Shown: positions 1-32,000 of the stretch, in pieces
Layout of the letters: each line of letters begins with the position of its first letter
Position numbering within the stretch: position 1 is the stretch's first letter
From: Pyrodictium abyssi
GTDB taxonomy: Archaea > Thermoproteota > Thermoprotei_A > Sulfolobales > Pyrodictiaceae
NCBI RefSeq assembly: GCF_036323395.1
Contig: NZ_AP028907.1
Coordinates: 480,001-512,000, forward strand
Reading direction: 5' to 3'
Length of the DNA stretch: 32,000 nucleotides
Notes under the pieces: model-generated
Databases searched by the model: none
Seen by the model: the letters and a program-made list of their open reading frames with translations, nothing else
Told to the model about the DNA's origin: nothing
Program-made: the position numbers and the translations under genes

Positions 1-91
1 GGAGCCTGTCGAGGCCTGGTATGCCTGAGGGCACAATCTCTATACGTTGGGTGGAGACGCCGAGGTCTTGCATCAGATCCCTGGTTTTCAT
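1..91 (-). CDS. KaiC/RecA-superfamily ATPase, N-terminal fragment (runs off the window)
   Basis: ATG at 91-89 on the minus strand. Translation is MKTRDLMQDLGVSTQRIEIVPSGIPGLDRL. The segment R-I-x-x-x-P-S-G-I-P-G-L-D resembles the N-terminal (T/S)GIPGLD motif of archaeal KaiC/RadB/ArlH-like ATPases. Only 30 codons are visible. Confidence 0.4.
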   Translation of the reverse strand, partial: MKTRDLMQDLGVSTQRIEIVPSGIPGLDRL

Positions 92-346
92 GGCTTTATC
101 CCTCGCCTCATTATGTATTCACCCCGGTCGCCCCTAGCACCCGCGTAGTAGGGTACACAACTCTTGGGCGTTCTAAATCTTAGACAGTTGCACGCGCTCC
201 TGGCCTCTGGAGGGCCAGGCTCTAGGGTGAAGCCGTGATAGTCTTGTTGGCCTCTGCGCGTGCTATGGCCTCATAGATAGCTTAGGCCGGCTGCTAGGAT
301 ATATCTCCTTCTTTCTCTATTGCTCGCTGCTGCTGTGGGTTGAAGG

Positions 347-1237
347 CTAGCTGACTACAGCTGGCGAGGCCAGGTAGGCCAGTATACTAGCTATTGTAAG
401 CGTTATTATGTACTTGGAGGCCATCAGTGTGTATCCGTGGACAACCCTGGCTATCACAATAGCTGAGGCTACCACTATCACGAGAAGGGAGTAGAAGTAG
501 AGGCCTCCAAGCAGGTCCGGGTCTATCGCTGCGCCGAAGAGCCCGCCCCCAGCTACCCCTGCTACGAGCGCCTGGACAATGCCAGCAGCCACGGCGTACG
601 TTAGCGAAGCCAGGGATACGACAAAGCTGTACTCCGATAGGCGGGACTGCGTGAGCTTCATCAGGCGGCGGCTCTCCCGGGAGTAAACCGCCGCGGAGGA
701 GAGCACCTCGTGCACCATGCCGCCGCTCAGCGACGCGGCGACTATGCTGCGGGCTAGTAGCCTCACGCGGGGCGGGGCTCTCTTGAAGGCCTCCTCGAAG
801 GCCTTCTCGAGGTCCCCGGTGGCGCGGTAGATGTGGGCCATGCGCTCCACGTAGGTGCCTAGCGGCGGTTTAATCATCTTCGCGGCCCTCAGCAGCGCCT
901 CAGCCGTGGAGCCGCTTGACGCGGTCAGCCCAGCGTAGGTGGAGAGCAGCTCTGCTAGCTGCTCGTCGAAGATGTCCATGACCCTTACGAAGCGCCTAGC
1001 GTAGAGGTATACGGGTAGCGAGGCCGCCGCGAGGACCCCTGCTATGAGTATCATTGTCCCCTTGTCTGTGACCACTGGTATGAAGTGGAAGAGCTGCACC
1101 CGGTACCGGGGCGTAATCCAGTCGATGCCTAGTACAGTGGCCAGCTTGGGGGCTAGCAGCGGGTAGCCGGTTATCCAGGCTATGGCCAGCCCCACCGCGG
1201 CAGCGAGCACGAGGACTCTGGCTATGGCCCCGGTCAC
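347..1237 (-). CDS. Type II secretion system F (GspF/TadC/FlaJ-like) pilus platform membrane protein, single-domain
   Basis: 296 aa. N-terminal TM helices are followed by a helical cytoplasmic segment (FDEQLAELLSTYAGL...GDLEKAFEEAFKRAP...VHEVLSSAA) and then C-terminal TM helices, the topology of one T2SSF domain. It lies 19 nt downstream of a second such gene and of the secretion ATPase. Confidence 0.72.
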   Translation of the reverse strand: MTGAIARVLVLAAAVGLAIAWITGYPLLAPKLATVLGIDWITPRYRVQLFHFIPVVTDKGTMILIAGVLAAASLPVYLYARRFVRVMDIFDEQLAELLSTYAGLTASSGSTAEALLRAAKMIKPPLGTYVERMAHIYRATGDLEKAFEEAFKRAPPRVRLLARSIVAASLSGGMVHEVLSSAAVYSRESRRLMKLTQSRLSEYSFVVSLASLTYAVAAGIVQALVAGVAGGGLFGAAIDPDLLGGLYFYSLLVIVVASAIVIARVVHGYTLMASKYIITLTIASILAYLASPAVVS

Positions 1238-1256
1238 GGCGGCAGCGCCTCCCCTC

Positions 1257-2138
1257 CTAGATCCTTATCCTGGACACCATGGAGTCTACTATCACTATGA
1301 CGGTGGCGCTGAGCATTGGTATCACTATGAACGTGGAGAGGAACAGTATAGTATCTATGCTCAGCCCGGGCATCATCGGGGCGCCCTGGAAGCTGATGGC
1401 CAGGAGGAGGCCGACAACGCCTATAGCCACGGGGAGCATGACGCACGCTGCGACGAATATCTCTAGTATCGCGCCTAGGCTGTTCGAGAGCTTCTCTATC
1501 TCGACCTCGAGAGTGTAGAGGTACTCAGTTATAGAGGCCGTGATTATCTCGCGGACCCCGGTGCCCGTCCTTGCGGCGGCTGCTAGGCCCGCGAAGAGCC
1601 CCCGGAGGCTAGGAACGGGGGTGATGCGCGCCGCCTCCTCTAGGACCGTCTCTACGGGTATGCCGGCCTTTATCCCGGAGACAATGTACTCCATCTCGAG
1701 GAGGAACTCCTTCAGCTCCCTGGCATCCTTCTCGTAGAGCATGATGAAGGCCTCTGAGAGCCCAGCCCCCGCCAGGAGCTTGGTGGCAAGCGCCTCCGCG
1801 AAGAGCAAGAAGCGTGGCTCCAGCTTACCGCCCCGGCTCTTGTATGCGAGCATCGGGAGGGATATGTAGAGGGCCAGCATCAGCGTGAACGCGGTGACCG
1901 CGGCTCCTACGGCTACAGCTACCGCGACGGGCAGGGGTAAGCCGAGGCCAACGTGCATCATTATGAAGGCGGTTACGGCTATAGATGATACGACGATAAC
2001 CATGACTATAAGGTAGGCTAGGGTGTAGCGCTCGAGGCTCGAGGAGAGCCCGGAGCCCAGTACGTGGTACCGTAGGTCCGGGTTCAGCTTCTCTCCCAGC
2101 CTGGTCAGTGCTGATACAGGGTCCACGGCGGGGTTCAC
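1257..2138 (-). CDS. Type II secretion system F (GspF/TadB/FlaJ-like) pilus platform membrane protein, single-domain
   Basis: 293 aa. TM pair, then a cytoplasmic helical domain (EPRFLLFAEALATKLLAGAGLSEAF...GIPVETVLEEAARITPVPSLRGLFAGLAAAARTGTGVREII), then C-terminal TMs. Its start overlaps the stop of the upstream ATPase by 4 nt (2135-2138), suggesting translational coupling. Confidence 0.75.
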   Translation of the reverse strand: MNPAVDPVSALTRLGEKLNPDLRYHVLGSGLSSSLERYTLAYLIVMVIVVSSIAVTAFIMMHVGLGLPLPVAVAVAVGAAVTAFTLMLALYISLPMLAYKSRGGKLEPRFLLFAEALATKLLAGAGLSEAFIMLYEKDARELKEFLLEMEYIVSGIKAGIPVETVLEEAARITPVPSLRGLFAGLAAAARTGTGVREIITASITEYLYTLEVEIEKLSNSLGAILEIFVAACVMLPVAIGVVGLLLAISFQGAPMMPGLSIDTILFLSTFIVIPMLSATVIVIVDSMVSRIRI

Positions 2139-3772
2139 CGGAGAAGCTTAAACTCGTAGGGCTCTACCTCGCTTAGAGCCTCCTGGTAGGTCTTATCCGG
2201 GTCACGCATATACATTCTAACCGTCTCGTGCAGCTCCAGCATATCCATGTTGCGCTTAGCGGCCCAGCGTAGCACCGTAGCCCTCATCTGTAGGTCGCGC
2301 CACACGTCCTCCGGCTTTACAACCAGCAGCTCCGCTATAGACTTCACGAAGCTGCTCTCCCGGCGCGCTAGCCTCCAGTCGTCCTCCCTGCTCAGCCATT
2401 GGAAGAGACGGCCGAGCACCACCTCGTCGCGGCTCGGGTCGTAGACGCTGGCCTCGTCTACCCGGGTCACCTTGCGGTACACCCTGCCGCCCCTCTCGAT
2501 GCGGAGAATGTTCACGTAGAGCTTAGCCGCGGCTATGAGGCTCTTAGGCACCTTCATGGGGGGCGAGGCGAGCCTCCGGATAAGCACGTCAGCGGACTCA
2601 GCGTGCACCGTGGTAAGGCCGCCGTGGCCAGTGGCGAGGGCCTGGAAGAACGCGAACGCCTCTAGGCTACGTATCTCGCCAACGATTATCACGTCGGGCC
2701 TCATACGGAGCGCGCTCTCCACCTGGGTCTGCAGGGTCACGTTCTGCACGCCGGGCATGTCGGAGAACCGCGTGTGCATAGCAGCCCAGTTGTCGTGGAA
2801 CGGGATGTAGATCTCCGGCGTGTCCTCGACGGTGACTATTTTGTACTCAGGCGGCAGCAGCATTGCCAGCGCGTTTAGCAGCGTAGTCTTGCCTGAGCCG
2901 GTGGGCCCGTAGATCACGACGCCCTGCTTGTACTGTATAGCCGCCCAGAGCGCAGCGGCAACGCCCTCGTCGAGGGTGCGGCGCCTCAGCAGCTCTACTA
3001 TCGTGTAGGGCTCGGCGCGGAACTTGCGTATAGTGAAGCTGTGGCCGCGCCGCGACACGACGTCGAGTATGATGTGTACACGGTAACCCTCGGGGCGTAG
3101 CACTCCCTCCACTATGGGGCGGGCGAGGCTCGGCTCACGGCCCGAACGGAGCGCCAGCTTCATGACAACACGCTCTAGTTCTTCCCGGTCGTTGAAGGTT
3201 ATGCTGGTTGTCAGCCACTCGAACTCGCTATGGTAGACGAACACCGGGGTGAAGAGGCCGTTACAGGATATATCCTCAATGTACTGGTCGCGTATAAGCG
3301 GGTCGAGCCGGCCATAGCCCACCAGGTCGCGCGCAATATAGTAGGCAACGGCCATGGCCTCCTGCTCCGGGTCAACACCCGCCTTCCGGAGCTTACCCCT
3401 CCACCTGCGTAGGGCAGGCTTAGCGAGCTTGTAGGCCTCGCGGAGCCCCTCGCCTAGGTCCTCTAGCTCGGAGAACCTGCGCAGCAGCTTCATATCGCCC
3501 AGTATGCGCTTTATAAGCTCGCTGTGTACGCGCTTGCCTATGTCGGTGAGCGGGGGCTCCTCGACATGGTAGAAGCGCCGGCCGTCAACGTCCTCGAACA
3601 CCCTCACAGCTACCCGCGGCTCCTCGAGGATGCTGTACTCGCGCAGTACCTGAGCCTCCTCTTGCTTCTCCACCGTCTTCTCCAGAACGTCCTCCGCGGT
3701 CTCCCCGCTGCCCTCGGCTTCCCTCTTCTCCTCAGCCTCCCCGGCACCCTTGCTGGCAGCTTCCTCGCCCAT
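2135..3772 (-). CDS. Type IV pilus / type II secretion family ATPase (VirB11/FlaI/TadA-like)
   Basis: 545 aa. Walker A GPTGSGKTT, Asp box VTVEDTPEI, Walker B PDVIIVGEIR, His box ATGHGGLTTVHA. Acidic low-complexity N-terminus. Confidence 0.92.
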   Translation of the reverse strand: MGEEAASKGAGEAEEKREAEGSGETAEDVLEKTVEKQEEAQVLREYSILEEPRVAVRVFEDVDGRRFYHVEEPPLTDIGKRVHSELIKRILGDMKLLRRFSELEDLGEGLREAYKLAKPALRRWRGKLRKAGVDPEQEAMAVAYYIARDLVGYGRLDPLIRDQYIEDISCNGLFTPVFVYHSEFEWLTTSITFNDREELERVVMKLALRSGREPSLARPIVEGVLRPEGYRVHIILDVVSRRGHSFTIRKFRAEPYTIVELLRRRTLDEGVAAALWAAIQYKQGVVIYGPTGSGKTTLLNALAMLLPPEYKIVTVEDTPEIYIPFHDNWAAMHTRFSDMPGVQNVTLQTQVESALRMRPDVIIVGEIRSLEAFAFFQALATGHGGLTTVHAESADVLIRRLASPPMKVPKSLIAAAKLYVNILRIERGGRVYRKVTRVDEASVYDPSRDEVVLGRLFQWLSREDDWRLARRESSFVKSIAELLVVKPEDVWRDLQMRATVLRWAAKRNMDMLELHETVRMYMRDPDKTYQEALSEVEPYEFKLLR

Positions 3773-3966
3773 AGCGTGCCTCCCTCCATGTCTCTATCCT
3801 TGCGTCCTAACGGCGCTGAAACCCCTCTAAACCCCTAGGGCTAGGCTGTACTCGCTCCTCATAAGGAGATAGAGATAGGAGTACTCTATTAAGGACTCAC
3901 CATAGAAGCAGTAGAGGAGCAGCTTGCTGCCTATAGCGCTGTATCCCCCTGGCCCGGGGACAAGGC

Positions 3967-4680
3967 CTAGCTGCAGCTCAGCTGCTCGACTACAACCCTG
4001 CAGGCAGGCGGCTCCAGAGACTCATCCAGGTAGACCACGTAGTCGTAGGGCCTAGAAGAGCCGGACGCTATGCTCCTGCACAGCCTCTCCTTCTCGGAGA
4101 CACTGGTGAGCCACCGGCTACGGTAGCCGAGCCCCCGCAGCAGCCCGGAGACTAGCGCCACGGGGAAGACGCGGAGCACCGGAGCCTCGTCGAGGGCCCG
4201 GAAGAGGCTACACTGCTCGGTCTCCATGTAGTAGCGGCCCTCCGGGTCTCGGTCTATCCTGAAGACCTCTAGGCCGAGGGGGGAGAGCCTCTCCGCGGCG
4301 TCGTGGTGGCACGCCCGGTTCAGCTCGAAGAGGTCGTCAACCGTCTCTAGCTTCATACCCCTCTGCTGGGCCGAGAGCCTCTGGACGTGGAAACTCCTCT
4401 CCACAGCCTCCTCGACTATACTGCCCAGCTGCACCATCCCAGCCCGTAGCCCCACGCTACGGTAAAGGTAGCGGGCAGTAGTAGCAACTATGTTACGGAA
4501 ATAGGTCATGTATACTAGCAGCCAGTGGGCCGCAGCCTCGGGGTCCTCTAGCGCCTTCTCAAGCACATCACTCTGTGGACCAGCCCTGCCTGCGCCAGGA
4601 ACCTTCAAGCCCTGATGCACCTCCCGCCCCCAGGCTAGCGCGCTGAGCCGAGTGCGTACATGGATGGCCAGGCCCAACAC
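3967..4680 (-). CDS. Hypothetical protein (possible accessory gene of the pilus operon; start codon uncertain)
   Basis: 237-aa ORF with GTG start and coding-like composition, on the same strand and directly upstream of the ATPase. The C-terminal half (ETEQCSLFRAL...VALVSGLLRGLGY...ERLCRS) resembles a V4R-type small-molecule-binding domain only loosely. The minus-strand motif AAATTAAAT (plus 4705-4713) sits about 25-33 nt upstream of the GTG. Confidence 0.5.
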   Translation of the reverse strand: MLGLAIHVRTRLSALAWGREVHQGLKVPGAGRAGPQSDVLEKALEDPEAAAHWLLVYMTYFRNIVATTARYLYRSVGLRAGMVQLGSIVEEAVERSFHVQRLSAQQRGMKLETVDDLFELNRACHHDAAERLSPLGLEVFRIDRDPEGRYYMETEQCSLFRALDEAPVLRVFPVALVSGLLRGLGYRSRWLTSVSEKERLCRSIASGSSRPYDYVVYLDESLEPPACRVVVEQLSCS

Positions 4681-4816
4681 CTCACCATATATAGAAGAAG
4701 TAGTATTTAATTTTAACCACGTGACATATAGTAACTAGCCGGGGCCGCAGAAACACCTAGACTACAAAAATATCCTACCCGGCATAGAGCCCCGGACCAG
4801 GCCAGGGCAGGAGGCT

Positions 4817-5098
4817 ATGGCAGGGCTCCGGAGCTACCTACGGGACATAGCGTCGGGGCGCCGCGGAGCAGTAGCCGCCTTCATGCTAGTGACGCTAGTC
4901 TACATAGCATCGCTACGCGGCCTCCTAGCAGTCGAGAAGACAATACCCCACAGGGGAGACCACCCGCTCCTACCCCTCGAAATAGGGGCAACAATACTCT
5001 ACACTACTGCGCTAGCTTTTACAATATACGTGGCCGGGAAACGACGCATTGCAAAGACACGTTATGCTGCCATTCACAGCAACGTTATAAGACAATGA
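4817..5098 (+). CDS. Small membrane protein, unknown function
   Basis: 93 aa with two predicted TM helices (AVAAFMLVTLVYIASL, IGATILYTTALAFTIYVAG). The SD-like GGCAGGAGG lies immediately upstream of the ATG. Confidence 0.45.
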   Translation: MAGLRSYLRDIASGRRGAVAAFMLVTLVYIASLRGLLAVEKTIPHRGDHPLLPLEIGATILYTTALAFTIYVAGKRRIAKTRYAAIHSNVIRQ

Positions 5099-5299
5099 GC
5101 AGGCGAGGAACCATCGGGGGCTTGATGCGGAGTTAGTACAAGCGGCTATAAAGTATAGCCCGGCAGGGTGCCGGGGCTAAAAAGTGAGGAGCATTATGCG
5201 GATCCACTATAATCGTCTAGCTGACGCTGTACAAGCATACGCTGAACACCAGCCGGTTAGGGTATTCTGGCCGCGTTCGGCCGACAGCCGGTCGGGGCG

Positions 5300-5734
5300 T
5301 TACCTTAGCGTCACCACGTAGCTGGCTTCAACACCGTTCTCTGTTACCACCTTCACCTGCACTACTTCGCTGAGCTTACCCGCTGGTACGTTAGCCACTA
5401 GCACCTCGTCCACGGCGCCGGGTGCCAGCTGCACGTTCACTGTAGTGTTTGCGGCAGCCACCGTATTGTTACTGTTTATCACATAGGCTGAGGCTATCTT
5501 AGTCTTTATGTCGCCGACGTTGCGTACGTATATCGTGAAGTTGTAGGTGTTACCGTTTACCTCGTACTGTACTGCGTCTATCTTGATCTGCTCCTGCATC
5601 TGGTAGCTATTCTGCGGCATGCTCTGCACTACACCGCTTACCCATAGGTATAGTAGTGCCGCTGTCGCTACAGCGATCAACACCAGTAGCGCTGTCGCGA
5701 CTACTGGGGATACGCCTCTAAGAAGACTCTTCAT
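5300..5734 (-). CDS. Archaeal type IV pilin (class III signal peptide, Pilin_N/DUF1628-type)
   Basis: N-terminus MKSLLRG|VSPVVATALLVLIAVATAALLYLWVSG is the canonical archaeal prepilin signal: basic residue-Gly, then a cleavage site before VSPV and a hydrophobic helix. The remainder is beta-rich with N-x-T/S sequons (NFT, NNT, NTT). Confidence 0.82.
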   Translation of the reverse strand: MKSLLRGVSPVVATALLVLIAVATAALLYLWVSGVVQSMPQNSYQMQEQIKIDAVQYEVNGNTYNFTIYVRNVGDIKTKIASAYVINSNNTVAAANTTVNVQLAPGAVDEVLVANVPAGKLSEVVQVKVVTENGVEASYVVTLR

Positions 5735-5951
5735 GGCGTATCGTCCTCTCTCCGGCTGTTTTTTCTCGTCGAAGGTAGCTCTATTAGCAACCCGCAGCCC
5801 GATGTCATGGTTTATGGATGCGTATAGGTATTAAGCAAGGCCGGCTCCTGCAGCCCATCTTTATAGTTATCGATGTTAGCTATTCAAGCTTCATGCTCCG
5901 GGCCGGATATGACCCCGTCCAGCGACACCCCTAGATAGCCCCTGCTGCCTC

Positions 5952-6248
5952 GTGGAGCGGGGGCGACTGGTGCCGCTGGGCGCTGTGGAGAGGGCCTCTA
6001 GGCTACAAGCCATACTCCAGTGGGAGGGAGGGTTCTGCGTCTCCCGCCACGCCTCCAGCATGCTGGTAATGCACTCCGGCAGGATAGTTGCGACACTCCA
6101 CGTCTACGAGGACGAGTGTAGCCTACGCATCTACAGGCCATGGATACGGGAGAACAGGGAGGCGCTCGAGGCGCTGAGGGCCCTCGTAGCCCGGCTCTGC
6201 AGCCGGGTGCTAGAGGAGTATGTGCCCAGAGAACAGCCAGGAGGGTAG
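5952..6248 (+). CDS. Hypothetical protein
   Basis: 98-aa ORF with GTG start and no clear SD. It ends 6 nt before the next ORF. No recognisable motif. Confidence 0.3.
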   Translation: MERGRLVPLGAVERASRLQAILQWEGGFCVSRHASSMLVMHSGRIVATLHVYEDECSLRIYRPWIRENREALEALRALVARLCSRVLEEYVPREQPGG

Positions 6249-6254
6249 ACTGCT

Positions 6255-6926
6255 ATGCCGGGGGGAAGCAGCACTAGTGATAATAGTGGTGGCGCTGGCT
6301 CGGGCCCCGGTCCCCTGGGGAAGCTGGCCGGGAGATCCGGGCTCTGGAGCCTCCTCTTCGCAGTGCTCGGGCTCTGGCTGGCCGAGGCGGCTCACTACAC
6401 AGTGCTCGCTGCGCAGCTCCACGGCGTGTCGGGGCTACGGGCCCTGCTCCTATACGCGCAGGTGGCGGCGCTGGGTGCCCCTCTCGCGGTGGCGCGGTGG
6501 CTATTCTACATGGGCGGGCTCTGGCTCTTCGCATGGCTCCTTGGCGTGCGTGGCCTCGACGGCCGCCGCGCGCTCGTAGCAGCCTCCTACACGGCTCTAG
6601 CACACGCGCTGGCAGCGCTCGCTGCTACGCCGCTATGGCTGGTGGCGGGGCAGGAATGGGCGCGGCAAGTGGTGGCTGCTAGCTACTACGGCTCCCTGGC
6701 CGCTGCGGCCGCTGCGCTCATCTGGGCCGGCGGCCGCGCAGCCGGGGGCTACGGGCCCCGCATAGCCTTGGCCTCTATTGCCTCTGTGCTGCTCGTGGGT
6801 ATGCCGCCGGCGGCGCTGCTTACGCCGGGGTTCAACGCGTACGCTAGCATACTGTACCTGGTGTCTGGCGGGGGTGCTGGCGCAGCCGTTAACGCTACAG
6901 CTGCTAGCACTACGCCAGGCGGGTAA
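6255..6926 (+). CDS. Ala/Leu-rich integral membrane protein, unknown function
   Basis: 223 aa with about 5 hydrophobic helices. The SD-like GGAGGG lies about 8 nt upstream of the ATG. The region is very GC-rich, so several overlapping ORFs exist. This frame is preferred for its TM pattern and SD. Confidence 0.5.
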   Translation: MPGGSSTSDNSGGAGSGPGPLGKLAGRSGLWSLLFAVLGLWLAEAAHYTVLAAQLHGVSGLRALLLYAQVAALGAPLAVARWLFYMGGLWLFAWLLGVRGLDGRRALVAASYTALAHALAALAATPLWLVAGQEWARQVVAASYYGSLAAAAAALIWAGGRAAGGYGPRIALASIASVLLVGMPPAALLTPGFNAYASILYLVSGGGAGAAVNATAASTTPGG

Positions 6927-7169
6927 GGTGTGATTTTCCTGCAGCGTGGTTCTCCTTTCCTCTTGCTCTCTTCTTCTGCCGCCGCTGCTCCCGTGTATCG
7001 AACGGTATAGTGGCTTCTCCGGCGCAATAATTTCCTCATATTTAGCGAGAAAAAATGTGCAGTATTAATAAGGGAGGACTATGGGCTCCATGCCTTCACG
7101 GGCCATGGCTGTAGCTGCGAGCTATCCAGAGCCGTAGCAGTCTACGCTGCTTGAGCGGTGTGATAGTCC

Positions 7170-8366
7170 ATGGCTAGGGGCTCCATGAGGCTAGACGTTA
7201 GGCGATTTGGCCGTACTAGGCTGGCCGGTGCAGTAGTTGTAGCCGCTGCAGCGCTAGCAGCATTGATAGCGTTCGCCTCGTTAACGGTGAATATTGACGC
7301 GTCTAAGGCCTATGCGGAGCTCGCCGAGAGCGGGTACACTATTACCAGCAGCAAGCTGTTTAGCGAGAAGGTGCTGGGCGCTCAGGGACCAGTAGCCGTC
7401 ATGTTCCGCTCCGAGACGTGCCCGATGTGTGAGCGCATGTACCCCTACTGGAGGGTGGTCGAGGAAAAGGCTCTGGAGCTAGGCTTTAGAGCGTACGATG
7501 TGAAGCTGACTAGGGAGACTAGCCGGGTCTTCGACCGGTACAGGGTGCACGACCTCCCAACATTCATAGTGTTCTACGGCGGCGAGCCGGTTGCAAGGCA
7601 CGTCGGCGCGTTCACGCCGGATGACGGGAACATAACTAGGGCTATGATAGAGTGGGTAACGGCGTCGATCCAGGGTAGCCGGCTGGAAGCAGCTGTAGAG
7701 GAGCAGGGGCCCCAGGCCCAGCAGCCGGGCCAGGAGTCCTCGCCGTTCACTACTCTAGCAGCTTCCGTAGCCACGGCGTTGACTGCGGGTGTTGTGGCCT
7801 CGCTCTCTCCCTGCGTCCTACCGCTGCTAGTCACCAATAGCGTTGCCTTAGCCAGGCGCGGCAAGGGCCCGGGCATAGCGGGCTGCCTGGCGTGTAGCCT
7901 ATCCGCGTTTGCCGGCGTGATGGCTGTTGGCGTGGTCTTTCTCCTGGCTTCTAGCCTCCTCGCGGAGGTACAGACAGTGGTTATGAGCGTCGTAGCCGTG
8001 GCTGTCGTAGCGGCGGGCGTGTCGTCGCTGCTAGGCCTACCGGCCGAGATTCCGAGCTCGCGTAGAATCCGCTCCGGCAGCCTGGCCGTATTCTGCGGGC
8101 TCTACGGGTTCCTAGCTCTCCAGTGTAGCCTCCCCATAGTCGTCGGCGCGTTGCTACTAGTGCTGGGTAGCGGGGGCCCGGGCAAGGGCCTAGTGGTGCT
8201 TCTCGCTTTCTCGCTAGGCCTCTCCCTGCCGCTATCAGTAGCCCTGCACCTCGGCCCCCGTATGGCCGCTCTGACAGGCCGGGTAGAGATGCTCGAGAGA
8301 GCTGGCGGCGTGGTAATGGTCCTCGCCGGGGCGGTCCTCCTAGCCCATAGCCTTGGCCTCATCTAG
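7170..8366 (+). CDS. ccdA: Thioredoxin-domain / CcdA (DsbD-family) fusion, thiol-reductant transporter for cytochrome c maturation
   Basis: 398 aa. N-terminal TM anchor, then a thioredoxin fold with CPMC (residues 84-87, nt 7419-7430) and DLPTFIVF. A Gln/Pro linker follows, then a 6-TM CcdA core with both signature cysteines (LSPCVLPLL and LQCSLPIVV). It lies immediately upstream of ccmF. Confidence 0.85.
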   Translation: MARGSMRLDVRRFGRTRLAGAVVVAAAALAALIAFASLTVNIDASKAYAELAESGYTITSSKLFSEKVLGAQGPVAVMFRSETCPMCERMYPYWRVVEEKALELGFRAYDVKLTRETSRVFDRYRVHDLPTFIVFYGGEPVARHVGAFTPDDGNITRAMIEWVTASIQGSRLEAAVEEQGPQAQQPGQESSPFTTLAASVATALTAGVVASLSPCVLPLLVTNSVALARRGKGPGIAGCLACSLSAFAGVMAVGVVFLLASSLLAEVQTVVMSVVAVAVVAAGVSSLLGLPAEIPSSRRIRSGSLAVFCGLYGFLALQCSLPIVVGALLLVLGSGGPGKGLVVLLAFSLGLSLPLSVALHLGPRMAALTGRVEMLERAGGVVMVLAGAVLLAHSLGLI

Positions 8367-8384
8367 CACAGTGTCATAGCCCCC

Positions 8385-11384
8385 ATGCATGGGGTGGTGT
8401 CCTGGATGGCCTTGCACTATACTGGTATAATCCCCGCACTAGCTGCCCTCGTCTACACGACTGCACTGTACATGCTACTCCGCCGCGATATCGGCACAGC
8501 GTCTAGGCTGGTGAAGTGGGCTTCTATGTTCACGGTGGCGGGCTGGCTAGTATACCTGGTCCCGTTCGTTACGCTAGACTATAGCCTGGAAGAGGTCTTC
8601 TGGAACACAAGTCCCGGGCTCCCCCTCTGGATGAGGATAGCGTCGGCGTGGGCTGGCGGCGGTGGCAGCCTCTACTTGTTCGCGGCAATATCGGCAATAG
8701 CCACGCTCTATATTGCCCGTGGCCTAGCCGAGGCCAAGAAAAAGGATGTACTGGTTACCGGGGCAGCAGTAGTGACTCTGGCTGCTATAGTGGGCGCGTT
8801 TGCTAACGGCGCCTTCAGCGTCATGGAGGAGCGCCCTGCTAGTGGTGCGGGGCTTAACCCGCTGCTGAAGAGCCCGTGGCTCTACCCGCACCCCCTCAGC
8901 ACCTTCGGCGGCTACGCGCTACTCTCAATAGGCATGGTGGCGCTCCTCGCAGGCCTACGGCGCCGCGGCCTACTAGTCTACGAGCTTGGCTGGGCCCTCC
9001 TGACTCTCGGCATAATGCTGGGCGGGTACTGGAGCTACGAGACCTTCGGCTGGGGCGGCTACTGGGCCTGGGACCCCGTCGAGACAAGCGAGCTAATGGT
9101 GTGGCTCGCTGCTACACTGCTACCCCACGTCATGGTGGCTGTGCCGAGCCTAGCCGCGTTCACCGAGTACCTGACCCTATCTAGCGTGTTCCTCGCGATG
9201 TACGTGACGCGTAGCGGGCTCAGCCCGCTACACAGCTTCGCCGCGGCTAACCTAGGCGTGGCTATGCTACTAGTAGTTGCTCTAGTAGCGCTTTTCCTAG
9301 CGTTCCGCCGGCTAGGCGAGCTCCGCTTCCCCGGGCTAGATAGGGTGAAGAGAAGCCCCCTCCAGGCGGGCATGCTAGCGGCCACTATAGCGCTCTTCGC
9401 GGCAGCAATATTTGTCTACGCTACACTGCTCCTCCCGTCAATGCTCACAGTGGTAGGCGTCGAGGCTACAGTGCCGCAGATGCAGAGTGGTGTACGCTAC
9501 TTCCACCCCGTGCTATACCCGCTACTAGTAGCTATGCTGGCGGCGATACCGCTAGCGTTCATAGGTGACAGGATAGGATGGAGAGGCTACGCTGCGCTGC
9601 TAGCGGCGACGTCTATAGCCTCGGTTGTAGCCGGCGCTGCAGCGCTCAGCGGCGCTCTCATGCTGACTCCTCTCAGCAGTAGCGCGACTAACGCTATGAT
9701 GGCCTTCGGGCTCCCCTGGGCAGGCCTTGCCGCTGCAGCAGTACTACTCTACATAGCCTTGCGGCTACGCGGAGGCAAACTCGTATCGGAGCGCATGACT
9801 GCTATCAGTCTGCTACACCTAGGCCTCGCAGTCACCGTCATAGGTGTACTGCTCAGCGGTACGCACTCGTTCAACGAGGCCTACTTCATAGACGCTAGCA
9901 TGAAGCCCGGTGAGCCAGTCATCCTACCAAATGGCCTGAAGATAGAGCTGGTCGGCTACGAGTTCGAGCTAAGTAACTCCACGGTGGATATATACACGGG
10001 CTATGCGGGGCGCTCGCTCAGCTACATACTCGCCTGGGACGCGCTAGCAGCTCTAGCCTCGGACTACAGCAAGAAAATAGAGCAGGTGCACGAAGCCGAG
10101 AAGCTGCTAGGATCCAACGAGACACTGCGGAGCCTTGCTGAGCTAGCTGCAGAGACGCACATCTCCACAGTCAACGGCAGCATCGCCATAAAGGGCGCCG
10201 CCAGGGTAACCGGTATAGACATGTTCACGGGAGCCGAGACTCCAATAGCAGATAGTGCTGACATAACAATAGAGCTCGTAAACCCGAGTGTCACAGTAGC
10301 GATAGAACCCGTGCAGGACAGCATGGGTAGGGTTAAGTCAGCCAGGTTCCGCCTCTACGTAACAGCCGATGAGGCCGCCGTAGCGGGGCTCCCAGGAGGC
10401 AACATTACGGCACGGACGGTGCTCGACGTCACGTTCGCGGAGCCGGTACGGCTTACAGTGGGCAGAGTATCGCTAGAGATAAGCCACGTGTACGTCCTAG
10501 CGATGGCAACGGGGTCGACCGGCCACCCTGCTGTAGAGCAGCGCGACGGAGTGCTCGTCTATAAGCCAGCTCTACTGGTCCCAAGCGGCAGCATGGAGGT
10601 AGGGGCGCTAACCGTAGCAGTCCCGCTGGACGTGCCGGCCAGCATGGCAGGGTACGTGGAGAGCTGCCGCGACCCGCTGCTCCAGAGGCTGCTCGGGAGC
10701 AGCCTAGCAGAGGCACTCGCCAACGGCGCAGCGCTAAAGGCTCTAAACCCGCCCGATTGCCGGCCAACAGCAGAGACCCCCCATGGAATCTGCCCCGGCT
10801 ACATAGATGTGCCCCACACAGTCCCGGAGACAGCGTGGCTAGTCCTAAAGCTGCGCATAGAGCACGGCGGCGACGTCCGCGAGGAGACCGTTAGGCTACG
10901 CTTCGAGTCATATGGAGAGGTTCAGGGCATACACGGCCTAGTAACCAAGGTCATACACCCGCGGGTAGGGCTTACGGACGTCTACATAGCCATACACGCG
11001 CCAGTAGTCACACCGGACTGGGGGGTCACCGGGTACCACGAACTGCTGGTATACTATCTCCACGCCGTATACCAGTCGATGAACCTAACGCCTGCCCAGC
11101 GCATAGCTCTAGCAGCCCTGTTCGCGTCAGGCTACATGATGGATACCGCATCGTCGATAAACGATAGGATGCAGCGCAGCCTATTCCTAGAGCATGCTGC
11201 TATCGAGCTCTACCTGCTAGCGGAGGACTTCAGCCCCGAGAACTCGACTATAGCCAGGCAAGGGCTCCCTGTCCAGGTTAAGCTCGTCCCAGGCGTAGCC
11301 CTGGTATGGTACGGCGCCGTTATGATGGCCGTTTCGGCTGTCTATGCTGCTGTTGTTGCGGCCTATACAGCGAGGAGGAGTTAG
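8385..11384 (+). CDS. ccmF: Cytochrome c-type biogenesis protein CcmF (heme lyase) with greatly expanded extracytoplasmic domain
   Basis: 999 aa. WWD heme-handling motif WSYETFGWGGYWAWDPVETSELMVWL. Also present: upstream GLNPLLKSPWLYPHP (P-His1 region), downstream ATLLPH (P-His2), RSGLSPLHSF, and LLHLGLAVTVIGVLLSG (TM-His2 region). All are collinear with E. coli CcmF as I recall it. A C-terminal TM ends in ...ARRS. Confidence 0.9.
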   Translation: MHGVVSWMALHYTGIIPALAALVYTTALYMLLRRDIGTASRLVKWASMFTVAGWLVYLVPFVTLDYSLEEVFWNTSPGLPLWMRIASAWAGGGGSLYLFAAISAIATLYIARGLAEAKKKDVLVTGAAVVTLAAIVGAFANGAFSVMEERPASGAGLNPLLKSPWLYPHPLSTFGGYALLSIGMVALLAGLRRRGLLVYELGWALLTLGIMLGGYWSYETFGWGGYWAWDPVETSELMVWLAATLLPHVMVAVPSLAAFTEYLTLSSVFLAMYVTRSGLSPLHSFAAANLGVAMLLVVALVALFLAFRRLGELRFPGLDRVKRSPLQAGMLAATIALFAAAIFVYATLLLPSMLTVVGVEATVPQMQSGVRYFHPVLYPLLVAMLAAIPLAFIGDRIGWRGYAALLAATSIASVVAGAAALSGALMLTPLSSSATNAMMAFGLPWAGLAAAAVLLYIALRLRGGKLVSERMTAISLLHLGLAVTVIGVLLSGTHSFNEAYFIDASMKPGEPVILPNGLKIELVGYEFELSNSTVDIYTGYAGRSLSYILAWDALAALASDYSKKIEQVHEAEKLLGSNETLRSLAELAAETHISTVNGSIAIKGAARVTGIDMFTGAETPIADSADITIELVNPSVTVAIEPVQDSMGRVKSARFRLYVTADEAAVAGLPGGNITARTVLDVTFAEPVRLTVGRVSLEISHVYVLAMATGSTGHPAVEQRDGVLVYKPALLVPSGSMEVGALTVAVPLDVPASMAGYVESCRDPLLQRLLGSSLAEALANGAALKALNPPDCRPTAETPHGICPGYIDVPHTVPETAWLVLKLRIEHGGDVREETVRLRFESYGEVQGIHGLVTKVIHPRVGLTDVYIAIHAPVVTPDWGVTGYHELLVYYLHAVYQSMNLTPAQRIALAALFASGYMMDTASSINDRMQRSLFLEHAAIELYLLAEDFSPENSTIARQGLPVQVKLVPGVALVWYGAVMMAVSAVYAAVVAAYTARRS

Positions 11385-11543
11385 AGCGCCTGACGAGAAC
11401 GGTTCTAGCCTTCTTCCCCGGTGGACACGTATTTTTAATTAATTCTGCTCGATAATAATTTTTATTTGTTTCGGAGCCAATGATATTAAGTACTCCCAGG
11501 AGCAATCATACGATAGACGGCGAGTGGCGCGAGGAATCCGGCG

Positions 11544-12527
11544 ATGGATCGCACGAATCTCGTTATTCTAGTGTTACTCGTGGCCTTGGCGGTCTCAAAT
11601 GCGGCATGGATAACGCTATACAGTCACAGCAAGTACAACGTGGAGAACCTAATCAGCGAGAACCAGAGGCTAAGCCGGCAGCTAGAACTACTCGCTAGCA
11701 GGGTGAAAGAACTAGAAGACAACAACACAAAACTCCTGCTCCAGCTCCGCGACATAAGCGACCATTACAAGAGGCTCCTAGACCTAATACAACAGGCTAA
11801 CAGCACAATAGCGAATGCAGCCGTCGTGGCCAGGCTACTGGATAACATAAACGCGAGCCTAACAACGCTATACATGTACACCAATACTCACGCATACTAT
11901 ACCCCCAACGTGAGGAGTCTATTCACGCCGGGCACTGTAGCAGACCTAGTAGTGCCGATAACCGGGCATCCAATGTACAATAGGGAACATGCGCTCGAAG
12001 ACATGAGGAAGATGTATGACTGGGTGCAGGAGAACATACAGGACGCAGTGGACCACAACTTTGTTGCAATAAAGAGGCCGGAATACGTGGACATAAACGG
12101 TGCGAAGTACTTCTATAGCTTCCAGATAGACATAGTGGATAACTATATACAGTCACCGTCGGAGACCCTACAGCGCTTGGCAGGCGACTGCGAGGACCAG
12201 TCCATACTGCTAGCATCAATGTACAAGGTCTACCTGGACAATGTCGGCGACGCGTGGACGCTCTGCATGTTCTCGGAGAAGTACGACCACTGTATAGTCG
12301 TGGCCTGGGTGGCCCCCCAGAAGAAGTTCGTGATAGCTGATCCCACGCTGGACTACTATGCTGAGGCGGATAGTCTGCGCAGTGCTCTAGACGACTGGCT
12401 AGCCTACGTGGGGATGGAGATGAAGCAAATCCATAGAATGATAGTATTCAACAATAAAGACTACATAGAGGATGTGTCCTACAACGTGATACACGCTCTC
12501 GAGGAGAAGACTAGCAGACAAAGCTGA
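11544..12527 (+). CDS. Membrane-anchored transglutaminase-like cysteine protease superfamily protein
   Basis: 327 aa. N-terminal TM, a coiled-coil stretch (ENQRLSRQLELLASRVKELEDNNTKLLLQL), then a Cys-His-Asp core: GDCEDQSILLASMY (Cys216, nt 12189-12191), YDHCIVVAW, VIADPT. GC is lower than in the neighbours (about 50% in three hand-counted 60-nt lines). Confidence 0.78.
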   Translation: MDRTNLVILVLLVALAVSNAAWITLYSHSKYNVENLISENQRLSRQLELLASRVKELEDNNTKLLLQLRDISDHYKRLLDLIQQANSTIANAAVVARLLDNINASLTTLYMYTNTHAYYTPNVRSLFTPGTVADLVVPITGHPMYNREHALEDMRKMYDWVQENIQDAVDHNFVAIKRPEYVDINGAKYFYSFQIDIVDNYIQSPSETLQRLAGDCEDQSILLASMYKVYLDNVGDAWTLCMFSEKYDHCIVVAWVAPQKKFVIADPTLDYYAEADSLRSALDDWLAYVGMEMKQIHRMIVFNNKDYIEDVSYNVIHALEEKTSRQS

Positions 12528-12541
12528 GGAGGTGGACGGTT

Positions 12542-13276
12542 ATGCCCCGTATGGCCGCTAGCCTGGTCGCTATAGCGATAATCGTGCTAGCGAGCATCGC
12601 GACGCCTACACTAGCCGAGCAGACTATAAAGGTGAAGGTCTACCACGCTGAGCTAGGCCCGTTCATCCAGACGCTAGCCGATGGGCGCAGGATAGAGGTA
12701 GAGATAGACGTCTACTACCCTGACACACTCTTCTACAGAGGCCCCGAAGAGGGCCTAGGCACAGTGAATTTCACGATAACAACCAACTGGACCGGGCCGT
12801 GGGACGGCATAGTAACAGTGCAAGTAGTAGACCCGGGGTACCGGATTGACCCCACCACGCTCAAGCCTGTAGAGTCTATGAACGCGTGGGCGGAAGGGGG
12901 AGGCACTATAGGCACAGGGACTCTCCACATAGCAAGCGGGGCCTATACCGGCCCCGTCAAGAACGTAACTGTCGTCGTAAGGCCGCACTCGCGCTACTTC
13001 ACAGCGCCCGCCGGCGACTATGTCGCCCAGTACTTCTTCAAGGTGAGGCTCGCCTTCTTCAAGCCTAGCGGCAGCAAGGTGCTAGGTGGCGACGTCAACG
13101 TCTACACCGATAGCCAGACAGCGCCCGCAGTCAAAGTAGTCGTCATAAAGCAGCCTAAAGGGGACGAGGGCCTAGCAAGCTCGGTAGCGCTCAACGCTGC
13201 TATAGCTGCAGCAGTTGTAGCAACAGGGTACGCGGTAGTCGAGTATACCCTAAGGCGCAGGAAGGAGAAACACTAG
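12542..13276 (+). CDS. Secreted beta-rich protein with C-terminal membrane anchor, unknown function
   Basis: 244 aa. Signal peptide ...ASIATPTLA|EQ, C-terminal TM (AIAAAVVATGYAVVEY) and a basic tail RRRKEKH. A strong SD (GGAGGTG) precedes the ATG, 14 nt after the previous stop. Confidence 0.65.
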   Translation: MPRMAASLVAIAIIVLASIATPTLAEQTIKVKVYHAELGPFIQTLADGRRIEVEIDVYYPDTLFYRGPEEGLGTVNFTITTNWTGPWDGIVTVQVVDPGYRIDPTTLKPVESMNAWAEGGGTIGTGTLHIASGAYTGPVKNVTVVVRPHSRYFTAPAGDYVAQYFFKVRLAFFKPSGSKVLGGDVNVYTDSQTAPAVKVVVIKQPKGDEGLASSVALNAAIAAAVVATGYAVVEYTLRRRKEKH

Positions 13277-13583
13277 TAGCCCCAGGCCAGCCTCCGGGGC
13301 GCCCCGCCAGGTTATCCAAGTGTTTTTACCCCCGGGCTTCGAGGGCGGCCGTTCCCTACTCCTATGCGGCGTACCCCGTGACGACGGGCTCTCTTGCGGG
13401 ATGCTGTCCATGGTGTCGTAGTCATCCCAGCTCCCCGGCCTGTGCGGCCTTTGTCGAAACACTGTACTAGGGTGCTCTTCTACTCTTGGCTTATTTATCG
13501 CGAGTTGAAATGCATTGACCGTTCCTGGACGGAGACAAGATTTTATTATAGGATTCAAATATCTTGCTCGCGGAAAAAATAAT

Positions 13584-13599
13584 AAATTAAATTTAAATA
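13584..13599 (+). promoter_or_regulatory. Putative TATA/BRE promoter element of the octaheme cytochrome gene
   Basis: AAATTAAATTTAAATA sits in an AT-rich block about 50-64 nt upstream of the ATG at 13648. The SD-like GGTGAGAGG lies at 13639-13647. Confidence 0.45.
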
Positions 13600-13647
13600 A
13601 CATGTAGAACCCATAGTGAACGTGGAGCAACAGAGTATGGTGAGAGG

Positions 13648-15636
13648 ATGCAGAAGCCTCTAGCCAAGGTAGTAGTCTTTTGGGTGATATCCATCTTCCT
13701 CCTCCCCAGCCTAGCGCCCCTAGCGCAGGCAGCGACATACAGCTGGGGCGAGGAGATCAGCCTCTCCGGTGTACAGCTCACGCAGGAGTCCAAGGACTGT
13801 GTAGAGTGTCACATGCGGGCGACACCCTTCATAGTGTACGACTGGTACAAGAGCAAGCACCGCATGGTTGGCGTGGGCTGCTACGAGTGCCACAGCGCTA
13901 AGCCCGGCACAAGGCCCGACGTCTACGAGCACTACGGCTACTACATAACGACACTAGTGACGCCTAAGCAGTGTGGCCGCTGCCACCCTGCGATAGCAGA
14001 GGAATTCCAGAAGAGCGTCCACGCGTTCGCCGGAGTACACGCCTACGTGCTAAAGGAGGAGCCAGCATACTGGATGATCCTGGCGAAGCAGTTTGGCTGG
14101 GACGAGCACTTCAAGGTACCAGCCGAGTACATTGAGACCGAGTGGGTACCCAAGATAGTGCGCGACTTCGTGGGTGACCAGAAGTACGGTAAGGCGGTGC
14201 TAGAGGAGGACCCGACCAACGCCATAATACCGTACAACCCGCTAGGCCTAAGCATTGACAACTACGTTGCCCAGAAGGCACTCTACATCTGGGGCATACG
14301 CGGCTGTCTAGGATGCCACGGCGTGCGCATGGACGTCAAGGACGCGTTCGCCTACCCGAGCCTAGACGAGCTAATGAAGTACATGAAGGAGGGCAAGGCC
14401 CCCGAGAAGGTAGTATACGACCCAGCATTCATGCACAACCACGGCATCGGCCGTGTGAACCCCGACGGCAGCCTAGGCAGCTGTGAGGCGTGCCACCCGT
14501 ACCACGGCTTCAGCGTAAAGATAGCCAGGAAGGGCGCCTACCAGGCATGTGGCCGCTGCCACACCGGCCCCGACCACCCGAACGACGAGCAGTGGAGCAA
14601 GAGCGTCCACGGCGCAATATTCTGGGGCGAGGCTGAGGACTGGGACTGGGACAAGCCGGTAAACAACTGGATGCCAGGCCGCGACTACAGGGCGCCGACA
14701 TGTGTAACCTGCCACATGGCCGCAGTGTTCAACGAGCGCGGTCAGGTCAAGTACGCTAGCAGCCACGACGTAGCCATAATAAGCAAGTTCAAGCTAGGCA
14801 AGTGGGTCTACACGCTACCACGTGTAGCAGGCCTACCCGACTTCGCCATACCGACAGCCACTGCGACACAGGCGCCGGTGTTCAAGAGTCCGACAACCGG
14901 TGACACAATAACGCTAGTATACCCAGAGCCCGACTGGAAGGTGCGCAGACAGAGAGCAATCGACATGTGTGCCCAGTGCCACACCAAGGAGTATGCAGCT
15001 GCATGGCTGAAGACCTACGACTGGATGATAATACTAGTAGACTACATGAGAGACGAGTACGTGCTAACCATAGCCAACATGCTGAAGGCTAAGGGCCTGT
15101 TTACGCCAATGGACGAGTGGATGGTGAGGAACCTAGGCGCTATGGCCAACAGGCCTACCAAGATGTCTGCAGCGCACTTCGGCCCCGACTTCACCTGGTG
15201 GGAGGGCATAATGCACTTCGCCGAGAAGATAGAGGAGTGGCTAATCGACGTCTACGAGAGGCCTGCTGTAGCCAAGAAGGCGCCAGAGATACGTGAGAAG
15301 ATTGAGGAGATACTGCCATGGTTCAGGGAGCAGTGGGAGGGCGAGGGCAGCACTGGTACAGTTCACACCCTAGCAGAGGTGAAGACAACTCTAGCTAAGG
15401 CCGTCGAGGTACCGGGCATGAAGGCCTATGCGGAGAAGGTGGAGAAGCTAGAGACGCCAGCTAAGCCACTAGTAACTAAGGCTGCTGTAACCACCGTAGG
15501 CGAGGTAGGCGAGCACAGCCTAGCACTACCGGGCGATGAGGCCAGTGTGGAGATGCCAGTGGCTATCTCTGCTGTGTTCCCGGCAGCGCCTCTACTACTA
15601 GTACTAGTGTCCTTTAGGAAGCGTGTAGCAGCCTAA
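13648..15636 (+). CDS. Octaheme cytochrome c of the hydroxylamine oxidoreductase (HAO) family, signal peptide plus C-terminal TM anchor
   Basis: 662 aa with eight CxxCH motifs: CVECH, CYECH, CGRCH, CLGCH, CEACH, CGRCH, CVTCH, CAQCH. Flanking context is collinear with Nitrosomonas HAO as I recall it: KDCVECH..TP..V..W..S.H; C..CH..H.FS; CHTGPDH....W..S.HG; APTC..CHM. Signal peptide ...LAQA|AT. The C-terminal hydrophobic helix plus FRKRVAA resembles the HAO C-terminal anchor. Confidence 0.9.
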   Translation: MQKPLAKVVVFWVISIFLLPSLAPLAQAATYSWGEEISLSGVQLTQESKDCVECHMRATPFIVYDWYKSKHRMVGVGCYECHSAKPGTRPDVYEHYGYYITTLVTPKQCGRCHPAIAEEFQKSVHAFAGVHAYVLKEEPAYWMILAKQFGWDEHFKVPAEYIETEWVPKIVRDFVGDQKYGKAVLEEDPTNAIIPYNPLGLSIDNYVAQKALYIWGIRGCLGCHGVRMDVKDAFAYPSLDELMKYMKEGKAPEKVVYDPAFMHNHGIGRVNPDGSLGSCEACHPYHGFSVKIARKGAYQACGRCHTGPDHPNDEQWSKSVHGAIFWGEAEDWDWDKPVNNWMPGRDYRAPTCVTCHMAAVFNERGQVKYASSHDVAIISKFKLGKWVYTLPRVAGLPDFAIPTATATQAPVFKSPTTGDTITLVYPEPDWKVRRQRAIDMCAQCHTKEYAAAWLKTYDWMIILVDYMRDEYVLTIANMLKAKGLFTPMDEWMVRNLGAMANRPTKMSAAHFGPDFTWWEGIMHFAEKIEEWLIDVYERPAVAKKAPEIREKIEEILPWFREQWEGEGSTGTVHTLAEVKTTLAKAVEVPGMKAYAEKVEKLETPAKPLVTKAAVTTVGEVGEHSLALPGDEASVEMPVAISAVFPAAPLLLVLVSFRKRVAA

Positions 15637-15652
15637 GGGGGCGGTGAGGGCT

Positions 15653-15677
15653 GGGGAGGAGACCCTCCCCTCTTTTT
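15653..15677 (+). terminator. Hairpin plus T-tract terminator after the octaheme gene
   Basis: GGGGAGG (15653-15659), loop AGAC, CCTCCCC (15664-15670), then TCTTTTT (15671-15677). It begins 17 nt after the TAA stop. Confidence 0.6.
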
Positions 15678-15891
15678 ACCGCGGCCTAGGCCCCTCCTGC
15701 GCCCCTATCGGCGCCGCCGTGAATCCACCTCGGCCTGTCTTAATATTTGTGTTCGTTAGCCTCTGGCAGCGTGTATACGTCTAGCCGATAGCCCTGGCTC
15801 GGGGCTGTTTCTTAGCTGGAGCGTTGGCGTCGAAGCGTTTAGCTTTATCAAGGGTTACAGATGCTCTTGACCACTGGTAGGGGGAGGCTTA

Positions 15892-17772
15892 TTGTACTGG
15901 GAGCCCGTGCTGTACCTAGCTCTGCTGTCCGAGGCTGTTGCGGCAGCACTTGCTATCCGCAGGGGGATGTGTGAGGGCTATGATAAACAGCTCGAGTCGA
16001 GCCCCATATACCGTGTAGGCTTTGTGCTTGTGTTGATGTCTTTTATCCTCGCTATGCGCTTCGACGTGATGGTGACAATACCCAGCCTTATGCTCCTAGC
16101 TTCCAGCCTAGCTGTACTAGCCGGAACCAGGCTCAGAGCCAGGATGAGCCCGGTTGAGGTACTTGGCTCGGCTATAGCGTTCTACTCTTTCGCACTTGCT
16201 TCACTTGCCGCCCGCGGCGCAGTGCTTGACATAGATCCGCGTGGTAAGGGGCTGCTGCCCTGGATTCTGGTGGCGCTTTCGGCTGGGCTAGGCCTCTTGT
16301 CGGCTCTATCTACGCTAGAGAAGCCCCGCAGGGGCATAGCTGCTTTCATGGGGCTGCTAAGCGGCGTGGGCCTCGTGGCTCTTGGCTACTGGCTGCTCAT
16401 AGAGACGCGTGTCGGAACGCCATTGTACAGTGATGCTCTAGGCTCTGCACTGCTTGCTCTGCTGCTCACCGGCGTCGCTATAGCATCTGGGCTGTCTCCG
16501 TACCTCGTCATGGCAGCTGGTATACTGGCCGGTCTCTTTGCTAGCCGCTCGCTACTGGCAGGCGGTGTGCCATACATCGCGTGTACTGGTAACTGTGGCT
16601 CGCTCGCTGTGGCGTGGCTTATCTTCTCGGTTATCGTGGCTCTGCCCCGGCTATACCTAGAGGCTGCTGAGATGCATGATAGGATACGCTCAGCGGACGT
16701 AAACGTGGCCCTATCACCCCCTGTGCTGGCATCTGCTTCAGTGCTTGCCGCTGGGATTGCAGCGTGGGTGGCGGCTCAAGGCACTGTGGGTATAGCCCCT
16801 ATGGCGGTCGTTGGTATACTTGCTGCAGCTGCTGCTGTCGGCTCTGCTGCCGTAGCTGTACTCCTCGTTGGGGGCGCTGTTGCTGTCTACAGCCCGGTGC
16901 TAGGCCTCATCGCGGCTGCTGCTGTAGCTCTTGTATTCACAGTGCTGCGGGGCCGAAGCATCGGCTTCTTCTCGGCCCCGAAGAGCGTCCTCCCCGGGCT
17001 ACTGCTCGTAGCCGTAGGGCTTGCAGCTGGAGGCTACATCGTCGCTACCCTGGGCCACGTGTCCGAAGCCAAGGCGTCTATTGAGGTGTCCGGCCTAGGC
17101 TCCCTGGCTCCCATACAGCCGCCGAGCGATGAAGCTACCCATGCGTTCTTCCAGCTCTACCTCGGCGTCAAGAACGAGACTATACTCTACGCTATCCTCG
17201 AGCCAACTGTGGGTGAAGAGGAGGCTCTAAGGATGGTTGAATTTGTCCATGCTATCAGGGTTGCTGCCGAGAAGAGAGGCATCCAGGACCCCTACAATAT
17301 AACCGAGCTTGACATACCACGCGAGATGCCGAGCCTGAAAGCGGTACTCGATGTTAATGGCATGCACGTCCCCGTGGAGATACCTGCCTCTAGTGTACTG
17401 TACGGCCATCCCTTCAATACTAGGGTCATCCAGGCTGGGCTAGACCTCGTCTCTGTAGGGCTTCCCGGTAATGCTACGAGCGCGCTGACTAGCGCCTACC
17501 TTGGTATGATCTCTGACCCGGGCCTCGTGGATGGGGATGCTCTGCGCTACTCCTTATTCGCGGCCATGGCTGTTAGCTGGAGGGAGACGGGCTCGCTCAA
17601 CATGACGGCTCAGCTGATGTTCGACATGTTGCTGGGCAACGTTTCCGGGTCCGGCACCGTAGTGGCGGGTGTTGATATTGCTAGGGCTCCGTTAGGGGTG
17701 CTAGCGCTAGCAGTATACGGGGCGTGTATAGTTGCCGCTCCCTTGGCTCCTATTTTTGCGCGCCGTAACTAA
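15892..17772 (+). CDS. Polytopic membrane protein with about 200-aa extracytoplasmic domain and C-terminal TM, unknown function
   Basis: 626 aa with a TTG start preceded by GGAGG (15883-15887). About 12 Ala/Leu/Gly-rich TM helices occupy the first 390 aa or so. A soluble domain with N-x-T/S sequons (NET, NIT, NAT, NMT, NVS) follows, then a terminal TM and ARRN. No heme or Fe-S motif is seen. Confidence 0.7.
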   Translation: MYWEPVLYLALLSEAVAAALAIRRGMCEGYDKQLESSPIYRVGFVLVLMSFILAMRFDVMVTIPSLMLLASSLAVLAGTRLRARMSPVEVLGSAIAFYSFALASLAARGAVLDIDPRGKGLLPWILVALSAGLGLLSALSTLEKPRRGIAAFMGLLSGVGLVALGYWLLIETRVGTPLYSDALGSALLALLLTGVAIASGLSPYLVMAAGILAGLFASRSLLAGGVPYIACTGNCGSLAVAWLIFSVIVALPRLYLEAAEMHDRIRSADVNVALSPPVLASASVLAAGIAAWVAAQGTVGIAPMAVVGILAAAAAVGSAAVAVLLVGGAVAVYSPVLGLIAAAAVALVFTVLRGRSIGFFSAPKSVLPGLLLVAVGLAAGGYIVATLGHVSEAKASIEVSGLGSLAPIQPPSDEATHAFFQLYLGVKNETILYAILEPTVGEEEALRMVEFVHAIRVAAEKRGIQDPYNITELDIPREMPSLKAVLDVNGMHVPVEIPASSVLYGHPFNTRVIQAGLDLVSVGLPGNATSALTSAYLGMISDPGLVDGDALRYSLFAAMAVSWRETGSLNMTAQLMFDMLLGNVSGSGTVVAGVDIARAPLGVLALAVYGACIVAAPLAPIFARRN

Positions 17773-17850
17773 ATTAAATGAATAATTGTTTGTGCTGAAT
17801 GTATCGATATTTTTGAGACAAAGGCTAAAAGTATTGTCAATGCTTTTTCC

Positions 17851-17857
17851 TATAAAA
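17851..17857 (+). promoter_or_regulatory. Putative TATA box of the 13-14-heme cytochrome gene
   Basis: TATAAAA lies 23-29 nt upstream of the ATG at 17880, inside a 107-nt AT-rich intergenic region. GGAGGGG at 17864-17870 could alternatively act as an SD. Confidence 0.45.
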
Positions 17858-17879
17858 CCGGCGGAGGGGTGAAGCCGCC

Positions 17880-19151
17880 ATGGACGCTAGGCAAGCTGCT
17901 AGAACAGTGGTAATAGTAGCTGTATTCTTAGTAGCGCTGCTAGGCTACTGGCGGCTGACGTTACCAGGCTACTTTGAAGGCATGAGCCTCTGTGGCGAGG
18001 GCTGCCATGTAACCAACACCCTCGACTACAAGAAGATTACACACCCGTTCTGGTGCATTGGCTGCCACGGATTCGGTGTCAAGAGCGAAATTATGCCGGG
18101 GATACCGCTGCAGCGAGACCCCGAGATAGAGATGCTTGTCGAGGAGCACGGTGAATGCGTCATGTGCCACAGTGTGCCCGGAGAATTCCACTGGAAGCAC
18201 ATCAACGCCACCGAGGAAGAACTAGCCAAACTAGGGCTAGAGCGTCCAGTGCAGTGTACAGACTGCCACACCACAGCCTATCACGGCGGCCACAAGGATA
18301 TGCCTAAAGACGACTCGTGTCTCAAGTGCCATGATACTGAGAAGCTCCATCCAGACATGAATAAGAAGCTTGTCTCAGCGTGTACCAAGTGCCACTCCGA
18401 GGAGCCCGCGGTAGACTGGACTGTGTTCAGAAAGGGCCAGCTGGGCTATGGCTTCGTAGCCGATGCTGGCCTAGCTCTAGCCTCCGACATAGGTGTCGTG
18501 AAGTCTGTGGCTCCTGGCTGCCTCCTATGCCATAACACGCCGGAGGCACAGGGGCACATAAAGCATGTAGGCAAGAAGTACGAGGGTAGAGAAGTAGACT
18601 GTCTCGATTGCCACAGGAACGATATACCGCACGGCGAGAAAGTGGGAACCAGTGTATGTCTCGACTGCCACCAGCCCGGTGAAGTAAAGTGCCACGATGT
18701 TAACTTCGAAGAGTATCTCGTCGACTGCTACAAGTGCCACGGCGGCTTCAAGCTCGCCAACGAGACGCTATACCTAACCGGAGTCGGGTGTAGGGGCTGC
18801 CACGCTGATACACTCAAGAAGATAACAAGCCTAGGACTACACCTCAAACACACAAAGTACTTCAACTGCGATAAGTGCCACGACATCGAATCTGGCAGCC
18901 ACAAAGCCTTCGTAGAGTCTGCCGGTGATGTGGAGAAGTGTCTAGAATGCCATACAGAGGCAGGAGGCGTAAAGCCAGAAGCACTCAAGGATATCAAATC
19001 CACGGTTGCGCTAACCTTCAGCGAGGACATAAAGCACGTAGACCTCGTGAAGAGGGCCGACGGTAACTGCTTCAAGTGCCACGATGAATGGTATGTCAGC
19101 GGCAAGCCCAAGGTATTCTACTACAAGGTGCAAGATAGTGATAAGGGCTAG
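17880..19151 (+). CDS. Membrane-anchored multiheme cytochrome c (13 CxxCH + 1 CxxxCH)
   Basis: 423 aa with an N-terminal TM (TVVIVAVFLVALLGYW). Motifs: CGEGCH (CX3CH, nt 17991-18008), then CIGCH, CVMCH, CTDCH, CLKCH, CTKCH, CLLCH, CLDCH, CLDCH, CYKCH, CRGCH, CDKCH, CLECH, CFKCH. About 29 His in total, enough for bis-His ligation of every heme. Confidence 0.92.
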   Translation: MDARQAARTVVIVAVFLVALLGYWRLTLPGYFEGMSLCGEGCHVTNTLDYKKITHPFWCIGCHGFGVKSEIMPGIPLQRDPEIEMLVEEHGECVMCHSVPGEFHWKHINATEEELAKLGLERPVQCTDCHTTAYHGGHKDMPKDDSCLKCHDTEKLHPDMNKKLVSACTKCHSEEPAVDWTVFRKGQLGYGFVADAGLALASDIGVVKSVAPGCLLCHNTPEAQGHIKHVGKKYEGREVDCLDCHRNDIPHGEKVGTSVCLDCHQPGEVKCHDVNFEEYLVDCYKCHGGFKLANETLYLTGVGCRGCHADTLKKITSLGLHLKHTKYFNCDKCHDIESGSHKAFVESAGDVEKCLECHTEAGGVKPEALKDIKSTVALTFSEDIKHVDLVKRADGNCFKCHDEWYVSGKPKVFYYKVQDSDKG

Positions 19152-19172
19152 CTTTTGCGCTACTTGTCCCGC

Positions 19173-19200
19173 CTTATGGTTAGAAACTTATGGTTAGAAA
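19173..19200. repeat. Perfect 14-bp tandem direct repeat (CTTATGGTTAGAAA x2)
   Basis: Read directly: 19173-19186 equals 19187-19200. It lies in the 80-nt gap between the multiheme gene stop (19151) and the next start (19232). Confidence 0.9.
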
Positions 19201-19231
19201 AGGATGTGTCCCCGGGGGTGCCGTGTAGGCC

Positions 19232-19978
19232 TTGAGCACGGTTAGGACCGAGGCCGCGGGTAGCCAGGCCCCCAGCTGGCTCCAGGAGCATCTGTGGCTC
19301 CGCCTACGCGCCTTATTCGACCTAGTGCTGCAGCTCAGCGTGCTCCGGCGCCGCCGTGATATAGGCGAATGGCTGGTTGTATGGCTTACATACCTGGGCA
19401 TAGTCGGCGCCATACTAATGGCCATAGTAACGGCTGCGACGAGGGGCGTAATCCTAGCCGCGAACACGGTTCTAAGGCCGCATGCGCTGCCGATAATCAG
19501 CCCAGAGCTCGAGAAGATATTCATAAGCTGGCCTCAGCTAGCCATAGGTATGGGGTACCACGCGCACATAATTACAGCGCTATACTTCGCAGCCCCAGCG
19601 TACACAGCCGCCTTCATCGCAGCCTTCCTGTTGAAGGACGAGTGGCTGCGCAAATTCCTATTCCCAAGGGGGATAAACATTAGGGATCTGTCTGACCACC
19701 TGCTGCTAGTGCTGAGCTTCGCCACGGCCGTCATGGTCGCGGTGATAGCGCCCAGGATGGCTGCTAGCGGTGCACTAGTGCCGGGGCTCCAGGCGCTAGC
19801 CCCGCATATAGCAGTAGGGACCTTCTGGATAATCTACTCCCTAGCGATACGCGGGCTGGCATACCGCATCGTCGGCGCGGCACTAGGACTGCTATACGTG
19901 GTGATCTTCAACCACTACCCGAGGGAGGCCTTCCGGGACCTGTTCGAGGAGGACCCCTGGGTAAGCCTACTACGCTAA
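19232..19978 (+). CDS. His-rich 5-TM membrane protein (candidate b-type cytochrome / quinol-interacting subunit; function unproven)
   Basis: 248 aa with a TTG start of uncertain position. About five TM helices carry His at or near the helix ends (GYHAHIITALYF, DHLLLVLSF, APHIAVGTFW, NHYP). It is co-oriented with and immediately downstream of the multiheme cytochrome. Confidence 0.55.
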   Translation: MSTVRTEAAGSQAPSWLQEHLWLRLRALFDLVLQLSVLRRRRDIGEWLVVWLTYLGIVGAILMAIVTAATRGVILAANTVLRPHALPIISPELEKIFISWPQLAIGMGYHAHIITALYFAAPAYTAAFIAAFLLKDEWLRKFLFPRGINIRDLSDHLLLVLSFATAVMVAVIAPRMAASGALVPGLQALAPHIAVGTFWIIYSLAIRGLAYRIVGAALGLLYVVIFNHYPREAFRDLFEEDPWVSLLR

Positions 19979-20232
19979 CAGGGTAGTGCCGAGCCCAATA
20001 GGCTGAATGGTTTTTGCACCCACGTATCCGCTTAAGCTAGGCGTGGCCCCACCTGTTCCCCTGTGCAGGTCCTCAGTATGCCTCCAGGGGCCCTTGTTTA
20101 CGCGGTAAGGGCTCATGATGTGTCTCTGGTTGTGCAGCCGCGAGCCTCTTAGCTGGTAGGGCCCACGGCTGTGCCTGGCACCAACTCCTCCCACCGGGGC
20201 CGGCTAGCTGCCTAGACAAGGGCTGTAGGGCT

Positions 20233-21315
20233 ATGCTGTGGTTTGTGCTCACGACTGGCGCCTGTAACCTGCGCTGTAGGTACTGCGGCGGCGGGTTCCC
20301 GGCCGAGTACTCTCCGCCGCGCCCCCTGTACCGGGCCGAGGAGCTCGTGGAGACCATTGCGCGGCTTGACCCGGACCCGGTGGTCTTCTTCTACGGGGGC
20401 GAGCCCTTGCTGAACCCGAGGCTGATAATGGAGGTAATGGACCTCCTGCCGGGGGCCAGGTACGGGATACAGACGAACGGCCTCCTCTACCGCCGGCTCC
20501 CCGAGGAGTACTGGGCGAGGTTCAGCCGTGTCCTCCTCAGCATAGACGGCGTCGAGAAGGTCACGGACAAGTGGAGGGGCCGGGGCGTCTACCGCCGCGT
20601 GCTGGAGGCCCTAGGGTTCCTCCTGGAGCTGCGTAGGCGCCGTGGCGGCCCCAGGGTCCTGGTCGCCAGGATGGCGGCGACCCGTGACACCGTGATAGAC
20701 CGTGACGTGCTCCACCTCCTCGGCCTCGGGTTCGACAAGGCCCACTGGCAGCTCGACGCTGTCTGGAGCGAGCCCTGGCCCCTAGGCGAGTGGGCCCGCG
20801 GGATATACCTCCCGGGGCTCCGGAGGCTCGCCGAGTGGGTCGCCCGGAGGCCCTGGGAGAGGCTCAGCAGGGTAGCCCCGTTCCACGGGATAGTCTCGGC
20901 GCTCTACAGCGGGGGCTACCGCTGGTACCCCTGCGGCGCTGGCCGCGGCGCGGTGGCGGTGAACACGGATGGGAGGATACTGGCGTGCCCGATAGCGGTC
21001 CGCGAGCAGTGGGCGGTGCTGGGTAGGCTGGGCGAGTGGAGCGGCAGGCTCGCGCCCAGCAGCATGCTGCCGGAGAGGTGCCGCCGGTGCAGCTACCTGC
21101 CCCTTTGCGGGGGCCGCTGCCTCTACGCCCAGCTGGAGTCGGATTACTGGCCCCGCGAGCTACTCGAGGAGCTGGACAGGGTGACCCGTAGGACTATAGA
21201 CATTGTTCTCTCGGTCGTGGTGCCGGCGGTGGAGAGGGCTGTGGAGAAAGGGCTTATGAGCCCGGGTGACGTCTTCTACGACCCCCTGGAGGAGTCCACC
21301 GAGGTCATACCCTAG
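20233..21315 (+). CDS. Radical SAM enzyme with C-terminal SPASM/twitch-type auxiliary cluster domain
   Basis: 360 aa. CNLRCRYC (CxxxCxxC, nt 20263-20286), GGEPLL. C-terminal Cys clusters YPCGAGRGAVAVNTDGRILACP and CRRCSYLPLCGGRC are typical of SPASM maturases and AhbD/NirJ-type enzymes. Confidence 0.85.
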   Translation: MLWFVLTTGACNLRCRYCGGGFPAEYSPPRPLYRAEELVETIARLDPDPVVFFYGGEPLLNPRLIMEVMDLLPGARYGIQTNGLLYRRLPEEYWARFSRVLLSIDGVEKVTDKWRGRGVYRRVLEALGFLLELRRRRGGPRVLVARMAATRDTVIDRDVLHLLGLGFDKAHWQLDAVWSEPWPLGEWARGIYLPGLRRLAEWVARRPWERLSRVAPFHGIVSALYSGGYRWYPCGAGRGAVAVNTDGRILACPIAVREQWAVLGRLGEWSGRLAPSSMLPERCRRCSYLPLCGGRCLYAQLESDYWPRELLEELDRVTRRTIDIVLSVVVPAVERAVEKGLMSPGDVFYDPLEESTEVIP

Positions 21316-22730
21316 GGCTGCTCGTCCTCGTCCCCGCAGGTCTCTACCGCCTTGTCGGCGTAGTAGACGGCCTGCTGCACCAGGTACTTGATGGGGCCTA
21401 GGTAGCGGCGGGGGTCGAGCTCCTCGTAGAGCCTGGTGAGGCCGAAGTACTTGCCTATCCTGGGGTCCTCAGCCGCCACCTCGTAGAGGGGCTTCCCGGT
21501 CCTCGCGGCCTTCTCGGCGAGCTCCTTGGCTATCCGGTAGGCCTCGGAGCGCTTCATGCCGAGCTCCCTTATCAGCAGGTTCATCAGCGCCTCCGCCATT
21601 ATGGCGCCGCGGCTCATCATGAGGTTCTCGTACATCCTCTCCGGGCTGAAGCGGAGCCTGCTTATCAGCTCCCAGGTGTCGTCGAGCATCTGGTCGATGG
21701 TCAGCAGGAGGTGTGGTATAATCACCCTCTCGGCGCTGCTGTTGCTGAGGTCGCGCTCGTGCCACAGTACTATGTTCTCGTAGAAGGCTAGTACTAGGCT
21801 CCGGGCTACCCGGGCGAGCCCGCTTATCCTCTCAGCGGTGACGGGGTTCGCCTTGTGGGGCATAGCGCTGCTGCCTAGCGTGCCGGTACGGTCCTCCCAC
21901 ATCTCCATTATCTCGGGCCTGGCCAGCTCCCGGACCTCGGTGGCGAAGCGGTCCAGCTGGCTCGCGAGGATGGCCAGGACCGAGGCTAGCTCGGCGAAGC
22001 CGTCGCGGGGCGCGACCTGCGTCGTTATGAGGTGGGGCTCGAGGCCCAGGTGCTGGCACACTATTTCGCGGATACGGAGCCCCTTGATGCCCCACGCGGC
22101 CATGGTGCCTACGGCGCCGCCTATCTTGGCGCGTATAGCCCTCTTCATAGCGTCGCAGAGCCGTTCGTGGCTCCGGGCTAGCTCGTAGACGTAGTTGGCC
22201 AGCTTGAAGCCGAGGGTTATGGGGAGGGCGTGCTGGCCGTGGGTACGCCCCACCATCACTATGTCCACGGTCTCCTCGGCCTTGGTGGCCAGGGCCTCGA
22301 TGACCTTAGCCAACTTGCTCTCGATGATTATGAGGGCCTCGCGGAGTGTCAGCGCCCACGCGGTGTCTATTATGTCGTTGCTTGTGGCGCCGTAGTGTAT
22401 CCACCGGGCGACCTCGTCCCCGCCCTTCTCGGCCAGCAGCTCTATGAGCGCTATAACCTCGTGGCCAGTCTTCTTCTCCCTCTCCGCTACCTCCTCCGGC
22501 GTTATCTTCTTCGCGGCCTCGCGTATCTTCACGGCGGCCTCGGGCGGGGCGAGCCCCACCTCAACGAGGGCGTCCATGAGCGCGATCTCGACGAGTATCA
22601 TGTTCTTGAGTATCTCGCTGCGGGAGAGGACGTACTTCATCTTGGGGCTTCCGTAGCGCCAGTCGAAGACGCAGACGGAGTCGGGGCAGCTCTTGTAGTA
22701 GATGTCCTCGTCGAAGCCTATCAGGGTCAA
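21312..22730 (-). CDS. purB: Adenylosuccinate lyase
   Basis: 472 aa. Fumarate-lyase signature GSSAMPHKANP, with overall length and N-terminal TSNDI-type segment (GATSNDIIDTA) typical of PurB. It shares an operon with purA. Confidence 0.9.
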   Translation of the reverse strand: MTLIGFDEDIYYKSCPDSVCVFDWRYGSPKMKYVLSRSEILKNMILVEIALMDALVEVGLAPPEAAVKIREAAKKITPEEVAEREKKTGHEVIALIELLAEKGGDEVARWIHYGATSNDIIDTAWALTLREALIIIESKLAKVIEALATKAEETVDIVMVGRTHGQHALPITLGFKLANYVYELARSHERLCDAMKRAIRAKIGGAVGTMAAWGIKGLRIREIVCQHLGLEPHLITTQVAPRDGFAELASVLAILASQLDRFATEVRELARPEIMEMWEDRTGTLGSSAMPHKANPVTAERISGLARVARSLVLAFYENIVLWHERDLSNSSAERVIIPHLLLTIDQMLDDTWELISRLRFSPERMYENLMMSRGAIMAEALMNLLIRELGMKRSEAYRIAKELAEKAARTGKPLYEVAAEDPRIGKYFGLTRLYEELDPRRYLGPIKYLVQQAVYYADKAVETCGDEDEQP

Positions 22731-22805
22731 GGCGTAGGGGCACCTCCCGCGGGGTCCAGGTGCCTAGGAGCATGGCGGCCCACAAACATGTGTGGCGGTG
22801 ATGGG

Positions 22806-24239
22806 CTAGTCCATGGCCTCTACCGGTAGCCGAGCCTCGGCCCCGAGCCTCTCCGCGGCCCCGCGCGCCGCTAGGTAGCCGGTGGCTGCTGCTACGTTTA
22901 TCCCGCGGCTCAGCCCAGCCCCGTCCCCCGCGGCGTATAGGCCTGGCATGCTCGTCTCCATGGTGGGCGTCTTTACGCGTACCCGGAGCGAGTAGTACTT
23001 CACCTCGGGCGCGTAGAGGAGCGTGTGCTTGCTCCACACTCCTGGCGCTAGGTCGTCGAGCCTCTCCAGGCCCTCGAGGATGTCTGTGAGGACCCGATAG
23101 GGCAGCGCCATGCCTATATCGCCCGGCGTGGCCTCCCGGAGAGTCGGCTCGACAACGCTCCTCTCTATACGGTCCCGTGTGCTCCTCCGCCCGGCTAGGA
23201 GGTCGCCGAGCCTCTGGACCAGGGGCTCGCCACCGCCCAGCTTAGTAGCCATCCTCGCTATGCTGCGGCCATACTCCAGCGCGTCCTCCATCGGGTCGGT
23301 TAGCTTTATTGTGACCAGGAAGGCGAAGTTCGTGTTCATGCTCCGGCGGGACGCGAAGGTCTCCCCGTTGACCCCGACCAGGCCGTCGCCGTAAACCTCC
23401 TTGACCACGTAGCCGCCCGGGTTGGTGCAGAACGTCCGCACCCTGTCGTCGAAGGTGCGTGTGTGGAATATGATCTTGGGGTCCCATACGACGCTCGTGA
23501 GAGGCTCCATCACCCGGTAGGGCACCTCCACGCGTACACCCACGTCGAGCGGCCCCGGCTCGGTCTCGAGGCCGAGGCGCCGTGCCTCCCGGGCGAGCCA
23601 GTGGGCCCCGCTACGGCCCGGCGCGAGTATCACAGTCCTGGCCTCTAGCTCGCCGCGGCTGGTCCTCAGGATGTAGCCGCCCCCGGGCCGGGGCTCGACA
23701 CGCTCCACCCGGGTGAGCGTGTGCAGCCTGACACCCTTCTCCACGAGGTACACCGTCATAGCCTCTATGACCTTAACAGTGTTCTCTGTGCCCATGTGCC
23801 GCTGCCTTATCGGGATGAACCTGGCCCCGGCGCGTATCGCCTTCCTCTCTAGCTCGGAGACCCGGGAGGGGTCGGGCTCGAAGAGCCGGTCCCGGGGCGC
23901 CCCGAAGTAGAGGAACACCTGGTCCACGAGCTCTATCAGGCGCTGGGCCTCCTCCCAGCCGCCGACGAGCCGGTGGAGCTCGCCGCCCACGTCGGGCCTC
24001 AGGTTTATGATGCCGCTGCTGAGCGCCCCTGCGCCACCGACCCCCTGCATGATTGCGCAGGGCTTGCAGTTGGCGCAGCGGCCGGTCTCGCGTAGCGGGC
24101 ACCGCCTCTGGGAGGCCCGTAGCCCCTCGTCCAGCAGGGCTACCCGTAGCCGGCCCCGCCCGGCCTCCCCGGCTAGGGCGAGGGCCGCGAATAGCCCGGC
24201 TGGGCCGGCGCCGACCACGGCTACGTCGTAGAGGGGCAC
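22806..24239 (-). CDS. FAD-dependent oxidoreductase (COG2509-like) with N-terminal four-Cys cluster
   Basis: 477 aa. Rossmann dinucleotide motif DVAVVGAGPAGLFAA. Cys47-X7-Cys55-X2-Cys58-X2-Cys61 (nt 24057-24101). GVGGAG..SSG segment and C-terminal GLYAAGDGAG FAD motif. Confidence 0.82.
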   Translation of the reverse strand: MPLYDVAVVGAGPAGLFAALALAGEAGRGRLRVALLDEGLRASQRRCPLRETGRCANCKPCAIMQGVGGAGALSSGIINLRPDVGGELHRLVGGWEEAQRLIELVDQVFLYFGAPRDRLFEPDPSRVSELERKAIRAGARFIPIRQRHMGTENTVKVIEAMTVYLVEKGVRLHTLTRVERVEPRPGGGYILRTSRGELEARTVILAPGRSGAHWLAREARRLGLETEPGPLDVGVRVEVPYRVMEPLTSVVWDPKIIFHTRTFDDRVRTFCTNPGGYVVKEVYGDGLVGVNGETFASRRSMNTNFAFLVTIKLTDPMEDALEYGRSIARMATKLGGGEPLVQRLGDLLAGRRSTRDRIERSVVEPTLREATPGDIGMALPYRVLTDILEGLERLDDLAPGVWSKHTLLYAPEVKYYSLRVRVKTPTMETSMPGLYAAGDGAGLSRGINVAAATGYLAARGAAERLGAEARLPVEAMD

Positions 24240-24242
24240 CGC

Positions 24243-25259
24243 TTACTCCACCCCCTTCTCCCTGGAGAGGTTGATGGTGCACTCGACGTCCTCGCCCGTC
24301 CCCACCAGGGCCACGGGGACGCCTAGCTTGTCCTCGACCTCCTCTATCCAGGCACGGGCCTCCCTGGGCAGCTCCTCCCAGCGCCTACGGCACCTTGCCT
24401 CGGGGAACACACGATCGATCTTCGTCAGTGCCACGTCTGTGGCCGTGTTGGCGCGCACGGCGCGCAGAGCTAGCTCGAGGTTGAAGGGCGCTACCCGGCG
24501 GGGCCTCCCCGTGACGGTCCCGTACTCGGCCCAGCCCAGCTCCACGGCCTTCTCGTGGGGCAGCTCGCCGGGCAGGGGGCCCGAGCCAACACGGGTCACG
24601 TAGGCCTTGAGGACCACGGTTATCCTCTCCACGCTGCGGGGGCCTAGGCCCAGCTCGCTCAGCGCAGCAGCGGCGGTGGTGTCGCGGCTGGTGACGTAGG
24701 GGTAGGTGCCGTGGTAGAGGCTCAGCCAGTAGCCCTGCGACGCCTCCACCAGTATCAGCTCGCCCCTATCGAGAGCCTCGAGCATCTCGAGCTGGGTGTC
24801 AGTGACCAGGTCCTCTAGCTCCGGGTAGTCGCGTGCGAGGCGGAGCCTGCGGAGCACGCGTTCCACCATAGCCGCGCCTACGCCGGTCCCAGTGGAGCCA
24901 ATGCGCTTCATGAGGTGCTGGTCGCTCCTCTCCCGGGCCACGTGCTCCGAGGTTATGACGCCCGTGTTGTAGTCCAGCCATATCCTGCCCCGGAGCCCTA
25001 GGGCCTCGACCTCGGAGAGGAAGACCTCGAGGTCTACGAGGGCGCCGCGGGCTATGTAGAGCCGGGTCCCGGGGTTGAGGAAGCTGCTCGGGGAGGCGCG
25101 GAGCTTCCACACCCGGCCCCTGTGCACGACCGTGTGGCCCGCGTTAGTGGCCCCGGTGCGGGCGCTCCCCCAGGGCCTCCGGGACAGAGCCAGATAGGCG
25201 GCTACGCGGCCCTTCCCCTCGTCGCCGAAGAAGCCCCCAACCACTATGTGGACGGGCAC
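24243..25259 (-). CDS. purA: Adenylosuccinate synthetase (short archaeal form)
   Basis: 338 aa. P-loop GGFFGDEGKGRV, NAGHTV, GSTGTGVG, TKID. Its stop lies 3 nt before the start of the next gene. Confidence 0.9.
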   Translation of the reverse strand: MPVHIVVGGFFGDEGKGRVAAYLALSRRPWGSARTGATNAGHTVVHRGRVWKLRASPSSFLNPGTRLYIARGALVDLEVFLSEVEALGLRGRIWLDYNTGVITSEHVARERSDQHLMKRIGSTGTGVGAAMVERVLRRLRLARDYPELEDLVTDTQLEMLEALDRGELILVEASQGYWLSLYHGTYPYVTSRDTTAAAALSELGLGPRSVERITVVLKAYVTRVGSGPLPGELPHEKAVELGWAEYGTVTGRPRRVAPFNLELALRAVRANTATDVALTKIDRVFPEARCRRRWEELPREARAWIEEVEDKLGVPVALVGTGEDVECTINLSREKGVE

Positions 25260-25302
25260 AGGGTTCCCAAGCTCTTGTGTCGCTAAGGCGGCTCAGCACT
25301 CT

Positions 25303-25309
25303 ATATAAC
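25303..25309 (-). promoter_or_regulatory. Putative TATA box of the purA operon
   Basis: Minus-strand TTATATA lies 44-50 nt upstream of the purA start at 25259, in an AT-richer intergenic stretch. Confidence 0.4.
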
Positions 25310-25413
25310 GTTTTCTAACGTGTGCTACCAGAACACGATATTGCATCACGCCATGTAAAAACACGTATATGGGTTGCAGTGCAGCCCGGGAGAAAGCCGC
25401 AGCAGCCCAGCGG

Positions 25414-25968
25414 CTAGCCGAACACGTAGGCTATACCTGTCTCCCCCATCACCGGCCGCTTCTCCAGCAGCCTGGAGGCGAGGCCCGGTAGCCCCGTCCC
25501 GGGCAGCGCCCCGATATAGTCCAGGAACGGGCCCAGATCCCTCACCACGACCAGCATACGGCCAGGCTCCGGCACGTAGACGAGACGGGGCCCCGGTGGC
25601 GACGCCAGGAACCCGTACCGCACAACAACCCTGCTAGTAGTGCTCAGCAGGAGCAGACCTGGGCACTTAAACGAGTCCATAAGCTCCTGGAACCGGTACG
25701 GCAGCCCCTCTAGGTTCCTCTGTATATCCTCTAGCCGGCAGCCATCAGCCAGCAGCACAGCCTCCAGGTAGTAACGCCCAGTGACATCAAGAGGCCCCTC
25801 CCGGAGAGGCTGCACAGCAACGTAGACTAGCCGCCCACCGCCCTCATAGGGCGAGACAAGCATGTCAACGCTATAGAGCCCGTCGCCGAGGATAATAGGC
25901 TGCTCGACCTTGAGGCCGACACGGCTCCACCGGGGCCCAGCCCCCGCCGCTTCACCCAACCCCGCCAC
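25414..25968 (-). CDS. Hypothetical protein
   Basis: 184-aa ORF with a GTG start of uncertain position. Composition looks coding. No recognisable motif. Confidence 0.5.
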   Translation of the reverse strand: MAGLGEAAGAGPRWSRVGLKVEQPIILGDGLYSVDMLVSPYEGGGRLVYVAVQPLREGPLDVTGRYYLEAVLLADGCRLEDIQRNLEGLPYRFQELMDSFKCPGLLLLSTTSRVVVRYGFLASPPGPRLVYVPEPGRMLVVVRDLGPFLDYIGALPGTGLPGLASRLLEKRPVMGETGIAYVFG

Positions 25969-26483
25969 CCCCAGGAGACCCGCCGCCCCTCCTCGCCGGG
26001 GCGGTGATAATACTCCAGAATGCGAACATTACATGCATGCGTAGCACACATCCTTCTTCCGCGTTAAACCCGGTATTACTTCCAGCGAGAGACTGGTTAT
26101 AACCCTAGTGCAACAAGTGCACGGGCCGCAATACGGGCCTAGGAATAACACCCCGGAACCACGATGCAATAACCCTGTAAGGCCCTAGTATCAGTGCCTA
26201 TGCATTCCACGGGAAGTCCACAGGCTAAATAGAGCGTAAGTGTGCACCAGGAGACACCATGAGCGGCAGCATGCAGGGGCCGCGCATTGTATCTACGATA
26301 GCCGCGGCCTGGCAATAAGCCAGGTCTACCCTTTGCACCCCCTCCTTTCGGCGCAGTAGCGACGCTATACAGCAGCTATTACCAAGAACGCCTCAGGGTC
26401 AGCAGAACGTGGTCGGCAACGCCCCCACCTACTCGAGTCGCAGATTCAATCCTTCAATCCTAATGTTACCCTAAGTTATAGGT

Positions 26484-26509
26484 TATAGTTGGTAATTATA
26501 GTTGGTAAT
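26484..26509. repeat. Perfect 13-bp tandem direct repeat (TATAGTTGGTAAT x2)
   Basis: Read directly: 26484-26496 equals 26497-26509, with a partial third copy (GTTATAGGT) just upstream. It ends 75 nt upstream of the 26584 start. Confidence 0.9.
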
Positions 26510-26583
26510 ATTGTGTCATATGCGGTAGAGGCGGCAGAGGGTCTCTGAGGGTTATATAGCCCAGGGGTGGCTGGTGCGGCTCC

Positions 26584-27309
26584 GTGCGGGTGCCCCAGTT
26601 GGCTGTAGCGTGCAAAGACCTATGCAGCTCGCTCAGCGGCCTCGTAGCGGTTGACGAGCCTGCCCAGGGTCTGGGGATACGCGTAGCCTACAGCCTCGCC
26701 TGGGGCAGGCCCGTAGAGGAGCTCGACGCCGGGGTTCTCCGCGGCGAGGAGGAGCGGCTCCTCCGGGAGCTCAGAGAGGGGTATAGCCTCGAGACGCTCC
26801 GCGGCGACCCGGTGGTCCGGGCGTACCGGGACTTCTACTGGAGAATAGGCATCGACCCGACCAAGACCCGGCCTAGCAGCGAGGCCCTGGTGCGGAGGGC
26901 GCTGAGGGGCCGCTGGCCCCGGGTGAACCCCGTGGTGGACGCGGGGAACATAGCCTCGGCCCGCTACATGGTGCCCATAGGGCTCTACGACGCCGAGCGG
27001 TTCAGGCCGCCGGCCCGGATAACCCTAGCCCGTGGCGGCGAGCTGTTCAACCCGATCGGCGGCAACCCGGAGCGGCTCGGCGAGGGCACGCCTATCATGG
27101 TGGACGCTGGGGGCGTGGTGATGCACCTCTACCCGCACCGCGACAGCAGGGAGACCATGGTCCGGCCCGAGACCAGGTGCATCCTCATCCTCGCAGCCGG
27201 GGTGCCCGGGGTCGAGCAGCAGAGGCTAGAGGCGGCTGTCAGGGAGGTGCAGAGGCTCCTAGGCCTCCTAGGCTGGCAGAGCTGCCCAGAGACGGCCCAC
27301 GCCCCGTAG
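26584..27309 (+). CDS. B3/B4 tRNA-binding-domain protein (stand-alone PheRS-beta B3/4-like, COG3382-type)
   Basis: 241 aa. RAYRDFYWRIGIDPTKTRPSSEALVRRALRG..PRVNPVVDAGNIASARYMVPIGLYD matches the characteristic core of solo B3/4 domain proteins. Confidence 0.78.
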   Translation: MRVPQLAVACKDLCSSLSGLVAVDEPAQGLGIRVAYSLAWGRPVEELDAGVLRGEEERLLRELREGYSLETLRGDPVVRAYRDFYWRIGIDPTKTRPSSEALVRRALRGRWPRVNPVVDAGNIASARYMVPIGLYDAERFRPPARITLARGGELFNPIGGNPERLGEGTPIMVDAGGVVMHLYPHRDSRETMVRPETRCILILAAGVPGVEQQRLEAAVREVQRLLGLLGWQSCPETAHAP

Positions 27310-27349
27310 CGGGCCCGGAGCCAGGGGGGCCGCGGGGAGAGGGGCAGCG

Positions 27350-27658
27350 GTGCTCGCCTGGATACTCGCAGCACTAGCGGCGGGTACGCTGCTCGGCCTA
27401 GCGCTAGCCCGCCGCGGCCTATACAGCCGCGTAGGCCGCGCCGTGGACGCGGCCCTAGCAGCCATGGTCTACGCTATAGTGCTCCTCGTGGGCCTAGAGG
27501 CTGGGGCCAGCCTGCGGGGCAGCAGCGGCGAGGCCCTAGCGAGGATAGCGGCTTCGAGCATAGTGCTCGCAGCGGCGACGGCGGTGGCGAGCCTCGCAGC
27601 AGCGATAGTCGTCCTCCGGCTAGCCGGCCGCCGGCCCCAGGCTAGCCTTCCCCCCTAG
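27350..27658 (+). CDS. LysO/DUF340 family exporter, small N-terminal-type subunit
   Basis: 102 aa with 3 TM helices. AALAAMVYAIVLLVGLEAG aligns with the N-terminal part of E. coli YbjE/LysO (...SWMVYLILFFMGISLA) as I recall it. GTG start. Confidence 0.6.
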   Translation: MLAWILAALAAGTLLGLALARRGLYSRVGRAVDAALAAMVYAIVLLVGLEAGASLRGSSGEALARIAASSIVLAAATAVASLAAAIVVLRLAGRRPQASLPP

Positions 27659-28019
27659 CCGGGCAGTCTGCCCCGAGCCGCCTGGCCAGCTCTAGCCGGT
27701 CCCTGGTCAGCGGCGCGTTCACGTCCACGACGAGGCTGTCTTCGAGGGCCTCGGCCCAGTGCGGGACGCCAGGCGGTATCACCTCGTAGTCGCCGGGCCC
27801 GAGCACCCGCTCCCCGCGGCCCTCTACGCCGAGCAGGAGCCTCCCCCGGAGGCAGAACGTGGCCTGCACCGACGGATGGCTGTGCCGGGGGACCCGGGCG
27901 CCGCGCCGTATCCTAGACTCCATGACCACTAGGTCCCGGCTGCAGTAGGCTATCCGGGAGCATACGCCCTCCAGGAGCTCCCGGCACCAGTCCAAGCTAA
28001 TCCCCGGGATAGAGCCCAC
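27642..28019 (-). CDS. Cupin-domain protein
   Basis: 125 aa. G-x-x-x-P-x-H-x-H (GARVPRHSHPSVQ) plus GDYEVIPPGVPHWAEA are the two cupin motifs. Confidence 0.75.
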   Translation of the reverse strand: MGSIPGISLDWCRELLEGVCSRIAYCSRDLVVMESRIRRGARVPRHSHPSVQATFCLRGRLLLGVEGRGERVLGPGDYEVIPPGVPHWAEALEDSLVVDVNAPLTRDRLELARRLGADCPARGEG

Positions 28020-28056
28020 GAGCTGGCCACCGGCTAAATAGAGTGGCTCGGCAGGG

Positions 28057-28650
28057 CTAGCCGGCTAGTAGCGCTATCGCCGCCGGGGCTGCTAGGGTCA
28101 GGGCGACGCCGTGGACAAGGGCTACGGCGGCCTCGTAGGCGCCCCCATGGAGCGCTACCACGGGGAGCCCGGTGTCCATGGTGGTGGCGCCGCCTACTGC
28201 TATTGCTTGTAGCCGTAGCCCGCGGCGGGCTAGAGCCGGGTATAGGGCTATGTGGAGGCTCTCCCTGAACAGGTTCGCGAGGAATGCAACCACGCCCAGG
28301 CCCGGGTCGATCCTGGCCAAGGCGGGGCCTGCGAGGCTATACCAGCCAGCAGCCGCGCCTATCGCGGCAGCCGGCCTGGGCGGCGCTAGCCCGGTCACCG
28401 CCGCTACTACCGCGGCTGAAGCGGCGCTGGAGACAAGGGTTGCTACAGCCAGTAGTAGCCCCTGGAGCCCGGCGCTGCGCAGCCTCATCCTCTGCCCAGG
28501 GAGCTGGCCGCCGATAGCCAGCCCGGCCGCGAAGACGAGGACGACCAGGAGCGGGTCGAAGACCCCCGAGGGCGCCGTGTAGCCAGCATAGCCGAGAGCT
28601 ATGCCGGCTGCTAGCACTGCTAGCGTCGTGGCCGGCTGTAGCAGTGCCAA
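28057..28650 (-). CDS. LysO/DUF340 family exporter, large C-terminal-type subunit
   Basis: 197 aa. AAAGWYSLAGPAL, FLANLFRESLHIALYPAL, GGATTMDTGLPVV and VHGVALTLAAPAAIALL are collinear with the C-terminal two-thirds of E. coli LysO (GFGWYSLSG, FFNDLARELIAI, GATSMDFTLPVL, VHGFILSLLVPILIAFF) as I recall it. TTG start. Confidence 0.78.
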   Translation of the reverse strand: MALLQPATTLAVLAAGIALGYAGYTAPSGVFDPLLVVLVFAAGLAIGGQLPGQRMRLRSAGLQGLLLAVATLVSSAASAAVVAAVTGLAPPRPAAAIGAAAGWYSLAGPALARIDPGLGVVAFLANLFRESLHIALYPALARRGLRLQAIAVGGATTMDTGLPVVALHGGAYEAAVALVHGVALTLAAPAAIALLAG

Positions 28651-28869
28651 GCCAGCGAGACACCCCAGGAGCGGCCCCGGGGCCCCCTGGGGTTTGGATA
28701 CCTAGCGTCCGCGGGGCGTGGGGGACCGCTTGGTACGGAGGCCCGTGTACTGTAGCGGGGCTGCGAGGGTATTGCGTGTAGTCTGGTGTAACACGGGGTT
28801 GACTGGTGCACCACGTGGGGAGACTATAGAAGGGTATCCCCGTGCACCACACAGCCCGGTGAACACAGA

Positions 28870-30201
28870 GTGGAGACTAGGACGCTCCTCGTAGCGGCTG
28901 TAATCCTCGTAGTCATAGCGGGCGTGGCAGCCTTCACTCTCATGAAGGGCGGTGAGCAGGCAGCCCCAGCAGCCGAGAAGGCAGCGCCAGAGACCACAGC
29001 GGCCCCGGCCGCCGAGACTACGGCCGCTGAGACGGCTGCCCAGAAGCTTGAGCGCAACAAGATCTGTGTCGTCTACGACATTGGTGGTCGCGGCGACCTA
29101 AGCTTCAACGACATGGCCTACCTCGGCGCCAAGAAGGCGGCCAAGGACTTCGGCCTAGAGGTGGTCGAGGTCCAGAGTGCTACTGAGAGCGACTACTTGC
29201 CTAACCTGCGTACGCTGGCTAAGGACGGCAAGTGTGCCGTGATAGTAGCGGTAGGCTTCCTGATGACCGACGCTGTGAAGAAGGTTGCCGACGAGTATCC
29301 TGACCAGCTCTTCGCCATCATAGACGGCTACATACCAGACAAGCCCAACGTGCTGAGCGTCCTGTTCAAGGAGCATGAGGGCAGTGCTCTCGCCGGCGCG
29401 CTGGCCAGCATGGTGGCCCACTACTACGGCTGCAAGGCTGTGGGCGTTGTGCTGGGTATGGAGATACCGGTGCTCTACAAGTTCGAGGCTGGCTACTACT
29501 GGGGTATACGCTACGGCGAGAAGGTGTTCGAGCAGCACGAGGGCAAGAAGGTCGAGCCCCTAAGGATACTCTACACCTACACGGGCGCGTTCAACGACCC
29601 GGCCCGCGGCAAGACTGCGACTGAGGCCCAGCTGGGCCAGGGCGCCTGCGTGGTCTACAACGTGGCTGGCGCCACGGGCCTAGGCATCTTCGAGGCTGTG
29701 GCCGAGGCCGCTAAGAAGCAGGGCAAGGACATGGGCCCGCCGTTCGCCATAGGCGTAGACGCGGACCAGGACTGGATCAAGCCAGGCTTCATACTAGCTA
29801 GCATGATGAAGCGCGTAGACGTAGGCGTCTACAAGGCCGTAGAGAGGGCCCTTAAGTACTACAAGGGCGAGGTAGACAAGTACGGCGGCATAATGGAGCT
29901 AGGCCTCAAGGAGGGCGGCGTAGGCCTAAGCAAGCTAGAGGACCTAGAGACCTTCCTAGAGATAGCAGTAGAGGCTGGCAGCATTAAGCCCGAGCAGAAG
30001 CAGGAGATATACGAGAAGGTCAAGAAGATGAGGGAGCAGATACCCGGCTGGATCTGGGAGGAGGCCTACAAGCTAGCCGACATCCTCAAGGAGAACAAGG
30101 ACATAGAGGTCATGGGCCTAAAGTTCAGCGACATAGAGAGCATGATACCGATGGACGCCAACGAGATACAGAAGGTACGCGAACAGCTACAGGTAGGCTA
30201 G
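28870..30201 (+). CDS. BMP-family (Med/PnrA-like) ABC-transporter substrate-binding protein, probable nucleoside-binding
   Basis: 443 aa with GTG start. N-terminal TM or signal anchor, then an Ala/Thr/Glu/Pro linker. The core starts ICVVYDIGGRGDLSFNDMAYLGAKKAAKDFG, the typical BMP N-terminal motif. Confidence 0.88.
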   Translation: METRTLLVAAVILVVIAGVAAFTLMKGGEQAAPAAEKAAPETTAAPAAETTAAETAAQKLERNKICVVYDIGGRGDLSFNDMAYLGAKKAAKDFGLEVVEVQSATESDYLPNLRTLAKDGKCAVIVAVGFLMTDAVKKVADEYPDQLFAIIDGYIPDKPNVLSVLFKEHEGSALAGALASMVAHYYGCKAVGVVLGMEIPVLYKFEAGYYWGIRYGEKVFEQHEGKKVEPLRILYTYTGAFNDPARGKTATEAQLGQGACVVYNVAGATGLGIFEAVAEAAKKQGKDMGPPFAIGVDADQDWIKPGFILASMMKRVDVGVYKAVERALKYYKGEVDKYGGIMELGLKEGGVGLSKLEDLETFLEIAVEAGSIKPEQKQEIYEKVKKMREQIPGWIWEEAYKLADILKENKDIEVMGLKFSDIESMIPMDANEIQKVREQLQVG

Positions 30202-30240
30202 CCCCACTCCATACACACGCCACACCCAAGCTAAACCGGG

Positions 30241-30245
30241 TTTTT
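30241..30245 (+). terminator. Oligo-T termination signal after the BMP gene
   Basis: TTTTT lies 40 nt after the TAG stop, and archaeal termination commonly uses T-tracts. No strong hairpin is present. Confidence 0.35.
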
Positions 30246-30509
30246 AGCCCCTCCACTCGCGTCCGCCAGCCTCTCCTTCCCTGTTCTCTGCCCACCTTGC
30301 TCCTCACGGTATCCACGCTGAGGGACGCATATACGCAGCCGGGAACAGACCCCCGGGGCTTCTCCACAGCACCACAGCCTGGTCACATGGCTGTACGCGG
30401 AGGCGAGCCGCCGGCCAAGCGGGCCTATAGAGGAGGCCACGACAACCAATAATCCTACTCTATGCAATATTTCAGTTAAACCGGCCCGTGGTAAAGGTGC
30501 CGGAAAGCC

Positions 30510-32000
30510 TTGGAGCCAGGCGAACGCAGCAAGAAGTGCATCTACATACAGCTACGCAAGCTCATAATAAAGAACTTTAAGAGCATACACGAGCTCGAGC
30601 TGGAGCTGCAGCCAGGCCTAAACGTGCTCGTCGGCAGCAATGCCTCCGGTAAGACGAACATACTGGAAGCGGTAAGCTTCATGTACAAAGCACTCGTAGA
30701 AGCAGCCGAGAGGATACCCTATAGGCCGCATGCGCCGCAGTACTGGTCACCCCTAGACATAGTATACATGAAAGACCCCAATGCAGTCATGGCCCTAGGA
30801 ATGGAGTTCGACATCTACACCCAGGCGGAAGACACATGGCTACGAATGCCAATAGGATTTACAGCAAACCTGGCATACAACCCAGGCACCGATACGCTAG
30901 AGCCCACGCTATACGAGCTAAACTTCGGCAACGCTACAAGGATACGGATAAGCAGACACGGCATAGAAGTTAGGATTAGACGCGACGTCCTGGAGAAAGC
31001 CAAGGAGGTAATCAAGAACGATGGTGTTGATATAGAGCTAGAGTACCAGGAAGAGGACAGCGAGGTGATCGTATACATTGAGCCCGAGGGAGCGCGTCCA
31101 GGCGTGCTGACACCAGCCAATGCGGCCTCAATGTTCTGGAAGAGCACGAAAAGCATGATGGAAAGAAATGGTGGCAGTTTGAAGACAATATCTTAGGAGT
31201 ATTCATAATAAAGATTTGCTTGTATATTACATTTCGCAACACATGCGTCGTGGAATACATAAAAAAAGAACAAGAATTCTTCGTAGCGTTGCACTCGCCG
31301 GAAAAGCTAGAAGAGCTGCTACATCCAAAGAAGGTAGCAAAATTTATCACTGTTTTCAAAGTTAGCCCAGCTAAGGAGCTTAATGCCGTATGTATAAACC
31401 TCGAGACTCATGCAACAGTAGCGTTTAGTCCAGATCCCGTTATGGATCTATTGGTCTATGTTATTCCTGCCATTCTTAGGAGGTTTGTGTTTCTTCGTCA
31501 CCCGGATATGGGTGCCGTCGGCGAGCCCGTGAAGTTTAGTGGTAGCGACCGGCCTGATGAGAGAGCCCGTAACCTCGCCGAGGTATTGCTTGTTGTGCAG
31601 GGGCGTAGGGGACGCTTCCCGGAGCGCGTTGAGCGTGCGCTGCGTGAGCTATTTCCCGGCATGTCTCTGCGCGTGGAGTCGCGGTTTGGCCGTGTCGTGC
31701 TGGTTGGCGAGGAGGGTGGGATTGAGCTTCCGCCGCCTACCTGCCGGATGGCCTTGTAAAGGTTGTCGCGTTGATGCTTGCCGCGGATCTTGAGCCGGTG
31801 CTGCTATGGTCGACGAGATAGAAAATAGTATGCATGCGAGACTCCTAGAGTACGTTGTGGATGAGCTTAACAGCCTACCTGTACCCGTCCTGGTTGCTAC
31901 GCATTCGCCTATCGTGGTTGACCTTGTTGGCCGGAGAGGGTGCTGCTGGTGCGGAAGGATACGAGGAGGGGCACCGTGGTGGAGAGGATAGGGAGGAGCC
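30510..32000 (+). pseudogene. ABC/AAA_21-type (COG1106-like, SMC/RecF-fold) ATPase disrupted by multiple frameshifts; runs off the window
   Basis: N-terminal part in frame 0: LIIKNFKSIHELELELQPGLNVLVGSNASGKTNILEAV (Walker A). The middle part continues in another frame (31220-31759, ...NLAEVLL...LRELFPGMSLRVE...GIELPPP). LPDGLVKVVALMLAADLEPVLL is readable in a third frame from 31741. Walker B and the following segment MVDEIENSMHARL...VLVATHSPIVVD return to frame 0 from 31806. PERVLLVRKDTRRGTVVERIG is readable in yet another frame from 31931. GC is very low (one hand-counted 60-nt line at 31201 is about 32%). Confidence 0.65.

Follow-up and report, generated by a model that had tools for sequence, protein, structure and literature searches.

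The closest described system is the putative multiheme cytochrome c respiratory complex of Pyrodictium delaneyi, which is encoded by Pyrde_0784-0787, was named 'Mcc' and has a homologous locus, Pyrfu_0785-0788, in Pyrolobus fumarii (Kashyap & Holden 2021, PMC8105010). In P. delaneyi, the octaheme protein Pyrde_0784 was identified in a heme-stained band and was about 60-fold up on ferrihydrite relative to nitrate (log2FC 5.93, padj 0.002). Significant regulation was reported for the octaheme protein only; Pyrde_0780 (log2FC +2.4 on ferrihydrite, padj 0.033), Pyrde_0785 and Pyrde_0787 showed an upward trend of about 5-fold on ferrihydrite, and Pyrde_0782 and Pyrde_0786 were detected by proteomics (PMC8105010). 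A link between Mcc abundance and Fe(III) oxide is known for P. delaneyi only (PMC8105010). In the model of Kashyap and Holden, Mcc was drawn as the link from methylmenaquinol to the Frc or Nap enzymes, and the actual contact with Fe(III) was assigned to molybdopterin enzymes, not to Mcc (PMC8105010).

Here, we compared with this system a locus in a 32 kb window, which is the whole stretch of DNA that was analysed. Proteins encoded in the window were exact matches to Pyrodictium abyssi BES80956-BES80966, in agreement with the archaeal context assigned in a preliminary description of the sequence. Nine co-oriented open reading frames (ORFs) on the plus strand, with correctly placed boundaries, occupy positions 7170-21315, and the features of the locus are as follows.

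7170-8366, plus strand: Trx-CcdA fusion, 398 aa, orthologue of Pyrde_0780 (PF00085, DsbD-like NCBIfam match, positions of TM helices and cysteines)
8385-11384, plus strand: CcmF-type heme lyase, 999 aa (PF01578, BLASTP against E. coli CcmF)
11544-12527, plus strand: LapG-like/transglutaminase-fold protein, 327 aa, first cassette gene (alignment, profile against PDB)
12542-13276, plus strand: small anchored protein, 244 aa, second cassette gene (signal peptide, C-terminal TM anchor)
13540-13600, plus strand: promoter-like stretch rich in A+T (TTTAAAT/ATTAAAT), 55-110 nt before the octaheme gene (read from sequence)
13648-15636, plus strand: HAO/IhOCC-type octaheme cytochrome c, 662 aa, orthologue of Pyrde_0784 (PF13447, 4QO5, eight CxxCH)
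15650-15680, plus strand: G+C-rich hairpin followed by T5, just past the octaheme stop codon, candidate terminator (read from sequence)
15892-17772, plus strand: polytopic (12-TM) membrane protein, 626 aa, orthologue of Pyrde_0785 (TM prediction; no family match)
17880-19151, plus strand: 14-site multiheme cytochrome c, N-terminally anchored, 423 aa, orthologue of Pyrde_0786 (heme motifs)
19232-19978, plus strand: five-TM (5-TM) membrane protein, 248 aa, orthologue of Pyrde_0787 / Pyrfu_0785 (alignment, TM prediction)
20233-21315, plus strand: radical SAM/SPASM (rSAM) protein, TIGR04084, AF0577-type (NCBIfam)

Boundaries and domain matches agreed with the earlier inventory of a Trx-CcdA, a CcmF, an HAO-family octaheme, a 13+1-heme protein, two membrane proteins and an rSAM/SPASM enzyme. 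The earlier figure of 21-22 heme sites also matched our count (8 CxxCH, 13 CxxCH and one CX3CH), and every motif was invariant in orthologues from six lineages, which argues against a chance occurrence. The P. abyssi genes are direct orthologues of the P. delaneyi Mcc genes in the same order, with amino acid identities of 94% for the octaheme protein, 64-65% for the 12-TM protein, 74% for the 14-heme protein and ~84% for the 5-TM protein, and the P. delaneyi sequence (CP013011) is collinear with window positions 5982-25348 (~19 kb). The cluster is real, and it is the orthologue of the published 'Mcc', a candidate iron-oxide respiration complex; it represents no new phenomenon and had already been reported through the publication of Pyrde_0784-0787 (PMC8105010). 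Our analysis departs from the published picture in three respects: the paper treats four genes, whereas synteny adds two upstream to give a six-gene unit; its heme counts for Pyrolobus are 11 and 6, whereas we counted 8 and 13+1; and it left out the adjacent second CcmF/Trx-CcdA pair. The hosts are different species: P. abyssi is a fermentative or sulfur-reducing heterotroph and, unlike P. delaneyi, is not known to reduce or respire iron.

The six genes at 11544-19978 (LapG-like, secreted anchored, octaheme, 12-TM, 14-heme and 5-TM) form a cassette whose order and orientation are kept in Pyrodictium, Pyrolobus fumarii and three lineages of metagenome-assembled genomes (MAGs), that is, in at least five lineages, with completely different flanks. 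The earlier interpretation held in part: relatives keep both cytochromes together with both membrane proteins, but the maturation and rSAM genes are not conserved with them outside Pyrodictium. The two genes at 11544-13276, previously passed over as filler, belong to the conserved unit by synteny. On these comparisons, the six-gene cassette is specific to Pyrodictiaceae. Topology prediction placed all six products in the membrane or outside the cytoplasm; since every product has a signal peptide or a TM anchor or is polytopic, the hemes are predicted to lie outside the cytoplasmic membrane. It is highly improbable that the nine genes are merely adjacent, with cytochromes, membrane proteins and maturation genes acting independently, given that order and orientation of the six core genes stay the same between unrelated flanks and that all their products are extracytoplasmic or membrane proteins. 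Such independence would fit several intergenic gaps of 80-370 nt with promoter-like and terminator-like elements of their own, the lack of synteny of the maturation and rSAM genes outside Pyrodictium, and the differing codon composition of the rSAM gene.

The rSAM protein matched TIGR04084 with 415.3 bits (cut-off 225) and has the CxxxCxxC cysteines C11/C15/C18 plus six C-terminal cysteines. The GC3 of its gene (0.886) resembles that of the downstream purine genes (0.86-0.88), compared with 0.61-0.73 for the cassette, and neither Pyrolobus nor any MAG lineage has the gene beside the cassette. It is probably an unrelated neighbour outside the system. At the cassette, AT-rich stretches similar to that upstream of the octaheme gene precede the first gene (11432-11465) and the 14-heme gene (17773-17860), and we read them as putative promoter-like elements. 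The hairpin behind the octaheme gene (GGGGAGGAGACCCTCCCCTCTTTTT) is a candidate terminator that would make this gene a transcription unit of its own, consistent with the regulation of Pyrde_0784 separately from Pyrde_0785 and Pyrde_0787 (PMC8105010).

The octaheme protein has a Sec signal peptide and eight CxxCH motifs that do not vary among orthologues from six lineages; a linker of ~65 poorly conserved residues leads to its C-terminal TM anchor. It matched PF13447 (E=1e-17, 64.6 bits; cut-off 21.9) and is 74-75% identical to the Pyrolobus and MAG orthologues. The best solved structure was 4QO5, the octaheme cytochrome IhOCC of Ignicoccus hospitalis (Igni_0955; E=8e-47 by sequence and 3.9e-53 by profile); the profile also matched 6H5L, 6T5E, 4N4J, 1FGJ and 6HIF, with closeness decreasing from IhOCC to 6H5L and then 6T5E. 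The eight CxxCH motifs follow the same order as in IhOCC, local identity is strong around hemes 5-7, and the invariant N264-H265 pair before heme 5 corresponds to an N-H pair in IhOCC, with which the Pyrodictium protein also shares membrane association. Alignment with IhOCC and with further members of the HAO family that lack the Tyr cross-link (Kuenenia 6H5L; HAOr) was partial, in four blocks. No invariant Tyr was found between residues 537 and 606, and the alignments to 1FGJ, 4N4J and 6HIF stop short of the Tyr position; the P460 cross-linking Tyr after heme 8 is probably absent. By alignment, the protein is nearest to the non-cross-linked, reductive HAO relatives (PMC9250108). It differs from IhOCC in its C-terminal TM anchor on a ~65-residue stalk and in its place in a six-gene cassette, of which the 5-TM member has no relatives outside Pyrodictiaceae.

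IhOCC and the epsilonproteobacterial Hao-type nitrite reductases have nitrite/hydroxylamine reductase activity in vitro. The cassette could be primarily a nitrite/hydroxylamine reductase for ammonification or N-oxide detoxification, in which the octaheme protein would be the enzyme and the 14-heme and membrane proteins its quinol-linked supply, comparable to NrfA with NrfH or NrfBCD. In favour of such a role, Pyrolobus fumarii, for which no NrfA is recognised, has the cassette and reduces nitrate to ammonium. The same holds for the shared N-H pair, the lack of an invariant Tyr in the expected cross-link region, and the nature of the best solved homologue, since IhOCC is an octaheme nitrite reductase without the P460 cross-link (PMC9250108). 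P. delaneyi strain Hulk has no other obvious nitrite reductase, and its authors named the octaheme gene as the closest candidate, but nitrite did not serve as an electron acceptor for this strain (PMC5556600). Moreover, growth of P. delaneyi on nitrate lowered the octaheme protein about 60-fold relative to ferrihydrite (PMC8105010) and P. abyssi is not known to reduce nitrate, and we consider this role unlikely. The substrate had been called unreadable from the sequence; the question is not entirely open, as proteomics tie the octaheme subunit to growth on ferrihydrite (PMC8105010).

In the 14-heme protein, a CX3CH motif (CGEGCH, residues 38-43) directly follows the TM helix and is succeeded by 13 CxxCH motifs. 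The 13+1 motifs were invariant in orthologues from six lineages, as were 13 further histidines outside the motifs, enough for bis-His wiring. We predict a heme wire in which every heme is hexacoordinate; a heme at the CX3CH site is putative. Similarity to HmcA in the PDB was no more than weak (E=0.011). Membership in the NapC/NirT/NrfH family was considered and rejected: the NCBIfam NrfH match (E=0.04) covered residues 323-403 only, and the comparison with E. coli NapC by hhalign had a non-significant probability of 58% over a stretch that is not N-terminal. NrfH and CymA likewise have an N-terminal TM helix followed by the first heme site, a likeness that is likely a functional analogy. In the Pfam and NCBIfam searches, the cassette showed no sequence or profile similarity to NapC/NrfH/CymA, NrfD/PsrC, CbcL/ImcH or the di-heme cytochromes b (FdnI/NarI). 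The earlier statement that no NrfH/NapC, NrfD or bc1 component is obvious was borne out, none being recognisable in profile searches.

Both membrane proteins also lie outside well-characterised families, as had been supposed, with negative Pfam, NCBIfam and PDB searches for each. The 12-TM protein has ~11-12 TMs, a conserved extracytoplasmic domain of ~200 aa (residues ~395-590), a C-terminal TM and no invariant histidines; its AF2 model (pLDDT 35) was unusable, and its family is an apparent orphan. Throughout the family of the 5-TM protein, four histidines are invariant: H110 and H112 (outer end of TM2), H156 (start of TM3) and H192 (start of TM4). The low-confidence AF2 model of this protein (pLDDT 63) gave no Foldseek match, and an exhaustive hmmsearch of 1.84 billion proteins retrieved four representatives of the family, which is a true orphan restricted to Pyrodictiaceae. 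An identity as NrfD/PsrC or cytochrome b (FdnI/NarI/HydC) was rejected for both proteins: in neither alignment did the members have a Pfam family in common at E<=10, and NCBIfam and PDB gave no match. A small polytopic protein with invariant histidines likewise recalls the bacterial quinol dehydrogenase modules of extracellular or periplasmic electron transfer, again likely by functional analogy; the four histidines here include an i/i+2 pair, and their spacing is unlike that of known di-heme cytochromes b. The 5-TM protein is a candidate cofactor- or quinol-binding subunit.

The cassette might instead be, as modelled by Kashyap and Holden, a general quinol:cytochrome c oxidoreductase hub that replaces bc1/ACIII in Pyrodictiaceae and feeds periplasmic-side reductases (molybdopterin 'Frc', Nap, sulfur/thiosulfate) while having no terminal acceptor itself. 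Conservation of the cassette across species with very different electron acceptors would suit such a hub, as would the presence of the membrane subunits and CcmF under both P. delaneyi growth conditions and the placement of Mcc in the published model (PMC8105010), and cytochrome b and Rieske proteins are missing from Pyrolobus and Hyperthermus (Kletzin et al.). However, it would be odd for a pure relay to include an HAO-type protein whose catalytic heme is presumably open, the octaheme protein alone responds strongly to the growth condition, which points to an output role, and no quinol-binding family is recognisable; we regard a hub function as decidedly improbable.

The first cassette gene encodes an N-terminal TM anchor, a coiled coil and a putative transglutaminase-fold/LapG-like cysteine-protease domain, and it precedes the octaheme gene in every lineage compared. 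A Cys216-His249-Asp266 triad was invariant in the alignment, Pfam matches to DUF553/Transglut_core were weak and under the cut-offs, and the profile matched the PDB entries 4u65_E ('putative cysteine protease', E=0.0027) and 4fgo. The triad and the weak profile similarity are shared with bacterial transglutaminase-like cysteine proteinases of the LapG type (4U65, 4FGO), and the Pyrodictium protein is extracytoplasmic and membrane-tethered. It differs from them in being archaeal, in the fusion of its domain to a coiled coil and in a similarity below family thresholds. The small anchored protein has a conserved soluble domain with zero cysteines, is 46-54% identical to its Pyrolobus and MAG orthologues and matched no known family in Pfam or NCBIfam.

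Upstream of the cassette, Trx-CcdA is an accessory maturation gene. Its product comprises an N-terminal TM anchor, an outward-facing thioredoxin domain (PF00085, E=1e-7) with a C84-P-M-C87 (CPMC) motif, and a putative six-TM CcdA/DsbD-like reductant channel with PCxxP-like cysteines C215 (SPCVLP) and C319 (QCSLP). Residues 161-382 weakly matched the DsbD-like region of TsoB (NCBIfam, E=7e-7), and Pfam DsbD gave no match at E<=0.1. The CcmF protein matched PF01578 (69.5 bits; cut-off 29.9) and was 28% identical to E. coli CcmF (BLASTP, E=2e-31). His169, His248, His283 and His478 align with E. coli H173, H261, H303 and H491, so that all four are kept, and the WWD motif (GWGGYWAWDPVE) is conserved and also aligns with the E. 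coli protein. Its TIGR00353 match (NCBIfam, E=8.5e-35, 120.7 bits) was under the curated cut-off of 569, residues 501-999 had no Pfam match, and the topology has ~14 TMs, an extracytoplasmic C-terminal domain enlarged by an insertion of ~350 aa, and a last TM. From its sequence, this CcmF is a divergent archaeal form marked by the ~350 aa insertion.

The locus had been called self-contained, which is not borne out: these are the only two System I components present, and no ORF of the 32 kb window has a CcmA, CcmB, CcmC or CcmE domain. In P. delaneyi Hulk, ccmF occurs twice and the main ccmA/B/C/F/CcdA cluster lies elsewhere (PMC5556600), and the CcmF/CcdA beside its cassette is a second, paralogous pair. 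Trx-CcdA and CcmF adjoin the cassette in Pyrodictium only, compared with Pyrolobus and the MAG lineages. Dedicated heme lyases are known from E. coli, where NrfEFG serves the CxxCK heme of NrfA, and from Wolinella, with CcsA isoenzymes for CxxCK and CX15CH. As in those systems, a second CcmF-type lyase and a thiol-reductant supplier stand beside particular multiheme cytochromes, with a general ccm cluster elsewhere. The parallel to their non-standard motifs would be the invariant CX3CH of the neighbouring Pyrodictium cytochrome, for which the need for a special lyase would be speculative. In contrast to them, the archaeal CcmF bears its unique ~350 aa insertion, and Pyrolobus and the MAGs have the same CX3CH without an adjacent CcmF.

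Starting from the gene identities, heme-site conservation, synteny, Mcc orthology and absence of known-family membrane subunits, which we regard as established, we consider it reasonably probable that the cassette is an outward-facing, quinol-fed, membrane-anchored electron-transfer complex for the reduction of Fe(III) oxide or N-oxides, for which we infer quinol entry, electron order, acceptor and accessory roles. Electrons from the (methyl)menaquinol pool would leave at the membrane surface, entering through the four-histidine 5-TM protein or the membrane-proximal CX3CH heme of the 14-heme cytochrome, with the 12-TM protein as a scaffold. They would pass along the all-hexacoordinate 14-heme wire to the HAO/IhOCC-type octaheme protein, which, on its flexible C-terminal stalk and under separate regulation, would be the reductive output module. 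Its acceptor may be Fe(III) oxide, directly or via other reductases, and possibly nitrite or hydroxylamine. The LapG-like and small anchored proteins would serve as accessory subunits that are conserved and may act in processing or tethering, and the Pyrodictium Trx-CcdA and CcmF a dedicated thiol-reduction/heme-attachment unit that would depend on CcmABC(E) encoded elsewhere.

Several observations count against this proposal. Pyrolobus, a carrier of the cassette, respires nitrate, thiosulfate or O2, P. abyssi is not known to respire iron, and the published model gives Fe(III) contact to molybdopterin enzymes. Significant regulation is confined to the octaheme protein, the histidine spacing of the 5-TM protein departs from that of di-heme cytochromes b, and the low-confidence models of both membrane proteins lend no fold-level backing to a quinol site.

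Tentatively, the 5-TM protein, with or without the 12-TM protein, might even represent an unrecognised type of quinol dehydrogenase or transmembrane electron-entry module, unrelated to NapC/NrfH, NrfD and cytochrome b, that feeds a 22-heme extracellular wire at up to 110 C; the divergent CcmF and Trx-CcdA might in addition be the first archaeal client-dedicated heme lyase, possibly for CX3CH, and the LapG-like protein might govern whether the stalked octaheme protein is released or tethered. The analysis delimits a six-gene conserved unit, sets apart the accessory second CcmF/CcdA and the unrelated rSAM neighbour, and singles out the four invariant histidines of the 5-TM protein and the membrane-proximal CX3CH heme as putative sites of quinol oxidation. 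For the Pyrodictiaceae, the cassette is the leading published candidate for moving respiratory electrons out of the membrane without bc1, NrfH/NapC or NrfD.

Translation of the region at 7170-21315 gave nine ORFs, all on the + strand, in full agreement with the co-oriented genes of the preliminary description, whose gene calls were accurate. Motif counting also confirmed its 21-22 heme sites: eight CxxCH motifs in the product of 13648-15636, 13 CxxCH and one CX3CH in the product of 17880-19151, and none in the other ORFs. Based on a hydropathy scan, each product encoded within 7170-19978 is a membrane or exported protein. The window proteins were identified as P. abyssi BES80956-BES80966 by exact match. 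tRNA and Rfam scans across the window returned no matches.

ORFs at 7170-21315, with the amino acid identity of syntenic homologues to the window protein for six of them
7170-8366, +, Trx-CcdA fusion protein
8385-11384, +, CcmF-type heme lyase
11544-12527, +, 327-aa protein, 44-50%
12542-13276, +, 244-aa protein, 47-54%
13648-15636, +, octaheme protein, 74-78%
15892-17772, +, 12-TM protein (626 aa), 28-46%
17880-19151, +, 14-heme cytochrome, 40-53%
19232-19978, +, 5-TM protein (248 aa), 58-65%
20233-21315, +, radical SAM/SPASM protein

Gene order in relatives was assessed from the genomic contexts of 5-TM homologues and by local BLAST. The order 327-aa, 244-aa, octaheme, 12-TM, 14-heme, 5-TM was kept in P. 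delaneyi, Pyrolobus fumarii (5-TM gene Pyrfu_0785), a 'Hyperthermus' MAG and two more MAG lineages. A scan of genome contigs with the 5-TM profile found only three loci, and a metagenome scan with the octaheme profile found one, from a lineage already represented and with an identical cassette order on its contig. Mere adjacency of genes that form no functional island is contradicted by this synteny, and we regard it as very improbable. The conservation covers only part of the proposed island, however: the six cassette genes were conserved, but the Trx-CcdA, CcmF and radical SAM genes adjoin them in the two Pyrodictium species only. In Pyrolobus, the cassette is flanked upstream by fibrillarin and downstream, on the opposite strand, by a B12-radical SAM gene that is unrelated. 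In all MAG lineages, the gene upstream of the cassette encodes a polytopic protein (717-776 aa) that is conserved among them and absent from the window (8-2338, 195-2348, 426-2624 and 3724-5955 in loci L003, L006, L008 and L011, respectively). This protein had a weak GT-C/PMT_2 glycosyltransferase likeness (E=6.7e-5, under the cut-off) and could glycosylate exported cassette proteins; as it had no similarity to the window CcmF, it was rejected as a CcmF substitute.

Third-position GC content (GC3) was 0.61-0.73 for the genes at 7170-19978, 0.886 for the radical SAM gene, 0.86-0.89 for the downstream purine genes and 0.76-0.80 for the pilus genes. GC3 thus agrees with synteny in placing the radical SAM gene, which resembles the purine genes, as a neighbour outside the unit, and its inclusion in the island was not upheld. 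Its product matches TIGR04084 over the full length with 415 bits (cut-off 225), and a search of the literature on TIGR04084/AF0577 found nothing relevant. The 5-TM and radical SAM genes are separated by a 254-nt gap with 62% GC (19979-20232), which yielded neither a convincing ORF nor a tRNA or Rfam match; GenBank numbering implies one annotated gene, BES80964, within it. Lateral transfer of the cassette was considered because of its lower GC3. The low GC3 of the cytochrome and maturation block could reflect differences in expression level or in codon usage, or a lateral origin within Pyrodictiaceae. Compared with the P. delaneyi locus, the octaheme region (13521-15637) had 88% nucleotide identity and the genes on either side 70-73%, indicating that the octaheme gene is under very strong constraint or was recently exchanged between the species.

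The island had been called self-contained, yet CcmA, CcmB, CcmC and CcmE domains were absent from every ORF in the window. Pfam and NCBIfam show Trx-CcdA to be a fusion of a thioredoxin domain, which carries a CPMC motif, with a CcdA/DsbD-like part of six TM segments. CcmF is a 999-aa heme lyase of the CcmF/NrfE type (28% identity to E. coli CcmF, E=2e-31). It has the WWD motif and each of the four functional histidines; its outer domain carries an insertion of ~350 aa without any family match. Of two ccmF genes in P. delaneyi strain Hulk, one adjoins these cytochromes, and its counterpart sits in a main cluster alongside ccmA, ccmB, ccmC and a CcdA gene (Demey et al, 2017, PMC5556600). A plausible role for the second CcmF/Trx-CcdA pair is to handle a heavy heme load or to serve the non-standard CX3CH site. 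It need not adjoin the cassette, because Pyrolobus lacks the pair at that place. The supposed island breaks down into a conserved six-gene cassette, an accessory pair of maturation genes specific to the lineage, and a neighbouring gene that is unrelated. Just upstream of Trx-CcdA, at 5952-6926 (+), two small genes encode a soluble 98-aa protein and an Ala/Leu-rich polytopic membrane protein of 223 aa. Neither had a Pfam match; P. delaneyi has conserved counterparts of both at the corresponding place (68% and 60% identity, respectively), and the two might belong to a Pyrodictium-specific maturation module.

The octaheme protein (662 aa) belongs to the HAO family (PF13447), supported by a weak match to an HDH model. 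It has a Sec signal peptide, eight invariant CxxCH motifs and ten more invariant histidines, and its N264-H265 pair aligns with the N-H of IhOCC. The conserved core stops near residue 570 and is followed by a variable linker, ~65 residues long, that leads to a C-terminal TM helix. The closest solved relatives were IhOCC (4QO5) and then Kuenenia 6H5L and 6T5E, whereas alignment to the oxidative HAO and HDH enzymes was confined to the region of hemes 5-7. No invariant tyrosine was found at the expected place of the P460 cross-link, where the alignment stops short of that position; judged from the sequences, the cross-link tyrosine is probably absent. The 14-heme cytochrome (423 aa) is a generic c3/c7-type multiheme protein. 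Its N-terminal TM anchor ends in an invariant YW...PGY, and the CX3CH site (CGEGCH, residues 38-43) lies eight residues further on. All 14 sites and 13 extra histidines are invariant in the family, which fits a predicted fully hexacoordinate wire. The anchored, membrane-proximal heme arrangement is similar to that of NrfH or CymA, but without family similarity; membership of NapC/NrfH was rejected, as an hhalign comparison with E. coli NapC was not significant.

The suggestion that the membrane partners might be new held up, as the 626-aa and 248-aa products matched no Pfam, NCBIfam or PDB entry; for the 244-aa product, too, no family was found in Pfam or NCBIfam and no match among PDB profiles. 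Scanned exhaustively with HMMER, a set of 1.84 billion representatives yielded only four members of the 5-TM family. Six histidines of the 5-TM protein are invariant among close relatives, and four of them (H110, H112, H156, H192) stay so once the pair of most divergent members is included. Its AlphaFold2 model (12 sequences) had a pLDDT of 63 and a pTM of 0.43, Foldseek found nothing below E=1.7 in the PDB, and no fold was assigned. The 12-TM protein has no invariant histidine in its membrane part and a well-conserved extracytoplasmic domain of ~200 aa. Its AlphaFold2 model (5 sequences, pLDDT 35) was unusable, and a homologue search with a widened alignment gave the same four Pyrodictium proteins among the matches listed, the Ala-rich sequence having probably saturated the 8000-candidate word filter. 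The 327-aa protein has an invariant Cys216-His249-Asp266 triad and a weak match to LapG-type cysteine proteinases; transglutaminase-like matches in Pfam were sub-threshold only.

The octaheme protein and P. delaneyi Pyrde_0784 fall in one 90% cluster. Pyrde_0784-0787 were named 'Mcc' and described as a putative respiratory complex of multiheme cytochromes c that is membrane-bound and unique to Pyrodictiaceae (Kashyap & Holden, 2021, PMC8105010). The locus is therefore the orthologue of a published candidate. Pyrde_0784 was present only in the heme-stained band of ferrihydrite-grown cells (PMC8105010). In the supplementary tables of that study, log2 fold changes on ferrihydrite versus nitrate were 5.93 for Pyrde_0784 (octaheme; padj 0.002), 2.43 for Pyrde_0780 (Trx-CcdA; padj 0.033), 2.39 for Pyrde_0785 (12-TM; padj 0.27), 2.26 for Pyrde_0787 (5-TM; padj 1) and 0.34 for Pyrde_0781 (CcmF; not significant), and Pyrde_0782 and Pyrde_0786 were detected without quantification. 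That the cassette is a nitrite/hydroxylamine reductase system, a reading supported by the kinship of the octaheme protein with IhOCC, is unlikely given that this protein was 60-fold less abundant on nitrate in P. delaneyi. Strain Hulk does not respire nitrite (PMC5556600). In the window, AT-rich promoter-like stretches precede the first cassette, octaheme and 14-heme genes, and a hairpin followed by T5 lies directly past the octaheme stop codon. Several transcription units, with predicted breaks near 13300, 15670 and 17800, are conceivable, which would fit separate regulation of Pyrde_0784. The Pyrolobus fumarii orthologues (L004, 4775-10001, CP002838) have 8 and 13+1 heme motifs by our count, in contrast to the '11- and 6-heme' proteins stated previously (PMC8105010). 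In a Logan Pyrolobus assembly (L005), the octaheme gene is broken into ORFs of 418 and 231 aa; this split is probably artefactual, through misassembly or a frameshift.

The island is directly preceded by an archaeal type IV pilus/archaellum-like assembly cluster.

Pilus/archaellum-like cluster
347-5734, -, two T2SSF-type membrane proteins, a T2SSE ATPase, a 237-aa protein without known family and a pilin-like protein

The pilin-like protein has an archaeal class III signal peptide and a CARDB-like domain, and the GC content of its gene (0.52) is markedly below that of its neighbours. The cluster is not shared with P. delaneyi, because collinearity begins only at 5982. Fe(III) reduction in P. 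delaneyi needs direct mineral contact; surface-filament genes may or may not lie beside the cytochromes by chance. Further downstream, the lysine exporter LysO has two homologues, one on each strand, with a cupin gene between them: a 102-aa N-terminal-like fragment below the Pfam cut-off (27350-27658, +) and a full-length protein of 197 aa (28057-28650, -). The low-GC end of the window (30510-31759, +; 0.52-0.55) has an AAA_15/SMC_N-type ATPase ORF of 228 aa that appears truncated or split and, after it, a 179-aa ORF of no family; these could be what is left of a defence-type ATPase system, or its beginning.

On the best-supported reading, the cassette encodes an outward-facing complex for respiratory electron transfer. 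Electrons from quinol would enter at the membrane surface, either through the four-histidine 5-TM protein or through the membrane-proximal CX3CH heme of the anchored 14-heme cytochrome, and would run along the 14-heme wire to the stalked HAO-type octaheme protein. This subunit would serve as a regulated output module, linked to ferrihydrite respiration in P. delaneyi. A general quinol:cytochrome hub, as drawn in the published model, seems to us somewhat less probable even than the nitrite/hydroxylamine reductase. To the published description we add the definition of the six-gene unit, corrected Pyrolobus heme counts, the four invariant histidines of the 5-TM protein, an intact LapG-like triad and the paralogue status of the maturation pair. 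The remaining interest of the locus lies in its two orphan membrane subunits and in the entry of quinol electrons into the complex.

What the first reader, a model, noticed from the sequence alone, without database searches (positions are those of the whole stretch)
8385..11384. CcmF heme lyase with an extracytoplasmic domain several-fold larger than in bacterial CcmF
The N-terminal 500 aa or so match CcmF landmarks, including the WWD motif and all four His regions. Between the TM-His2 helix (LLHLGLAVTVIGVLLSG) and the last TM lies a domain that I recall as about 100 aa in E. coli CcmF. Here it is about 460 aa (roughly nt 9880-11270). It contains three Cys: C761 at nt 10665-10667, C792 at 10758-10760 and C803 at 10791-10793. 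Archaeal System I is reported to lack CcmH, so this insertion could supply the missing apocytochrome-handling or thiol function. It could also adapt the lyase to very heme-rich substrates. No ccmABCDE genes are visible in this window.
Basis: partly seen in the sequence, partly recalled or inferred. Interest (0 to 1): 0.65.

Follow-up and report, generated by a model that had tools for sequence, protein, structure and literature searches.

The report
Crenarchaeal CcmF with giant outer cap
This gene encodes a genuine cytochrome c heme lyase (CcmF) whose outward-facing "cap" loop is about 470 residues instead of about 100; the enlargement is a conserved, uncharacterised trait of all crenarchaeal (Thermoproteota) CcmF proteins, and its cysteines do not look like a thiol-redox site.

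Summary
ORF 8385-11384 (999 aa; likely true start 8406) has a canonical CcmF membrane core: the WWD motif and all four His are invariant in 104 homologs. Between the TM-His2 helix and the last TM lies a ~470-aa extracytoplasmic domain, against ~105 aa in E. coli. It is not a fusion artefact. All 104 full-length relatives carry a 381-512-aa domain at this site.

Only the first beta-hairpin and the last strand plus TM are homologous to the bacterial cap loop. The ~430 residues between them have no sequence or fold relatives:
- An exhaustive search of 1.84 billion proteins found 48 hits, all CcmF-like.
- A motif scan of 185,579 species genomes found 57 loci, all labelled archaeal and nearly all Thermoproteota.
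- Foldseek found no significant PDB match.

The thiol idea fails. C761 is unique, the C792/C803 pair is missing in about 40% of homologs, and there is no conserved CxxC or CcmH similarity. A thioredoxin-CcdA fusion sits immediately upstream. The link to heme-rich substrates also fails, because Aeropyrum, whose characterised cytochrome c is monoheme, has the domain too.

A role as an enlarged cap or apocytochrome platform in this CcmH-less system is plausible but untested. The window copy is a second paralog beside multiheme cytochrome genes. This is a new variant of a known kind, of moderate interest.

The parts
7170..8366 (+). Thioredoxin-CcdA fusion (398 aa). It has an N-terminal signal-anchor TM, an extracytoplasmic Trx domain with CPMC (C84/C87), and a CcdA/DsbD-like multi-TM domain with SPC215 and QC319. 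Probably co-transcribed with ccmF.
   Evidence: Pfam Thioredoxin E 1e-7. NCBIfam DsbD-fusion-like match to residues 161-382. Hydropathy and Cys motifs. The same gene lies immediately upstream on the same strand in 28 related loci.
8385..11384 (+). ccmF ORF: 999 aa from the first ATG. The probable true start is ATG 8406, giving 992 aa.
8385..9866 (+). CcmF membrane core (residues 1-494). Contains P-His1 H169 (8889-8891), WWD W223-E233 (9051-9083), TM-His1 H248 (9126-9128), P-His2 H283 (9231-9233) and TM-His2 H478 (9816-9818).
   Evidence: PF01578 at 69.5 bits against a cut-off of 29.9. TIGR00353 matches residues 58-512. 6zmq E 1.4e-44 with the profile. hhalign to E. coli CcmF gives 99.9%. These residues are invariant in 104 sequences. 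Foldseek to 6zmq gives E 2e-10.
9867..11279 (+). Extracytoplasmic domain (residues ~495-965, about 470 aa) in place of the ~105-aa bacterial beta-cap loop.
   Evidence: No hydrophobic segment between residues 494 and 965. AF2 pLDDT is 92.8 for the full protein and 90.8 for the domain alone. The domain is 381-512 aa in all 104 homologs. N-x-S/T sequons run at 1.85 per 100 aa, against 0.15 in the TM part.
9873..9989 (+). N-terminal edge beta-hairpin (residues ~497-535), homologous to the first strands of the bacterial CcmF periplasmic cap.
   Evidence: The profile alignment runs to 6zmq residue 551 and to E. coli CcmF residue 534. Y500, G509 and D535 are conserved.
10020..10817 (+). Lineage-specific insert A (residues ~546-811). 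It comprises a long helical hairpin (545-589), a sheet module of 10-15-residue strands (599-750), short helices (753-785) and a Cys-stapled loop (786-811). It is the fastest-evolving part.
   Evidence: DSSP of the model. Identity to paralog P0006 is 28%, against 65% in the TM core. Mean column conservation is 0.19-0.27. No Pfam, PDB or Foldseek match.
10665..10667 (+). C761. Not conserved: the column is G/S/T/L in relatives and R in the closest relative.
10758..10793 (+). C792...C803 pair in a low-confidence surface loop. Probably a structural disulfide.
   Evidence: C occupies these columns in 72 and 66 of 120 sequences. Spacing varies from 4 to 21 residues, and the loop has no Cys in 43 of 104 homologs. 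Cys counts in the domain are mostly even. pLDDT in the loop is 59-83.
10818..11024 (+). Conserved beta core (residues 812-880) carrying the signature R839-F-E-x-x-G844-E845-x-x-G848-I-H850-G851-L-V853 (nt 10899-10943) and Y867.
   Evidence: Invariant residues are R839, G844, E845, G848, G851 and Y867. A DNA pattern built from this motif hits only loci labelled archaeal, nearly all Thermoproteota.
11025..11258 (+). Helical module (residues 881-958) with conserved H885, Y891 (invariant), Y917 and Y943.
11259..11381 (+). Last beta-strand plus final TM helix (residues 959-999; K966 and P969 invariant, W975 nearly so), homologous to the C-terminus of bacterial CcmF and NrfE.
   Evidence: Its HMM scores E. 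coli CcmF at 16.4 bits and NrfE at 12.1 bits, above all 2000 shuffled controls.
11544..13276 (+). Two membrane-anchored or secreted ORFs of unknown function (327 aa with a weak transglutaminase-like hit; 244 aa). They lie between ccmF and the cytochrome genes.
   Evidence: Both are conserved in the same order in Pyrodictium MAG locus L050.
13648..19151 (+). Likely substrates: an 8-heme cytochrome c (13648-15636), a 626-aa ORF with no Pfam family (15892-17772), and a cytochrome c with 13 CxxCH plus one CxxxCH (17880-19151).
   Evidence: Pfam multiheme families. Motif counts. The arrangement is conserved in L050 as far as that locus extends: the 8-heme cytochrome and the 626-aa ORF are found there, but the 13-heme cytochrome is not.

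Best explanation
The gene encodes the System I holocytochrome c synthase CcmF of a Pyrodictium-type crenarchaeon, probably P. abyssi.

The ~490-residue membrane core is orthodox. Two TM histidines would hold the b-heme, and the WWD loop flanked by two outer histidines would receive heme from CcmE.

The loop that follows the TM-His2 helix is different. In bacteria it folds into a ~100-residue beta cap sitting over the heme-attachment site. Here it keeps its first hairpin and its last strand, but about 430 lineage-specific residues have been added between them: a helical hairpin, a large long-stranded sheet module, a conserved beta core with the RFEANGExQGIHGLV signature, and a helical bundle.

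This enlarged, probably N-glycosylated cap is a fixed feature of Thermoproteota CcmF. These archaea use the streamlined Ccm system: CcmABC, a CxxxY-type CcmE, CcmF and a Trx-CcdA fusion, with no CcmH or CcmI.

Inferred, not shown:
- The enlarged cap forms a chamber or docking platform over the WWD site. It would hold the unfolded apocytochrome, and possibly holo-CcmE, doing the substrate presentation that CcmH/CcmI do in bacteria.
- CXXCH thiol reduction is done by the co-transcribed Trx-CcdA fusion, not by the cap.
- C792-C803 is a structural disulfide.
- This window copy is a second CcmF paralog dedicated to, or co-regulated with, the adjacent multiheme cytochromes.
For: Identity as CcmF.

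Domain size and boundaries.

Edges homologous to the bacterial cap loop.

Middle has no relatives:
- phmmer against 1.84e9 proteins gives 48 hits, all CcmF-like or fragments.
- No Pfam match even at E<=10.
- PDB profile best E 0.32.
- Foldseek best E 0.048, probability 0.03.

Clade-wide and real:
- 104 full-length homologs, including the complete genomes of Pyrodictium, Hyperthermus, Pyrolobus, Ignicoccus, Aeropyrum and Pyrofollis.
- Pyrobaculum also has it.

Functional constraint in the cap: invariant R839, G844, E845, G848, G851, Y867, Y891 and K966.

Confident rigid placement on the core: pTM 0.90 for the full-length model.

Outside location: homology to the periplasmic loop of 6zmq, and 12-fold sequon enrichment.

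Thiol arm next door.

Variant System I in the clade: P. delaneyi has ccmB-trx-ccmF-ccmC-ccmE(CHESY) and ccmA, and Pyrobaculum has ccmF-cyt c-ccmC-ccmA-ccmB-trx/ccdA.

Literature:
- The bacterial CcmF periplasmic beta structure is proposed to cap the heme site (PMC10663686).
- Archaea lack CcmH/I, and how they manage without it is open (PMC9084895, PMC4429474).

Paralog status:
- A second 1001-aa copy, P0006, is on a contig of the same length (2,224,219 bp) as the window protein's, presumably the same one.
- The P0006-type ortholog sits in the main ccm cluster in P. delaneyi.
- The window-type arrangement with the 8-heme cytochrome is conserved in L050.
Against: No experiment or structure shows what the cap does.

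Methanosarcina matures cytochromes c with CcmABCEF alone, using a split CcmF that the authors describe as segments of the bacterial protein (PMC9084895). A large cap is therefore not a general requirement of CcmH-less systems.

The largest module, insert A, is the least conserved: 18-28% identity between the window protein and paralogs or distant orthologs. This fits a loosely constrained surface decoration as well as a specificity module.

I could not read model coordinates, so the distance of the conserved motif from the WWD site is unknown.

Dedication of this paralog to the neighbouring cytochromes rests on gene order only.
Confidence: 0.5

Rival explanations
1. The cap is a CcmH substitute in the redox sense. 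Its cysteines would reduce or resolve the apocytochrome CXXCH disulfide, or the CcmE-heme thioether.
For: The only three Cys of the protein lie in the domain. Archaea lack CcmH (PMC4429474, PMC9084895).
Against: C761 is unique to this protein. The C792/C803 pair is absent in about 40% of homologs, and 35 of 104 homologs have no Cys in the domain. Spacing varies from 4 to 21 residues. CxxC occurs in only 2 of 104 homologs, at non-homologous sites. hhalign to E. coli CcmH gives 0.6% probability. No thioredoxin-like or CcmH-like fold match was found. A Trx(CPMC)-CcdA fusion is encoded immediately upstream and is syntenic across the clade.
Confidence: 0.04
2. The enlargement is a structural or envelope adaptation with no direct catalytic role. 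It could be a glycosylated spacer or stabiliser for a hyperthermophile with an S-layer or wide pseudo-periplasm, or simply a tolerated lineage-specific insertion.
For: Insert A is poorly conserved. Sequons are enriched. The domain is restricted to hyperthermophilic Thermoproteota. There are no functional motifs apart from one signature.
Against: Eight invariant residues and many more near-invariant ones lie in the 812-968 part. The domain has been retained at 381-512 aa in every one of 104 homologs across orders. It occupies exactly the position of the bacterial cap over the active site (PMC10663686).
Confidence: 0.28
3. The large domain adapts the lyase to very heme-rich (multiheme) substrates.
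For: The window copy lies next to 8-heme and 13-heme cytochrome genes. Multiheme cytochrome genes neighbour ccmF in about 12 of 61 loci.
Against: The domain is present in Aeropyrum pernix (999 aa), whose characterised c-type cytochrome is the monoheme subunit of a bc complex (PMC4429474). Bacteria such as Shewanella and Geobacter mature dozens of multiheme cytochromes with ordinary ~650-aa CcmF (established knowledge, not tested here).
Confidence: 0.08
4. The ORF is two genes joined by a sequencing or assembly error.
For: None found. One relative (P0002, on a 4.9-kb metagenome contig) looks like a chimera of two paralogs.
Against: The same colinear architecture occurs in 104 full-length homologs from independent complete genomes and MAGs. 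The final strand and TM after the domain are homologous to the bacterial CcmF C-terminus. AF2 packs the whole chain confidently, with pTM 0.90.
Confidence: 0.01

Closest known systems
Bacterial CcmF (E. coli CcmF, 647 aa; Thermus thermophilus CcmF, PDB 6ZMQ)
   Same: The multi-helix membrane core, WWD motif, P-His1/P-His2 and TM-His1/TM-His2 are shared. A periplasmic loop follows the TM-His2 helix, and its first hairpin and last strand plus TM are homologous.
   Different: The cap loop is ~470 aa against ~105 aa, with about 430 residues that have no sequence or fold counterpart. It works without CcmH/CcmI and with a CxxxY CcmE (PMC4429474). It scores far below the NCBIfam CcmF/NrfE cut-off: 120.7 bits against 569.
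Streamlined archaeal Ccm of Methanosarcina acetivorans (CcmABC, CcmE CxxxY, CcmF1/CcmF2; PMC9084895)
   Same: An archaeal variant System I with no CcmD/H/I and a cysteine-type CcmE. Trx-like CcmG and CcdA are present.
   Different: There CcmF is split into two genes, described as the N- and C-terminal segments of bacterial CcmF, and no giant cap is reported. Here there is one 999-aa polypeptide, and CcmG and CcdA are fused into a single protein.
Dedicated CcmF paralogs such as E. coli NrfE (NrfEFG)
   Same: A second CcmF-family gene sits beside particular cytochrome c genes, in addition to a housekeeping copy.
   Different: No NrfF/NrfG (CcmH/CcmI-like) partners. No clear non-canonical heme motif in the neighbours apart from one CxxxCH. 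Specificity is untested.
System II CcsBA (PDB 7S9Y/7S9Z), with its large periplasmic chamber and beta cap
   Same: It belongs to the WWD/heme-handling superfamily (weak match to residues 199-302). A large extracytoplasmic domain is positioned above the heme-attachment site and is proposed to gate CXXCH access (PMC10663686).
   Different: The similarity is by analogy only. The domains share no sequence or Foldseek similarity. In CcsBA heme arrives through a channel, not from CcmE.

Membership tests
CcmF/NrfE holocytochrome c synthase (System I) | WWD tryptophan-rich motif in an outer loop | tested here: met
   WGGYWAWDPVE at residues 223-233 is invariant or near-invariant in 104 homologs and aligns to the E. 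coli WWD.
CcmF/NrfE holocytochrome c synthase (System I) | Four functional histidines: P-His1 and P-His2 flanking the WWD, and TM-His1 and TM-His2 as b-heme ligands | tested here: met
   H169, H283, H248 and H478 are invariant. Each aligns to a histidine-containing stretch of E. coli CcmF (fhpp, svhaf, almhs, aahlglav) in hhalign. I take these to be H173/H303/H261/H491; that numbering is from memory and was not read from the output.
CcmF/NrfE holocytochrome c synthase (System I) | Significant sequence and fold similarity to characterised CcmF | tested here: met
   6zmq: E 5.7e-21 with the single sequence and 1.4e-44 with the profile. hhalign to E. coli CcmF: 99.9%, E 1.4e-32. Foldseek to 6zmq: E 2e-10, probability 1.00, TM (target) 0.59. 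Pfam PF01578: 69.5 bits against 29.9.
CcmF/NrfE holocytochrome c synthase (System I) | Reaches the curated family cut-offs (NCBIfam TIGR00353; Pfam CcmF_C PF16327 over its full length) | tested here: not met
   TIGR00353 scores 120.7 bits against a cut-off of 569, and only model positions 6-465 of 578 match. PF16327 is not detected in the window protein. In relatives it covers only profile positions ~12-223 of 323. The shortfall is the divergent cap region, not the catalytic core.
CcmF/NrfE holocytochrome c synthase (System I) | Genomic association with other ccm genes | tested here: met
   Orthologs are flanked by ccmA, ccmB, ccmC, ccmE(CxxxY) and trx-ccdA. The window copy has only trx-ccdA.
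CcmF/NrfE holocytochrome c synthase (System I) | Heme ligation activity dependent on holo-CcmE | not testable with these tools
   Needs genetics or biochemistry.
CcmH (thiol-disulfide component of the synthase) | Conserved redox-active CXXC (LRCxxC) motif | tested here: not met
   The window domain has no CxxC. Only 2 of 104 homologs have one, at unrelated positions, and 35 of 104 have no Cys at all.
CcmH (thiol-disulfide component of the synthase) | Sequence or fold similarity to CcmH/CcmI | tested here: not met
   hhalign of the domain profile against E. coli CcmH (350 aa, including the TPR part) gives 0.6% probability. No such hit appears in Foldseek or the PDB profile search.
CcsBA-type periplasmic cap/chamber | Homologous beta-cap domain | tested here: not met
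   No CcsBA hit for the domain in the PDB profile search, nor among the 50 best Foldseek matches listed. CcsBA matches only the WWD region. The resemblance is positional and functional analogy (PMC10663686).

The most novel reading that the evidence does not exclude
The ~470-aa cap is a built-in replacement for the CcmH/CcmI apocytochrome receptor. It would form a gated chamber over the WWD site that captures unfolded apocytochrome c and holo-CcmE in cells without a confined periplasm. Its fast-evolving insert A would set substrate preference, which would explain why Pyrodictium keeps two paralogs with 28% identical inserts, one of them beside multiheme cytochrome genes. That would be a third architectural solution for substrate presentation among heme-attachment machines, alongside CcmFH(I) and the CcsBA chamber.
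Probability: 0.22. Interest if true: 0.62.

Novelty: new variant of a known kind. Interest (0 to 1): 0.42.

Why it matters
How archaea attach heme to cytochromes c without CcmH/CcmI is an acknowledged open question (PMC9084895).

This analysis shows that one whole phylum, the Thermoproteota, carries a large, well-folded, conserved extracytoplasmic module exactly where bacterial CcmF has its small cap over the active site. The module has no detectable relatives and no Pfam family.

That gives a concrete, mutable target (R839, E845, H850, Y867, H885, Y891; insert A swaps) for testing CcmH-independent substrate handling. It also offers a candidate new fold.

The analysis removes a tempting wrong idea, that the three cysteines form a thiol site. 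It shows that current family models under-describe these proteins, which are annotated as 'CcsA' or 'hypothetical'.

It does not change the basic picture of System I.

Tried and rejected
1. The search for related loci with the 27-sequence domain alignment failed because no stretch was conserved enough. I replaced it with a degenerate DNA pattern of the RFEANGExQGIHGLV motif.

2. The look-up of encoding contigs for the paralog P0006 returned nothing. The housekeeping context was therefore taken from the P. delaneyi ortholog P0007.

3. By eye, GLTDVYIAI looked like E. coli GITRDLYAAL. The HMM of residues 805-880 ranked E. coli CcmF 814th among 2002 real and shuffled targets, so I rejected homology of the beta core at the sequence level. 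Only residues 955-999 pass.

4. hhalign of the domain profile against the E. coli CcmF C-terminal 148 aa alone was not significant.

5. An internal-repeat test between the two halves of the sheet module was not significant (hhalign probability 6.7%).

6. Foldseek with the full model returned only 6zmq. Foldseek with the domain alone returned nothing significant. The viral structure library was not searched, as it is irrelevant here.

7. Papers on Pyrodictium iron reduction (PMC8105010) and archaeal cytochromes (PMC4429474) do not mention the size of CcmF. Allen et al. 2006 was not available to read, so an earlier remark on the length cannot be excluded.

8. I could not access model coordinates. 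No Cys-Cys or motif-to-WWD distances were measured.

9. I did not survey CcmF loop lengths in Euryarchaeota directly. Their lack of this domain rests on the exhaustive domain search, the motif scan and the description of Methanosarcina CcmF1/F2 (PMC9084895).


Full report
**Observation.** The ORF at 8385-11384 (+) exists and translates to 999 aa.
- The identical database protein is called as 992 aa. This corresponds to ATG 8406 (MALHYTG...). That start matches the N-termini of relatives and is preceded by GGTGGTG, so the true start is probably 8406.
- A hydropathy scan finds a run of hydrophobic segments up to residue 494. It then finds nothing until a final segment at about 965-997.

**The membrane core is an orthodox CcmF.**
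- Pfam PF01578 matches residues 94-277, at 69.5 bits against a cut-off of 29.9.
- NCBIfam CcmF/NrfE TIGR00353 matches residues 58-512 to model positions 6-465 of 578.
- The solved T. thermophilus CcmF (6zmq) is hit at E 5.7e-21 with the single sequence and E 1.4e-44 with a 104-sequence profile.
- hhalign against E. coli CcmF gives 99.9% probability over archaeal residues 50-526 and E. coli residues 50-534.
- H169, H248, H283, H478 and the WWD motif W223-E233 are invariant in 104 homologs. They align with the stretches where I place the functional E. coli histidines.
- An AlphaFold2 model of the whole chain is confident, with pLDDT 92.8 and pTM 0.90. Its only significant PDB neighbour is 6zmq, at Foldseek E 2e-10.
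- The total scores fall far below the NCBIfam cut-off, 120.7 bits against 569, because the last ~110 model positions (the cap region) do not match.

**Anatomy of the extracytoplasmic domain (residues ~495-965).** The model shows the following modules:
- A short beta-hairpin region (502-535).
- A long helical hairpin (545-589).
- A sheet module built of 10-15-residue strands (599-750).
- Short helices (753-785).
- A low-confidence loop (786-811) that holds C792 and C803.
- A beta core (812-870).
- A helical bundle (886-959).
- A last strand (961-969) leading into the final TM.

Conservation is bimodal:
- The edges and the 812-968 part are conserved. Invariant residues are R839, G844, E845, G848, G851, Y867, Y891 and K966. 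Near-invariant residues include Y500, D535, P810, H850, H885, Y917 and Y943.
- Residues 550-800 are variable.
- Between the window protein and its genomic paralog, identity is 65% in the TM core, 52% in the beta core and only 28% in insert A.

N-glycosylation sequons are 12-fold denser in the domain than in the membrane part, 1.85 against 0.15 per 100 aa across 104 proteins. Together with homology to the periplasmic loop of bacterial CcmF, this places the domain outside the cell.

**Relation to the bacterial cap.**
- E. coli CcmF has about 105 residues between the TM-His2 helix and the last TM.
- The profile alignments run through the TM-His2 helix into the first strands of the bacterial loop, to 6zmq residue 551 and E. 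coli residue 534.
- An HMM of archaeal residues 955-999 scores E. coli CcmF at 16.4 bits and NrfE at 12.1 bits, above all 2000 shuffled controls.
- An HMM of residues 805-880 does not recognise the E. coli loop, which ranks 814th.
- So the archaeal domain is the same loop as the bacterial beta cap. Both ends are retained, and about 430 residues between them have no detectable bacterial counterpart.
- The literature describes the bacterial loop as a beta-stranded structure lying directly above the heme site, possibly gating CXXCH access (PMC10663686).

**No relatives elsewhere.**
- The domain alone (window 9861-11288) was searched with phmmer against 1.84 billion representative proteins. It found 48 proteins, all ~850-1065-aa CcmF-like proteins or fragments of them.
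- Pfam gives nothing even at E<=10.
- A domain profile against all PDB sequences gives a best E of 0.32.
- Foldseek with a confident domain-only model (pLDDT 90.8) gives no match at E<=0.001. The best is E 0.048, probability 0.03, TM below 0.1.
- hhalign against E. coli CcmH, including its CcmI-like TPR half, gives 0.6%.

**Distribution.**
- The 120 best database homologs are 846-1072 aa apart from three shorter entries (636-787 aa), two of which are labelled partial.
- In 104 full-length sequences the domain is 381-512 aa.
- Named sources include Pyrodictium abyssi, P. delaneyi, P. occultum, Pyrofollis, Hyperthermus, Pyrolobus, three Ignicoccus species and Aeropyrum pernix.
- A degenerate DNA pattern of the signature motif was scanned over one genome for each of 185,579 species. 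It hit 57 loci, none with a bacterial label. They include Desulfurococcales, Pyrodictiaceae, Acidilobaceae, Aeropyrum, Ignicoccus, Thermodiscus and Pyrobaculum oguniense, which are Thermoproteota. One MAG is labelled Nitrososphaerota.
- The large cap is therefore the phylum-wide norm. It is neither a peculiarity of this gene nor an assembly artefact.
- Both the window protein and a 49%-identical 1001-aa paralog named P. abyssi (P0006) are recorded on a contig of 2,224,219 bp, presumably the same one. The window is therefore very probably from P. abyssi (inference).

**The cysteines and the thiol hypothesis.**
- C761 is not conserved.
- The C792 and C803 columns hold Cys in 72 and 66 of 120 sequences.
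- The spacing of the pair ranges from 4 to 21 residues, and 43 of 104 homologs have no Cys in that loop.
- 35 of 104 homologs have no Cys anywhere in the domain. Counts are mostly even: 2 in 50 homologs and 4 in 11.
- CxxC occurs in 2 of 104 homologs, at unrelated places.
- This is the signature of an optional structural disulfide, not a redox centre.

The thiol arm is instead encoded next door. ORF 7170-8366 ends 18 nt before the ccmF ORF. It has a signal anchor, a thioredoxin domain with CPMC, and a CcdA/DsbD-like membrane domain with the two characteristic Cys. The same fusion lies immediately upstream of ccmF, on the same strand, in 28 related loci, including Aeropyrum.

**Genomic context.**
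- In P. delaneyi the order is ccmB - trx fusion - ccmF (P0007) - ccmC - a 180-aa membrane-anchored protein ending ...GCHESY - further genes - ccmA. The 180-aa protein is the CxxxY-type CcmE.
- In Pyrobaculum the order is ccmF - cytochrome c - ccmC - ccmA - ccmB - trx/ccdA - hemA.
- ccmA or ccmC neighbour the large ccmF in about 20-27 of 61 loci.
- The clade thus has the known CcmH-less variant System I (PMC4429474; Allen et al. 2006 as cited there).
- The window copy differs. It has the trx-ccdA gene but no ccmA/B/C/E.
- It is followed by two unknown exported ORFs, an 8-heme cytochrome c, a 626-aa ORF with no Pfam family, and a cytochrome with 13 CxxCH plus one CxxxCH.
- The same order, as far as the 626-aa ORF, recurs in a Pyrodictium MAG, L050.
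- I read the window gene as a second paralog associated with these cytochromes, by analogy with NrfE-type dedicated lyases. This rests on gene order alone.

**Mechanism.**
Shown:
- The protein is a CcmF with an intact catalytic core.
- The cap loop is expanded about 4.5-fold by lineage-specific, well-folded sequence.
- Part of that sequence is under strong constraint.
- The cysteines are not a conserved redox site.
- A dedicated Trx-CcdA is co-located.

Inferred:
- The enlarged cap sits over the WWD/P-heme site, as the bacterial cap does.
- It serves as a chamber or platform for apocytochrome and/or holo-CcmE. This would functionally cover what CcmH/CcmI contribute in bacteria, with the variable insert A possibly tuning substrate preference.

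Against a strict requirement: Methanosarcina matures cytochromes with CcmABCEF and no such domain (PMC9084895). The least conserved module is also the largest. A structural or glycosylated spacer role remains a serious rival. The heme-rich-substrate idea is weakened by Aeropyrum, which has the full domain but a monoheme cytochrome c (PMC4429474).

**Novelty.**
- These proteins are in public databases, often named 'CcsA', 'cytochrome c assembly protein' or 'hypothetical'.
- Their membership of the Ccm system in Ignicoccus and relatives has been noted (PMC4429474).
- In the papers I could search and read, nothing describes the enlarged cap, its conservation or its lack of relatives.
- It is a new variant of a known kind: a known enzyme with an undescribed, phylum-specific domain.
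- Interest is moderate. It offers a concrete handle on CcmH-independent heme ligation and probably a new fold, but no unexpected chemistry is demonstrated.

**Limits.**
- I had no access to model coordinates.
- No AlphaFold DB search was possible.
- Euryarchaeal CcmF lengths were not surveyed directly.
- Allen et al. 2006 was not read.
- All functional statements about the cap are inference.

Noticed in passing
window 7170-8366 (+): A thioredoxin (CPMC)-CcdA fusion sits 18 nt upstream of ccmF. It combines CcmG-like and CcdA functions in one polypeptide, and the same arrangement occurs in 28 related loci.
   Followed up: yes
window 8385-11384 versus P0006 (contig of the same 2,224,219-bp length, presumably the same genome): The genome has two ~1000-aa CcmF paralogs at 49% identity. 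The TM core is 65% identical, but insert A of the cap is only 28% identical. The P0006-type ortholog sits in the main ccm cluster in P. delaneyi (L064).
   Followed up: partly
window 11544-19151 (+); L050 1594-7778: A conserved cluster lies downstream of this ccmF copy: two unknown exported ORFs (one weakly transglutaminase-like), an 8-heme cytochrome c, a 626-aa ORF with no Pfam family, and a cytochrome c with 13 CxxCH plus one CxxxCH. The order as far as the 626-aa ORF is the same in a Pyrodictium MAG; the 13-heme cytochrome was not found there.
   Followed up: partly
P0002 (JGI metagenome contig, 4920 bp): The closest relative looks like a chimera. Residues 51-350 are 100% identical to the housekeeping-type P0004 (identity falls to ~60% after residue 400), and residues ~400-1000 are about 90% identical to the window paralog. 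The junction lies in a stretch that is highly similar (82-98% identical) among these proteins. This is either a metagenome assembly artefact or paralog recombination.
   Followed up: partly
window 8385-8410: The longest ORF starts at ATG 8385, but homolog N-termini and an upstream GGTGGTG motif favour ATG 8406. That gives a 992-aa product, matching the database gene call.
   Followed up: partly
L064 8385-9944 (P. delaneyi): The Trx fusion upstream of the housekeeping ccmF is longer here (519 aa). It shows a weak, sub-threshold cytochrome c (cbb3-type) domain hit at residues 175-262, between the Trx domain and the CcdA-like membrane part. This could be a Trx-cytochrome c-CcdA fusion.
   Followed up: no
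window 347-5734 (-): An archaeal type IV pilus or archaellum-like assembly set: two T2SSF-family membrane proteins, a T2SSE/VirB11-type ATPase, and a small ORF (5300-5734) with a pilin-like hydrophobic N-terminus.
   Followed up: no
window 20000-29000: G+C rises to 0.64-0.72 over the purine-biosynthesis and oxidoreductase genes, against 0.52-0.61 in the ccmF-cytochrome region.
   Followed up: no

Follow-up and report, generated by a model that had tools for sequence, protein, structure and literature searches.

A tyrosine-less octaheme cytochrome c of the hydroxylamine oxidoreductase (HAO) family in Pyrodictium abyssi and its possible link to iron-dependent electron transfer

The window, i.e. 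the complete stretch of 32,000 nucleotides of Pyrodictium abyssi DNA that was analysed, carries a gene for an octaheme cytochrome c amid genes for exported, integral membrane and multiheme proteins, with genes for cytochrome c maturation upstream (Table 1). The order of six genes (encoding the 327-aa protein, the 244-aa protein, the octaheme cytochrome, a membrane protein, the 13-heme cytochrome and the 248-aa protein) is kept in a Hyperthermus MAG, a Thermoproteota MAG, Pyrolobus fumarii and P. delaneyi, and Pyrde_0784-0787 of the last species has been described as the 'Mcc' cytochrome cluster of the Pyrodictiaceae (Kashyap & Holden 2021). A consensus scan located a promoter-like site at 13554-13583, which may function as the promoter of the octaheme cytochrome gene, and scans for tRNAs and Rfam families across the window gave no match. 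The exact protein encoded at 13648-15636 had no record in the contig index that was searched.

Table 1. Features of the octaheme cytochrome gene and its surroundings (positions are those of the window)
Position	Strand	Feature	Basis
7170..11384	+	Cytochrome c maturation genes	Profile matches
7170-8366	+	Thioredoxin/CcdA-like fusion	
8385-11384	+	CcmF/NrfE-type heme lyase, 999 aa	
11544..12527	+	327-aa protein, N-terminal anchor, weak transglutaminase-like match; conserved upstream neighbour	
12542..13276	+	244-aa exported protein, C-terminal anchor, without family match; conserved upstream neighbour	
13540..13600	+	AT-rich promoter-like region with TATA-like runs (tttaaata), upstream of cytochrome gene	Direct read
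13639..13647	+	Shine-Dalgarno-like GGTGAGAGG immediately 5' of ATG	Direct read
13648..15636	+	Octaheme cytochrome c CDS, HAO family, 662 aa, ATG start	Pfam, PDB, homologue comparison
13648..13731	+	Sec-type signal peptide, residues 1-28, ending AQA-A	Hydropathy, predicted N-terminal helix, direct read
13798..13812	+	Heme 1 CVECH (residues 51-55)	
13879..13893	+	Heme 2 CYECH (residues 78-82)	
13972..13986	+	Heme 3 CGRCH (residues 109-113)	
14305..14319	+	Heme 4 CLGCH (residues 220-224), presumed five-coordinate catalytic heme	Aligns with NeHAO P460 CTMCH
14320..14481	+	Insertion of ~54 aa between hemes 4 and 5, invariant GxGRxNPDGSxGxC	Alignment, invariant columns
14482..14496	+	Heme 5 CEACH (residues 279-283)	
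14548..14562	+	Heme 6 CGRCH (residues 301-305)	
14572..14577	+	Distal Asp309-His310 pair	Aligned with NeHAO Asp267-His268
14701..14715	+	Heme 7 CVTCH (residues 352-356)	
14968..14982	+	Heme 8 CAQCH (residues 441-445)	
15196..15201	+	Trp517-Trp518 opposite NeHAO cross-linking Tyr467	W518 by MAFFT/HMMER; W517 with one-residue shift
15265..15558	+	C-terminal extension, residues 540-637: helical, then low-confidence linker/stalk	pLDDT, DSSP, homologue tails
15559..15615	+	C-terminal hydrophobic anchor, residues 638-656, then basic RKRVAA	Hydropathy 2.34; predicted helix 647-661
15653..15680	+	Terminator-like G+C hairpin and T-run, 17 nt past stop codon	Consensus match only
15892..17772	+	Integral membrane protein of 626 aa with ~12 hydrophobic segments; orphan, orthologous to Pyrde_0785	
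17880..19151	+	423-aa cytochrome c anchored at the N-terminus, with 13 CXXCH motifs plus a conserved CX3CH	Orthologue of Pyrde_0786, Pyrfu_0786
19232..19978	+	248-aa membrane protein, five hydrophobic segments, orphan; orthologue of Pyrde_0787, Pyrfu_0785	

The octaheme protein contains exactly 16 Cys residues, every one of them within one of the eight CXXCH motifs (starting at residues 51, 78, 109, 220, 279, 301, 352 and 441), and CXXCK, CX3CH or CX4CH variants do not occur in its 662 residues. In a MAFFT alignment all eight motif His residues pair one-to-one with those of Nitrosomonas europaea HAO (NeHAO H83, 149, 176, 233, 243, 263, 314 and 364; the reference sequence equals PDB 6m0p_A over 570 of 570 residues and 4fas_A from residue 25). 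The protein matches Pfam family PF13447 (E=1e-17, 64.6 bits, cut-off 21.9), and its sequence matches in the PDB are 4qo5 (8e-47), 6h5l (3e-23), 1fgj (8e-12) and 6hif (4e-11). Family-profile scores descend from IhOCC of Ignicoccus (311 bits) via Kustc0458 (147) and NeHAO (126) to MccA (29), and the ONR, OTR and NrfA chains gave no profile match at E<=0.001. By sequence, the protein thus belongs to the HAO family and not to OTR, MccA, ONR or NrfA. The first-pass annotation, which had recognised the collinearity of the eight motifs with bacterial HAO and had named a grouping with OTR, MccA or ONR as a refuting outcome, was right on both the motifs and the family.

The same annotation had placed Trp517, rather than a Tyr, at the position of the P460 cross-link. 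To judge from the alignments the cross-linking Tyr is indeed absent and a Trp stands in its place; the residue concerned is more likely W518, however, as NeHAO Tyr467 and the aligned Tyr of KsHOX face W518 in two MAFFT alignments (T466 faces W517) and a weak HMMER profile alignment (domain 4 of 1fgj) has the same register, whereas anchoring the alignment on the following helix gives W517 instead. The segment concerned, AAHFGPDFTWWEG, spans residues 508-520 and nt 15169-15207, so that the end given earlier was correct and the start (15172) was one codon late. When the profile of the C-terminal segment was scanned without gaps against NeHAO and KsHOX, z reached only ~3.7, in a tie with a spurious GVDHNNW match, and because of this weak similarity the register that we infer is uncertain by one residue. 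Beyond residue 440, Tyr occurs solely at 449, 457, 466, 471, 536 and 594 (and hence nowhere at residues 472-535), so that no plausible register puts a Tyr at the cross-link site. W518 is kept in 118 of the 121 compared sequences, which makes the lack of the Tyr a rule for the whole branch and not a peculiarity of this protein. The residue three positions before W518 was considered as an alternative cross-linker and rejected: position 515 is Tyr in 90 of the 121 sequences, Phe here and in the epsilonproteobacterial MAG homologue L070, and Trp in IhOCC, and Tyr and Phe swap freely there among close orthologues. An hhalign comparison of the clade profile with NeHAO was likewise discarded for the Tyr site, since it ends at Q505 (NeHAO 413) and its last segment is a chance 'NRP' match.

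The distal Asp/His pair, which the first reading had singled out for a check, could be located with the alignment to NeHAO (D309/H310 opposite D267/H268); Asp309 is found in 121/121 and His310 in 112/121 of the compared sequences, and both are invariant within the Pyrodictiaceae clade. Besides H310, which is not a ligand, there are seven His residues outside the heme motifs that are candidate ligands (71, 95, 125, 286, 321, 373 and 510); five or six of these are kept in 88% or more of the aligned sequences, and H510 is a His in 52%. Seven such residues suffice for seven bis-His hemes, so that heme 4 would stay five-coordinate, as homology also suggests. The Pyrodictium protein, IhOCC and each of the 120 homologues listed carry the heme 4-5 insertion with its motif, which is missing in NeHAO, KsHOX and Kustc0458.

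A C-terminal helix, preceded by a linker of ~100 residues, is predicted to hold the octaheme protein on the outer face of the cytoplasmic membrane; hydropathy and predicted helices agree with the signal peptide and C-terminal anchor that had been proposed for this archaeal copy. A similar C-terminal tail is found in 13/13 homologues of the Pyrodictiaceae clade, and the extension formed by residues 540-637 is not present in the bacterial sister clade. A heme-free AlphaFold2 model (pLDDT 78, pTM 0.76), for which 46 sequences were aligned, has three predicted C-terminal helices (447-481, 487-510 and 515-536). Its sole Foldseek match in the PDB was 4qo5 (E 3.6e-16, probability 1.0; TM 0.27/0.33, rmsd 20 A, the heme-free model not being compact), and because it superposes so poorly on IhOCC, it does not provide a residue-level structural alignment of the Tyr site.

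Homologue comparison identifies the product as the orthologue of Pyrde_0784 of P. delaneyi (93.7% identity) and of Pyrfu_0788 of P. fumarii (74.8%), the latter already a member of the 'Cluster 04 HAO' of Kletzin et al. 2015; strain Hulk of P. delaneyi encodes a protein identical to Pyrde_0784. The P. fumarii orthologue is an intact 8-heme protein within the equivalent cluster. Kashyap & Holden give 11 and 6 hemes for the two P. fumarii cytochromes, whereas we count 13 and 8 CXXCH motifs, and the word 'hydroxylamine' is absent from their main text, where the HAO homology goes unremarked. A neighbour-joining tree (100 bootstraps), in which L070 stands in for the characterised epsilon-Hao, supports the Pyrodictiaceae clade and its joining to a thermophilic bacterial sister clade at 100% each. 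Both lie inside the insertion-bearing branch together with IhOCC, with Kustc0458, KsHOX and NeHAO outside, and L070 falls within the same broad Tyr-less branch; the phylogeny that had been called for therefore sets the protein with IhOCC and the epsilon-type homologue, apart from the oxidative HAOs. Compared with P. delaneyi, the identity of the octaheme protein falls in the range of housekeeping enzymes (88-94%), whereas the cluster neighbours are at 65-85% (73.7% for the 13-heme cytochrome), which fits a tightly constrained enzyme.

Among these neighbours, the 13-heme cytochrome has weak matches to HmcA and DmsE and has been modelled on the D. vulgaris high-molecular-weight cytochrome c (2e84) (PMC4429474 supplement); our PDB search with it gave no match. 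The 626-aa and 248-aa membrane proteins found no family in Pfam or NCBIfam, even at E-values up to 10, and a search of 5.8 billion proteins returned nothing beyond the Pyrodictiaceae: the former has only 4 homologues, all from Pyrodictium, and the latter 12, all from Pyrodictiaceae. The 248-aa protein, which also lacks a match in the PDB, has no Cys and carries His residues near its helix ends; the idea that it could be a b-type cytochrome may be put forward. The octaheme cytochrome gene has promoter- and terminator-like signals of its own, and its orthologue Pyrde_0784 differs in regulation from the neighbouring genes, which speaks against taking a single complex of the cluster's proteins for granted.

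The published proteomics of P. delaneyi (PMC8105010) provide data on production. Intensities of Pyrde_0784 were 0, 3.5, 10.9 and 31.9 on nitrate and 138, 201, 275 and 170 on ferrihydrite, i.e. some 60-fold higher on the latter (log2FC 5.93, adjusted P 0.002), and the protein was identified in a heme-stained band of ferrihydrite cells only; Pyrde_0785 and 0787 rise about 5-fold on ferrihydrite, which is not significant. These are two conditions only, so that the high abundance on ferrihydrite could also reflect repression by nitrate. In the same study, Fe(III) reduction itself is attributed to molybdopterin enzymes, with the cytochrome cluster as an upstream relay.

Taken together, we would give an even chance to the reading of the octaheme protein as a reductive-type HAO-family enzyme whose physiological acceptor leans to iron-linked electron transfer. 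With moderate confidence, it can be seen as a general and highly constrained electron-exit enzyme of the Pyrodictiaceae, whose production goes with growth on Fe(III) oxide and not with nitrate, and the reduction of nitrite or hydroxylamine is probably an ability that was retained and not its main job. The protein would act reductively. Membrane partners, for which the anchored 13(+1)-heme HmcA-like cytochrome and the two lineage-specific integral membrane proteins are candidates, would pass on electrons from the (methyl)menaquinol pool, and these would then run along the chain of bis-His hemes to the open site at heme 4, or leave by an exposed heme. The iron-linked reading is supported by the precedent of OcwA, a surface terminal reductase that acts on Fe(III) but on nitrite and hydroxylamine as well (PMC6703420); the strict conservation of the Asp-His pair, on the other hand, argues for a bound small-molecule substrate over a mineral. 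In its fullest form, this reading would make the protein an HAO-family enzyme recruited to respiration with Fe(III) oxide as a membrane-tethered cytochrome through which electrons exit, i.e. an archaeal counterpart of OcwA in which the 13(+1)-heme cytochrome and the two orphan membrane proteins replace a NapC/NrfH quinol dehydrogenase, and so specified we consider it unlikely.

Alternatively, the protein could be a dedicated respiratory or detoxifying reductase of nitrite or hydroxylamine (or one that forms NO), acting as the end enzyme of nitrate ammonification and fed with menaquinol via the neighbouring multiheme cytochrome. The first-pass annotation favoured such an ammonifying or detoxifying role, and its premise that Tyr-less HAO relatives act reductively agrees with the literature: the Tyr-less epsilon-HAOs and Kustc0458 reduce nitrite or hydroxylamine (PMC8042395), and IhOCC has been described as an octaheme nitrite reductase (PMC9250108). 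The invariance of Asp309-His310 in the clade is in line with this role. So is the fact that, in the bacterial sister clade, the Desulfurobacterium gene lies beside that for a NapC/NrfH-type tetraheme cytochrome, and so is the proposal that Hao reduces nitrite in thermophilic ammonifiers without NrfA, with Caldithrix abyssi among such deep-sea nitrate ammonifiers (PMC6896113). Moreover, P. fumarii, which reduces nitrate to ammonium (DNRA) up to 113 C, has the intact orthologue in its matching cluster, and the Hulk genome paper called the cytochrome gene of the cluster nearest to nitrite reductase. Nevertheless, Pyrde_0784 is nearly absent on nitrate, Hulk does not use nitrite despite its identical protein, and the two HAO-like paralogues of P. 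fumarii, Pyrfu_1334 and 1339, could be the nitrite reductase of that species. The cluster is also present in P. abyssi, which is not known to respire nitrate. Given the low level of Pyrde_0784 on nitrate and the presence in a species not associated with nitrate, the ammonifying role is possible mainly for P. fumarii and is not the best supported; as a general explanation we hold it to be doubtful.

A reductase of sulfur compounds (sulfite, thiosulfate, polysulfide or tetrathionate) seems quite improbable, even though the relatives MccA and OTR are known for such reactions and Speth et al. propose sulfur reduction outside the nitrogen-cycling HAO clade (PMC9213671). Most Pyrodictiaceae respire sulfur compounds, and IhOCC is abundant in Ignicoccus. 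The latter is a sulfur respirer and is not known to respire nitrogen oxides. Yet the similarity to MccA is marginal, MccA-like extra Cys motifs do not occur, and P. delaneyi Su06, which does not reduce sulfur, still keeps and expresses the protein. It would also be conceivable, if improbable, that the cytochrome is a non-catalytic relay or store of electrons, e.g. between an outward-facing hydrogenase and other reductases, with the HAO site as a relic; IhOCC (Igni_0955) is reduced by the native hydrogenase and has been proposed as an electron relay, and Kashyap and Holden put the cluster between menaquinol and the terminal reductases. A relic is difficult to reconcile with an Asp-His pair and a whole active-site region that are invariant in a clade diverging to 45% identity, or with the much slower evolution of the octaheme protein relative to its 13-heme neighbour. 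The Pyrodictiaceae clade offers a test case for the physiological role of the HAO-family cytochromes beyond the ammonia-oxidiser/anammox clade, IhOCC included. Three published lines converge on this orthologue group (the induction on iron oxide in P. delaneyi, DNRA in P. fumarii and the nitrite-negative Hulk), and the literatures on iron reduction and on HAO are here joined in one question, that of nitrogen chemistry versus metal respiration for an archaeal HAO active site.

Of the systems known, IhOCC (4qo5) is the best match with a solved structure by sequence, and it resembles the Pyrodictium protein in its eight collinear hemes, the lack of a cross-link Tyr, the insertion (GxGRVNPDGSLGxC), its crenarchaeal origin and its membrane association. 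It is not an orthologue, however, as it falls in a different subclade of the tree and shares 24% identity in a structure-based alignment with the heme-free model (TM 0.27-0.33). IhOCC has Asp-Val where the Pyrodictium protein has Asp-His, Phe opposite W518 and Met opposite His at two positions; it is ~50 residues shorter between hemes 3 and 4 and lacks a C-terminal transmembrane helix (PMC4429474 supplement). The epsilonproteobacterial Hao and Kustc0458 (HAOr, 6h5l) are likewise Tyr-less and reductive with an Asp-His pair, and the D-x-S/T-W-W-x-G motif at the cross-link site of Kustc0458 is the same as here, but Kustc0458 is without the insertion and groups beside KsHOX and NeHAO, and these bacterial proteins are soluble in the periplasm or anammoxosome, without a C-terminal anchor, and have small NapC/NrfH-type or diheme partners. 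The oxidative NeHAO (1fgj/4fas), KsHOX (4n4j) and HDH (6hif) share the heme order, the Asp-His pair and the three C-terminal helices, and the C-terminus of NeHAO, a hydrophobic stretch and then RKRK, is comparable to the tail found here; the Pyrodictium protein differs from them in the missing cross-link Tyr, its 54-aa insertion and a low score (E ~1e-11). OcwA of Thermincola potens, which gave no match in sequence searches with the octaheme protein, is comparable by functional analogy only: this multiheme cytochrome from the cell surface is a member of the NrfA/HAO/MccA superfamily and likewise has a three-helix bundle at its C-terminus, but two of its nine hemes are five-coordinate and it belongs to clade 3 of Soares et al., whereas the HAO family represents clade 1.

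The product of the octaheme cytochrome gene is an exported, C-terminally anchored member of the HAO family, which lacks the cross-linking tyrosine of Nitrosomonas HAO (NeHAO) and retains the catalytic Asp-His pair. All 16 cysteines lie within the eight CXXCH motifs, and no variant heme motif occurs anywhere in the 662 residues. Seven histidines outside the motifs (71, 95, 125, 286, 321, 373 and 510) are candidate distal ligands that are mostly kept family-wide, H510 being replaced in about half of the aligned sequences. The count is consistent with a putative arrangement in which seven hemes are bis-His and heme 4 is open. The signal peptide and C-terminal anchor reported in the first-pass annotation were both recovered (see the table). 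The ATG is preceded by an AT-rich, TATA-like region and by the ribosome-binding-like GGTGAGAGG, and the stop codon is followed by a G+C hairpin with a T-run; because of these promoter-like and terminator-like signals, which are consensus matches only, the gene looks like a transcription unit of its own.

Features of the octaheme cytochrome, its gene cluster and nearby genes (nucleotide positions in the window)
Feature	Position	Strand	Remarks
Type II/IV secretion-system ATPase	2135-3772	-	left end of the window; PF00437, 111 bits
Cluster gene 1, 327-aa protein	11544-13276 (region)		membrane-anchored; coiled-coil region; weak transglutaminase-like match
Cluster gene 2, 244-aa exported protein	11544-13276 (region)		C-terminal anchor
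Cluster gene 3, octaheme cytochrome	13648-15636	+	662 residues
CXXCH motifs (8) of the octaheme cytochrome			residues 51, 78, 109, 220, 279, 301, 352, 441
Sec-type signal peptide of the octaheme cytochrome			N-terminus, ending AQA/A
Hydrophobic stretch of the octaheme cytochrome			C-terminus, residues 638-656, mean hydropathy 2.34, then RKRVAA
C-terminal tail of the octaheme cytochrome	15460-15636		
Cluster gene 4, membrane protein of about 600 aa	15892-17772		626 aa in the window; integral; about 12 hydrophobic segments
Cluster gene 5, 423-aa cytochrome	17880-19151		13 CXXCH
Extra CX3CH (CGEGCH) of the 423-aa cytochrome	17991-18008		residues 38-43, directly after the N-terminal membrane helix
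Cluster gene 6, membrane protein of about 248 aa	19232-19978		248 aa in the window; integral; 5 hydrophobic segments; no Cys; His near helix ends
Radical SAM/SPASM protein	20233-21315		adjoins the cluster; TIGR04084 (AF0577), uncharacterised family, 415 bits

The tail has a common layout in all Pyrodictiaceae-clade homologues (P0001-P0013), i.e. a strand-like [KA]PLV..V.V...G.V, a short Ala/Leu/Pro-rich hydrophobic segment, often with [VI]PxxxP, and a charged end, either basic or, as in EGRREEEQ, acidic. As a pattern it resembles a C-terminal sorting signal more than a plain anchor; the NCBIfam CTERM models gave no match to it. Hydrophobic tails with basic ends were also seen in the archaeal homologues of Bathyarchaeota, Hydrothermarchaeota (CGP-type motif), Methanococcoides (PGF-type motif) and ANME-2. 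Bacterial homologues mostly have no hydrophobic tail, and no more than 14 sequences of the top 121 have a C-terminal hydrophobic stretch.

The Pfam model for HAO-type multiheme proteins (PF13447) matches the octaheme cytochrome with 64.6 bits (cut-off 21.9) and, among all PDB sequences, the top match is IhOCC of Ignicoccus (4qo5, E=8e-47), followed by Kustc0458 (6h5l, 3e-23), KsHOX, NeHAO (~1e-11) and hydrazine dehydrogenase. With a profile built from 46 family members the scores rise to 311 (IhOCC), 147 (Kustc0458) and 126 bits (NeHAO). These values uphold the earlier assignment to the HAO family, and the clustering with OTR, MccA or ONR that had been named as evidence against it was not observed, because with the same profile MccA scores just 29 bits and the PDB sequences yield no ONR, OTR or NrfA chain. 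Superposition of a heme-free AlphaFold model gave a TM of 0.33 or less, which is not a meaningful fit.

For the cross-link site, a NeHAO reference was used that is identical to PDB 6m0p_A throughout its 570 residues and to 4fas_A from residue 25 onward (mature numbering: catalytic pair D267/H268, cross-linking residue Y467); the sequences of IhOCC, Kustc0458 and KsHOX were largely rebuilt from PDB-search alignments, with segment lengths checked. In two independent MAFFT L-INS-i alignments, W518 stands opposite Y467 and the aligned KsHOX Tyr, W517 opposite T466, and D309/H310 opposite D267/H268. A HMMER profile alignment to 1fgj (a weak match) has the same register, and the predicted helices agree with it: helix 487-510 terminates with AH, as does the NeHAO helix that precedes the Tyr loop, and is followed by helix 515-536. 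In a profile scan the similarity to NeHAO at this segment is weak (z ~3.7); with the downstream helix as the anchor, the register moves by one residue and W517 stands opposite the Tyr site. The hhalign alignment to NeHAO ended before the region. As aligned, the cross-link position is a Trp in either register, and residues 472-535 contain no Tyr at all. The first-pass annotation was thus right about the absent Tyr and the Trp in its place, but the Trp at the cross-link position is probably W518 instead of the W517 it named, and its nucleotide start of the motif was one codon off.

The missing Tyr had been considered remarkable. When the cytochrome was aligned with its best 120 homologues (n=121), however, position 518 proved to be Trp in 118 sequences, Phe in two, Met in one and Tyr in none, so that its absence is the default state of a whole large branch and therefore not special. 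The catalytic pair is kept as well (D309 in 121/121, H310 in 112/121). A Tyr at position 515, three residues upstream of W518, is common in homologues; it was considered as a cross-linker and discarded because close orthologues have Tyr or Phe there interchangeably.

In a neighbour-joining tree (424 columns, 100 bootstraps) the octaheme cytochrome falls inside a Pyrodictiaceae clade (100% support), the sister of which (100% support) consists mostly of thermophilic bacteria (Desulfurobacterium, Caldithrix abyssi, Aquificota). Both join a wider branch with IhOCC, Hydrothermarchaeota, Methanococcoides, ANME-2, Bathyarchaeota, an epsilonproteobacterial homologue, Nitrospira and Scalindua, whereas Kustc0458, KsHOX and NeHAO fall outside it. 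An insertion of ~50 residues, placed between hemes 4 and 5 and carrying an invariant GxGRxNPDGSxGxC, is common to the branch and absent from classical HAOs. Taken together, the placement and the insertion group the protein with IhOCC in one Tyr-less branch, but it is not an orthologue of IhOCC.

The order of the six cluster genes is identical in P. delaneyi, Pyrolobus fumarii and two MAGs (a Hyperthermus and a Thermoproteota MAG). The octaheme cytochrome shares 93.7% identity with Pyrde_0784 of P. delaneyi and 74.8% with Pyrfu_0788 of P. fumarii. Over window positions 7170-25259, the former value compares with 93.8% for adenylosuccinate synthetase, 88-94% for housekeeping enzymes and 65-85% for the cluster neighbours, the 626-aa membrane protein being only 64.7% and the 13-heme cytochrome 74% identical. 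By this comparison the octaheme cytochrome is under strong constraint. Neither the 626-aa nor the 248-aa membrane protein matches Pfam or NCBIfam (nor, for the latter, PDB), and among 5.8 billion proteins they have no homologues beyond Pyrodictiaceae (4 and 12 matches, respectively).

The genes of the 327-aa and 244-aa proteins always precede that of the octaheme cytochrome in Pyrodictiaceae, and just upstream of the cluster lie a thioredoxin/CcdA-like fusion and a 999-aa CcmF/NrfE-type heme lyase. A large lyase gene of this kind is near the 423-aa cytochrome with its CX3CH. This motif is kept in the Hyperthermus MAG (CAGGCH), the Thermoproteota MAG (CSKGCH) and P. fumarii (CSEGCH), and may bind one more heme, the 14th, at the membrane interface, which is where NrfH-type proteins oxidise quinol. 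The TIGR04084 gene adjoins the cluster in P. delaneyi as well; P. fumarii has a different, B12-binding radical SAM gene at its site. The P. fumarii orthologues of the two cytochromes (CP002838.1; locus 4775-6775 and 8730-10001) contain 8 and 13 CXXCH, versus the '6-heme and 11-heme' of PMC8105010. In one Logan assembly (L082) the octaheme gene is split into 418-aa and 231-aa products.

The first-pass annotation had suggested a terminal reductase of an ammonifying or detoxifying pathway. The octaheme cytochrome probably works in the reductive direction, as do all characterised Tyr-less relatives (PMC8042395, PMC9250108). Electrons from the quinol pool would pass to it via a membrane-anchored multiheme neighbour and would then either reach a small substrate at heme 4 or leave via an exposed heme. 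A role as terminal ammonifying reductase is no more than one possibility among several, and the expression data on the closest relative contradict it. Kashyap and Holden identified Pyrde_0784 in the heme-stained band only for cells grown on ferrihydrite and, by TMT proteomics, its abundance on ferrihydrite was ~60-fold that on nitrate (log2FC 5.93, adjusted P 0.002; replicate intensities 138, 201, 275, 170 versus 0, 3.5, 10.9, 31.9), its neighbours rising ~5-fold, which was not significant (PMC8105010). An identical protein is encoded by P. delaneyi strain Hulk, which reduces nitrate yet does not use nitrite and has no recognised nitrite reductase in its genome.

The invariant Asp-His pair nevertheless keeps nitrogen-oxide chemistry alive as a hypothesis. 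P. fumarii, which ammonifies nitrate, carries Pyrfu_0788 intact, although it also has two further HAO-like paralogues, Pyrfu_1334 and Pyrfu_1339 (PMC4429474); the Desulfurobacterium gene of the sister clade lies directly 3' of a NapC/NrfH-type tetraheme cytochrome gene, and 'Hao-enabled ammonification' is an accepted proposal for thermophilic ammonifiers without NrfA (PMC6896113). On balance, a role in electron exit, either general or linked to Fe(III), seems to us somewhat likelier than one dedicated to nitrite ammonification: the only in vivo data favour it, and species whose respiratory habits differ have all retained the gene.

Orthologues are already in the literature: a 2015 survey of archaeal cytochromes c placed Pyrfu_0788 in 'Cluster 04 HAO' and modelled Pyrfu_0786, the 13-heme cytochrome, on the D. 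vulgaris high-molecular-weight cytochrome c (PMC4429474), and Kashyap and Holden named the cluster 'Mcc' and saw in it a menaquinol-oxidising relay to molybdopterin-type ferric reductases, the text containing no mention of HAO homology (PMC8105010). What is new is the link that this unrecognised homology makes between an iron-induced cytochrome and the nitrogen-oxide chemistry of its relatives, a link that is directly testable. Compared with IhOCC, the octaheme cytochrome keeps Asp-His instead of Asp-Val, has Trp instead of Phe at the Tyr site, is longer by ~50 residues between hemes 3 and 4, and ends in an anchor-bearing C-terminal stalk. It shares D-x-S-W-W-x-G with Kustc0458, a structurally characterised Tyr-less nitrite reductase. 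A precedent for combining both activities is OcwA, a cytochrome of the same superfamily that acts as a surface iron reductase and yet turns over nitrite and hydroxylamine (PMC6703420).

Follow-up and report, generated by a model that had tools for sequence, protein, structure and literature searches.

How is the cytochrome gene cluster of Pyrodictium abyssi related to the hao-orf2-cycA-cycB cluster of ammonia-oxidising bacteria, and in which direction would electrons flow through it? In the stretch of DNA analysed here (the window; 32,000 nucleotides), an HAO-like gene is followed by genes for a polytopic membrane protein, a multihaem cytochrome and a second membrane protein. An earlier note had seen in this order (13648-19978) the functional logic of the bacterial cluster with partners that look non-homologous, and had proposed either an ancient shared module or a convergent, undescribed electron-transfer chain.

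Identity and extent of the cluster

The features of the window that are considered below are as follows.

7170..8366, + strand: protein with a thioredoxin domain (Pfam PF00085, 32 bits) and, C-terminally, a polytopic membrane part
8385..11384, + strand: CcmF/NrfE-family haem lyase-like protein, 999 aa (PF01578, TIGR00353)
11544..12527, + strand: tg, anchored in the membrane, with a coiled-coil stalk and a cysteine protease domain of transglutaminase fold (LapG/BTLCP-like)
12542..13276, + strand: h244, secreted, C-terminally anchored protein of 244 aa with N- and C-terminal hydrophobic segments
13535..13605, + strand: promoter-like AT-rich region, read from the sequence, in which TATA-like TTTAAATA precedes the g1 ATG by about 50 nt
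13648..15636, + strand: g1, IhOCC-type HAO-family octahaem cytochrome c (eight CxxCH, PF13447, 4QO5)
15653..15677, + strand: terminator-like GC hairpin and T5 tract directly after g1
15892..17772, + strand: g2, orphan polytopic membrane protein (hydrophobic segments, no database match)
17773..17879, + strand: AT-rich g2-g3 spacer (37% GC); contains T5 tracts and the conserved element CCTATAAAAC
17880..19151, + strand: g3, N-terminally anchored 14-haem cytochrome c (CxxCH count, weak HmcA/ActA/c7 similarity)
19232..19978, + strand: g4, orphan 5-TM protein with invariant H110, H112, H156 and H192
20011..20015, + strand: T5 tract, 33 nt past the g4 stop

The four ORFs g1-g4 lie on the plus strand where the earlier note had placed them and carry the locus tags PABY_05270-05300 (the PABY_05260-05300 proteins matched proteins of the window exactly). 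By sequence comparison, their orthologues in Pyrodictium delaneyi are Pyrde_0784-0787, the putative respiratory complex called "Mcc". Identities to strain Su06 of P. delaneyi were 94% for g1 (Pyrde_0784) and 64% for g2 (Pyrde_0785), and those to the copy in a P. delaneyi MAG (L011) were 71% for g3 and 84% for g4. The cluster of P. delaneyi, which was named in 2021 by Kashyap & Holden and for which the role of a menaquinol-fed cytochrome complex was proposed (PMC8105010), consists of direct orthologues with the same order and proposed role, so the chain is not an undescribed one. Pyrolobus fumarii also has direct orthologues in the order seen in P. abyssi (Pyrfu_0785-0788); we counted 8 and 13+1 haems in its cytochromes, compared with the 11 and 6 given in PMC8105010. 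Left unremarked in that paper are the kinship with HAO and IhOCC, the absent cross-link Tyr, the CX3CH of the 14th haem, the two conserved upstream genes and the conserved terminator-like element after g1.

Every relative sampled shows the order tg-h244-g1-g2-g3-g4. It holds in each of the 14 archaeal loci that were recovered, for as much of the block as their flanks cover, and these loci represent seven lineages besides the window; L011 has all six genes in the same order, and the synteny of tg holds in every lineage with enough flank. The conserved block is thus longer than 13648-19978, since it also takes in the two upstream genes (11544-13276). Gene order persists where identity has fallen to 49% for g1 and to 49% for g4, and no relative of g2, g3 or g4 without a nearby g1 was found among the loci with a long enough flank. 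In the L007/L015 lineage, about 5 kb of PIN, PaREP1 and MFS genes split g1 from g2-g3-g4. As all the related lineages accessible to sampling have it, the arrangement is more than chance. The co-occurrence analysis across archaeal genomes that the earlier note had proposed therefore identifies the four genes as a conserved, co-occurring unit, and the outcome against which that note had cautioned, no co-occurrence outside this genome, did not arise.

Of the two upstream genes, tg has the invariant residues C216, H249 and D266, and its profile matched the LapG-like 4U65 (E = 4e-4); the L007 orthologue carries a DUF553 annotation. As a candidate HaoB, tg was rejected (hhalign probability 0.18%). 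The orthologues of h244 hold the same position and are 38-54% identical, and h244 itself had no match in Pfam or PDB.

The HAO-family cytochrome and the nitrifier cluster

The g1 product (662 aa) has an N-terminal signal-like segment, eight CxxCH motifs that are present in all the orthologues as well, and a C-terminal part made up of a linker of about 80 aa and a TM anchor at residues 633-657. The earlier note was right to call it HAO-like: PF13447 scored 64.6 bits against a cut-off of 21.9, and the best solved relative was IhOCC of Ignicoccus (4QO5; E = 8e-47), followed by HAO and HDH entries. Other solved relatives included 6H5L (E = 3e-23) and NeHAO (E = 8e-12). By these predicted features, g1 is a secreted HAO-family octahaem cytochrome tethered by its C-terminal helix. 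In the alignment, NPGGWTY467 of NeHAO stands opposite GPDFTWWEG of g1, with Trp in the column of the cross-link Tyr. All seven archaeal sequences aligned (g1 and six orthologues) have Trp in this column, in which the control, HaoA of R. pomeroyi, has Tyr. Since g1 has Trp at the position of the P460 cross-link Tyr, it belongs to the non-oxidising IhOCC/epsilon-Hao type and is predicted not to oxidise hydroxylamine. Being closest to 4QO5, without the P460 Tyr and associated with the membrane, it is assigned from its sequence to the IhOCC type. IhOCC (Igni_0955 of Ignicoccus hospitalis) falls within the HAO/HDH/IhOCC structural clade and lacks the P460 haem (PMC9250108). Both proteins are archaeal, hyperthermophilic and membrane-associated, whereas g1 exceeds IhOCC by about 140 residues and has an internal insertion, the long C-terminal linker and the TM segment.

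In layout the nitrifier and archaeal clusters agree: both open with an HAO-family octahaem cytochrome and then have, in turn, a membrane protein, a multihaem carrier and a component bound to the membrane. However, the HAO-family enzyme is the sole component that the archaeal cluster shares with bacterial hao-haoB-cycA-cycB, so the suspicion of non-homologous partners was borne out and the idea of an ancient shared module was not. HaoB has 335 aa and a single N-terminal TM segment, whereas g2 has 626 aa and is polytopic. The model TIGR04392 (haoB_nitrify), which gives a real HaoB 380 bits, matched neither g2 nor four of its orthologues at E ≤ 10, and the profile comparison with HaoB suggested earlier for 15892-17772 gave an hhalign probability of 0.08%. 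Nitrifier c554 is a soluble tetrahaem cytochrome, whereas g3 is an anchored 14-haem cytochrome of a c3/c7/HmcA-like kind, with 14 haem sites against 4 and no match to the c554 model (PF13435). Nitrifier cM552 (CycB) is a tetrahaem cytochrome of the NapC/NrfH type; NapC/NirT/NrfH proteins were sought by an N-terminal TM segment, four CxxCH and a match to PF03264, TIGR02161 or TIGR03153. In contrast, g4 has no Cys and no haem-c motif, and hhalign with a NapC/NirT protein gave 0.3%. The partners g2-g4 were absent from the gene neighbourhoods of bacterial g1 homologues, and the nearest bacterial relatives of g1 have porin, HaoB or NapC genes in place of the archaeal partners.

A true counterpart of the nitrifier cluster would draw electrons from the oxidation of hydroxylamine or of a related N compound and pass them to the quinone pool. 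We consider this very improbable here. In its favour, g1 and nitrifier HAO belong to one enzyme family, the gene types follow one another in a superficially similar order, and transcription of the enzyme gene seems, as in nitrifiers, to be separate from that of the carrier gene. Against these likenesses stand the Trp in place of the Tyr that defines oxidising HAO and HDH, the unrelated g2, g3 and g4, and the lack of all these partners beside the nearest bacterial relatives of g1. The hosts, moreover, are strict anaerobes and are not known to have ammonia monooxygenase. Because g1 lacks the cross-link Tyr of nitrifier HAO, electrons probably flow in the opposite direction to that in nitrifiers, which departs from the shared functional logic supposed earlier; the resemblance probably concerns layout only, not ancestry or electron-flow direction.

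The multihaem carrier and two orphan membrane proteins

The carrier g3 (423 aa) has an N-terminal TM segment, 13 CxxCH motifs and one CGEGCH (CX3CH), in agreement with the 13-14 haems counted before. All 14 haem motifs are invariant in eight orthologues, and so are 12 further His. The CX3CH is the site of the first haem, about 10 residues past the membrane helix and beside an invariant YW...PGY motif of the membrane interface (Y23, W24, P29, G30 and Y31). Pfam matches were Cytochrom_c3_2 and Cytochrome_C7, and weak similarity was found to HmcA (E = 4e-5), ActA (E = 4.5e-3) and also c7. Residues 1-179 had no match to the NapC/NirT/NrfH family at E ≤ 10, no NapC or NrfH model was matched in a whole-protein NCBIfam scan, and hhalign of the N-terminus with NapC/NirT gave a probability of 4% over an internal stretch only.

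The g2 product was correctly described as a polytopic membrane protein of 626 aa. About 13 N-terminal TM segments are followed by a soluble domain of about 200 aa and a C-terminal TM segment (about 14 in total). The protein is fast-evolving; its extracellular domain is conserved and holds all five N-x-S/T sequons (residues 428-583). Eight g2 members had zero matches in Pfam, NCBIfam and PDB sequences even at E ≤ 10, and neither PF03916-type models nor solved NrfD-like chains revealed an NrfD/PsrC-type sequence match. The AlphaFold model of g2 is poor (pLDDT 35), and homologues were found solely inside this cluster.

The g4 product (248 aa) has about five TM segments and zero Cys. Of its earlier description as a His-rich 5-TM protein, the topology stands and the His-richness does not (7 His, 2.8%), though the four His listed above are invariant across all family members, the most distant included; H84 is replaced by Asp in one homologue. 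From topology reasoning, three of the four would be close to the outer face and the remaining one close to the inner. An outer loop between His and Trp residues is highly conserved (RPHALPIISP...SWPQL...GxHxH). None of 12 members matched Pfam or NCBIfam at E ≤ 10, and g4 had no match among PDB sequences at the same threshold. The comparison of 19232-19978 with cytochrome b families that had been suggested (NarI, FdnI, HybB, bc1 cyt b and others) thus returned no sequence match, and the spacing of the invariant His appears to fit no known di-haem b arrangement. Foldseek with the AlphaFold model of g4, a weak one (pLDDT 63), found nothing. Among 1.84 billion proteins the g4 family has four representatives; one of them is a fragment of 100 residues, and the other three, whose context is readable, map to this cluster. 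Since the readable ones all lie in this cluster, Ignicoccus evidently lacks g4. By these searches, g2 and g4 represent orphan families that occur in this cluster alone.

Could g4, g2 or both instead be maturation or assembly factors, attaching haem at the CX3CH of g3 or anchoring or glycosylating the cytochromes? This CX3CH is invariant and adjoins the membrane, and dedicated lyases for odd haem motifs are known, such as NrfEFG and CcsA1. Moreover, g4 lies immediately 3' of g3 in every locus, with a gap of 14-18 nt or a one-base overlap in four of the six lineages examined and a gap of 69-80 nt in Pyrodictium, and its conserved outer loop would suit such a role. A further point in favour is the presence upstream, in Pyrodictium, of a lyase-like gene and a thioredoxin-membrane protein gene. 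The product of 8385..11384 scored 69.5 bits with PF01578 (cut-off 29.9) and 120.7 bits (E = 8.5e-35) with TIGR00353 nrfE, whose whole-protein cut-off is 569, which identifies it as a family-level relative of CcmF/NrfE haem lyases. It is probably a second, cluster-linked CcmF paralogue; in strain Hulk, one of the two ccmF genes lies beside these cytochromes, and the ccmF-like gene is adjacent in L011 and about 3.4 kb 5' of the protease gene in L007. The product of 7170..8366, with TM segments at 203-398, looks CcdA/DsbD-like from its architecture and position and probably supplies reductant for cytochrome c maturation; its gene is linked to the cluster in Pyrodictium only. However, hhalign with the CcmF of the window revealed no similarity (0.65% for g4, 0.07% for g2), the WWD-type motif is absent, and the CcmF neighbour is missing from the cluster in Pyrolobus and in the long-flank MAG lineages L003/L004/L012, L005 and L021. 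In addition, g2 and g4 were detected as mature-cell proteins in P. delaneyi. A role of these proteins in maturation is therefore improbable in our judgement.

Putative transcription signals and the proposed electron path

The AT-rich region 5' of g1, of which a near-identical copy is present in L011, is promoter-like and may give g1 a promoter of its own. The hairpin after g1 has a 7-bp stem with six GC pairs and is followed by TCTTTTT. A T5+ tract lies 21-44 nt past the g1 stop in all six lineages, against a background of 0.5-2.9% of 60-nt windows. This conserved tract fits the separate regulation seen in P. delaneyi, in which proteomics found the g1 orthologue 60-fold up on ferrihydrite compared with nitrate and the g2 and g4 orthologues unchanged (PMC8105010). 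The earlier caveat that this terminator might indicate separate transcription units was thus apt. A haem-stained gel band of P. delaneyi contained g1 and not the other three proteins (PMC8105010). Of the six lineages examined, L015 has 49% GC in the g2-g3 spacer and the other five have 29-37%; with the CCTATAAAAC element common to the window and L011, the spacer is a possible internal promoter for g3-g4. Together, the T-tract after g1 and, in the Pyrodictium spacer, the T5 tracts and the TATA-like element could mean three or four independent transcripts.

Such signals also suit two separate units, in which g2-g3-g4 would be a constitutive quinol:cytochrome c oxidoreductase feeding several reductases, and g1, together with tg and h244, an independent enzyme of the cell surface and a mere neighbour. 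The T-tract, the promoter-like region, the distinct regulation of g1 in P. delaneyi and the intervening 5 kb in L007/L015 all agree with this, and the authors of PMC8105010 proposed that Mcc feeds other reductases. On the other hand, neighbourhood and order have outlasted the divergence of g1 and g4, and g2, g3 and g4 were not found apart from g1 where the flank was sufficient. Separate promoters do not preclude cooperation either, as hao and cycAB of N. europaea are separately promoted yet their products work together (PMC3772326). We regard two independent units as rather unlikely.

In the reading that we prefer, g2, g3 and g4 form a haem wire fed by quinol, and it supplies a terminal octahaem cytochrome, g1, whose induction is separate. 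Menaquinol from a membrane hydrogenase would be oxidised at the membrane interface of g4 and g3; g4 may bind haem b or provide the quinol site, and a scaffold role is possible for g2. Electrons would pass along the g3 haems to the octahaem g1, which would be transcribed and regulated on its own and would either be the terminal reductase or hand electrons on to acceptors outside the cell, Fe(III) oxide for example; N- or S-oxyanions are possible alternatives. P. abyssi itself is not known to respire iron or nitrate. The module would work like NrfH-NrfA, or like cM552-c554-HAO in reverse, with non-homologous membrane parts. Taken as one explanation, this mechanism and the view that the P. abyssi cluster is orthologous to the putative Mcc and encodes a membrane-anchored, multihaem module for electron transfer that is specific to the Pyrodictiaceae lineage seem to us somewhat likelier to be right than wrong.

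The module can be likened to epsilon-Hao and NrfHA, in which a non-P460 HAO-family or related multihaem reductase is quinol-fed through a membrane-anchored cytochrome c; on a Desulfobaculum plasmid, a NapC/NirT gene lies directly 5' of an HAO-like gene. Unlike those systems, the archaeal module has no NapC/NrfH signature in g3 or g4, and a 14-haem wire and two orphan membrane proteins stand in place of NapC/NrfH. Docking of a multihaem cytochrome c on polytopic membrane subunits is a design common to the archaeal module and to Hmc, Qrc and alternative complex III, but no NrfD/PsrC-like, NrfC-like or NarI-like subunit was detectable in the former. Finally, the T5 tract at 20011..20015, likely the end of a g3-g4 (or g2-g4) transcript, has counterparts after g4 in L001 and L003.

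A conserved six-gene block

The earlier note described four consecutive genes, and we confirmed this layout with its coordinates and plus-strand orientation. The anatomy of the products was also as described, except that g4 is not His-rich by composition (7 His in 248 aa, 2.8%). Together with two genes upstream, the features are as follows.

11544-12527: tg, LapG-like protease gene
12542-13276: h244, 244-aa anchored protein
13648-15636, plus strand: g1, HAO-family octahaem cytochrome of 662 aa with eight CxxCH motifs; its N-terminus is signal-like and its C-terminus forms a hydrophobic helix (from motif counts and hydropathy)
15892-17772, plus strand: g2, polytopic membrane protein of 626 aa with a long series of hydrophobic segments and no haem motif
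17880-19151, plus strand: g3, 14-haem cytochrome of 423 aa with a single helix at the N-terminus, 13 CxxCH sites and one CGEGCH (CX3CH)
19232-19978, plus strand: g4, 248-aa protein with about five hydrophobic helices, no Cys and seven His

The products of g1-g4 and the upstream 244-aa protein exactly matched BES80959-BES80963 (PABY_05260-05300) of the P. abyssi chromosome. An undescribed electron-transfer chain had been one of two suggestions, but the cluster already has a name. Kashyap & Holden (2021) called the orthologous Pyrde_0784-0787 of P. delaneyi a putative membrane cytochrome complex, "Mcc", proposed that it passes electrons from methylmenaquinol to molybdopterin oxidoreductases or other reductases, and noted a counterpart in Pyrolobus (PMC8105010). 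The finding is therefore solid but only moderately new: a HAO-family or multihaem reductase whose electron-transfer partners are in the membrane, known from the literature, in which two subunits are true orphans. The Pyrolobus complex was described with 11- and 6-haem cytochromes (PMC8105010); at the Pyrolobus fumarii locus L001 we counted eight CxxCH in the g1 orthologue (4775-6775) and 13 CxxCH plus one CX3CH in the g3 orthologue (8730-10001). A Logan assembly of the same species (L002) has g1 split into ORFs of 418 and 231 aa, probably by a frameshift or an assembly error.

Co-occurrence was assessed by tblastn over all fetched loci, read together with gene calls. The order tg-h244-g1-g2-g3-g4 is kept in a P. 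delaneyi MAG (L011), Pyrolobus fumarii (L001), a MAG labelled "uncultured Hyperthermus" together with two assemblies related to it (L012, L003, L004), and another two lineages from metagenomes (L005/L006 and L021). The four genes thus form a real conserved unit, as had been surmised, with their order kept across lineages. Since tg and h244 keep their order with g1-g4 across these lineages, the conserved block comprises six genes, not four. The positional conservation of tg and h244 (window 11544-13276; L001 2779-4511; L003 2452-4210; L005 2755-4541; L007 5983-7862) equals that of g2-g4. The most distant g4 homologue (L013/L014) again lies 3' of a g3-like cytochrome, and no members of the g2, g3 or g4 families were seen outside this context in the fetched loci.

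The tg product is anchored in the membrane and combines a coiled coil with a cysteine protease domain of LapG/BTLCP-like transglutaminase fold, in which C216, H249 and D266 are invariant and which matches PDB 4U65 (E=4e-4). The 244-aa protein h244 is C-terminally anchored and its fold has no assignment. Bacterial LapG frees a surface-anchored adhesin, and the octahaem cytochrome of Ignicoccus hospitalis (IhOCC) is present in both membrane and soluble fractions. By analogy, and as a speculation, the tg protease might cleave g1 or h244 at the C-terminal tether.

The two multihaem cytochromes

Pfam assigned g1 to the multihaem family PF13447 with a score over the curated threshold. Its closest solved relative is the membrane-associated IhOCC (4QO5, E=8e-47), followed by the Kuenenia HAO-like nitrite reductase 6H5L and then by true HAO and HDH structures. 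Oxidising HAO/HDH enzymes are marked by the P460 cross-link Tyr, Y467 in N. europaea HAO. We aligned g1 and its relatives with a bona fide HaoA encoded on the Ruegeria pomeroyi megaplasmid, in which "NPGGFTY" corresponds to the "NPGGWTY" that contains Y467. All seven archaeal sequences aligned have Trp in this column ("GPDFTWWEG"), and homologues from bacteria other than nitrifiers carry W, H or Q. Because Trp fills the cross-link column in all seven, g1 is, on alignment grounds, of the IhOCC/epsilon-Hao type and predicted to lack the P460 cofactor. This agrees with a late origin of the cross-link in the HAO/HDH subclade, as published (PMC9250108). An oxidative module of the true nitrifier kind is very unlikely here.

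The relationship of g1 to HAO and IhOCC was not recognised in Kashyap & Holden (2021) or in Demey et al. (2017), the latter describing the g1 orthologue as a "cytochrome c7 with an NrfH domain" and without known homologues. Kletzin et al. (2015) listed HAO-family cytochromes among archaeal multihaem proteins and reported that c-type cytochromes accompany the H2:sulfur oxidoreductase complex of P. abyssi through purification. Among bacteria, the proteins closest to g1 show 37-38% identity and neighbour a porin or a small unrelated protein, and a Desulfobaculum homologue is accompanied by NapC/NirT, the usual partner. The porin case (L008 6910-9602, GCA_054042805.1) has a Porin_5-family gene directly 5' of a g1 homologue of 37% identity, which hints at an outer-membrane pairing in that branch of the IhOCC-like clade.

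All 14 haem motifs of g3 are invariant in eight orthologues, at identities down to 41%. Twelve further His are invariant, a number sufficient for a predicted mostly bis-His ligation. Y23, W24, P29, G30 and Y31 are also invariant and cluster where the anchor helix ends. The CX3CH motif is the first haem site (residues 38-43, window 17991-18008), about 10 residues past the anchor helix, and its position is invariant in 8/8 orthologues, with variants including CSKACH and CAGGCH. The g3 profile weakly resembles the 16-haem HmcA, ACIII ActA and c7. The N-terminal 179 residues gave no NapC/NrfH signal at E<=10, and sequence comparison rejected a NapC/NrfH-like identity (hhalign probability 4% with a genuine NapC/NirT protein).

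In Pyrodictium, a fusion of thioredoxin with a membrane part and a CcmF/NrfE-like haem lyase of 999 aa lie directly 5' of the block (window 7170-11384); in L007 the lyase gene is about 3.4 kb from the block. Of the two ccmF genes of P. delaneyi Hulk, one is at this cluster, and at the Ruegeria hao-haoB locus a CcmF/NrfE lyase and DsbE come after (L017 8432-10519). The linked CcmF/NrfE-like protein may be a dedicated lyase for the CX3CH site of g3.

Two orphan membrane proteins and the nitrifier comparison

Secondary-structure prediction gave g2 about 13 helices up to residue ~398, a soluble stretch and one more helix at ~599-615. Homologues were found only inside this gene cluster, by word-index search and by scanning metagenomes with the profile of g2. 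Conservation is poor in the membrane part and good in a domain of about 200 residues (about 400-580). Because this domain is well conserved and holds all five N-x-S/T sequons of g2, it is most likely extracellular and glycosylated, as judged from sequence. In three MAG lineages (L003 195-2348, L005 426-2624, L012 8-2338), a polytopic protein of 717-776 aa lies just 5' of tg in the place of CcmF. It has a weak match to PMT_2 (GT-C glycosyltransferase) and a DEVWY motif, and it could glycosylate sequon-rich extracellular domains of the cluster proteins.

Homologues of g4 formed 12 clusters in a word-index search, all Pyrodictiaceae-like, and an exhaustive HMMER search with its profile found four family members among 1.84 billion representatives. 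A profile scan of genome contigs gave three loci; its patterns were probably too strict and the number is not a census. H110, H112, H156 and H192 are invariant even in the two most distant full-length members, in one of which H84 is replaced by Asp. A NapC/NrfH-like identity was rejected at the sequence level. The UniRef label "YihY/virulence factor BrkB family protein" looks unreliable, being reproduced by no Pfam or NCBIfam search even at E<=10.

Neither g2 nor g4 had a match at E<=10 in Pfam, NCBIfam (every family member) or PDB sequences (profile search). The AlphaFold2 model of g4 (12 sequences) was mediocre (pLDDT 63), and a Foldseek search of the PDB with it returned no match below E=1.7; the model of g2 (5 sequences, pLDDT 35) is meaningless as a structure. 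The two proteins are related neither to the neighbouring CcmF nor to one another. A role of g4, g2 or both as maturation factors, perhaps for the CX3CH haem with its invariant position, is our second alternative and seems improbable.

The earlier note had compared the cluster with the hao cluster of nitrifiers. The annotated HaoB at the Ruegeria locus is a 335-aa protein with one N-terminal helix and scores 380 bits with TIGR04392, the NCBIfam HaoB model. By contrast, g2 and four orthologues gave nothing in NCBIfam at E<=10, and hhalign gave g2 a probability of 0.08%, indicating no relation. The tg product resembles HaoB in size and topology (a single TM), yet it is no HaoB (hhalign 0.18%). 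The g3 product is not the c554 of nitrifiers and is not soluble, and g4 cannot be cM552 because it lacks a haem-c site. The suspicion of non-homologous partners was thus borne out, and that of an ancient shared module was not. At the sequence level, the Mcc-type and nitrifier clusters share the enzyme family and no further ancestry, bacterial g1 relatives have the neighbours described above, and nothing suggests an ancestral four-gene module. The likeness is an analogy at most, and electrons probably flow opposite to the nitrifier direction.

Transcription units and proposed electron flow

A hairpin with a T5 tract after g1 (15653-15677) was confirmed as a terminator-like element. A tract of T5 or longer occurs 21-44 nt past the g1 stop in 6/6 lineages, against a background of 0.5-2.9% of 60-nt windows in those loci. 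T5 tracts also lie 3' of h244 and g4, and g1 is preceded by an AT-rich, TATA-like region. The scan that supplied the terminator-like predictions also returned sigma-70 promoters, which were set aside because the host is an archaeon. Among six lineages examined, the g2-g3 spacer has a GC content of 29-37% in all but L015 (49%), and the element CCTATAAAAC in it is common to both Pyrodictium copies. The g3-g4 gap is 14-18 nt or a one-base overlap in 4/6 lineages and 69-80 nt in Pyrodictium. The T-tracts, spacers and promoter-like region fit the proteomics of P. delaneyi, in which the level of Pyrde_0784 (g1) was 60-fold higher with ferrihydrite than with nitrate, and Pyrde_0785 and Pyrde_0787 (g2 and g4) were detected at unchanged levels (PMC8105010).

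We prefer, with slightly better than even confidence, to read the cluster as a haem wire that is fed by quinol and ends in an octahaem under separate control. The observations behind it are the cofactor motifs, anchors, orientation clues, synteny and missing P460 Tyr. Quinol would be oxidised at the g4/g3 membrane interface, where the invariant His of g4 would bind haem b or form a quinol site and g2 would act as a scaffold. Electrons would then run along g3 to g1, a putative reductase or relay to an external acceptor.

The main alternative is that g1 and g2-g3-g4 are functionally separate neighbours. A more distant lineage (L007/L015, GCA_053988455.1; g1 and g4 each 49% identical) bears on it: about 5 kb of small genes part tg-h244-g1 from a g2-like gene that has diverged and has g3 and g4 after it.

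L007 10089-14950 / L015 1882-6743: insert between g1 and the g2-like gene, with an MFS transporter on the opposite strand, a PIN toxin and PaREP1

The insert splits the block exactly where the conserved terminator would be. Separate promoters are no argument against joint function, because hao and cycAB of N. europaea also have them (PMC3772326), and elsewhere the order is kept. We regard functional separation as possible, at rather low probability.

A more specific version of the quinol-fed wire is similarly tentative. Here g4, possibly with g2, would be an unrecognised quinol-reactive anchor of a new haem-b/metal-binding family, linking the menaquinone pool to the 14-haem cytochrome, and the octahaem fed by it would work outside the nitrogen cycle as a reductase of Fe(III) minerals or sulfur compounds, or as a relay, at ~100 degrees C. 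If true, archaeal extracellular electron transfer would gain a respiratory complex of new architecture. Octahaems of the HAO family are abundant beyond the nitrifier and anammox clades, where they have no assigned physiological role; a 2022 metagenomic study remarked that no role outside the nitrogen cycle had been suggested for any of them (PMC9213671). A HAO-family enzyme whose synteny with a long haem wire and two orphan membrane proteins is conserved, and whose P. delaneyi orthologue is induced on an iron mineral, is thus a rare lead. A quinol-to-mineral conduit would show how hyperthermophilic archaea export electrons without outer membranes, and would add one more membrane-anchor family to respiratory biochemistry.

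Two flanking features were also recorded. Directly 3' of g4 (20233-21315) lies a radical SAM/SPASM gene of the TIGR04084 (AF0577) family (415 bits); it is not kept beside the cluster in other lineages, and the radical SAM gene seen in Pyrolobus is another one, B12-binding and on the opposite strand. On the minus strand, 347-3772 and 5300-5734 encode a type IV pilus or archaellum-like assembly set unrelated to the cluster. It comprises an ATPase of the T2SSE/FlaI type (PF00437, 111 bits), two polytopic proteins resembling TadB/C and a 144-aa protein whose hydrophobic N-terminus is pilin-like.

Follow-up and report, generated by a model that had tools for sequence, protein, structure and literature searches.

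A putative membrane-anchored haem-wire subunit of a six-gene respiratory module in Pyrodictium abyssi

Introduction

How electrons pass from the quinone pool to outward-facing reductases in the Pyrodictiaceae, which grow at ~100 °C, is addressed by a single published proposal, the 'Mcc' module. In P. delaneyi, Pyrde_0784-0787 were described as encoding a membrane cytochrome complex, regarded as novel, that has an 8-haem and a 13-haem subunit, and it was proposed that Mcc oxidizes methylmenaquinol and supplies outward-facing reductases (Kashyap & Holden 2021, PMC8105010). The module was linked to growth on ferrihydrite, for which this species needs direct mineral contact, and the 8-haem subunit rose 60-fold on this substrate, while the 13-haem protein was detected by mass spectrometry and not quantified (PMC8105010).

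A window of 32,000 nucleotides from P. abyssi (contig NZ_AP028907.1, positions 480,001 to 512,000), in which the products of gene F and of a CcmF gene match proteins named P. abyssi at 100%, contains a gene that bears on this question. Gene E (17880-19151; this and all other features given below lie on the plus strand) is an open reading frame with an ATG start that encodes a predicted membrane-anchored multihaem cytochrome c of 423 aa. Here we ask how many haems this protein may carry, which cytochromes it is related to, and where in an electron path it and its neighbours could act.

Gene E is an orthologue of the Mcc '13-heme' cytochrome

By sequence comparison, gene E is the orthologue of P. 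delaneyi Pdsh_01720/Pyrde_0786, the '13-heme' cytochrome of the putative Mcc complex (P0002; 74% identity, 99% coverage, E=5e-233), and it is 53% identical to Pyrolobus fumarii Pyrfu_0786 (P0003; E=1.5e-143). Aside from its host, P. abyssi, the gene matches these two orthologues over its full length: each product has 13 CxxCH motifs plus one CX3CH and a CHGFGV-x-S signature, and each gene is accompanied by genes for an octahaem cytochrome, a polytopic membrane protein and a protein with five transmembrane (TM) helices. The published account differs from ours in that it counts 13 haems with the CX3CH unmentioned, where we find 13+1 sites, treats Mcc as four genes rather than a six-gene module, and assigns the Pyrolobus proteins 11 and 6 haems, where we count 13+1 and 8 (PMC8105010). 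What is new here for the Mcc family is a likely 14th haem site, a module of six genes, and a conserved, family-specific region at aa 29-110.

Haem sites and domain layout

A motif scan of the 423 residues located 13 CxxCH motifs, starting at aa 59, 93, 126, 147, 168, 214, 241, 260, 283, 304, 330, 354 and 397, and one CX3CH, the same count as in the initial annotation. Its figure of about one haem site per 30 residues also agrees with ours, as 14 sites are spread over 423 aa, but its description of the protein as extremely haem-dense was overstated, since ~30 aa per haem falls within the 24-35 range of PpcA and the HMC chains and is normal for c3/c7-type cytochromes. Because 2000 shuffles of the gene E residues gave a mean of 0.13 and a maximum of 3 CxxCH motifs, a chance origin of these motifs is excluded. 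All 14 Cys motifs are invariant in an alignment of 14 homologues with identities down to 33%, and so are 11 His residues outside the motifs, which are candidates for distal haem ligands.

Pfam profiles place the protein in the superfamily of c3/c7-type multihaem cytochromes, with scores above both gathering thresholds (PF14537, 45.6 bits, threshold 25; PF14522, 43.9 bits, threshold 24.8). The best PF14522 (Cytochrome_C7) stretch is a putative c7-like trihaem unit at aa 122-173 (18243-18398) that would hold haems 4-6; its motifs are spaced by 21 residues within aa 126-172, and its distal-ligand candidates H138 and H157 are invariant. Sites 7-14 (aa 214-401; 18519-19082) lie in a generic c3/c7-type repeat region according to library profile matches, as 2504 library proteins, for the most part giant multihaem cytochromes, show repeated matches to it. 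It is after haem 7 that relatives of gene E carry insertions of two or five further CxxCH motifs, bringing the totals to 15+1 sites in P0011-13 and 18+1 in P0010. No internal sequence repeat was found in gene E by self-BLAST. An AlphaFold2 (AF2) model built from the 14-sequence family alignment reached a mean pLDDT of 61 and a pTM of 0.47, with aa 27-96 below 50, and a Foldseek search of the PDB with this model of pLDDT 61 returned a single match of no significance (E=6.4).

Among characterized cytochromes, HmcA of the Desulfovibrio Hmc complex resembles gene E in being a chain of c3/c7-like modules with ~30-35 aa per haem that is attached to a membrane complex, and HMC chain 2e84_A, though a weak match, is among the best in the PDB (E=1.7e-8, query 79-366). 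HMC has 16 haems in chains that measure 514-560 aa in the PDB search, and PpcA has three in 71 aa, which together yield the range of 24-35 aa per haem. HmcA differs in being soluble and in docking on subunits of the NrfD-like, NarI-like and FeS types, which are absent from the module of gene E, and gene E scores 37.5 bits against the HmcA equivalog NF045713, whose cut-off is 400. Likewise, its score with the decahaem DmsE/MtrA profile TIGR03508 is 37.8 bits, below the 192.2 required. The poly-c7 protein GSU1996 of Geobacter and PpcA share the PF14522/PF14537 matches, and PpcA aligns to aa 271-323, but these are soluble bacterial proteins that have neither the N-terminal trihaem module nor the anchor.

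A single anchor and a family-specific juxtamembrane module

The hydrophobic core V10-W24, within a hydrophobic stretch at aa 3-30, is the only TM-like segment of gene E, and the AF2 model places a helix at aa 3-33 with a pLDDT of ~80. This candidate signal-anchor or TM helix (aa ~9-27; 17904-17960) is followed 14 residues past W24 by C38, as had been noted at the outset. With R4 and R8 in the N-terminus, this end of the protein is predicted to lie inside and the haem domain outside. The family alignment contains no visible small-residue cleavage site at -3/-1, and for this reason retention of the anchor appears probable.

Immediately after the anchor comes the part of gene E that, at the level of sequence, is best conserved and specific to its family (aa 29-110; 17964-18209), and that would hold haems 1-3. 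It contains an invariant P29-G30-Y31, with mostly F at position 32, the CX3CH of haem 1, WC-x-x-CHGFGV-x-S at haem 2, and C93-x-x-CH at haem 3, followed by H104 and H107. Across these 82 columns 27 are invariant, and identity to the Pyrolobus protein is 76% compared with 36-48% in other parts of the protein. For library proteins outside the family, the best stretches among the matches listed start at profile position 92 or later, and a profile of aa 1-125 found no cytochrome relatives in the PDB at E<=10.

The first motif of this module, CGEGCH (C38, C42, H43; 17991-18008), is where and what the initial annotation had said, a non-canonical CX3CH. The two Cys and the His are invariant and the three-residue spacing is fixed in 14 of 14 aligned homologues, with G41 nearly invariant; the motif was also seen by eye in P0030 and P0031. 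Ccm systems accept CX3CH and CX4CH motifs. Given this invariance across the 14 aligned members, it is very likely that CX3CH truly serves as a 14th haem site, and gene E would then carry 14 haems. With 14 haems of 0.6165 kDa each, the 46.9-kDa polypeptide would reach a holo mass of ~55.6 kDa. The tryptic peptide that bears the motif is predicted to be LTLPGYFEGMSLCGEGCHVTNTLDYK.

A six-gene module with orphan membrane proteins

Gene E is the fifth of six genes, A to F, whose order is kept in Pyrolobus, a Hyperthermus MAG, a Thermoproteota MAG and metagenome contigs. A scan of the genome collection with strict back-translated patterns found at least five loci, with the P. abyssi genome of the window not among them. 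This respiratory cluster was seen only in Pyrodictium-type hyperthermophilic archaea. All six products have a signal peptide and/or TM helices.

Genes A and B (11544-13276) are assigned to the module from synteny and invariant columns. Gene A encodes 327 aa with a TM helix, a coiled coil and a transglutaminase-like core with invariant C216/H249/D266, and gene B 244 aa with a signal peptide, a beta-rich domain and a C-terminal TM helix; searches with this gene pair turned up 4u65_E, 'putative cystine protease', only weakly (E=0.006), and DUF553 below the cut-off (E=0.0066). Gene C (13648-15636) encodes a 662-aa octahaem cytochrome of the IhOCC/HAO clade (eight CxxCH, PF13447) that is the orthologue of Pyrde_0784, has a signal peptide and a C-terminal TM anchor as read from its terminal hydrophobic segments, and matches 4qo5_A at E=8e-47 and HAO and HDH chains at 1e-11 to 3e-23. 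Ignicoccus is the organism from which IhOCC, the nearest relative of gene C in the PDB, derives, though no Ignicoccus-named match to E or F was among those found; therefore, C-type enzymes can work without E and F. In P. delaneyi, the D and F orthologues showed no differential production while that of C rose 60-fold (PMC8105010), so the Mcc genes may not act as a single unit.

Gene D (15892-17772) encodes a 626-aa polytopic membrane protein that belongs to no known family in Pfam, NCBIfam and PDB searches; it has ~10 TM helices, an external domain of ~200 aa and a TM helix at the C-terminus, and is only 28% identical to its Pyrolobus orthologue. Gene F (19232-19978), assigned from alignment and synteny, encodes a His-rich orphan membrane protein of 248 aa that has ~5 TM helices and is 65% identical to its Pyrolobus counterpart; Pfam offered nothing credible for it (best E=0.29), and NCBIfam and PDB profile searches gave no match. 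With a topology derived from hydrophobic segments and the positive-inside rule, its invariant H84, H110, H112 and H192 fall on the predicted outer face and D155-H156 on the predicted inner face, and the invariant residues cluster at outer helix ends and in a predicted outer loop, which includes R82-P83-H84 and W100-P101-Q102. A single-sequence structure model of gene F had a pLDDT of 59.5 and a pTM of 0.32. No quinone-binding or haem-b signature was recognized in D or F by Pfam, NCBIfam and PDB profile searches. Gene F is always directly downstream of E, and its 15 relatives all come from the taxa that have the module; it is most likely the direct membrane partner of E.

The spacers within the module (B-C, 371 bp; C-D, 255 bp; D-E, 107 bp with a TATA-like box) would allow separate transcripts. 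Upstream of gene E, the sequence 17851-17872 contains TATAAA (17851-17856, 29 nt before the ATG) and the Shine-Dalgarno-like GGAGGGGTGA (17863-17872) in a spacer of 37% GC with T-runs, and may act as the gene's own promoter or as an internal ribosome-binding site.

Cytochrome c maturation genes, assigned with Pfam and NCBIfam, lie directly upstream of the module (7170-11384). The first (7170-8366) encodes a thioredoxin-CcdA/DsbD-like fusion, and the other (8385-11384) a divergent haem lyase that is a second one of the CcmF type. Their products contain CPMC, PCVLP and CSLP motifs; the CcmF is a paralogue, and its linkage to the module is conserved within Pyrodictium.

P. abyssi has a classical H2:sulfur oxidoreductase complex that contains haems b and c (PMC4429474). 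A link of the six-gene module to this complex was considered and set aside; the module is also found in relatives that do not reduce sulfur.

Base composition

The GC content of gene E is 53.5% compared with 60.5% for the window. The values for single 60-nt lines lie between 0.47 and 0.60, and a line of about 48%, from which the initial annotation had raised composition bias or acquisition, is thus real but not representative of the gene. The deficit lies in codon positions 1 and 2 (GC1/GC2 of 0.58/0.38 in E, 0.67/0.48 in the upstream and 0.63/0.44 in the downstream flanking gene), and GC3 (0.64) is inside the range of the module. The low GC is thus attributed to amino-acid composition, which upholds the first of the two explanations; K, E, D, N, I, Y and F make up 35% of E residues compared with 21-26% in flanking genes. 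Horizontal acquisition of gene E alone was rejected on codon-position GC. The 13-kb cytochrome block as a whole has a GC3 of 0.61-0.73 compared with 0.86-0.89 in downstream housekeeping genes.

Proposed role of gene E

The most reasonable reading of gene E, and one already raised as a long haem wire, is that it acts as the membrane-anchored haem-wire subunit of the Pyrodictiaceae Mcc respiratory module, to which we give a rough probability of 0.55. Orthology, motif conservation, synteny and the single hydrophobic anchor segment are observed in the sequences; the haem occupancy of all 14 sites, the quinol donor, the partner contacts and the direction of electron flow are what we infer from them. 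The pre-protein would be exported with its N-terminal helix retained as an anchor, and the archaeal Ccm system, for which a CcmF paralogue and a thioredoxin-CcdA fusion are encoded nearby, would attach 14 c-haems at the outer face of the cytoplasmic membrane. The juxtamembrane trihaem module (aa 29-110), with its first haem on CX3CH, would then sit at the membrane surface and be reduced there by (methyl)menaquinol, in a P-side site that may be formed with the co-conserved F, and possibly D too, and the other c3/c7-type haems would pass the electrons outward to the octahaem protein C and/or other outward-facing reductases.

This arrangement can be compared to that of nitrifiers, in which electrons move from HAO to cytochrome c554 and cM552, and of anammox bacteria, in which a Rieske/cyt b cluster contains an HAO-like octahaem. 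In each case an octahaem of the HAO clade is, or would be, joined to the quinone pool via multihaem carriers and a membrane-anchored cytochrome. The proposed system differs in that one anchored 14-haem protein would stand for both c554 and cM552, its membrane partners are orphans, and the gene C octahaem is IhOCC-like, that is, of the reductive type.

Alternative explanations

The initial annotation likened the N-terminal layout to that of NapC/NrfH, and there is a corresponding possibility that gene E is an enlarged true member of the NapC/NirT/NrfH family, in which a diverged NrfH domain oxidizes quinol alone and other haems were added later. The likeness holds for a single TM anchor closely before a first haem motif near the membrane, and plausibly for a role in moving menaquinol electrons to periplasmic-side reductases, as in NrfH, CymA and NapC. 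In addition, any invariant His between H43 and H104 is part of a haem motif, and one or more of haems 1-3 may thus have no internal His distal ligand; haem 1 of NrfH has none either. However, kinship finds no echo in family profiles, as PF03264 (Cytochrom_NNT) is absent at E<=10 from both the full protein and aa 1-180, NCBIfam TIGR03153 (NrfH) gives no match at E<=0.01, and the N-terminal profile matches no PDB cytochrome. A full-length profile search of the PDB did return NrfH 2j7a_C weakly (E=1.4e-4), but at residues 261-372, outside the N-terminus. Gene E also has 14 sites with a CX3CH first, and obligate orphan membrane partners, whereas the NapC-type proteins are tetrahaem (or pentahaem) with a canonical CXXCH(XM) first, and a sequence relationship between the N-termini is undetectable. 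Since P0054 and P0058, unrelated archaeal-looking multihaem cytochromes, also have a TM anchor and then an early CxxCH, the layout is generic. Membership in this family is thus very improbable, and gene E would rather be the functional equivalent of an NrfH/CymA joined to a long wire, outside that family.

The other alternatives concern the reach of the wire and the number of its haems. Gene E could itself be a terminal extracellular conduit through the quasi-periplasm and S-layer that reduces insoluble acceptors such as Fe(III) oxides and sulfur on direct contact and independently of C, a reading that draws on the mineral-contact need and ferrihydrite-linked module of P. delaneyi, on the repeated matches to giant multihaem cytochromes, and on the haem-adding insertions, if these are read as wire lengthening. 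We consider it unlikely, given that 14 haems would span ~12-15 nm at most and the Pyrodictium quasi-periplasm measures ~35 nm, that conservation is highest at the membrane-proximal and not the distal end, and that P. abyssi, Pyrolobus and Hyperthermus-type genomes have the module too. To our knowledge, none of these organisms is known as an iron reducer, and we know of no report that P. abyssi respires iron or nitrate. Polymerization into an extracellular nanowire like OmcS/OmcE/OmcZ or the archaeal PcECN/AvECN, an idea that appeals to the high haem content, the archaeal origin and the initial suggestion of filaments, is barely credible: the PDB profile search gave no significant similarity to any filament subunit, its one such match among the chains listed being OmcE 7tfs_A at E=0.19 over ~35 residues, and the retained-looking TM anchor and obligate operon context with membrane proteins point elsewhere. 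Known filament subunits have 4-8 haems, a lower or similar haem density and inter-subunit His ligation, and gene E gives no sign of the last. It is also improbable that CX3CH is a haem-free disulfide or metal site and that gene E is a 13-haem protein, as its orthologue was counted (PMC8105010). Such a reading would suit the 11 invariant distal His candidates for 14 sites, and the motif lies in a region poorly modelled by AF2, but the invariant C, C and H at a fixed spacing down to 33% identity, the second CcmF linked to the module, and the status of CX3CH as an accepted variant attachment motif, predicted at haem 1 of an MtrA clade, all favour a haem there.

Implications for respiration in the Pyrodictiaceae

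Beyond a haem-wire role for gene E, the juxtamembrane module and F could form an undescribed class of menaquinol:cytochrome c oxidoreductase, with the second CcmF as a dedicated CX3CH lyase, an extension that we regard as tentative and, on balance, doubtful. If true, the E-F oxidoreductase would be unrelated to NapC/NrfH, bc1 and NrfD/ACIII-type systems and would replace bc1 in the Pyrodictiaceae. These predictions can be approached experimentally through the CX3CH peptide, through the invariant His of F and through the CcmF paralogue next to the module.

The probable 14 sites, the conserved membrane-proximal module, and the constant company of an octahaem of the IhOCC type and of two membrane orphans make the Mcc proposal testable. 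If the membrane part turns out to be a new quinol-oxidizing device, the few known quinol:cytochrome c oxidoreductases would gain a further family; otherwise, gene E would be one more anchored multihaem electron carrier.

A haem-rich member of a published cytochrome family

Gene E (17880-19151, forward strand) is an open frame with an ATG start, an upstream in-frame TAA at 17853-17855 and a 423-aa product. A regular-expression count places 13 CxxCH motifs at residues 59, 93, 126, 147, 168, 214, 241, 260, 283, 304, 330, 354 and 397, plus one CX3CH (C38-G-E-G-C42-H43, nt 17991-18008), and found no CxxCH in the other reading frames of this stretch. Across 2000 random permutations of the E residues, CxxCH occurred 0.13 times on average and at most 3 times, so the 13 + 1 sites of the initial annotation are confirmed. 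Its single N-terminal transmembrane helix closely followed by a Cys motif is also borne out, as residues 3-30 form the sole hydrophobic segment (core V10-W24) and C38 comes 14 residues after that core. The epithet 'extremely' haem-dense is unjustified, since ~30 aa per haem is usual for c3/c7-type multihaem proteins (PpcA, 71 aa for 3 haems; 16-haem HMC chains, 514-560 aa; lengths from a PDB profile search). Outside the two cytochrome genes, the only CxxCH in the window (nt 31459) lies in a 179-aa ORF (31220-31759, forward strand), which could be a monohaem protein or a chance occurrence.

Only 13 real relatives of E were returned by a search of 5.8 billion proteins; identity is 74% (99% coverage) to Pyrodictium delaneyi Pdsh_01720 and 53% to Pyrolobus fumarii Pyrfu_0786. 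When 1.84 billion cluster representatives were searched exhaustively with a profile, only four full-length clusters emerged, and the other 2,500 matches were mostly giant multihaem cytochromes, whose best stretches among those listed start at position 92 or beyond and end by ~418. E is the representative in P. abyssi of a family reported earlier from P. delaneyi and Pyrolobus as part of the putative membrane cytochrome complex, Mcc (Pyrde_0784-0787; Kashyap & Holden 2021, PMC8105010). In P. delaneyi, growth on ferrihydrite rather than nitrate raised the abundance of the octahaem subunit Pyrde_0784 60-fold, the '13-heme' subunit Pyrde_0786 was detected without being quantified, and the complex was proposed to pass electrons from methylmenaquinol to outward-facing molybdopterin reductases (PMC8105010). 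No further mention of the Mcc loci was found in the literature searched beyond that paper. The Pyrolobus complex was stated to contain 11- and 6-haem cytochromes (PMC8105010), whereas we count 13 CxxCH and 1 CX3CH in the P. fumarii orthologue of E (10001-11272 of locus L001) and 8 CxxCH in the octahaem orthologue (6046-8046 of the same locus). The metagenome-assembled genome (MAG) 'Pyrodictium delaneyi SZUA-1523' carries two versions of E on separate contigs (L006 and L007; 84% and 71% identity to the window), reflecting either a mixed bin or a duplicated module.

Conservation of the cytochrome

Across a 14-sequence alignment of the E family, the His and distal Cys of all 13 CxxCH motifs and the three CX3CH residues are invariant, and the first Cys of site 3 is replaced by Ser in one member. 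The CX3CH was changed to CxxCH in none of the 14, and this invariant motif is a probable 14th haem site; that it binds no haem is unlikely. Eleven His outside the motifs are also invariant (H104, H107, H138, H157, H226, H229, H272, H321, H324, H341 and H386), with none in the alignment between H43 and H104. Since 14 sites face 11 conserved internal His partners, the shortfall would most plausibly fall at haems 1-3.

Conservation is strongly uneven along the protein. Residues 29-110 contain 27 invariant columns out of 82 and are 76% identical to Pyrolobus, and the remaining segments are 36-48% identical. This juxtamembrane module comprises an invariant P29-G30-Y31 (with F next in most members), the CX3CH, the stretch W58-C-x-x-C-H-G-F-G-V-x-S and the third site; it is specific to the E family, and a profile of residues 1-125 yielded no PDB cytochrome at E<=10. 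The rest of E is generic and c3/c7-type: PF14537 and PF14522 match above threshold, a c7-like unit occupies residues 122-173, PpcA aligns to residues 271-323, and weak PDB matches include the 16-haem HMC (E=1.7e-8) and octahaem nitrite reductase. In some relatives, insertions after haem 7 add two or five CxxCH, which suggests that the wire is lengthened in modules. The database proteins P0054, P0058 and P0071 form a separate group of ~410-aa, transmembrane-anchored multihaem cytochromes that have no CX3CH module and have in common with E only the C-terminal ~170 residues (GLH..H, C..CH, G.CF.CH); they suggest that anchored archaeal-type wires make up a broader superfamily.

A six-gene module and adjacent maturation genes

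E is the fifth gene of a module (A-F, all on the forward strand) whose order is conserved in three MAGs (P. delaneyi-like, Hyperthermus and Thermoproteota), in Pyrolobus fumarii and on a metagenome contig, and in part on two shorter contigs. Gene A (11544-12527) encodes a type-II anchored protein (N-terminal transmembrane helix) with a coiled coil and invariant Cys216, His249 and Asp266 in an AGDCED context; it weakly resembles periplasmic cysteine proteases of the transglutaminase-like LapG type (4u65_E, E=0.006; 4fgo_A, E=0.64), and the cytochrome module would thus have an anchored protease or transglutaminase as a constant component. Gene B (12542-13276) encodes a signal peptide, a beta-rich domain and a C-terminal transmembrane helix. 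Gene C (13648-15636) encodes an octahaem protein of the clade of HAO and the Ignicoccus octahaem cytochrome IhOCC (4qo5_A, E=8e-47), with a signal peptide, an extra C-terminal tail and a C-terminal transmembrane anchor. Genes D (15892-17772; ~10 transmembrane helices and an external domain) and F (19232-19978; ~5 helices) belong to no family. Against their Pyrolobus counterparts, C is the best conserved (76% identity), followed by F (65%), E (53%), A and B (46% each) and D (28%). No Ignicoccus-named homologue of E or F was found in a database that holds Ignicoccus CcmFs.

All 15 relatives of F occur in the same taxa as the module; none was found in the PDB, no Pfam match was credible (best E=0.29), and the UniRef cluster label 'YihY/BrkB' was supported by no search. 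F has five invariant His (H84, H110, H112, H156 and H192), H156 following an equally invariant D155, and a very strongly conserved outer loop (R82-P83-H84-A85-L86-P87-I88 ... S99-W100-P101-Q102). By the positive-inside rule, its N-terminus would lie inside, and N78...Q102, the stretch with the highest conservation, would lie with H110, H112 and H192 on the outer face, where the conserved module of E would have to sit.

Directly upstream of the module are a Trx-CcdA fusion (7170-8366, forward strand; thioredoxin CPMC at aa 84, CcdA/DsbD-like membrane domain with PCVLP at aa 214 and CSLP at aa 319), probably the branch of cytochrome c maturation that reduces thiols, and a second, divergent CcmF-type haem lyase (8385-11384, forward strand). 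A further CcmF of P. abyssi, P0183, shares 49% identity with the window copy; P0183 is the orthologue of the CcmFs found in P. delaneyi (76%) and P. occultum (71%). The divergent copy lies directly upstream of A in the P. delaneyi-like contig L007 (71% identity over aa 510-977), and none is linked to the module in Pyrolobus or at loci L003 and L009. It could, like NrfEFG or CcsA1, serve as a dedicated lyase, although the CX3CH is kept even where no linked divergent CcmF was seen.

Downstream of F lies a TIGR04084 radical SAM/SPASM gene of AF0577 type (20233-21315, forward strand; 415 bits against a cut-off of 225), as in both P. delaneyi-like contigs (91% identity in L006, fragments in L007); the corresponding position in Pyrolobus is taken by another radical SAM gene, which is B12-binding and lies on the other strand. 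At 347-3772 (reverse strand), an archaeal type IV pilus/archaellum-like assembly set comprises two T2SS-F-like membrane proteins and a T2SS-E-type ATPase.

Base composition

The GC content of E is lower than that of the flanking membrane genes, as initially annotated (53.5% against 60.5% for the window; single 60-nt lines, 0.47-0.60). Of the two causes offered, composition bias stands and acquisition of E alone does not: the deficit is in codon positions 1 and 2 (GC1, GC2 and GC3 of 0.58, 0.38 and 0.64 in E, against 0.67, 0.48 and 0.61 in D and 0.63, 0.44 and 0.71 in F), and, E being intermediate between D and F in GC3, its low GC is an effect of amino acid composition (K+E+D+N+I+Y+F 35% in E, 21% in D, 26% in F). 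GC3 across the block 7170-19978 is 0.61-0.73, against 0.76-0.80 in the secretion-type genes at 347-3772 and 0.86-0.89 in the radical SAM, adenylosuccinate lyase, FAD protein, adenylosuccinate synthetase and B3/4 genes, the five housekeeping genes of 20233-27309. The gap from the housekeeping genes may reflect either acquisition of the block or different codon usage. The D-E spacer (17773-17879) is 37% GC, with T-runs, GGAGGGGTGA at 17863-17872 and, 29 nt ahead of the start codon of E (ATG), a TATAAA; TATA-like AT-rich elements also precede A and C.

A probable anchored haem wire

The sequences show the orthology of E, its conserved motifs and synteny and a single hydrophobic anchor; we infer which sites hold haem, what donates and accepts electrons, which way they flow and which partners are in contact. 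The likeliest reading, at a probability of about 0.55, makes E the anchored haem wire of the Mcc module: the Ccm system would place 14 c-haems outside the membrane, the conserved trihaem module at the membrane surface would receive electrons from (methyl)menaquinol at a site common to E and F, and the c3/c7-type haems would pass them to octahaem C and/or other outward-facing reductases.

The topology noted initially, a transmembrane helix with an early haem motif, does resemble NrfH and NapC, and family membership is rejected: PF03264 and TIGR03153 are unmatched, a profile of the N-terminal region does not find NrfH, and the weak NrfH match of the full-length profile falls on residues 261-372. 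The archaeal-looking P0054 and P0058, related to E only in the C-terminal half, also begin with a transmembrane helix and an early CxxCH, so this layout is the generic tether for multihaem proteins where cells lack an outer membrane. True homology to NrfH is thus highly improbable; a functional analogy, in which a membrane-proximal haem takes electrons from quinol, is reasonable and agrees with the published proposal. It is doubtful that E is itself the terminal extracellular conduit and scarcely credible that it polymerises as a nanowire.

Several points count against E as the Mcc wire. D and F were not co-regulated with C in P. delaneyi (PMC8105010), the long spacers and the TATAAA suggest multiple transcripts, no quinone or haem-b signature is recognisable in F or D, and the predicted structural model of E is too poor to judge chain continuity.

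To the published outline this analysis adds a probable 14th site and a family-specific juxtamembrane module in E, a module of six rather than four genes, linkage of a CcmF paralogue to it in Pyrodictium, and revised Pyrolobus haem counts. Already published in outline and not proven by this analysis, the idea that Mcc could represent a new type of hyperthermophilic archaeal quinol:cytochrome c oxidoreductase is plausible.
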